Shown: positions 1-27,042, counted from the stretch's first letter. The stretch: 27,042 nucleotides of DNA from Arenicellales bacterium (GCA_036479635.1 JAZGFQ010000157.1:1-27042), one strand, 5' to 3'. Notes: generated from the letters alone by a model not told the origin. Program-made: numbers and translations.

Positions 1-1505
1 GTTTTATCATTTTTTATAATGCGAGAGGATTGCGCTGCCTGTGCACCGTTCATGACACCATCCGCTTGAATCACGCCCGCTAAAAATAATGTCGCGATGG
101 CTTCAATAATGCCCGAGCCACAAATACCGGTAACGCCCGTTTTTTTGGCTTGCTCAGGAAATGATGCCTCATCCGACCATTCCTCAATGCCAATCACCTT
201 AAATTTAGGCTCTAAGGTAATTGGATCAATGCGTACTTTTTCGATTGCGCCCGGCGCGGCACGTTGCCCATGTTCAATTTGTGCGCCCTCAAAAGCAGGG
301 CCTGTCGGTGCAGAGGCTGACACGCATTTATCTTTATTGCCTAAAATAATTTCTGCATTTGTGCCGACATCTATGATTAAAGTAATCGCCTCTTGTTTAT
401 ATGGCGCTTCCGATAAAGCCACCGCTGCTGCATCTGCACCGACATGCCCAGCAATGCACGGCAACATATAAAGCCTTGCGCCCTTGGCGAGCGATAGGTT
501 TAAATCTCTCGCTGCTAAATTTAGCGATGCCTGAGTCGCTAAGGCAAAGGGTGCGCCACCCAATTCAACTGGGTCTATGCCTAATATTAAATGATGCATA
601 ATCGGGTTGGCGACACAGACAATATCTAAGACATGTTCTACCTCAAGCTTCGCCTGTAATAACAAATCTTCAATCACGGCATTAATGCCATCACGCACGG
701 CTTGAGTCATTTCCACATCGCCCCCCGCGTTCATCATGGCATACGAAACACGGCTCATCACATCTTCACCAAAACGAATTTGCGGATTCATTAAGCCACT
801 AGAAGCAAGCACGTCTCCCGTGTTTAAATCACAAAGATGTCCCGCCAGCGTAGTTGAGCCGATATCAACGGCGATGCCATAGCGCTGAGTTTGCTCGCCG
901 GGCCATATCGCAATGACGCGCGTGTCGGCATAAACTGCCAGCGTAACTTGCCATTTCCCTTTACGTAAAACGGACTGCATAACAGGTAAAATAGAGAAAT
1001 CAAACGTAAGGTTTTGCAGGCCAGCTTCAAATTCTATGGCCTCTCTTAATCGCTCTAAATCGCCCGTGGATGAGTCGAGTTGTGGCTCAGCCACATCAAC
1101 GGTATATAATTTTACCGCGGGCTTGGTCTCAATAGTTAATGCGGCCGCTTCTTTACGCACCACTTGTTGGTGCACTTGGCTTTCGGGTGGAATATCTACG
1201 ACCACATCGGCCATAATTTTAGCGCGGCAACCTAAGCGAAAACCTTGGCTTAGTTTAGTACTAGGAAAGAGCTCAATGTCAGCGGTGGTCAATTTCGATA
1301 AATGTGTGCCTTTTGAAGTTATTTGATGCTTAGTAAATTCACCTTCAGAGATTTGAATTTTACATCGACCACAGACCCCGTTGCCCCCACAAACCGTATC
1401 CAAATCTGCGCCAAGCGTGCGTGCAGCGGTTAAAATATCGGTGCCTTTATCAACCTCTCCGCGTATGCCTGAAGGGGTGAAAACGATTTTTACTTTATCC
1501 GTCAC
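1..1505 (-). CDS. ASKHA-domain corrinoid reductive activase (RamA/RACo-like, DUF4445) with N-terminal 2Fe-2S ferredoxin; 3' end runs off the window
   Basis: Not in the ORF track because it is truncated; translated by hand. GTG at 1505 gives MTDKVKIVFTPSGIRGEVDKG...CGGNGVCGRC...RLGCRAKI (2Fe-2S Cys pattern), then YGIAVDIGSTT (ASKHA phosphate-1 motif). The frame is open at both ends checked (GVMNGAQAAQSSRIIKNDK at the window edge). It starts 8 nt after the GFA stop. Confidence 0.9.
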   Translation of the reverse strand, partial: MTDKVKIVFTPSGIRGEVDKGTDILTAARTLGADLDTVCGGNGVCGRCKIQISEGEFTKHQITSKGTHLSKLTTADIELFPSTKLSQGFRLGCRAKIMADVVVDIPPESQVHQQVVRKEAAALTIETKPAVKLYTVDVAEPQLDSSTGDLERLREAIEFEAGLQNLTFDFSILPVMQSVLRKGKWQVTLAVYADTRVIAIWPGEQTQRYGIAVDIGSTTLAGHLCDLNTGDVLASSGLMNPQIRFGEDVMSRVSYAMMNAGGDVEMTQAVRDGINAVIEDLLLQAKLEVEHVLDIVCVANPIMHHLILGIDPVELGGAPFALATQASLNLAARDLNLSLAKGARLYMLPCIAGHVGADAAAVALSEAPYKQEAITLIIDVGTNAEIILGNKDKCVSASAPTGPAFEGAQIEHGQRAAPGAIEKVRIDPITLEPKFKVIGIEEWSDEASFPEQAKKTGVTGICGSGIIEAIATLFLAGVIQADGVMNGAQAAQSSRIIKNDK

Positions 1506-1513
1506 AGTCTTAA

Positions 1514-1918
1514 TTATGTTGGAATATCAAAATAATCACTGGCCTCTTCAGCAAACATATGGCTCACTGTTTTTAAACCTGTGGGCTTATCAAGCGTACC
1601 TGCCATCACGCTGATCTCAGCATTAATCAATCTTTTCCAAAATAGATTGCCGCCACATTTTCCGCAAAACCCACGCTTAAAACCCTGACTAGATTCATAC
1701 CATTTCAAAGTTTCATCTTCAATGAGTTTTAAATTTTTTTCCTTCACCCGCGTTGCCGCCACATGATGCCCGCTGGTTTTTTGGCATTGCGTACAGTAAC
1801 AATTCACCACGCCACGCACCTTGCCTTCAATACGATATTGAACACCACCGCATAAACAACTGCCGTTTAAATCAGCGGTATGATTAAATTTAAGTTTATT
1901 AATCTCTGTTTTTTTCAT
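1514..1918 (-). CDS. GFA / CENP-V family Zn-binding protein (glutathione-dependent formaldehyde-activating enzyme family)
   Basis: GSCLCG, NCYCTQCQK and RGFCGKCG Cys motifs; 134 aa. Confidence 0.9.
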   Translation of the reverse strand: MKKTEINKLKFNHTADLNGSCLCGGVQYRIEGKVRGVVNCYCTQCQKTSGHHVAATRVKEKNLKLIEDETLKWYESSQGFKRGFCGKCGGNLFWKRLINAEISVMAGTLDKPTGLKTVSHMFAEEASDYFDIPT

Positions 1919-1936
1919 CTTATCGTGCCAGTAAAA

Positions 1937-2839
1937 CTATGCTTTCTTCCTGCGCCTCGAACGACGGCGCCCACCTTGCTCATCACCGCCTTCTGCCTGT
2001 TCACGATTGACTGAGATCCATCGAGCACAATGTTCATCATTTCCCATTACCACATCCGCTGCGCGCACCGCTTGTACCACTTCAGAGTGAAGTGGGTTAA
2101 CGATGGCAGAAGTCATTCCTGCTCCCATCGCCATGCTAATAAATGAGGCATTCATGCCGTTACGATTCGGTAATCCGAAACTAAAATTCGACGCACCACA
2201 GGTCGTGTTTACTTTCAGCTCATAACGCAACCGTGTGATAAGTTGCATCACTTGCCTGCCTGCATCATTAATCGCACCCACTGGCATCACTAAAGGATCA
2301 ACCACCACATCTTCAGGCTTAATGCCGTAATCTTGGGCGCGCTCAACAATTTTCTTCGCCACCGCATAGCGAACATCAGGGTCTTCAGAAATACCCGTCT
2401 CATCATTTGAAATCGCCACCACTGCCGCACCATATTTCTTTACCAAAGGAAGCACTTTCTCCATTTGTTCTTCTTCACCTGTGACTGAATTCACCAAGGC
2501 TCGGCCTTGATATACAGACAACCCAGCTTCCAAAGCGGCTATGATGGATGAATCTATCGATAAAGGCACATCGGTGATCGACTGTACTAACTGAATGGTC
2601 TCAGCCAAAATTCTAGGCTCGTCGGCCAGCGGAATACCTGCATTGACATCTAGCATTTGCGCACCCGCCGCAATTTGTGCGCGCACGTCTTTCTCAACAC
2701 GGCTGTAATTACCCACCTTCATTTCCTTAGCAAGAATTTTACGCCCCGTCGGATTAATACGTTCACCAATCATCACAAAGGGTTGATCAAAACCAATAAT
2801 CACTTCTTTACTTGCCGAACTTAAACGTGTGTGTGTCAT
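1937..2839 (-). CDS. Stand-alone pterin-binding methyltetrahydrofolate:corrinoid methyltransferase (MetH pterin domain / AcsE-like)
   Basis: MIGERINPTGRK, LDVNAG, PLSIDSS, LVNSVTGE, VVDPLVMP and GASNFSFGLP motifs of the DHPS-fold MeTr family; ends in an Arg-rich tail. Confidence 0.92.
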   Translation of the reverse strand: MTHTRLSSASKEVIIGFDQPFVMIGERINPTGRKILAKEMKVGNYSRVEKDVRAQIAAGAQMLDVNAGIPLADEPRILAETIQLVQSITDVPLSIDSSIIAALEAGLSVYQGRALVNSVTGEEEQMEKVLPLVKKYGAAVVAISNDETGISEDPDVRYAVAKKIVERAQDYGIKPEDVVVDPLVMPVGAINDAGRQVMQLITRLRYELKVNTTCGASNFSFGLPNRNGMNASFISMAMGAGMTSAIVNPLHSEVVQAVRAADVVMGNDEHCARWISVNREQAEGGDEQGGRRRSRRRKKA

Positions 2840-2865
2840 TTTTTAATCACTTTAAAATATTAAAA

Positions 2866-3885
2866 TTAAGCAGTAGGTTGCCAGGGTTGTCTATCGCCCA
2901 GTACTCCTGATGCTTTCACGATACTCTTAACGGCCTCTTCTTGCCGATACGCCATAATATGCACGCCCGAGACACCCTCAATTTCTTGTAGTTGCTGAAT
3001 AAGCTCTACACAAATCTTTCGTCCTTCAGTTTTTTGTTTTTTGCCTGCGCCTTCTAAACGCTGAATAATCGCATCAGGGATATGAATGCCCGGCACGTTA
3101 TCACGGATCCATGATGCTGATTTAGCCGACGCCATTGGTCCAATACCTGCCAAAATAAAAACATCATCCAACAAACCTAAATCACCGACCTTAGCCATGT
3201 AATCTTTAAACATTGGGATATCAAAGCAATATTGGGTTTGAATAAACTGTGCGCCTGCTTGTATTTTACTGGCCAAACGCTGTGCACGAAAATCTGCGGG
3301 CGGCGCAAAAGGGTTGGCGGCTGCGCCGATAAATAATCTTGGCGGCGTGTCTAAATCACGGCCGCTCAAAAAGCGGCTTTCATCGCGCATCATCTTGACT
3401 GTTTTTAATAAGGTCATTGATCCTAAATCAAACACCGGCTTTGATTCTGGATGATCCCCTGCTAATACACCATCACCCGTTAAGCACAAAACATTGGCTA
3501 CTCCAAAAGCAGCGGCGCCTAAAATTTCGCCTTGAATAGCAATACGATTTCGATCTCGGCAGGCCATTTGCAGCACCGTTGAGTAACCTTTGCGCGCAAG
3601 TAATGCACTCACGGCAATGCTCGACATATGACAATTCGCGCCTGAACCATCGGTGGCGTTAATGCCATCAACGACACCATCAAACATCGCCGCACGGCGA
3701 TACACTTCATTCGGGTCTGCAGAATCTGGAGGCGCGAGTTCTGAGGTTACCGCGAAAGCGCCTGAACGTAAAACACGCTCTAATCTCCCCGGTGAACTAT
3801 GGCCTTTTAGAATCGCTAAGTTTTCCCCAGCCCTAGGTTCATCTACATTGGTCTCATCTACAAGAACGTCATCAAGATCCGACAT
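2866..3885 (-). CDS. metF: Methylenetetrahydrofolate reductase (MetF-like, MetV-associated type)
   Basis: VTSELAPP, NATDG, CRDRNR, LTGD and FIQTQYCFD motifs. Start placed at ATG 3885 (MSDLDD), which overlaps the upstream stop (TAATG). The track's 4053 start overlaps the upstream gene. Confidence 0.88.
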   Translation of the reverse strand: MSDLDDVLVDETNVDEPRAGENLAILKGHSSPGRLERVLRSGAFAVTSELAPPDSADPNEVYRRAAMFDGVVDGINATDGSGANCHMSSIAVSALLARKGYSTVLQMACRDRNRIAIQGEILGAAAFGVANVLCLTGDGVLAGDHPESKPVFDLGSMTLLKTVKMMRDESRFLSGRDLDTPPRLFIGAAANPFAPPADFRAQRLASKIQAGAQFIQTQYCFDIPMFKDYMAKVGDLGLLDDVFILAGIGPMASAKSASWIRDNVPGIHIPDAIIQRLEGAGKKQKTEGRKICVELIQQLQEIEGVSGVHIMAYRQEEAVKSIVKASGVLGDRQPWQPTA

Positions 3886-4367
3886 TAATTTTGCTCTGCA
3901 TCTTGATGCTTTAAACGCACTGCCCTTAACCAAGAAGAGTGGCCCGCTAAACGATGATCCACTGGGAATTGCACCGCTAAAATTGAGCTGACAGGCGCAT
4001 CTTGCTTGCCCGCGCCTGTCATTAATTGCTGCCCGCGCCAGGCTTCCACCCATACGCAGTTCATGTTTTCATCTAACTCACACTTTCCATTTGCGCGCAC
4101 GCCACCACAAGGGCCATTGCGTAATTTCTTAGGGCAATTCATCGGGCAAGACATACCTGTATCATGTAAAGCACATTGGCCGCACATCTGGCAATCGAAC
4201 AAAAAACCTTTAACATGCTTCTCTATAAAGGCGAGTGGCTTTTCTACGCGCTCATAGCCTAGCTTCATCCAGAAGGGCTCAAGCCAAACCAGCACCTTCT
4301 CTAATTTTTGATAAATAAAATCAAATTTAGCCGCACGTGAAACCGACCACTTACGCATAAGATACAT
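3885..4367 (-). CDS. MTHFR C-terminal-domain / MetV-like Cys-rich protein
   Basis: Eight Cys in CQMCGQC...SCPMNCPK...GPCGG...KC...NCVW. Start placed at ATG 4367 (MYLMRKW), 1 nt after the upstream stop. Confidence 0.88.
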   Translation of the reverse strand: MYLMRKWSVSRAAKFDFIYQKLEKVLVWLEPFWMKLGYERVEKPLAFIEKHVKGFLFDCQMCGQCALHDTGMSCPMNCPKKLRNGPCGGVRANGKCELDENMNCVWVEAWRGQQLMTGAGKQDAPVSSILAVQFPVDHRLAGHSSWLRAVRLKHQDAEQN

Positions 4368-4368
4368 T

Positions 4369-4686
4369 TTATGATGTCGCGATGGATAGCGCTGGAGTAA
4401 CGCCCTTATTTTTAATGATCCTCTCCAATAATTCATCGCTGTATGCCGATTCAATTTCTGCAGTCTTTGCTTTTACTATGGCCTCCATTTCACCCGCAAT
4501 TTTTTCATTCACACGCTGCCAATCATCGATATAAGCATCCGCATCTATTTTTTTTGCGCGCATTGCTGCGCGATCAATCGCAATTTGAAAACGGTTTGAT
4601 AATTGATGCCTAACGCGGTTACGCCCTTGTTTGGCCATGACCTGCGCAGGAATATCACGCCAATATATTATGATTAAATTAGGCAT
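4369..4686 (-). CDS. 'Virulence factor' family small protein (PF13769-like), function unknown
   Basis: IIYWRDIPAQV...RFQIAIDRAAM...DAYIDDW signature; overlaps the DUF1638 stop by 8 nt. Confidence 0.8.
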   Translation of the reverse strand: MPNLIIIYWRDIPAQVMAKQGRNRVRHQLSNRFQIAIDRAAMRAKKIDADAYIDDWQRVNEKIAGEMEAIVKAKTAEIESAYSDELLERIIKNKGVTPALSIATS

Positions 4687-5317
4687 AGCGGTGTTGCGGC
4701 ACAGAGACGTTCATCGTTTGGTTTAAAGTACTGCCTAGTGCACCATATTCAGTATAGTGATATTCAAAAGCTAGGCCCAATGTTTGAGCATGTTGCTCGG
4801 CTAAAATTTTTAAAGTTTCTGAAGGTGTTTGTGCAAGATAAACCAGTTTTTTATAGTTGCCAAAATACATCTCTAGCAATTCAGGTTTACGATCCAATCC
4901 TAAAGCGCGCCAAACGTAAGTATCAAAATGCTGTGTTAAGAAATCGGTTAAATAAAACGTGCCTAACTCCGCTTCATGCAAAGCCGCAAATTGTGCGCTG
5001 CCTGCAAAAAACTCATAGCAGTGTGCGCCCGGTAAACGGCTGATGTTTAACTTGGTTTTTTGTACTGCCTTTTCAATCACGCTATCCAGCCTTCCGCCTG
5101 TACCGCAATCACCATAAGCGATTAATATGTCATGGTTGTTTTTTGCATGAATTTTATCAATCGCCACCTCAACTGCCTGCGGAATCTTATCTGGGGTTTG
5201 ATGATAATGTGCTGGCAAACACGTTACATTCATTTCATTCCAGCCATTCAGCTTTTTTAAAGCAATCAACTCATTTGCCAATGCACCGCAAGCTAAAATA
5301 TTTAAAGGCTTTAACAT
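4679..5317 (-). CDS. DUF1638 protein (corrinoid-system accessory)
   Basis: ILACGAL, LPAHYH..P, YGDCGTGG, GAHCYEFF and GTFYLTDFL motifs. Confidence 0.88.
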   Translation of the reverse strand: MLKPLNILACGALANELIALKKLNGWNEMNVTCLPAHYHQTPDKIPQAVEVAIDKIHAKNNHDILIAYGDCGTGGRLDSVIEKAVQKTKLNISRLPGAHCYEFFAGSAQFAALHEAELGTFYLTDFLTQHFDTYVWRALGLDRKPELLEMYFGNYKKLVYLAQTPSETLKILAEQHAQTLGLAFEYHYTEYGALGSTLNQTMNVSVPQHRYA

Positions 5318-5335
5318 AGCTTATTATTCTAACGT

Positions 5336-6043
5336 TTAGGCCGCTCGGCGCGCAGCGATTAACGCATTCGCGATATCAACGGTTGACGCGGCATCCCGAC
5401 AATACGAATCAGCACCCACCGCATCACCGAATTCTTCATTCAACGGCGCACCGCCGACTAAAACAATATATTTATCTCTAAGGCCTTGGTTAACCAATTC
5501 ATCAATCACGACTTTCATATAAGGCATGGTGGTGGTCAACAGAGCGGACATGCCTAGGATGTCTGGCTTATGCTCTTCTAGTGCTGCAAAGTAATCTTCC
5601 ACGGTGTTGTTAATGCCAATATCAATCACTTCATAACCCGCGCCTTCCATCATCATCCACACCAGGTTTTTACCGATATCATGGATATCTCCTTTGACTG
5701 TACCAATCACCATCTTCCCCGCGCTTGAACCTTCTGACTCTGATAGCAAAGGTTTTAAAATCGCCATTCCGCCTTTCATGGCATTGGCAGAAGATAAGAC
5801 CTCTGGCACGAATAAAATACCGTCTCTAAAATCAACGCCTACAATTGTCATGCCGCCGACTAAGGGTTCATTTAAGACCTTATCTGCAGACCAACCACGC
5901 TTTAGTAATATCTCCGTGCCTTCAATGACCTCTTCGCGTAAACCGTCGTACAAATCATCTTGCATTTGTTCAACCAGCTCATCATCGGGCAGGGCATTTA
6001 AATCTATGTCTTCATCATCGAAATTGTCGTCTTGCTCGCTCAT
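5336..6043 (-). CDS. Stand-alone cobalamin-binding (corrinoid) protein with B12 cap and Rossmann domains
   Basis: GTVKGDIHDIGKNLV (DxHxxG base-off His-on motif), GMSALLTTTM and VLVGGAP; preceded by a helical cap. Start at ATG 6043 (GTG 6052 is an alternative). Confidence 0.95.
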   Translation of the reverse strand: MSEQDDNFDDEDIDLNALPDDELVEQMQDDLYDGLREEVIEGTEILLKRGWSADKVLNEPLVGGMTIVGVDFRDGILFVPEVLSSANAMKGGMAILKPLLSESEGSSAGKMVIGTVKGDIHDIGKNLVWMMMEGAGYEVIDIGINNTVEDYFAALEEHKPDILGMSALLTTTMPYMKVVIDELVNQGLRDKYIVLVGGAPLNEEFGDAVGADSYCRDAASTVDIANALIAARRAA

Positions 6044-6118
6044 ATTACACACTCAAACATTAAGAGAATCGTTATATTTAGAGCATATTTTATTCACCAA
6101 TTTACGCCCATAAATTAA

Positions 6119-6144
6119 CGACTTATGGTTGCCTAGAAACGACA
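6119..6144 (-). promoter_or_regulatory. Candidate AraC/GlxA (GATR)-family operator, direct repeat with 21-bp period
   Basis: Minus strand reads TGTCGT-N8-AA-N5-AGTCGT, about 76 nt upstream of the corrinoid gene. It resembles the TGTCGC-N8-AA-N5 half-site known for Pseudomonas ArgR. Confidence 0.5.
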
Positions 6145-6216
6145 AAACCACCTATAAAGCTCATTTATCAAGCCTTACATTTTGCACACCTATTTTATCT
6201 CTATGGTTCTGCCCAT

Positions 6217-6251
6217 AAAAAAAGCCCATGGTCGTTTGACCATGGGCTTTT
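6217..6251 (-). terminator. Intrinsic terminator of the BCCT gene
   Basis: Perfect stem AAAAGCCCATGGTC / GACCATGGGCTTTT with a 4-nt loop; T7 tract on the minus strand; about 20 nt after the BCCT stop. Confidence 0.9.
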
Positions 6252-6271
6252 ATATATTCGTACTTTAGAGC

Positions 6272-7894
6272 TTACAGCGAGCGTAATTCTTCACGCAAGC
6301 CTTTAAAGATCGAAACACACATCAGCAGCAGGATAATCGCAAATGGCAGCCCCGTCGCCACCGAGGCGGCCTGCAGGGCCACGAGGCCCCCACTCCAAAG
6401 TAAAACAATCGCAATAGCGCCTTCGAATAAACACCATAGCACCCGTTGAGCGACAGGCGCATCAATTTTGCCGCCCGCCGTGATCGAGTCTATGACGAGG
6501 GAACCTGAATCAGAAGAGGTGACAAAAAAGGTAATGACCAATACGATGCCAATAAATGATAATAAGCCCGCTAATGGAAAACCGCCATCGAACATAGTGA
6601 ACATCGCCTTGGCATAGCCGTTATTCACTTGCTCAGCCAATGCGCTGTTATAAACGGTTGTTGTTGCTGCTGGATCCTCTGCAGTCGGCGCGGCTACCGA
6701 GACAATCGCATTTTCTAAACTACCCGCTTGTGATATCACTTGATCAATTGCTGAACCACCAAAAGCGGACATCCATAAAATAGAGACAATAGTGGGTACA
6801 ATCAATACGCAAGTAACGAATTCTCTAACAGTACGGCCTTTAGAGACGCGCGCAATAAACATGCCCACAAAAGGTGACCAAGCAATCCACCATGCCCAAT
6901 AGAACGTCGTCCAATCGTGTAAAAAACCGGTGTCTTCACGGCCTACCCAATTACTTAGAGGCACAATGTTTTTAGCATAAGCCGCTGTATTACTGAAAAA
7001 GCCTTTAATGATTTCCATGGTTGGGCCGAGAACAATCACCGCCACCATTAATAATAAAGCCAAAATAATATTAAATTCACTTAAACGTTTTACACCTTTA
7101 TCTAAGCCTGCTACCACTGATGCCAATGCGGCAAATGTGATCAATACAATCAAAATCGTTTGTGTCATCGCGCCGACTTCTATTCCAAACAAATAATTTA
7201 ATCCCGCATTCGCTTGTTGAGCACCTAAGCCGAGAGATGTTGCCAAGCCGAAGATCGTTGCAAACACCGCGAGAATATCGATAACATGACCAACCCAACC
7301 CCAGACTGCTTCACCAAAAATAGGGTAAAAAGCGGAGCGTATGGTTAAAGGTAGCCCACGGTTATAAGTGAAAAAAGCTAAGGCCAAGCCCACAACGGCA
7401 TAGATCGCCCATGGGTGTAAGCCCCAATGAAAGATGGTAACAGCAAAGGCCATTTCGCGGCTTTCGCTCACGCCTAATGGCGCGTAACCCCACACACCTG
7501 CAGCATAGACCACAGGCTCTGCCACACTCCAGAACATCAAACCAATGCCCATGCCCGCAGCGAATAACATCGCAAACCATGAGAGCCGCGAATAATCAGG
7601 CGTGGCATCTTTCCCGCCTAACCGTACTTTACCCATAGGCGAGACGATCAAAGCAATACAAAATAAAACGAAAATGTTACCTGCTATTAAAAAGAACCAA
7701 TCAAATTGGCTGGTAATGCTTTTGCGTAAGCCACCAAAGAACTCGCCCGCCGCTTCACCTGCCACCACCGACGCCACTAGAAACAAAATAATGACGATGG
7801 TTGATATTAGAAAGACGGGGTTGTGGATATCTAGGCCCCACATTTTGACGTTATCTTGCCCGACTTTATAGTCTGTTGTTTTTACTTTATTCAT
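6272..7894 (-). CDS. BCCT family betaine/choline/carnitine transporter (betaine-type signature)
   Basis: WFAMLFAAGMGIGLMFW, FHWGLHPWAIY, WTTFYWAWWIAWSPFVGMFIARVSKGRT and FFVTSSDSG motifs; about 12 hydrophobic segments. Confidence 0.96.
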   Translation of the reverse strand: MNKVKTTDYKVGQDNVKMWGLDIHNPVFLISTIVIILFLVASVVAGEAAGEFFGGLRKSITSQFDWFFLIAGNIFVLFCIALIVSPMGKVRLGGKDATPDYSRLSWFAMLFAAGMGIGLMFWSVAEPVVYAAGVWGYAPLGVSESREMAFAVTIFHWGLHPWAIYAVVGLALAFFTYNRGLPLTIRSAFYPIFGEAVWGWVGHVIDILAVFATIFGLATSLGLGAQQANAGLNYLFGIEVGAMTQTILIVLITFAALASVVAGLDKGVKRLSEFNIILALLLMVAVIVLGPTMEIIKGFFSNTAAYAKNIVPLSNWVGREDTGFLHDWTTFYWAWWIAWSPFVGMFIARVSKGRTVREFVTCVLIVPTIVSILWMSAFGGSAIDQVISQAGSLENAIVSVAAPTAEDPAATTTVYNSALAEQVNNGYAKAMFTMFDGGFPLAGLLSFIGIVLVITFFVTSSDSGSLVIDSITAGGKIDAPVAQRVLWCLFEGAIAIVLLWSGGLVALQAASVATGLPFAIILLLMCVSIFKGLREELRSL

Positions 7895-8015
7895 CTATTT
7901 GCCTCAAATATGATTAGAGAAATGTGCTTATTATTATTTCTAATATACTAATCTTTGAAAGGATAGATTTCCGTCTCATTTGCGACGCTTATATAAGTTT
8001 ATTACTTCAAACTGG

Positions 8016-8900
8016 TTAGTGAACAATTTCATGAATCACACCTGCTTTTAATAACTGAACGTGATCAGGAAACCAAAGTTGATCTGCTGAGGTCGTAAAA
8101 ATTTGGTCTAAAAAAGACTGGCTGATGCCACGTGATGCAAATAAAGTTAAATCTCGTTGTTGCTCAGCTTTGATATCAAAATAAGCCAATAAAGGTAACG
8201 AATATTCAGATGACAGCTTATATTGATGAAACCCAAGTTTAGCTTGCGTGCCCAATGCCCTAAGCTTTCCACCCAAAAATGCAGTTGTGCAAGCAGAGCT
8301 ACATTTTTTAACCACTAAGGTATCTAGCCCTTTTTCAATAAAAATTCTTGCTAGCCCACGCCCTTCATATATTTGCCCACCCTGACTATGCAAAATAACG
8401 GTATTTAAGCTGGGGTTGTTTTTGACCAACACACCCACTTCCTCAGTAATACCTAATTCAAAATCACCTTCAATGCTTAATTGTGTATTATTTTTCTGTA
8501 AATTTAATCTATACGTTTGGCTCACAGGCTGCATTGGAGAAACTACGTGCTCACGCGCTAAGGCACCTTGAATAACGGCCAGTCCATAGACTAATGTCAA
8601 CACAATAGACACTAAGCCCAAAAGCTGTATCGCTCGTAGTGTTAACGCGCCACCACGCTGGACAAAATTATTTTCAGCGCTTCGAAATAAGCCTATTAAT
8701 GACCAAGGATAAACAATAAAGCGTGTCAACACCAAAGAGGCTAAGGCGGTATAAAACAGGCTGCTTAAAGGGAAGGTAAGTTTAGAAAGAATCCATAATT
8801 CTAAGGCGCTGATGCCTAACATCATACCGATAAAATTCACCCATAAAGCAAAGTGAATTGAGTATTTTCCACGCCAATGCTTTTGTATATAAGTTCGCAA
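8016..8900 (-). CDS. Hypothetical membrane protein: N-terminal TM helices plus COG3904-like ClpP/crotonase-fold domain
   Basis: Three hydrophobic segments, then LHSQGGQIYEG, CSSACTTAFLGG and LGFHQY motifs. TTG start is 22 nt after the potC stop. Confidence 0.7.
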   Translation of the reverse strand: MRTYIQKHWRGKYSIHFALWVNFIGMMLGISALELWILSKLTFPLSSLFYTALASLVLTRFIVYPWSLIGLFRSAENNFVQRGGALTLRAIQLLGLVSIVLTLVYGLAVIQGALAREHVVSPMQPVSQTYRLNLQKNNTQLSIEGDFELGITEEVGVLVKNNPSLNTVILHSQGGQIYEGRGLARIFIEKGLDTLVVKKCSSACTTAFLGGKLRALGTQAKLGFHQYKLSSEYSLPLLAYFDIKAEQQRDLTLFASRGISQSFLDQIFTTSADQLWFPDHVQLLKAGVIHEIVH

Positions 8901-8922
8901 AGGCTGGCCACCACGCCCTAAT

Positions 8923-9813
8923 TTATTCTGGCGATAATCCGCGTAACCGTTCGTTGCGGCGGCGTAATACTTCTAAGGTGAAGAGCAGGATGACGGAGAA
9001 GGTAATAAGGATGGTCGCGACCGCTAAAATTGTTGGGCTGATTTCCTCGCGAATACCCGAAAACATTGCCCACGGGATGGTACGCTGTTTTACGCTACCC
9101 ACGAATAACACCACCACCACTTCATCGAAAGAGGTGATGAAGGCGAATAATGCACCTGAGATGACACCCGGCGTAATTAAAGGCACAGTGATTTTAAAAA
9201 AGGTGCGTGTGGGCGAAGCACCTAAGCTGGCGGCAGCACGGGTTAAACTATGATCAAAGCCGACTAAAGTAGCGGTAACGGTAATCACCACAAATGGTGT
9301 GGCGAGTGCTGCATGCGCCAAAATAACGCCTAAATGCGTGTTGCTTAAACTTATTTTAAAAGCCCCATCGGTCATCTGCCCTAGCCATAAAAAATCAGAA
9401 TAAAAGAAGAACATCCCTGCCGCTGAGATAATCAACGGCACTACCATCGGTGAAATTAAAATGCCCATCACAGCAGTTTTATAGGGAAAATCTGGACGGC
9501 TTAAACCCAATGCCGCCAACGTACCAAGGAAGGTTGAAATAATCGTTGAAAATACTGCAATAATCAACGAGTTTCTAACCGCCGCCTGCCATGTTGCACT
9601 AGAGAAAAAATCATCATACCAGCGCGTCGAATAACCTGCTGGGTCAAAAGACAACATCTCAGGCGTAAAGGTGAAATAGGGCTGCGCATTAAACGATAAT
9701 GGAATAATGATCAAAATAGGCACAATCAAGAATAAAAAAATCAGCGTACAAATGCCGCGAAAGGTGTAATACCAAATTCGCTCGCTGGTCTCTGCGTGTA
9801 ATGGAAGTGACAT
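8923..9813 (-). CDS. potC: Polyamine-family ABC transporter permease (PotC-like)
   Basis: LIVPILIIIPLSFN, AAASLGASP (EAA-like loop), GALFAFITSFDEVVV. Confidence 0.92.
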   Translation of the reverse strand: MSLPLHAETSERIWYYTFRGICTLIFLFLIVPILIIIPLSFNAQPYFTFTPEMLSFDPAGYSTRWYDDFFSSATWQAAVRNSLIIAVFSTIISTFLGTLAALGLSRPDFPYKTAVMGILISPMVVPLIISAAGMFFFYSDFLWLGQMTDGAFKISLSNTHLGVILAHAALATPFVVITVTATLVGFDHSLTRAAASLGASPTRTFFKITVPLITPGVISGALFAFITSFDEVVVVLFVGSVKQRTIPWAMFSGIREEISPTILAVATILITFSVILLFTLEVLRRRNERLRGLSPE

Positions 9814-9820
9814 TTAATGT

Positions 9821-11092
9821 TTACCCGAACTTCATGTTATCAATTCCCACCACTTTATCGTAGAGGATATATAAAGCTAACACCAGCATCAGTAACATCG
9901 TGCCCAATGCCGCCGCTAAGCCCCAATTAAGCGAGCTTGAAATATGATACGCAATGAAATTACTGATCATGGTGCCGTCGGTGCCGCCCACTAACGCTGG
10001 CGTAATGTAAAAACCGATTGATAAAATAAACACTAAAATACCGCCCGCACCAATACCGGCAACTGTGTTTGGAAAATACACGCGCCGAAATGCGGTGAAA
10101 GGGGTCGCACCCATTGAGCGCGCTGCGCGCATATAGCTCGGCGGAATGGTTTTCATCACACTGAATAATGGCAGAATCATAAACGGCAATAAAATATGCG
10201 TCATGGCAATGATGGTGCCAGTTTGGTTATGAATCATCGATAAGCGATTTTCATCAGAGATGATATTTAAGCCCACTAGGAAATCATTAATCACGCCTTC
10301 TTTTTGTAACAAGGCAATCCATGCGCTGGTGCGCACTAACAGGGATGTCCAAAAAGGTAGCAGCACTAGAATCATCAATAGATTACTGGTGCGGGTTTTC
10401 AAAGTGGCCAACAAAAAGGCAATCGGATAACCCAGCAACACGGTAAGGGCAGTAATCAGCGATGCCAGCCACATGGTTCTGGCAAAGAGCTTTAAATAAA
10501 TTTGTTGGTTCTCAGGCTTAAAGTGCAAGCCTGAAGCATCACGTTTGGCATCAAACGCAGCATAATAATAAGAAGCCGTTTTAGCACCACTTTCACGTTT
10601 TAATAACCGCCATACATCAACATCATGCCACTTTTTATCGATGCCTAATACCGCCTCTTTATAACTCATACCTGTGCTTTCAGGGTCTAGCTTACGCAAG
10701 GTTCTCGCGGTTTTTCGAAATAAACTCGACATACCCGAGCGCTCATAATTTAAACGCTTACCAAGCCGATTGATGGCTTTGCCGATATTCTTGCCATCGA
10801 TAACGAAGGCTTTAAAAATGGCCTCATCTGGTAATTCACCCGTGGTGTCGTCCCATTCGGATAATAATTGTACCGTGGTGGGCAAGGTATCTTGTGTGAC
10901 TTTATTATCGACACTGCGTAGTAGCATATCGAAAATAGGCCCAAGGAAAGTGAGTAAAATAAACAGAAATAAAGGCGCGACTAATAATAAAGCCGTGCGC
11001 TTACGTTTTCTGAGCGAACGCTGCAAACCCACCTTTAACGATACACCGTCGGCAGTGGTTAAAACATCGATGTTGGAAGGCGCTGGATTCAT
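9821..11092 (-). CDS. potB: Polyamine-family ABC transporter permease (PotB-like) with a long soluble insertion
   Basis: LLPFWTSLLVRT, HILLPFMILP, AARSMGATP and GFYITPALVGG motifs. Confidence 0.92.
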   Translation of the reverse strand: MNPAPSNIDVLTTADGVSLKVGLQRSLRKRKRTALLLVAPLFLFILLTFLGPIFDMLLRSVDNKVTQDTLPTTVQLLSEWDDTTGELPDEAIFKAFVIDGKNIGKAINRLGKRLNYERSGMSSLFRKTARTLRKLDPESTGMSYKEAVLGIDKKWHDVDVWRLLKRESGAKTASYYYAAFDAKRDASGLHFKPENQQIYLKLFARTMWLASLITALTVLLGYPIAFLLATLKTRTSNLLMILVLLPFWTSLLVRTSAWIALLQKEGVINDFLVGLNIISDENRLSMIHNQTGTIIAMTHILLPFMILPLFSVMKTIPPSYMRAARSMGATPFTAFRRVYFPNTVAGIGAGGILVFILSIGFYITPALVGGTDGTMISNFIAYHISSSLNWGLAAALGTMLLMLVLALYILYDKVVGIDNMKFG

Positions 11093-11110
11093 AAATTATT
11101 TTTAATTTTT

Positions 11111-11172
11111 CTCAATTTCAAGGTTTAATCAAATAATTAAAGCTTGAAATTGAGCCGGGGAAAGCCCCGACT
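11111..11172 (-). other. Intercistronic tandem stem-loops 3' of the solute-binding protein gene
   Basis: 19-bp stem with one mismatch (11111-11154: CTCAATTTCAAGGTTTAAT / ATTAAAGCTTGAAATTGAG), overlapping a 9-bp GC stem (11151-11172; on the minus strand GAGTCGGGG-CTTT-CCCCGGCTC with one U:G pair). Confidence 0.7.
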
Positions 11173-11204
11173 CAAAAATCTTACTTAAACGTTAAGTCAG
11201 ACGA

Positions 11205-12311
11205 CTAAGACTTCGCTAACCAAGCTTCAAAACGCTCTGTTAACTCATCTTTATTATCCGCCCACCAAAGCACGTCTTTCAAGATAACGTTCTTAGCATT
11301 CGCCGGTGCAGTTGGCATATGCGGCGCCATATCAATCCCTAGCTCAGCGTGCATACCCACCATGCCAGCAGATGACTTACGCGCAGGGCCGTAAGAAATA
11401 TACTTTGCTTGGTCTGCTAAACGCTGTGTATCCGTTGCATACTTAAGATACTTCATCGCTTCAGCTTTATGCGGCGCACCTTTAGGAATCGCCCAGCCAT
11501 CTAATTCAAATACTTGATAATCCCAAAGCATACCAATCGGCTGCTTGTTCTCTTCAATCGCTGCAAATAAACGACCATTATAAGCAGACGCCATGACCAC
11601 TTCACCATCGGCTAATAATTGGCCTGGCTGTGCGCCTTTCGTCCACCAAACAACTTGGTCTTTAATGGTATCCAACTTAGCAAATGCACGATCAACGCCT
11701 TCAGGTGTAGATAGTGTGTCATAGACTTTTGCAGGATCAACGCCATCAGCGATTAATGCCCATTCCATGTTAGCCGCAGGCTTTTTCTCTAACGCACGCT
11801 TACCTGGGAATTTTCCAAGGTCAAATAAGTCATTGATTGTGCTTGGTGCAGATGCGCCCACTTTATCGGTACGATAGCCTAACGTCGTTGAGTAAACGAT
11901 TTGTGGCACGAAACAAGGTGAAACTAATGAATCACCAAAATCGTCAGCTGCAGACGTGCCATCAGGCGCAGCCGCTAAATCAGTGGCTGGATTAATCTCT
12001 TCAATTAAGCCTTCATCGCATAATGCAATCGCATCACCGGGAAGAATATCTACGACATCCCAAGTGGTGTTACCTGCTTCAGCTTGAGCGCGAATTTTTG
12101 CCGCACCTTCTGAAGAAGAATCATCATTGATGATTTTGATACCAGGATTGGCCGCCATGTATGGGTCATGGTAAGCTTTTTGCTGGCTGGCTGTGTAAGC
12201 ACCGCCCCAAGAAACAATCACCATTTCAGTGTCAGCCGAAGCCGTCGTAACGCTCGCTGAACCCACTGCAATTGCAGCTGCGATTAGGGTTTGTGTAAAG
12301 ACTTTTTTCAT
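11205..12311 (-). CDS. ABC transporter solute-binding protein, PotD/PotF superfamily (SWGG subgroup)
   Basis: Signal peptide MKKVFTQTLIAAAIAVGSA; VSWGGAY, WDVVD, KFPGKR and AYNGR motifs; GAGGAG RBS upstream of ATG 12311. Confidence 0.9.
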   Translation of the reverse strand: MKKVFTQTLIAAAIAVGSASVTTASADTEMVIVSWGGAYTASQQKAYHDPYMAANPGIKIINDDSSSEGAAKIRAQAEAGNTTWDVVDILPGDAIALCDEGLIEEINPATDLAAAPDGTSAADDFGDSLVSPCFVPQIVYSTTLGYRTDKVGASAPSTINDLFDLGKFPGKRALEKKPAANMEWALIADGVDPAKVYDTLSTPEGVDRAFAKLDTIKDQVVWWTKGAQPGQLLADGEVVMASAYNGRLFAAIEENKQPIGMLWDYQVFELDGWAIPKGAPHKAEAMKYLKYATDTQRLADQAKYISYGPARKSSAGMVGMHAELGIDMAPHMPTAPANAKNVILKDVLWWADNKDELTERFEAWLAKS

Positions 12312-12353
12312 TTTATTCTCCTCGTTTAATATAAATTTTAAGTCATGTATCAA

Positions 12354-12380
12354 TGTGGCCTAAAAAATTTTAAGGCCACA
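12354..12380 (-). other. Intercistronic stem-loop between potA and the SBP gene
   Basis: TGTGGCCT ... AGGCCACA 8-bp perfect stem extended by A/T pairs; no strong U-tract on the coding strand. Confidence 0.55.
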
Positions 12381-12421
12381 AAATTGGGTCATTATTATGA
12401 ACGGCTCAGATAAACCATAGA

Positions 12422-13522
12422 TTAATCAGTTGGATCTAAAGCACGGCAATCATCGGCATTCCAGCCAATGTTCACCTTATCGCCCACGGTTAAATGTGCG
12501 TGCATAGCTGAATTGGGGATTTTCACGATAAAATCTTCATGCCCGCATACCTTCATACGAGTTCGGATGTGATCACCTAAATAGATAAGCTCTAACGCCT
12601 CGGCTGTAAAAATATTTTTATATTGCCCAGCTTCTGGGTTCACCGCCACACGCTCAGGGCGTAAAGACATCGTCGCGCGCTGGCCAACGCCTGCAATGTT
12701 CACTTGCTTAGCGGTAATCTCACCGCCATCATCGGATTTAACTTGGCAATATTCACCATCGGCACTCACGACCGTACCTAATAGGCGATTATTGTCGCCA
12801 ATAAAATCTGCCACAAAAGCATTAGTCGGCGCTTCATATAGTTCTGCAGGCGGCGCAAGTTGCTGCACCACACCATCATCGAACACCGCGACGCGGTCAG
12901 ACATCGTCAAAGCTTCGCTTTGATCATGGGTAACGTACATTACCGTGACTTCTAAATTCTCGTGAATATGTTTGATTTCATATTGCATCTGCTCACGCAA
13001 GTTTTTATCCAGCGCGCCCAACGGCTCATCCATCAGCACTACGTCTGGATCAAACACGAGCGCACGTGCTACTGCCACACGCTGAGCTTGTCCGCCTGAA
13101 AGTTGGCCCGGGCGACGGTCCGCAAACTCATCTAAGCGCACCATTTCTAAGGCGCGCTTAACCTTCGCTTCGCGGTCAGATTTTCCCATGCCACGCACTT
13201 CTAATGGAAACGCTAGGTTTTCACCCACCGTCATGTGCGGGAATAAAGCATAATTCTGAAACACCATGCCAATGCCACGCTTATGCGGCGGCACATTATT
13301 AATGGGCTGGCCAGCAAGATAAATCTCGCCATGTGTGGCAGGCTCAAAGCCCGCCAACATCATCAAACAAGTGGTTTTACCTGAGCCAGAAGGGCCAAGC
13401 ATGGTCAGGAATTCGCCTCGTTGCATATCCAAATTAAAGTCTTTGACCACGAGAATCTCGCCATCATAACTTTTTTGGACATTTTCGAAACGAACTAAGA
13501 TATCGCTCGCAGGTGCAGGCAT
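12422..13522 (-). CDS. potA: Polyamine-family ABC transporter ATP-binding protein (PotA-like)
   Basis: Walker A GPSGSGKT, Q-loop MVFQNYALFPH, signature LSGGQ, Walker B VLMDE, C-terminal TOBE-like region. Confidence 0.95.
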   Translation of the reverse strand: MPAPASDILVRFENVQKSYDGEILVVKDFNLDMQRGEFLTMLGPSGSGKTTCLMMLAGFEPATHGEIYLAGQPINNVPPHKRGIGMVFQNYALFPHMTVGENLAFPLEVRGMGKSDREAKVKRALEMVRLDEFADRRPGQLSGGQAQRVAVARALVFDPDVVLMDEPLGALDKNLREQMQYEIKHIHENLEVTVMYVTHDQSEALTMSDRVAVFDDGVVQQLAPPAELYEAPTNAFVADFIGDNNRLLGTVVSADGEYCQVKSDDGGEITAKQVNIAGVGQRATMSLRPERVAVNPEAGQYKNIFTAEALELIYLGDHIRTRMKVCGHEDFIVKIPNSAMHAHLTVGDKVNIGWNADDCRALDPTD

Positions 13523-13620
13523 ATTTATAATAATTGTTATGCAGTCTGCACGTTAACGCATCAAAAAATTTAAGTCAAACAGCAGATGCTAATACTTAAA
13601 TATAAATTCACGCTCCGCTA

Positions 13621-13646
13621 CGACCCTTACATTCAAGCTTGCGACA
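13621..13646. promoter_or_regulatory. Candidate AraC/GlxA (GATR)-family operator in the divergent potA/soxB region
   Basis: CGAC-N17-CGAC on + (minus strand TGTCGC...GGTCGT); same 21-bp period as the site at 6119-6144. Confidence 0.5.
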
Positions 13647-13711
13647 AGAGGAATATCATGGCCCTATTTAGCTATGATAGCATTCGCACTTAATTTTTAT
13701 TCTTACGCTAA

Positions 13712-14965
13712 TTGCCGGTGAAAAACAAATATTCCATTTTCAGCCTTGCCCGTAATGCCCTGTCATATCACCAAAAATGGCAGCATACTTGGCGCAACCC
13801 TGAACCCAAAAAACACTATGATGTCATCATCATCGGTGGCGGTGGGCACGGCTTAGCCACGGCTTATTATTTAGCCAAAGAATGTGGCATTACCAATGTG
13901 GCCGTGCTGGAAAAAAGCTGGCTGGGCGGCGGTAATACTGGGCGCAACACTACGATTGTGCGCTCAAATTATTTATGGGATGAATCGGCTGCTATTTATG
14001 AGCATTCCATGAAGTTATGGGAAGGATTGAGCCAAGATCTAAACTATAACGTGATGTATTCCCCGCGCGGCCTCATACATGTTGCGCACAGCGTGCATGA
14101 TATGCAAGAAATTCAGCGCCGAGGTAATGCAAATTTCTTAAACGGCATTGATGCCGAATTTCTCACCCCTGAACAAATTCAAGCGCGCGTACCGTTTATT
14201 AATCTTGATTGCCGTTACCCTGTCATGGGCGGTATTCTGCAAAAACGTGGTGGCACCGCAAGACACGATGCCGTGGCGTGGGGTTATGCGCGCGCAGCGG
14301 ATGCAATGGGTGTGGACATCATTCAAAACTGTGAAGTCACAGGTTTTAACATCAGCGATGGCAAAGTCATCGGCGTGCAAACTAGCCGTGGAAATATTGG
14401 CGCGAATAAAGTGGGGGTAGTCACCGCTGGGCATTGCAGCGTATTGGCGGAAATGGCGGGCTTTCGCTTGCCGGTTGAATCTTTCCCATTGCAAGCCATG
14501 GTTTCTGAGCCTGTTAAGCCGATTGTTGATTGCGTGATTATGTCCAACGGCGTGCATGCTTATATCAGCCAATCAGATAAAGGCGAATTGGTCATTGGTG
14601 CAAGTTCCGATACCTATACTTCTTATACGCAAACAGGCGGTTTTAACGTAATCGAAGAAACCATCGGCGCGATTGTCGAACTTTACCCTGCTTTTTCGCG
14701 CATGAAAATGTTGCGTCAATGGGGTGGTATTGTCGATGTCACCGTTGATCGCTCACCGATTTTATCTAAAACCCCTGTTGAAAATTTAATGTTTAATTGC
14801 GGCTGGGGAACAGGTGGTTTTAAAGCCACACCAGGCTCGGGCAATGTATTTGCGCATTCGCTGGCCAAAGGTGAAATGCACCCTTACGCTGCGCCTTTTT
14901 CAATCGACCGATTCCACAGCGGTGCGCTGGTGGATGAAGGCGCGGCTGCAGCGGTGGCACACTAA
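13712..14965 (+). CDS. soxB: Heterotetrameric sarcosine oxidase subunit beta
   Basis: [49 protein letters not shown] and [17 protein letters not shown] start; GTG 13718 is an alternative. Confidence 0.97.
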
Positions 14966-15008
14966 TGCAACGCGCTCATTTAATTCACACGAAAAGAAGT
15001 TAACTACA

Positions 15009-15293
15009 ATGTACATGATTAACTGCCCTTGGTGCGGCACACGTGACCAAGCTGAATTCGTCGCGCATGGTGAAGCACACATCGCTCGCCCCGAGCAGCC
15101 CGACGCTTTAACTGACGAAGCATGGGGTGATTACATTTTCTTTCGCGATAACCCCAAAGGCTTACACTTTGAACGCTGGGTGCATACCCACGGCTGCAGG
15201 CGTTGGTTTAATGTTGCCCGCAACACGGCGAATTATGAGATTTATGCTTCTTATAAGCCAGATGAAGCCAAGCCAGAGGTGCCACAAACATGA
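15009..15293 (+). CDS. soxD: Sarcosine oxidase subunit delta
   Basis: CPWCG ... FRDNPKG...ERWVHTHGCRRWFN Zn motif. Start placed at ATG 15009 rather than the track's 14814. Confidence 0.95.
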   Translation: MYMINCPWCGTRDQAEFVAHGEAHIARPEQPDALTDEAWGDYIFFRDNPKGLHFERWVHTHGCRRWFNVARNTANYEIYASYKPDEAKPEVPQT

Positions 15294-18200
15294 GCGCCAC
15301 GAGAACCAGCAACACAGGGCAACTTAACCGCCAACAGCCTTTATCTTTTCAGTTTAATGGCCAGCCCTATACGGGTTTTGAAGGTGACACTTTAGCCTCT
15401 GCCTTATTAGCCAATAATGTTTTTTTAATTGCGCGCAGTTTTAAATATCATCGCCCACGCGGTGTCTTTTCAGCAGGCTCTGAAGAGCCGAGCGCATTGG
15501 TTCAACTCGAAACAGGCGCGCATACCTTGCCCAACTGCCCTGCGACTGAAATCGAATTATACGACGGCCTGATCGCGCACAGCCAAAATTGCTGGCCTTC
15601 GGTTAAATATGATATCGGTGCGGTCAATAATGTTTTATCGCGCTTATTCCCGGCGGGCTTTTACTATAAAACCTTCATGTGGCCCAAAGCCTTATGGATG
15701 AAATATGAACACGTCATTCGTCATTCCGCGGGCTTAGGTAAATCGCCTACGGTAGCGGACCCAACGAATTACGACCATCAACATCTTTATTGTGATGTAT
15801 TAATTGTCGGTGGCGGCAGTGCAGGTTTAAGCGCGGCATTGGCGGCAGCGAAAACAGGTGCAGAGATTCTACTCATCAATGATCAAGCCGAGTGGGGCGG
15901 GGCATTATTAAGCGATACGCAAACCATCAATGATGCGCCCGCATTAGATTGGATCAATCATGCCATTCACACCTTAACGGAAATGCCGAACGTTCGCCTG
16001 CTGGCGCGCACCACCGTCACGGGTTATTACCACCACAACTACCTCATTGCTAATCAACGTATCACCAACCACTTGGGGCCAACTGCCCCCACCGATATCC
16101 CGCGCGAACGCTTATGGAAAGTTCGGGCGCGTAAAGTGGTGCTGGCTACGGGCGCAATCGAGCGGCCATTGGTGTTTGCTGAAAATGATCGGCCAGGGGT
16201 GATGCTCGCAGGCGCGGTGAGAAGCTTTTTAAATCGTTATGGGGTGTTGCTTGGTCAAAATATCGTTATTCTCACCAATAATGATTCAGCTTATGCATTA
16301 GGCATCGACGCGCTTGCCGCCGGTGCAAATGTGACCGTGCTAGACACGCGCACGGACATTTCTGATGACTTACTGGCGCTCACTACTCAACACGCTTTGA
16401 GCATTCAGCTCAACAGCACCATTATCGACGTTAAATATAAAGGCACCATTCAAAGTGTTGACGTTGCAAAACTGAATCAAGATGGTAGTGATATCGTCTC
16501 TAAACCTGAAACCATTCCTGCAGATATCGTCGCGTGTTCTGGTGGTTGGACACCCACTTTACATTTATATAGCCAAGCAGGTGGCAAACTTAAATTTGAC
16601 CCAGACACACATAGTTATCTGCCAGATGAGGCACAAACCCTCGCGCCTGATGCGCAATTTGCAGGCAGCTGCATCGGTGCATTTGCGTTAGAGGATTGCC
16701 TCGCTCAAGGGCATGCGACTGGCCTAAATGCTGCAGAGCAATGTGGTTTTAAAACCGATGGCATCAAGGTTGATGCATTGAACACAGCATCTCAACTTGT
16801 CTGTAATGAATTGCGGCCTTTGTGGGTACTGCCCTGCGCGCACCCCATTGGCAATGGCCCGAAAAAGCACTTCCATGAATTACACAACGATTCCACCATT
16901 GCCGATATTGCGCTGGCTGAACGTGAAAATTTTATTTCAGTTGAGCATTTAAAACGCTACACCACCACTGGTATGGGCACTGACCAAGGCAAAACATCCA
17001 ATGTAAATGCCTTGAATGTAATGGCGGCTTTAAGAAACAAGCCCGTTGGCGAGATCGGCACCACCACCTTCCGCCCACCGTTCACGCCGCTCACCTTTGG
17101 CGCGATTGTGGGGCAAAATTGTGGTGATTTATTTCTACAAAAACGCACCTCGCCGATGGAGCCTTGGCACCAAGTTCGAGGCGCACAGTATGAAGATGTT
17201 GGTGACTGGAAGCGCCCGCGTTATTTTCCTAGATCGGGCGAGAATATGGATGAAGCCGTGCAAAGAGAATGTAAAGCCACGCGCGATTCTGTGGGCATTT
17301 TAGATGCCACCACTTTAGGCAAAATTGATATTCAAGGTAAAGATGCCGCCAAACTTTTGAACATGGTTTACACCAATGCGTGGTCAAAACTGGGGGTCAA
17401 CCGCTGCCGTTATGGCATCATGCTCAACGAACACGGCATGATTATTGATGATGGCGTGACCACTCGCCTAAGCGAAAATCATTTCCATATGACCACCACC
17501 ACCGGCGGCGCAGCACGCATTTTTAACTGGCTGGAAGAATTACTGCAAACAGAATATCCGAACTGGGAAGTATATTGCACTTCCGTGACCGAACAATGGG
17601 CGGTGATGGCCATCAACGGCCCCAAGGCGCGCGATTTATTAGCCAAGCTCACCGATGCCGATTTAAGCAATGAGAGCTTCCCATTCATGGCCATGCTTGA
17701 AACTGAAGTGGCGGGCGTACCTGCACGGATATATCGCATCAGCTTCACGGGCGAGTTAGCCTTTGAGATCAACGTGCCTGCACGTTATGGCTTGCATGTG
17801 TGGGAAGCGGTGATGGCCGCGGGTGAGCAATATAATATCTGCCCTTACGGCACCGAAACCATGCATGTGCTGCGCGCTGAAAAAGGCTTTATTATTGTCG
17901 GGCAAGATACCGATGGATCGGTCACGCCAGACGATGCAGACATGAACTGGATCGTCTCAAAAGTCAAAAAAGATTTTATCGGCAAGCGTTCTTTAAGCCG
18001 TAGCCATACCGCTCAAGCAGGGCGAAAGCAATTAGTTGGCCTGCTCGCGGAAGACCCCAGTTTTGTATTGCCCGAAGGCGCGCATATTGTTGATGGAACA
18101 AACACCGCCCCGCCAATGAAAATGCTCGGGCATGTTACCTCTAGTTATTTTAGCCCCAATACTGGGCACTCGATTGCCATGGCCATGCTTAAAGATGGGC

Positions 18201-18328
18201 ATAAGATAATGGCCAAGGGGCAAATGGGCAAATCGCTTTATGTCGCACTGATGGATGGCAGCCGCCAGAAAGTCACTGTAACAGGTTCTGTGTTTTTTGA
18301 TAAAGAGGGGGTACGTAGCCGTGGTTAA
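15290..18328 (+). CDS. soxA: Sarcosine oxidase subunit alpha
   Basis: GDTLASALLAN, RSFKYHRPRG, GFYYKTFMWP, NAD-binding GGGSAG, HLKRYTTTGMGTDQGK and a GcvT-like folate-binding C-terminus; ATGA overlap with soxD. Confidence 0.97.
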   Translation: MSATRTSNTGQLNRQQPLSFQFNGQPYTGFEGDTLASALLANNVFLIARSFKYHRPRGVFSAGSEEPSALVQLETGAHTLPNCPATEIELYDGLIAHSQNCWPSVKYDIGAVNNVLSRLFPAGFYYKTFMWPKALWMKYEHVIRHSAGLGKSPTVADPTNYDHQHLYCDVLIVGGGSAGLSAALAAAKTGAEILLINDQAEWGGALLSDTQTINDAPALDWINHAIHTLTEMPNVRLLARTTVTGYYHHNYLIANQRITNHLGPTAPTDIPRERLWKVRARKVVLATGAIERPLVFAENDRPGVMLAGAVRSFLNRYGVLLGQNIVILTNNDSAYALGIDALAAGANVTVLDTRTDISDDLLALTTQHALSIQLNSTIIDVKYKGTIQSVDVAKLNQDGSDIVSKPETIPADIVACSGGWTPTLHLYSQAGGKLKFDPDTHSYLPDEAQTLAPDAQFAGSCIGAFALEDCLAQGHATGLNAAEQCGFKTDGIKVDALNTASQLVCNELRPLWVLPCAHPIGNGPKKHFHELHNDSTIADIALAERENFISVEHLKRYTTTGMGTDQGKTSNVNALNVMAALRNKPVGEIGTTTFRPPFTPLTFGAIVGQNCGDLFLQKRTSPMEPWHQVRGAQYEDVGDWKRPRYFPRSGENMDEAVQRECKATRDSVGILDATTLGKIDIQGKDAAKLLNMVYTNAWSKLGVNRCRYGIMLNEHGMIIDDGVTTRLSENHFHMTTTTGGAARIFNWLEELLQTEYPNWEVYCTSVTEQWAVMAINGPKARDLLAKLTDADLSNESFPFMAMLETEVAGVPARIYRISFTGELAFEINVPARYGLHVWEAVMAAGEQYNICPYGTETMHVLRAEKGFIIVGQDTDGSVTPDDADMNWIVSKVKKDFIGKRSLSRSHTAQAGRKQLVGLLAEDPSFVLPEGAHIVDGTNTAPPMKMLGHVTSSYFSPNTGHSIAMAMLKDGHKIMAKGQMGKSLYVALMDGSRQKVTVTGSVFFDKEGVRSRG

Positions 18329-18911
18329 GCCTATTTCAATGAGCCCACTTTCAAGCGTTACCGCCATCACCAGTGTGCATCGTTTGCATGAAGTCTCCTC
18401 GATGGCAAAGATTAATCTTCGCGGTGATGCAAATAACCCCGCTTTTGCTAAGGCCATAAAATCTGCCCTAAATCTATCGCTGCCCACCGAGGCGAATACT
18501 TGCGCACACGCCCAAGCGGAATCTACTGTTTTTTGGCTAGGCCCAGATGAATGGTTAGTGCATACGCCGCTAGATGCCTTACAAAAAACACTGACGACGT
18601 TACGTAACGCCACCGAACCTTTACACGCGGCGATCACTGATGTCAGTGATTATTATTTAGTCTTAGAATTATCCGGGCCACAGGCCAGAAGCATCCTCGC
18701 CAGTGGCACCTCTTTTGATATACGCACAGCCTCTTTTAAACCCGGGCAATGCGCGCAAACTCTTTTCGGTCATGCCTCGATTTTGCTTTGGCCTGTTGAT
18801 GATACACCGACTTTTTGTATTCAAGTACGCTGGAGTTATGCGCAATATCTGTTTACCTATTTAAGCAATAGCCTGCATAACGCCGAAAACCTAATGAACT
18901 TTAAGGCTTAA
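18321..18911 (+). CDS. soxG: Sarcosine oxidase subunit gamma
   Basis: WLGPDEWL, DVSDYY, FKPGQCAQT and RWSYAQYL motifs. GTG at 18321 follows GAGGGG and overlaps the soxA stop. Confidence 0.92.
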   Translation: MVKPISMSPLSSVTAITSVHRLHEVSSMAKINLRGDANNPAFAKAIKSALNLSLPTEANTCAHAQAESTVFWLGPDEWLVHTPLDALQKTLTTLRNATEPLHAAITDVSDYYLVLELSGPQARSILASGTSFDIRTASFKPGQCAQTLFGHASILLWPVDDTPTFCIQVRWSYAQYLFTYLSNSLHNAENLMNFKA

Positions 18912-18982
18912 TTTATTTGGGGCTGTTTATTCGAGTAAACACTGGGCTAAACTAACGCATACTTTAAGCCGTTAAATTTGTT

Positions 18983-19537
18983 ATGCCATCGCTCAAAACT
19001 TATTTCCAAAAAATGAAAGGGGGTGGCTATCGCTCACCCCACCCCATTAATTGGGGGCACGCACTGATTGCTTGGGTAAGCGGGTTTTTAGGCATTGCTT
19101 TGGTCGGCATTTTTGGCACACAGCAAAATATCGCCGCACAAGACCAGTTATTTCTCATCGGCTCTTTTGGCGCCACCGCCGTCTTGTTATATAGCACGCC
19201 TTTCTCGCCGCTAGCCCAGCCTCGGCACGTCATCGGCGGGCATCTTATCTCAGCCTTGGTGGGCGTAGTCATTTATCAACTCCTACCCGAGCCCATTTGG
19301 CTTGCCTCAGCCTTAGCCGTTTCAACCTCGATTTTACTGATGTATCTCACCACCACCACGCACCCGCCTGGCGGCGCTACCGCATTAATTGCGGTCATCG
19401 GCGGCGATGAGATTCATGCGCTGGGGTTTTGGTATTTGCTCAACCCCGTGCTCATCGCTATGTTGCTGATGATTTTAGTCGCGGTACTGGTTAACAACAT
19501 CTCACCTGATCGGAAGTATCCTAAATATTGGTGGTAA
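18983..19537 (+). CDS. HPP family membrane protein
   Basis: GSFGATAVLLY, SPLAQPRHVIGGH and THPPGGATAL (HPP motif). Confidence 0.93.
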   Translation: MPSLKTYFQKMKGGGYRSPHPINWGHALIAWVSGFLGIALVGIFGTQQNIAAQDQLFLIGSFGATAVLLYSTPFSPLAQPRHVIGGHLISALVGVVIYQLLPEPIWLASALAVSTSILLMYLTTTTHPPGGATALIAVIGGDEIHALGFWYLLNPVLIAMLLMILVAVLVNNISPDRKYPKYWW

Positions 19538-19553
19538 ACCATTCTCAAACTGA

Positions 19554-19595
19554 TTGATGCATATCAATGGCTAAAAACTAAAATCAAGCTTTAAT
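19554..19595 (+). promoter_or_regulatory. FNR/Anr/Dnr-type box plus -10 element (class II promoter) for nnrS
   Basis: Perfect TTGAT-GCAT-ATCAA at 19554-19567; TTTAAT at 19590-19595 in the class II spacing. Confidence 0.8.
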
Positions 19596-19601
19596 CCAAT
19601 C

Positions 19602-20786
19602 ATGTCGTCACCTACTGATTCCACTCAAGAAACGACCGCCTTATTTAACTTAGGCTTTCGTCCATTTTTCCTCGCTGCTGCACTATTTGCAGTGCTCTCC
19701 ATGATCGCTTGGGCGGCTGTTTATTTATTCAACATTGAATTATCTTTAAAGATAATCTCGCCTTATCAATGGCATGCCCATGAAATGATATTTGGCTACG
19801 CCATGGCCGTGATTGCAGGTTTCTTGCTTACTGCTGTTAAGAATTGGACGGGCATTCAAACCCTACAGAAAACACCGCTCGCCTTATTATTTGCTTTATG
19901 GCTCTGCGCACGCACATTGTTTATGCTGGGGTATATTCCCCTTGCAGGCGTGTTTGATCTCAGCTTTCTGCTGTTTTTAAATCTCGCCATTCTCAGCCCC
20001 ATTCTTAAAGCAAAGCAATGGAAGCAAATTGCGATTGTCTCTAAACTGATTTTATTATTACTCTTTAATCTGTTGTTTTATTTAGGGGCAATGGGCTGGA
20101 TGCAAAATGGCCTTTACTTAGGCTTATATGGCGCACTTTATACTATGATTGGCTTAATTCTCACCATGGGGCGGCGCGTTATTCCTTTTTTCATTAGTAA
20201 AGGCGTTGCGCAGAATGTCGATATTAAAAATTCCAAAATACTCGATATCAGCAGCCTGATATTTTTCTTAGCGTTTACCGCCTTCGAATTATTCTATCCG
20301 CACCAAATCGCCTCAGCCTATTTAGCGATAGCACTCTTTGTCATCAATGCCGTGCGCTTGTTTAATTGGCATACCCCAGGCATCTGGCAGCGCCCATTAT
20401 TATGGAGCTTATATTGTTCACTTTGCTTTATTTGTCTTGGTTTTCTTATGTTTGCGGGGGCTTACTTCTTTAACTATCCCTACACCTTAGCCATTCATGC
20501 CTTCACCTATGGCGGCATCGGTGCGCTGACATTAGCCATGATGTCACGCGTGGCGCTTGGCCACACGGGGCGCAGCATTGCCCAGCCGGCCCCTATGATG
20601 AGCATTGCCTTCATCATTATCTTCATAGGCGGCTTATGTCGCACCTTGCTACCGCTTGCCTTGCCTGAATATTATAAATTTTGGGTCGGCGTCTCTCAGC
20701 TTTTATGGATTGCTGGCTTTTGTCTCTTTGTCGGCATTTATTATCCAATATTGATGAAAAACCGCATCGATGGCAAAGCAGGCTGA
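19602..20786 (+). CDS. nnrS: NnrS family NO/nitrosative-stress membrane protein
   Basis: LGFRPFFL, WHAHEMIFGY...GFLLTAVKNWTG, GRRVIPFF, IHAFTYG and MMSRVALGHTGR. Confidence 0.94.
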   Translation: MSSPTDSTQETTALFNLGFRPFFLAAALFAVLSMIAWAAVYLFNIELSLKIISPYQWHAHEMIFGYAMAVIAGFLLTAVKNWTGIQTLQKTPLALLFALWLCARTLFMLGYIPLAGVFDLSFLLFLNLAILSPILKAKQWKQIAIVSKLILLLLFNLLFYLGAMGWMQNGLYLGLYGALYTMIGLILTMGRRVIPFFISKGVAQNVDIKNSKILDISSLIFFLAFTAFELFYPHQIASAYLAIALFVINAVRLFNWHTPGIWQRPLLWSLYCSLCFICLGFLMFAGAYFFNYPYTLAIHAFTYGGIGALTLAMMSRVALGHTGRSIAQPAPMMSIAFIIIFIGGLCRTLLPLALPEYYKFWVGVSQLLWIAGFCLFVGIYYPILMKNRIDGKAG

Positions 20787-20791
20787 GCATT

Positions 20792-20820
20792 TTGAATTTC
20801 AATTGAAAATGACGTAAAAT
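20792..20820 (+). promoter_or_regulatory. Candidate sigma70 promoter for the repeat lipoprotein
   Basis: TTGAAT-17 nt-TAAAAT, about 80 nt upstream of ATG 20902. Confidence 0.55.
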
Positions 20821-20901
20821 AACCCTATTCCATTAGAATATATTAATAACAATGCGCTTTGGGCCTTCACACACCCTTAAAGCACACATAAAAGAATCAT
20901 T

Positions 20902-22065
20902 ATGAAATTTCAAAAAATCGCGCTTAGTTTAAGCCTTAGCACACTCCTTTTTACCGCTGGTTGTACGACTTTAACGGGCGAAAGTAATATGTCCGTTGGT
21001 GGCACAAACAAGGCTACCGCAATGCCTGTCGCGAATGCCGCGATGAGCGATGATCTCGCCAACGCGCTGGCACGCATTGAAATGGCACAGGCCGATGCAG
21101 ATTCAGCCCGTGCCGAAGCCGATGTTGCCAAAGCGGCCTTAGCGGCGGCTTCTTTAAATGTCGCCTCTTCTGGCAGCGAGTTATTTCCGCCTAATGCCTT
21201 GCCGGGCCATTGTTACGCGCGTGTGTTTATCCCTGCAACGTTTACGCAACAATCTGAGCAAGTTATGGTAAAAGAAGCCAGCTCACGTTTAGAAGTGATT
21301 CAACCTGAATATGAAACCGTCACCGAGCGCCAACTCACCCGCGAAGCCAGCACGCGCATTGAAGTGATTCCCGCTCAATATAAAACCATTACGGAAAAAG
21401 TATTAGTTAAAGCAGCTAGCACCAAATTAGTGAGCGTGCCCGCCAGCTTTGAGCAAATCACTGAGCAAGTGCTAGACAAACCTGCCAGCACCGCTTGGAA
21501 ACGTGGCAGCCATTACATCAACAGTGCCTTGCAAACCCGAACGGATGCCAGTACTGGTGAAGTCATGTGTTTGGTTGAAACGCCTGCAACTTATAAAACC
21601 ATTACCCGCACGGTGCAGTCTACGCCGCCGAGTGTGACGGAAATCCCTATACCTGCTGAATATAAAACTGTCAGCAAAACCGTGCTGGTTACGCCCGCCT
21701 CTACGCGAGAAGTCATCGTACCTGCGCAATATTCTAGCGTGCAAAAACTTGAACTCGTACGCCCTGGGCAAACGCGTGAAATCACGATTCCTGCAGAATA
21801 TGAAACCATTACCCGCCGCACACAAACCAGCGCTGAATCTTTAGAATGGCGTGAAGTTTTATGTGATGTAAACATGACCACACAATTGGTAATGGAACTA
21901 CAACGCCGCTTGAATACAGAAGGTTATTTTGACAGCCCTGTCGATGGTATTTATCAGCAGCTGACTCAAAACGGCGTCAATCGCTATGCTAAAAATAATG
22001 GCCTACCATTTGGCAGCAACTATATTGCTTTAGAAGTCGCGAATGCATTGAGCTTAAGTTACTAA
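20902..22065 (+). CDS. Lipoprotein with Ala-rich coiled coil, eight 23-aa beta-rich repeats and a C-terminal peptidoglycan-binding domain
   Basis: Lipobox FTAG-C21; repeats of (I/V)PA(E/Q)Y.T(I/V)T..V; C-terminal VMELQRRLNTEGYF...VDGIY..LTQNGVNRY (PG_binding_1-like). Confidence 0.8.
   Translation: MKFQKIALSLSLSTLLFTAGCTTLTGESNMSVGGTNKATAMPVANAAMSDDLANALARIEMAQADADSARAEADVAKAALAAASLNVASSGSELFPPNALPGHCYARVFIPATFTQQSEQVMVKEASSRLEVIQPEYETVTERQLTREASTRIEVIPAQYKTITEKVLVKAASTKLVSVPASFEQITEQVLDKPASTAWKRGSHYINSALQTRTDASTGEVMCLVETPATYKTITRTVQSTPPSVTEIPIPAEYKTVSKTVLVTPASTREVIVPAQYSSVQKLELVRPGQTREITIPAEYETITRRTQTSAESLEWREVLCDVNMTTQLVMELQRRLNTEGYFDSPVDGIYQQLTQNGVNRYAKNNGLPFGSNYIALEVANALSLSY
21229..21840 (+). 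repeat. Intragenic 23-aa (69-nt) degenerate tandem repeats arranged 4 + 25-aa insert + 4
   Basis: Repeat starts at residues 110, 133, 156, 179, then 227, 250, 273, 296. Confidence 0.85.
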
Positions 22066-22088
22066 AAATTAGTCTACGCTTCAAAACT

Positions 22089-22121
22089 AAAGCGGTGATG
22101 CTTCGGCACACCGCTTTTTTT
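22089..22121 (+). terminator. Intrinsic terminator after the lipoprotein gene
   Basis: AAAGCGGTG-A-TGC-TTCG-GCA-CACCGC followed by T7; C(UUCG)G loop. Confidence 0.9.
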
Positions 22122-22169
22122 GGCTTTAAATAATGTAAATACCCATTATAAAGTACGGTTTTATGGCGC

Positions 22170-22197
22170 TTGAACTGCGTTTATCAAACCGTATAAT
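22170..22197 (+). promoter_or_regulatory. Candidate sigma70 promoter for the puuD-like gene
   Basis: TTGAAC-16 nt-TATAAT; GGAGA RBS upstream of ATG 22273. Confidence 0.6.
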
Positions 22198-22272
22198 GCA
22201 CCGCTTGACCCAAGCTGGGGAAACACCCAGCCCGATACAACCCCGACCAACACATTCTCTTGGAGAAACAAC

Positions 22273-22902
22273 ATGTTATTAATTGATTTTTTATCTCGCT
22301 GGGCACACGTTCTTTTTGGTGTTACCTGGATCGGCCTTTTATATTATTTCAACTTTATCCAAGGTAGCTACTTCGCAGAAGCGACCGCAGATGCCAAAGC
22401 AGACGCCACACAAAAACTTGCACCGCGTGCATTATGGTGGTTTCGTTGGGGTGCAATGGGCACGTTCCTAACGGGCTTATATTTATTAGCGATCTTAGGC
22501 GCAGGCGTTAACCAATACATCTTACTTGGCGCATTAATGGGCATTTTCATGTTCTTAAACGTCTGGTTAATCATCTGGCCAAACCAGAAGATCGTCATTG
22601 GTTTATCGGATGGCGATAAAGCAGCGGCTGGCGGCAAAGCATTATTAGCTTCGCGCACCAATACTTTATTCTCAGCACCGATGCTTTACGGCATGCTCGC
22701 TTCTAAGCACGGCTTAGTCGGCGGTGGTTTTGGATCGATGGATTTCGCAGATAAAGGCTTTTTGATTGCCCTTGCGATTATCGTTTTACTTGAGTTAAAC
22801 GCGATCATCGGCAAAACAGGTATCATCGCATCTGTAAAAGGCGTCATTCATGCAAGCCTAGCGTTAACGGCGGTTATTTTTGGCGTCGTGCATTACCTAT
22901 AA
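22273..22902 (+). CDS. Urate hydroxylase PuuD-family membrane protein (N-terminal domain only, no cytochrome c)
   Basis: RWAHVLFGVTWIGLLYYFNF, ALWWFRWGA, FLNVWLIIWPNQK and LASRTNTLFS motifs; no CxxCH. Confidence 0.8.
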   Translation: MLLIDFLSRWAHVLFGVTWIGLLYYFNFIQGSYFAEATADAKADATQKLAPRALWWFRWGAMGTFLTGLYLLAILGAGVNQYILLGALMGIFMFLNVWLIIWPNQKIVIGLSDGDKAAAGGKALLASRTNTLFSAPMLYGMLASKHGLVGGGFGSMDFADKGFLIALAIIVLLELNAIIGKTGIIASVKGVIHASLALTAVIFGVVHYL

Positions 22903-22943
22903 GCTAAGCGCTTCGCTTATGTTGGCTTTTTAAGCTGGCATTC

Positions 22944-22987
22944 AAAACCGAGCCAGATGTCTGCGCGATATCTGAGCTCGGTTTTTT
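22944..22987 (+). terminator. Intrinsic, possibly bidirectional, terminator between convergent genes
   Basis: AAAACCGAGC-CAGAT ... ATCTG-A-GCTCGGTTTTTTT. Confidence 0.75.
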
Positions 22988-23050
22988 TATGTCTGCATTT
23001 TGCCTGAATGCCTATCTCAAGTGTTTATTTCCAAGCGCATATTCATGGGC

Positions 23051-23749
23051 TTACTTCCCGAACGGCAGGCGTATCTTAAACTCAGGGTTCTTGAAAAACG
23101 GAATCAAAACCATCCCTGCAATAAAACCCCCAATGTGCGCACCAAATGCCACACCGCCGCCTTCTGTACCCGCCGTGGCTAAAGAGCTGAATAACTGCAA
23201 AGCAAACCAAGCCCCTAACACCCACATCGCAGGTAAGCGCATGGTGTGCAGATAGATAAAAATCGGAATGCCCACTAACACTTTCGCGCGCGGATACAAT
23301 AATAAATACGCGCCCAGCACCCCAGAAATCGCCCCCGACGCACCGACCATCGGCACCACTGAGTTTGGGTCTGGAATCGCTTGTGCGAACACCGCTGCCA
23401 CGCCACATAATAAATAAAAGATCACGAACTTAACGTGCCCCATCGCGTCTTCAATGTTGTTGCCGAACACCCATAAATACAACATATTACCAATCAAATG
23501 CATCCAGCCGCCGTGCAAGAACATTGAGGTGAAGACCGTTAATGAAGCAGGCACCCACGTTTGGGTTTCATTGATGTGTAAGTTATCTAGCAGCACCGCA
23601 GGAATCACACCGAGCTGATTGACGATTAATATCTGGCCATTTTCATCATGTGCAAATTGCCAGAAAAACACTAAGCAGCACATCACAATAAACGTGATGG
23701 TTAGAACGGGCTGAATATGCGTGGGGTTATCATCGTGTAATGGGATCAT
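23051..23749 (-). CDS. Rhomboid family intramembrane serine protease
   Basis: MIPLHDDNP N-terminus, TSMFLHGGWMHLIGNMLYLWVFG, catalytic VGASGAISG and AHIGGF. Start at ATG 23749; 23758 and 23767 are alternatives. Confidence 0.95.
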   Translation of the reverse strand: MIPLHDDNPTHIQPVLTITFIVMCCLVFFWQFAHDENGQILIVNQLGVIPAVLLDNLHINETQTWVPASLTVFTSMFLHGGWMHLIGNMLYLWVFGNNIEDAMGHVKFVIFYLLCGVAAVFAQAIPDPNSVVPMVGASGAISGVLGAYLLLYPRAKVLVGIPIFIYLHTMRLPAMWVLGAWFALQLFSSLATAGTEGGGVAFGAHIGGFIAGMVLIPFFKNPEFKIRLPFGK

Positions 23750-23862
23750 GCTGGCCATTGTAACCAAAGCTTAACGGCTTTGCAGACAAAACGAATACGC
23801 GAAACTATTTAGTCCGTTGAACATTCATGCGATAATGGCCTAAATAATTTTGAGGTTTTAGT

Positions 23863-24426
23863 ATGTCTGGAGTCAGCACTGTTTGGGTTTTAATCGCACT
23901 GGCCGTTATTGTGGTGGCATGGGCTGTGTCCATCTACAATGGTTTGGTCAAACGCAAAAATTACGTTGAAGATGCGTGGAGCGGCATAGAAGTTCAGCTG
24001 AAAAAGCGCCACAACTTAATTCCGAATTTAGTCAGCACCATCAAAGGTTATACCGAACATGAGGCAGGCTTGTTAACTTCCGTGACTGAATTACGCGTGC
24101 CCAAAACAAACGCTTCGCCTGCACAAGCTGGCAGTGAAGAGCAAGCATTTAGCCAGCAATTAGGCAGTATTATGGTGCAAGTAGAAGCCTATCCTGATCT
24201 AAAAGCCGATGGCAATTTTAAGCGCCTACAAGACCAGCTTGCTGAAATTGAAGGCGATATTGAAAAAGCCCGACGTTATTACAACGGCTCTGTGCGCGAT
24301 TACAACACACTGATTCAATCTTTCCCCTCAAACATGATTGCCGAGCGTTATGATTTTGCTGAAGCAGAGTTTTTTGAGCTAGATTTAGAAGCAGCCCGAC
24401 AAGCACCTAAAGTTGATTTTGGCTAA
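23863..24426 (+). CDS. lemA: LemA family protein
   Basis: N-terminal TM; YNGLV, AWSGIEVQLKKRHNLIPNLV, EAYPDLKADGNF, ARRYYN and FPSNMIA. Confidence 0.95.
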   Translation: MSGVSTVWVLIALAVIVVAWAVSIYNGLVKRKNYVEDAWSGIEVQLKKRHNLIPNLVSTIKGYTEHEAGLLTSVTELRVPKTNASPAQAGSEEQAFSQQLGSIMVQVEAYPDLKADGNFKRLQDQLAEIEGDIEKARRYYNGSVRDYNTLIQSFPSNMIAERYDFAEAEFFELDLEAARQAPKVDFG

Positions 24427-26320
24427 TCCTATTTTGAACCAGCTCATTCGATTCAAGCATTTTCACTGGGCGTTATTTGCGCTCAGCTTTTTATGCAGCC
24501 CATTATTTGCCGCCGAGCGCATCACGCACTTTCACAGCGACATTGAGGTTCTAGAAAATCGAAATCTTGAAGTCACTGAAACCATTTCGGTAATCTCAGA
24601 ACATCAGGCCATTAAGCGCGGCATTTATCGAGATTTACCCACCATCTACCCACACCCTAAATGGGCAGGCGCGGGCATTCGTGAGAAAACGACTTTTAAA
24701 ATTCATTCGGTTACATTAGATGGCCAAGCCAGCCCTTGGCATCAAGTTTCTTTAGCCAATGGCATTCGTGTTTTTATTGGTGATGAAAACCAATTTATTT
24801 CTCGCGGTGCGCATCAATATGAAATTCAATATACCTCTGAGCACCAGCTTTCTTCAGAAGAAGGTAATGACTTTTTAAACTGGAATGTTAACGGCCAAGG
24901 TTGGTCTTTTCCAACAGACAAAGTAAGCGCGAATGTTCGCTTACCTGAAGGCTTGTTACCCATTTATTATGATGCGTGGACGGGGCGCACAGGCAGCGTA
25001 GATAAAAACTATCTCGCCAACGCCCAAACAGATGGCTCGGTTTTATTTAACACAAGCCAAGCCTTGAATGCCTATGAAGGCATGACAATCTCCGTGCAAT
25101 TACCCAAGGGTATCGTCGCCGCTTCAAGCGCAGGCACCGGCAAGCTCCTTAAGGACAACTGGAAGTGGTTATCGGGTTTAGCGCTTTTATTGTTGATGCC
25201 TTTTTATTACATCAAGGCTTGGCTGGAAGTTGGGCGAGACCCAAACAAGGGTGTTGTGGTGGCGGATTACCACCCCGTGCGCAAGATGTCGCCCGCTGCG
25301 CATCATTTCATTTCACGCAATCGAACCAGCAACACCACCTTCGCCGCCGCGCTAATGAACATGGCGGTAAAGGGTTATGTGAAGATTCATCAAACAGGCA
25401 AGAAATCTTATACCGTTGAGAAAACTACGCCCACAATGCCTGCTGAACAACTCTCAAAAGGTGAGCACATTCTTTACGCTGAATTATTTAAAGGCACCTC
25501 TAATATTGATTTAAGCAAAGGTTATGAACCCAAAGTCGCCCGTGCTAAACGGCGCTTAGGCAGCTTCCTAAAACAAGAGTGGCGCGATGCTATTTATCAA
25601 AATAATCAGCGCTATTCATGGATTGGCCTCACCATTGGCCTAGTTGCTTTAGCCTTATGTGCCTTACATTTAGCCAATGCTGAAATCAAAGTGGGGCATT
25701 TATTGCCCTTATTCATTTTTGCCTTTATCGGCATTGGTTTCAGCCAACAAAAGCCCAAACCTGTTTTACTCGTGCCTGCCGCGTTTTTTGTGTTCGCGGG
25801 TTTGCAGAACTCAGCGTTTAGTTTATTTAATTCCAGCATCATGATCTGGCTAAGTTTATTCGTGGCGGCCTTATTTTTATTGTTTCATTATCTACTCAAA
25901 GCACCAACCCCATTCGGGCAAAAAGTGCTTGATGAAATTGAAGGCTTTCGCTTATATTTAGCCACCGCTGAGCAAAACCGTTTAGACGTTTTACACCCAC
26001 CTGAAAAAACACCCGAGTTGTTTGAAAAGTTACTACCTTACGCCATTGCACTCGGTGTTGAAAACCAATGGGGCGAGCAATTTACCGAGGTGTTTAAACA
26101 ACATGCCGAACAACAAGGGCGCCACAGCGAATATTCCCCAGGTTGGTATTCAGGCGGGCATTACGGCCGCTTTAATTCTTCCTCTTTTGGCGCGGCGCTC
26201 GGCGCGGGTTTAGCCAGCAGTGTCGCCGCAGCCTCTACTGCACCCAGTTCATCTTCCAGCGGTGGCTTTTCTGGTGGTGCGGGCGGCGGGGGTGGAGGCG
26301 GTGGCGGAGGTGGGTGGTAA
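24413..26320 (+). CDS. DUF2207 membrane protein with Gly/Ser-rich C-terminal tail
   Basis: Signal/TM, ERITHFHSDIEV...GIYRDLP, WNVNGQGW, several TM helices, FEKLLPYAIALGVE..W and SSSGGFSGGAGGGGGGGGGGGW. Exact start uncertain. Confidence 0.9.
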   Translation: MILANPILNQLIRFKHFHWALFALSFLCSPLFAAERITHFHSDIEVLENRNLEVTETISVISEHQAIKRGIYRDLPTIYPHPKWAGAGIREKTTFKIHSVTLDGQASPWHQVSLANGIRVFIGDENQFISRGAHQYEIQYTSEHQLSSEEGNDFLNWNVNGQGWSFPTDKVSANVRLPEGLLPIYYDAWTGRTGSVDKNYLANAQTDGSVLFNTSQALNAYEGMTISVQLPKGIVAASSAGTGKLLKDNWKWLSGLALLLLMPFYYIKAWLEVGRDPNKGVVVADYHPVRKMSPAAHHFISRNRTSNTTFAAALMNMAVKGYVKIHQTGKKSYTVEKTTPTMPAEQLSKGEHILYAELFKGTSNIDLSKGYEPKVARAKRRLGSFLKQEWRDAIYQNNQRYSWIGLTIGLVALALCALHLANAEIKVGHLLPLFIFAFIGIGFSQQKPKPVLLVPAAFFVFAGLQNSAFSLFNSSIMIWLSLFVAALFLLFHYLLKAPTPFGQKVLDEIEGFRLYLATAEQNRLDVLHPPEKTPELFEKLLPYAIALGVENQWGEQFTEVFKQHAEQQGRHSEYSPGWYSGGHYGRFNSSSFGAALGAGLASSVAAASTAPSSSSSGGFSGGAGGGGGGGGGGGW

Positions 26321-26350
26321 GCCCTTTAATTTGTCTAATCTATTCTTACC

Positions 26351-26947
26351 TTGGCGATTCTAATGAATGATTGGTCTGCTTGTTTAAAATTTAACCCCAA
26401 GCCTTTACGCCTTAAAAAAACCGATACCTTATTTAAGCAAGGCGAACAGGTGCAAAATATGCACCTTATTCAACAGGGGCGCGTAAAACTGATTCGTCAT
26501 TCTTTGGCGGGTGAAAATATTGTTTTACACGTCGCAACTGCTGGCGAAATGATTGCAGAAGCTTCTTTTTTCTCTGAAAATTATCATTGTAGCGCCGTGG
26601 CAGATCAGCCCTCAAAGGTGCTGAGCATTGATCGAGATAGCGCCCTAAACACCATTATAAATAGCCCTCAAACCAGCCAAACGGCGATGCATTTATTCGC
26701 GCAACAAATCCGAGATTTACGCGGCTTACATGAGATTCGAAATATCCGTTCTGCGGAGCAACGCGTGTTGGCGTACTTAAACAAACTAGCAAATGAAAAG
26801 GGTGAGTTGCAACTAGAGATGTCTTTACAAGATATGGCCTATAAACTCGGCTTGGCGCATGAAACCTTATATCGCGCCTTAAGCAAGCTCGAAGCCAGTG
26901 GCAAAATTCAGCGCCCCGCCACCACTGCATTCATTTTAGTTGTATGA
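26351..26947 (+). CDS. Crp/Fnr family transcriptional regulator
   Basis: cNMP-binding fold (LFKQGE, GRVKL, GEMIAE) and HTH LQDMAYKLGLAHETLYRAL. No FNR N-terminal Cys cluster. ATG 26363 is an alternative start. Confidence 0.92.
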   Translation: MAILMNDWSACLKFNPKPLRLKKTDTLFKQGEQVQNMHLIQQGRVKLIRHSLAGENIVLHVATAGEMIAEASFFSENYHCSAVADQPSKVLSIDRDSALNTIINSPQTSQTAMHLFAQQIRDLRGLHEIRNIRSAEQRVLAYLNKLANEKGELQLEMSLQDMAYKLGLAHETLYRALSKLEASGKIQRPATTAFILVV

Positions 26948-26985
26948 TTTGAATCATACAGCATTAACTGATCTGCGCTTATAGT
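26941..26985 (+). promoter_or_regulatory. Crp/Fnr-type palindrome plus -10 element (class II promoter) for the next gene
   Basis: TGTATGATT-TG-AATCATACA at 26941-26960; TATAGT at 26980-26985. Confidence 0.65.
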
Positions 26986-27014
26986 TCAGCGTCACATTCT
27001 AACAAACTATAAAC

Positions 27015-27042
27015 ATGACATTCAAACACACACTTATTTCTA
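27015..27042 (+). CDS. Possible start of a downstream gene, truncated by the window
   Basis: ATG ACA TTC AAA CAC ACA CTT ATT TCT = MTFKHTLIS, which resembles a signal-peptide start and lies downstream of the predicted promoter. Only 9 codons are visible. Confidence 0.35.

Follow-up and report, generated by a model that had tools for sequence, protein, structure and literature searches.

The window, by which we mean the whole 27,042 nt stretch of DNA analysed, comes from a metagenome bin (88.6% completeness) of a marine Arenicellales gammaproteobacterium, and its gene families were called by Pfam and NCBIfam searches (Table 1). Eight genes on the minus strand, encoding MtgC, a DUF1638 protein, a PF13769 protein, MetV, MetF2, MtgD, a GFA-family protein and a RamA/RACo-type activase, form an operon whose junctions, read from MtgC to RamA with the most plausible starts, measure 18, -8, 1, -1, 26, 18 and 8 nt. 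An earlier note made from the sequence had described eight same-strand genes with overlaps or gaps of at most 26 nt, next to a BCCT transporter and soxBDAG. The range of -8 to 26 nt agrees with this, all the families it had named were found by Pfam or NCBIfam where it had placed them, and both neighbours are present, the BCCT gene 228 nt upstream of mtgC and soxBDAG 7.7 kb away on the opposite strand.

Table 1. Features of the window, with position, strand and the match on which each assignment is based.
Feature	Position	Strand	Basis
RamA/RACo-type activase	3-1505	-	Pfam Fer2, RACo_linker, Raco_middle, RACo_C_ter (ASKHA domains); 3' end off contig
GFA-family protein (PF04828), small zinc/Cys	1514-1918	-	Pfam GFA 77.9 bits
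MtgD, methyl-THF:corrinoid methyltransferase	1937-2839	-	Pfam Pterin_bind (PF00809) 108 bits; passes NCBIfam PRK07535, 360.6 bits (cut-off 259)
MetF2, flavin subunit, MetVF-type MTHFR	2866-3885	-	Pfam MTHFR (PF02219) 123.6 bits
MetV-like Cys-rich small subunit	3885-4367	-	Pfam PF12225 86.7 bits
PF13769 protein, 105 aa	4369-4686	-	Pfam 79.3 bits
DUF1638 protein	4679-5317	-	Pfam 93.4 bits
MtgC, stand-alone corrinoid protein	5336-6043	-	Pfam B12-binding_2 (PF02607) and B12-binding (PF02310)
BCCT transporter	6272-7894	-	Pfam BCCT 594 bits
Membrane protein, COG3904/ClpP-like C-terminal domain	8016-8825	-	Atlas look-alikes; no Pfam or NCBIfam match
Four-gene PotABCD-like ABC importer	8923-13522	-	Pfam
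ABC importer, PotA-like ATPase	12422-13522	-	Pfam
ABC importer, SBP_bac_8 binding protein	11205-12353	-	Pfam
ABC importer, permeases	9821-11092 and 8923-9813	-	Pfam
soxBDAG, heterotetrameric sarcosine oxidase	13712-18911	+	Pfam DAO, SoxD, GCV_T/SO_alpha_A3, SoxG
soxB	13712-14965	+	TIGR01373 714.7 bits (cut-off 529)
soxD	about 15015-15293	+	Pfam SoxD
soxA	15290-18328	+	Pfam GCV_T/SO_alpha_A3
soxG	18297-18911	+	Pfam SoxG

The order MtgC-DUF1638-PF13769-(MTHFR)-MtgD-RamA is kept in 63 of 80 related loci, whose carriers belong to the Gamma-, Alpha- and Betaproteobacteria and the Actinomycetota, and since it recurs across these four bacterial classes the arrangement is not due to chance. Gene content, order, conservation and orthology of the operon are direct observations. 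The synteny survey of Alpha- and Gammaproteobacteria that the earlier note had proposed tied the operon to MtgB, sox, DMGDH and regulatory genes: MtgB orthologs, DMGDH and sox genes flank it in many lineages, and GbdR-like AraC/DJ-1 regulators adjoin it in about 24 of the 80 loci, the closest relative among them. MtgE is absent from all 63 loci uniting MtgC, MtgD and RamA and is found only in Roseobacter-type loci without MtgD and RamA.

MtgC consists of a cap and a Rossmann domain and carries the DxHxxG motif. Its identity to relatives, present in about 600 genome stretches, is 70-83%; to the proteins of the Roseobacter-group loci compared (Ruegeria, Tritonibacter, Epibacterium, Marivivens), which have the order HcyMT-MtgC-DUF1638, it is 73-77%, and to the B12 domain of MetH of the same genome 35%. 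PF02607, PF02310, DxHxxG and the Roseobacter-group identity mark it as a probable ortholog of SPO2160/PGA1_c13350. It stays below both NCBIfam MtgC cut-offs, NF047996 (208.2 vs 370 bits) and NF047995 (172.6 vs 310 bits), which are models built on anaerobes. MtgD shares 64-88% identity with its operon orthologs and 62-66% with one match each in five genomes of a family inferred to be Rhodobacteraceae (f204), but no more than 30% with the MetH pterin domain of its own genome. The activase has an N-terminal 2Fe-2S ferredoxin domain (Fer2) and is cut by the contig end about 170 residues short, judged against the longer ortholog of a relative; the ortholog in the related loci L008/L093 (72% identity) runs further. 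The window's activase falls below the cut-offs of the NCBIfam AcsV/RamA models. Judged by its domains, the 3-1505 product is an ATP-dependent reductive activase of corrinoid proteins of the RamA/RACo type.

The metF2 gene lies immediately upstream of mtgD and begins with an ATG that overlaps the stop codon of metV. MetF2 has the MTHFR half of PRK08645 as its best NCBIfam match and is 26% identical to the canonical MetF of the genome, and a Cys-rich stretch is visible in the MetV translation. Such a pair, in which the PF02219 subunit has a Cys-rich partner of PF12225, is the composition of a type 3 (MetVF) MTHFR. Assignment of MetF2 to type 4 (S6MTHFR) was rejected, as its profile against the PDB gave distant MTHFRs only (best 54 bits), with 7xg9 not among the matches listed. 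Among the 63 operons this slot is filled by MetVF in 32, MetV always being paired with MetF2, by an S6MTHFR-type ORF (profile against PDB 7xg9, 269 bits) in 11, and by both in none. The MetVF enzymes characterised to date are reductive and come from strict anaerobes, and Yu et al. classed type 3 as likely reductive. The S6MTHFR-type enzyme has been shown to oxidise CH3-THF (PMC11868366), and because this oxidising type occupies the same slot in sister operons, by analogy an oxidative direction is supported for MetV-MetF2, and we infer that the pair would run toward CH3-THF oxidation.

DUF1638 has the invariant residues C10, H39, D70-C71-G72-T73 and H99-C100 in the alignment, and its AF2 model (pLDDT 91.8) shows a generic two-lobed Rossmann-like fold. 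The family is linked genetically to corrinoid reactivation in Phaeobacter (Price 2018, PMC5764234) and is induced on betaine in Ruegeria (Mausz 2025, PMC12478193). PF13769 is a conserved accessory of the operon, present in 55 of the 63 related operons with eleven invariant internal positions (alignment A1), and DUF1638 co-occurs in all 29 PF13769-positive genomes of a 300-genome sample. Its AF2 model (pLDDT 88.9) gave no match when searched against solved structures. A GFA-family gene occurs in 4 of the 63 operons; its identity as a true Gfa, S-(hydroxymethyl)glutathione synthase, was rejected (TIGR02820 20.9 bits, cut-off 234.55), the match being to the broad PF04828 only. Roles for PF13769, DUF1638 and the GFA protein are putative.

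The BCCT transporter passes TIGR00842 (455 bits, cut-off 407), stays below the betaine_BCCT equivalog cut-off (538 vs 650 bits) and by sequence appears closest to the glycine betaine uptake types, OpuD-like. Between it and soxBDAG lie the COG3904-like gene, 46% identical to the gene at the same position in L008, and the four-gene PotABCD-like ABC importer. The COG3904-like membrane protein is probably outside the pathway. The importer has only weak PotD/PotF matches; its block is also found in L008, and in a further related locus (L068) a binding protein/ATPase pair, 56% and 69% identical to that of the window, adjoins an MttB gene.

In the rest of the genome, the earlier note had proposed a search for MttB/MtgB (PF06253), full-length MetH and the GbcAB route. 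Two PF06253 (MttB-family) genes without internal stops or pyrrolysine are present, one on contig C44 and one on C217, neither in the window and neither reaching an NCBIfam equivalog. The C44 gene lies between a DMGDH-like gene and sdaA, with ETF adjoining, and MtgE is encoded on the same contig. Its product matches 9yce, deposited as 'Glycine betaine methyltransferase' (426 bits), and 2qne of D. hafniense (427 bits), which we take to be the characterised MtgB (DSY3156). Its orthologs (at least 55% identity) directly flank the operon in 31 of the 63 loci, and in the closest complete relative an 84% identical ortholog stands with sdaA 26 kb from RamA. By synteny with a close relative, contig C44 probably lies just outside the window, beyond its start. 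A full MetH is encoded on C54 beside the canonical MetF, with the MetH reactivation domain on C271. PurU and FolD are present for C1 oxidation and CobS for cofactor supply, and at least three strong matches to haem-copper oxidase subunit I fit an aerobic life. The GbcAB route was followed through the GbcB half of the pair, and GbcB reductase was not found in the 88.6%-complete bin (best match 53 bits, cut-off 500).

Genetics in R. pomeroyi showed that glycine betaine is demethylated aerobically by MtgB/C/D together with RamA, DUF1638 and MetF2 (Mausz et al., PNAS 2025, PMC12478193). During growth on betaine MtgC, MtgD, two PF06253 proteins, RamA, DUF1638, MetF2, OpuD and SdaA are induced, and in other marine Alpha-, Gamma- and Deltaproteobacteria mtg genes stand in operons with the later demethylation steps (PMC12478193). 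With a probability that we put at roughly 85%, the window encodes those components of an MtgBCD-type system, an aerobic, cobalamin-dependent demethylase of quaternary amines, that do not depend on the substrate, and genes for uptake and for later steps lie next to them. Glycine betaine would be imported by the BCCT transporter, and MtgB, the MttB-family protein of C44, would transfer a methyl group to Co(I) on MtgC, from which MtgD would pass it to tetrahydrofolate. MetV-MetF2 running in reverse would convert CH3-THF to CH2-THF, to be oxidised onward by FolD and PurU. RamA, using ATP and its 2Fe-2S domain, would return oxidised Co(II) to Co(I), with DUF1638 as a probable helper in this reactivation of cobalt. 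Dimethylglycine would be converted to sarcosine through the DMGDH/ETF genes of C44, sarcosine to glycine by the soxBDAG of the window, and serine to pyruvate by the SdaA of C44. With the MtgE of C44 the same MtgC/MtgD core could also form methionine, a role that would be redundant in this host because a complete MetH is present. Both betaine as the substrate and the linkage of the operon with C44 are predictions.

The two MttB paralogs are only 48% identical to each other, such paralogs being multiple in 39 of 41 relatives, and the core might mainly serve another methylated substrate (proline betaine, carnitine, choline, trimethylamine or other), with betaine minor or not used. The C217 copy has an OYE/TMADH-type FMN/FAD flavoenzyme, an amino-acid ABC transporter and PutA as neighbours, which fit a route from proline betaine through N-methylproline to proline; the BCCT score under the betaine equivalog cut-off and the neighbouring ABC importer, which has no assigned substrate, point the same way, and several substrates are expected by Mausz et al. 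(PMC12478193). However, the C44 MttB sits amid dimethylglycine, serine and ETF genes, the soxBDAG of the window acts on a product two steps below betaine, and the operon is flanked elsewhere by orthologs of the C44 copy and not of the C217 copy. We consider a different main substrate improbable; further substrates would more fittingly come on top of betaine, with several MtgB enzymes drawing on a common core, than take its place.

A split methionine synthase with RamA and DUF1638 was described by Price et al. 2018 (PMC5764234). That the operon is chiefly such an enzyme (MtgC, MtgD, MtgE, RamA, DUF1638), as in Phaeobacter inhibens, its betaine and sarcosine neighbours having no catabolic meaning, is agreeable to the stand-alone MtgE-like homocysteine S-methyltransferase of C44 but is less probable still. 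The complete MetH with reactivation domain and the canonical MetF speak against it, as do the lack of need of such a synthase for its own oxidising or alternative MTHFR, a BCCT transporter and sox genes, and, in many lineages, the flanking MtgB orthologs, DMGDH, sox genes and GbdR-like regulators in loci without MtgE; moreover, MtgBCD are induced on betaine while MtgE is not (Mausz et al., PMC12478193). The stricter version, a sole methionine synthase of the Price 2018 type, which presupposes a genome without conventional MetH, was rejected because the genome has MetH, its domains on C54 and its reactivation domain on C271. Catabolism rather than only methionine synthesis, as the earlier note had argued, is favoured by the separate MetH and the catabolic neighbours, with the reservation that the core also serves methionine synthesis in the model organism, R. 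pomeroyi mtgC and mtgD knock-outs losing both growth on betaine and methionine prototrophy (PMC12478193).

Hardly credible is a first demethylation by the C44 homocysteine methyltransferase acting on betaine and homocysteine to give dimethylglycine and methionine, with the corrinoid operon doing something else. This protein does pass the NCBIfam 'betaine--homocysteine S-methyltransferase' equivalog (432.6 bits, cut-off 338), but Mausz et al. argue that 'Bhmt' of the S. meliloti type are MtgE modules without betaine-binding residues and point out that, given methionine, the mutant of S. meliloti is still able to grow on betaine (PMC12478193). The reaction, being stoichiometric, also offers no outlet for the methyl groups during growth.

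The corrinoid pathway of betaine demethylation put forward in the earlier note equals the published mechanism (PMC12478193), except that the substrate methyltransferase lies outside the window; those of its proposed checks that were carried out all spoke for it, and the idea was right but is not a new candidate, because the aerobic MtgBCD betaine demethylase was described in 2025. What is left of interest is the conserved PF13769 and an acetogen-type MetVF in the slot of the CH3-THF-oxidising S6MTHFR type. In three respects the operon may extend what has been published. MetV-MetF2 may be an oxygen-tolerant, CH3-THF-oxidising type 3 MTHFR, interchangeable with the type-4 S6MTHFR of the sister operons. 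PF13769 may serve the MtgD/MTHFR half as a dedicated subunit or adaptor that has so far gone unrecognised. Two or more MtgB paralogs may share a single MtgC/MtgD/RamA core, that of C217 providing an aerobic corrinoid route for proline betaine. Taken jointly we hold these three proposals to be tentative, possible rather than probable.

The closest known system is MtgBCD(E) of R. pomeroyi DSS-3 and also of P. inhibens, which has the same parts: MtgC, MtgD, a PF06253 MtgB, a RamA-like activase, DUF1638, a second MetF, an OpuD-type BCCT, SdaA and MtgE. There the core genes are scattered, whereas in the window, from an Arenicellales gammaproteobacterium, they form one eight-gene operon with a two-subunit MTHFR of the MetV-MetF type; PF13769 and the GFA-family gene are additions, neither of which figures in the main text of PMC12478193. 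MetH is retained in this host as well, which is the less common condition in the survey of Mausz et al. (28/239 metH genomes; PMC12478193).

The anaerobic MtgB/MtgC/MtgA systems of D. hafniense and Methanolobus vulcani, and the MttB-superfamily systems of Eubacterium limosum, work on the same principle of three components, an MT1 of the MttB family, a corrinoid protein and a pterin-binding MT2, together with a RamA-type ATP-dependent activase. In contrast to these, the window host is aerobic, the methyl group would be oxidised via THF instead of being fed to acetogenesis or methanogenesis, and MtgC lies under both NCBIfam MtgC cut-offs; aerobic MtgC forms a separate clade nearer CmuA (Mausz et al., PMC12478193). 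The cmuABC/metF2/folD/purU system of Methylorubrum extorquens CM4 and LigM-MetF of Sphingobium SYK-6 likewise carry aerobic demethylation to CH3-THF, which an MTHFR of their own oxidises ahead of FolD and PurU, but their MT1 enzymes CmuA and LigM are unrelated to MttB and their MTHFR is of type 4 (S6MTHFR), while that of the window is a type-3 MetVF. In the acetogen type 3 MetVF of Clostridium ljungdahlii and Acetobacterium woodii an MTHFR-domain subunit is likewise translationally coupled to a Cys-rich PF12225 subunit; in the window, unlike in acetogens, the genes belong to an aerobe and stand in a catabolic setting, and the reaction would be expected to run toward oxidation.

The window spans all of contig JAZGFQ010000157.1, which belongs to a 2.0 Mb metagenome bin in 321 contigs with a completeness of 88.6% and 45% G+C. 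Genes were called with Pfam and NCBIfam. The earlier note had described eight same-strand genes overlapping or separated by 26 nt or less, which is accurate: if the likeliest start codon of each gene is taken, the seven junctions are, in table order, 18, -8, 1, -1, 26, 18 and 8 nt, and the families are those given by Pfam and NCBIfam.

Coordinates of the operon and of its neighbours in the window
Feature	Position	Strand or orientation	Remarks
Stand-alone corrinoid protein (MtgC)	5336-6043	-	B12 cap and B12-binding domains
DUF1638	4679-5317	-	Pfam/NCBIfam
PF13769 ("virulence factor" family)	4369-4686	-	Pfam/NCBIfam
MetV-like protein, Cys-rich, PF12225	3885-4367	-	Pfam/NCBIfam
MTHFR (MetF2)	2866-3885	-	Pfam/NCBIfam
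Pterin-binding methyltransferase (MtgD)	1937-2839	-	PRK07535, 360 bits, above cut-off
GFA-family protein	1514-1918	-	Pfam/NCBIfam
RACo/RamA-type activase with N-terminal 2Fe-2S domain	3-1505	-	Pfam/NCBIfam; truncated at contig end
BCCT transporter	6272-7894	-	228 nt upstream of the corrinoid gene
COG3904-like membrane protein	8016-8825		Between BCCT gene and ABC importer; no Pfam match
PotABCD-like ABC importer	8923-13522	-	Beyond the COG3904-like gene
soxBDAG	13712-18911	divergent from ABC importer	Pfam/NCBIfam

A scan of the whole window detected neither a cobalamin riboswitch nor any other Rfam family, and promoter and terminator scans gave signals at shuffle level. The Atlas look-alikes of the COG3904-like protein are COG3904 or ClpP-like proteins, and its position is kept in the closest relative (46% identity). 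The genes at 18983-27042 (HPP, NnrS, a repeat-rich lipoprotein with a PG-binding domain, a urate-oxidase-N-like membrane protein, rhomboid, LemA, DUF2207 and a Crp/Fnr regulator) are mostly syntenic in the relative, the exceptions being NnrS, DUF2207 and Crp/Fnr, and appear unconnected with the betaine pathway.

Relatives of MtgC at 70-83% identity are found in about 600 genome stretches of Gamma-, Alpha- and Betaproteobacteria and Actinomycetota, including loci of Ruegeria, Tritonibacter, Epibacterium and Marivivens in which the genes follow the Roseobacter order HcyMT-MtgC-DUF1638. MtgC, MtgD and RamA occur together in 63 of the 80 related loci fetched, Alpha- and Gammaproteobacteria among them, and these 63 are the denominator for the following counts: DUF1638 is present in 58, PF13769 in 55, MetV-MetF2 in 32, an MttB gene with at least 55% identity to the copy on contig C44 of this bin in 31, a DMGDH-like gene in 11, soxB in 10 and the GFA gene in four. 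The nearest locus, on a chromosome of Candidatus Poriferihabitaceae (order Arenicellales, Gammaproteobacteria), has the order of the window from the ABC importer to RamA, and the remainder of the window is syntenic too. Amphritea sp. HPY (L010) and Halomonas lysinitropha (L017) are cultivable bacteria with an operon of this type.

A recent origin of the operon by fragmentation of MetH was rejected: MtgC and MtgD are only 35% and 30% identical to the B12 and pterin domains of the MetH of the same genome, against more than 70% to their orthologs. MetF2 has 26% identity to the housekeeping MetF. The MetH itself is complete, split by the assembly over two contigs (C54 and C271), and adjoins the canonical MetF. 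An additional core-MetE-like gene of 370 aa with PF01717 only lies at C155:4644-5549. PurU, FolD and CobS are present in the genome, haem-copper oxidase subunit I gave at least three strong matches, and a search of the 88.6% complete bin for GbcB, the reductase of the GbcAB route, gave nothing above cut-off. The organism is an aerobe whose methionine synthesis is independent of the operon, and the catabolic reading is therefore favoured.

The methyltransferase which the window lacks was found elsewhere in the bin, where the search for MttB/MtgB (PF06253) detected two genes, on contigs C44 and C217, both without internal stop codons. The MttB of C44 scores 427 bits against 2qne, the D. hafniense protein, and 752 bits against 4yyc. 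It is preceded by ETF-beta, ETF-alpha and a DMGDH-like gene and followed by SdaA; farther on are a LysR regulator, a stand-alone MtgE-like homocysteine S-methyltransferase with a score above the cut-off of the "BHMT" model of NCBIfam, a PEP-mutase-family gene and a creatinase-like gene truncated by the contig end. In the relative, RamA is followed by DUF1989, a GbdR-like AraC/DJ-1 regulator and creatinase-like, PEP-mutase-family, MtgE-like and LysR genes, the series from creatinase-like to LysR being the reverse of the end of C44 (L005 7930-12058: LysR, MtgE-like, PEP-mutase family, creatinase-like). The MtgB of the close relative is 84% identical and is found with SdaA 26 kb from RamA. Since this order mirrors the end of C44, and MtgB and SdaA lie at that distance from RamA, C44 probably adjoins the low-coordinate end of the window across a short unassembled gap, in which case the betaine island would measure roughly 40 kb. 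The missing C-terminus of RamA was not found in the rest of the bin (88.6% complete). The end of contig C278 carries a DUF1989 fragment in the expected orientation, which is only 49% identical, so that a join is uncertain.

About 24 of the 80 loci have a GbdR-like regulator beside the operon; in the relative the DUF1989 gene and the divergent GbdR-like AraC/DJ-1 regulator come right after RamA (L093:1513-3312). No GbdR-like regulator was found in this incomplete bin, and its absence, as that of DUF1989, is probably due to the region being unassembled.

The MttB of C217 is 48% identical to that of C44, and its best matches in a class-wide sample of 150 genera do not exceed 52% identity. Its neighbours (L006 3-9582) are an OYE/TMADH-type FMN/FAD flavoenzyme, an amino-acid ABC importer and PutA, and MttB-flavoenzyme pairs of this type are also present in relatives. 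This suggests that the cluster is a candidate corrinoid-dependent branch from proline-betaine to proline that would share the MtgC/MtgD core of the window.

What interest the operon offers lies in its accessory parts: PF13769, and the use of either MetVF or a type 4 MTHFR. PF13769 has 11 invariant internal positions (alignment A1) and a confidently predicted alpha/beta fold (pLDDT 88.9), with no counterpart among solved structures (Foldseek E >0.3; best VIA Z 3.7). Of 300 genomes sampled from the phylum, 45 carry DUF1638, among them all 29 with PF13769, a figure inflated by kinship as the 29 belong to seven families. The Bacillus subtilis control genome, too, gave a match to the PF13769 HMM. 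In the five genomes checked of family f204, inferred to be Rhodobacteraceae, PF13769 is found some 1 kb upstream of MtgD and away from DUF1638, which suggests that its linkage is to the MtgD/MTHFR half of the system. DUF1638 has five invariant cysteines and histidines (C10, H39, C71, H99 and C100), a possible metal or cofactor site, and its predicted fold has generic two-lobed Rossmann-like matches only (Foldseek TM ≤0.38; VIA Z ≤9.4). Profile searches of both families against PDB sequences returned chance-level matches only, and complex prediction of the pair (alignments A2 and A1) scored 0.00, which counts neither for nor against pairing.

The slot between PF13769 and MtgD is occupied by MetV-MetF2 in 32 operons, by a protein of about 320 aa of S6MTHFR type in 11 (for example L028:11622-12611, L029:11624-12619, L036:11776-12702, L045:11999-12985 and L067:4732-5667) and by both in none. 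The profile of the S6MTHFR-type protein matches PDB 7xg9 with 269 bits; this is the type 4 enzyme S6MTHFR, which has been shown to oxidise CH3-THF and pairs with THF-dependent demethylases; the same authors class type 3, the MetVF MTHFR, as probably reductive (Yu et al. 2025, PMC11868366). As a type 4 CH3-THF oxidiser replaces MetVF in the same slot, and never accompanies it, the alternation argues that the acetogen-type MetVF may be oxidative in this operon.

The corrinoid-dependent betaine demethylation proposed in the earlier note is supported, and equals a model already published. In Ruegeria pomeroyi growing on glycine betaine MtgC, MtgD, two PF06253 proteins (MtgB), RamA and DUF1638 are induced, as are MetF2, an OpuD-type BCCT and SdaA; knock-outs of mtgC and mtgD are methionine auxotrophs and do not use betaine even with methionine, and elsewhere among marine Alpha-, Gamma- and Deltaproteobacteria the same genes often form operons with later demethylation steps (Mausz et al., PNAS 2025, PMC12478193). 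In Phaeobacter, a split methionine synthase that includes RamA and DUF1638 had been described earlier (Price et al. 2018, PMC5764234). One of the major osmolytes of the sea, glycine betaine is also a currency of nitrogen and carbon, and the MtgBCD route, recently proposed as a main way of betaine demethylation in aerobic bacteria, couples that flux to vitamin B12. The locus adds an Arenicellales lineage, its closest relatives being sponge-associated genome bins, and the fully consolidated operon is handy for heterologous reconstitution. MetV, PF13769, GFA and GbdR are not mentioned in the main text of PMC12478193; the parts without a name there are PF13769, MetV, the alternation of type 3 and type 4 MTHFR and the adjoining GbdR-like regulators, accessory parts which leave the basic picture unchanged. 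The system of the window is the published aerobic MtgBCD betaine demethylase, as a consolidated operon in an Arenicellales bin which keeps MetH.
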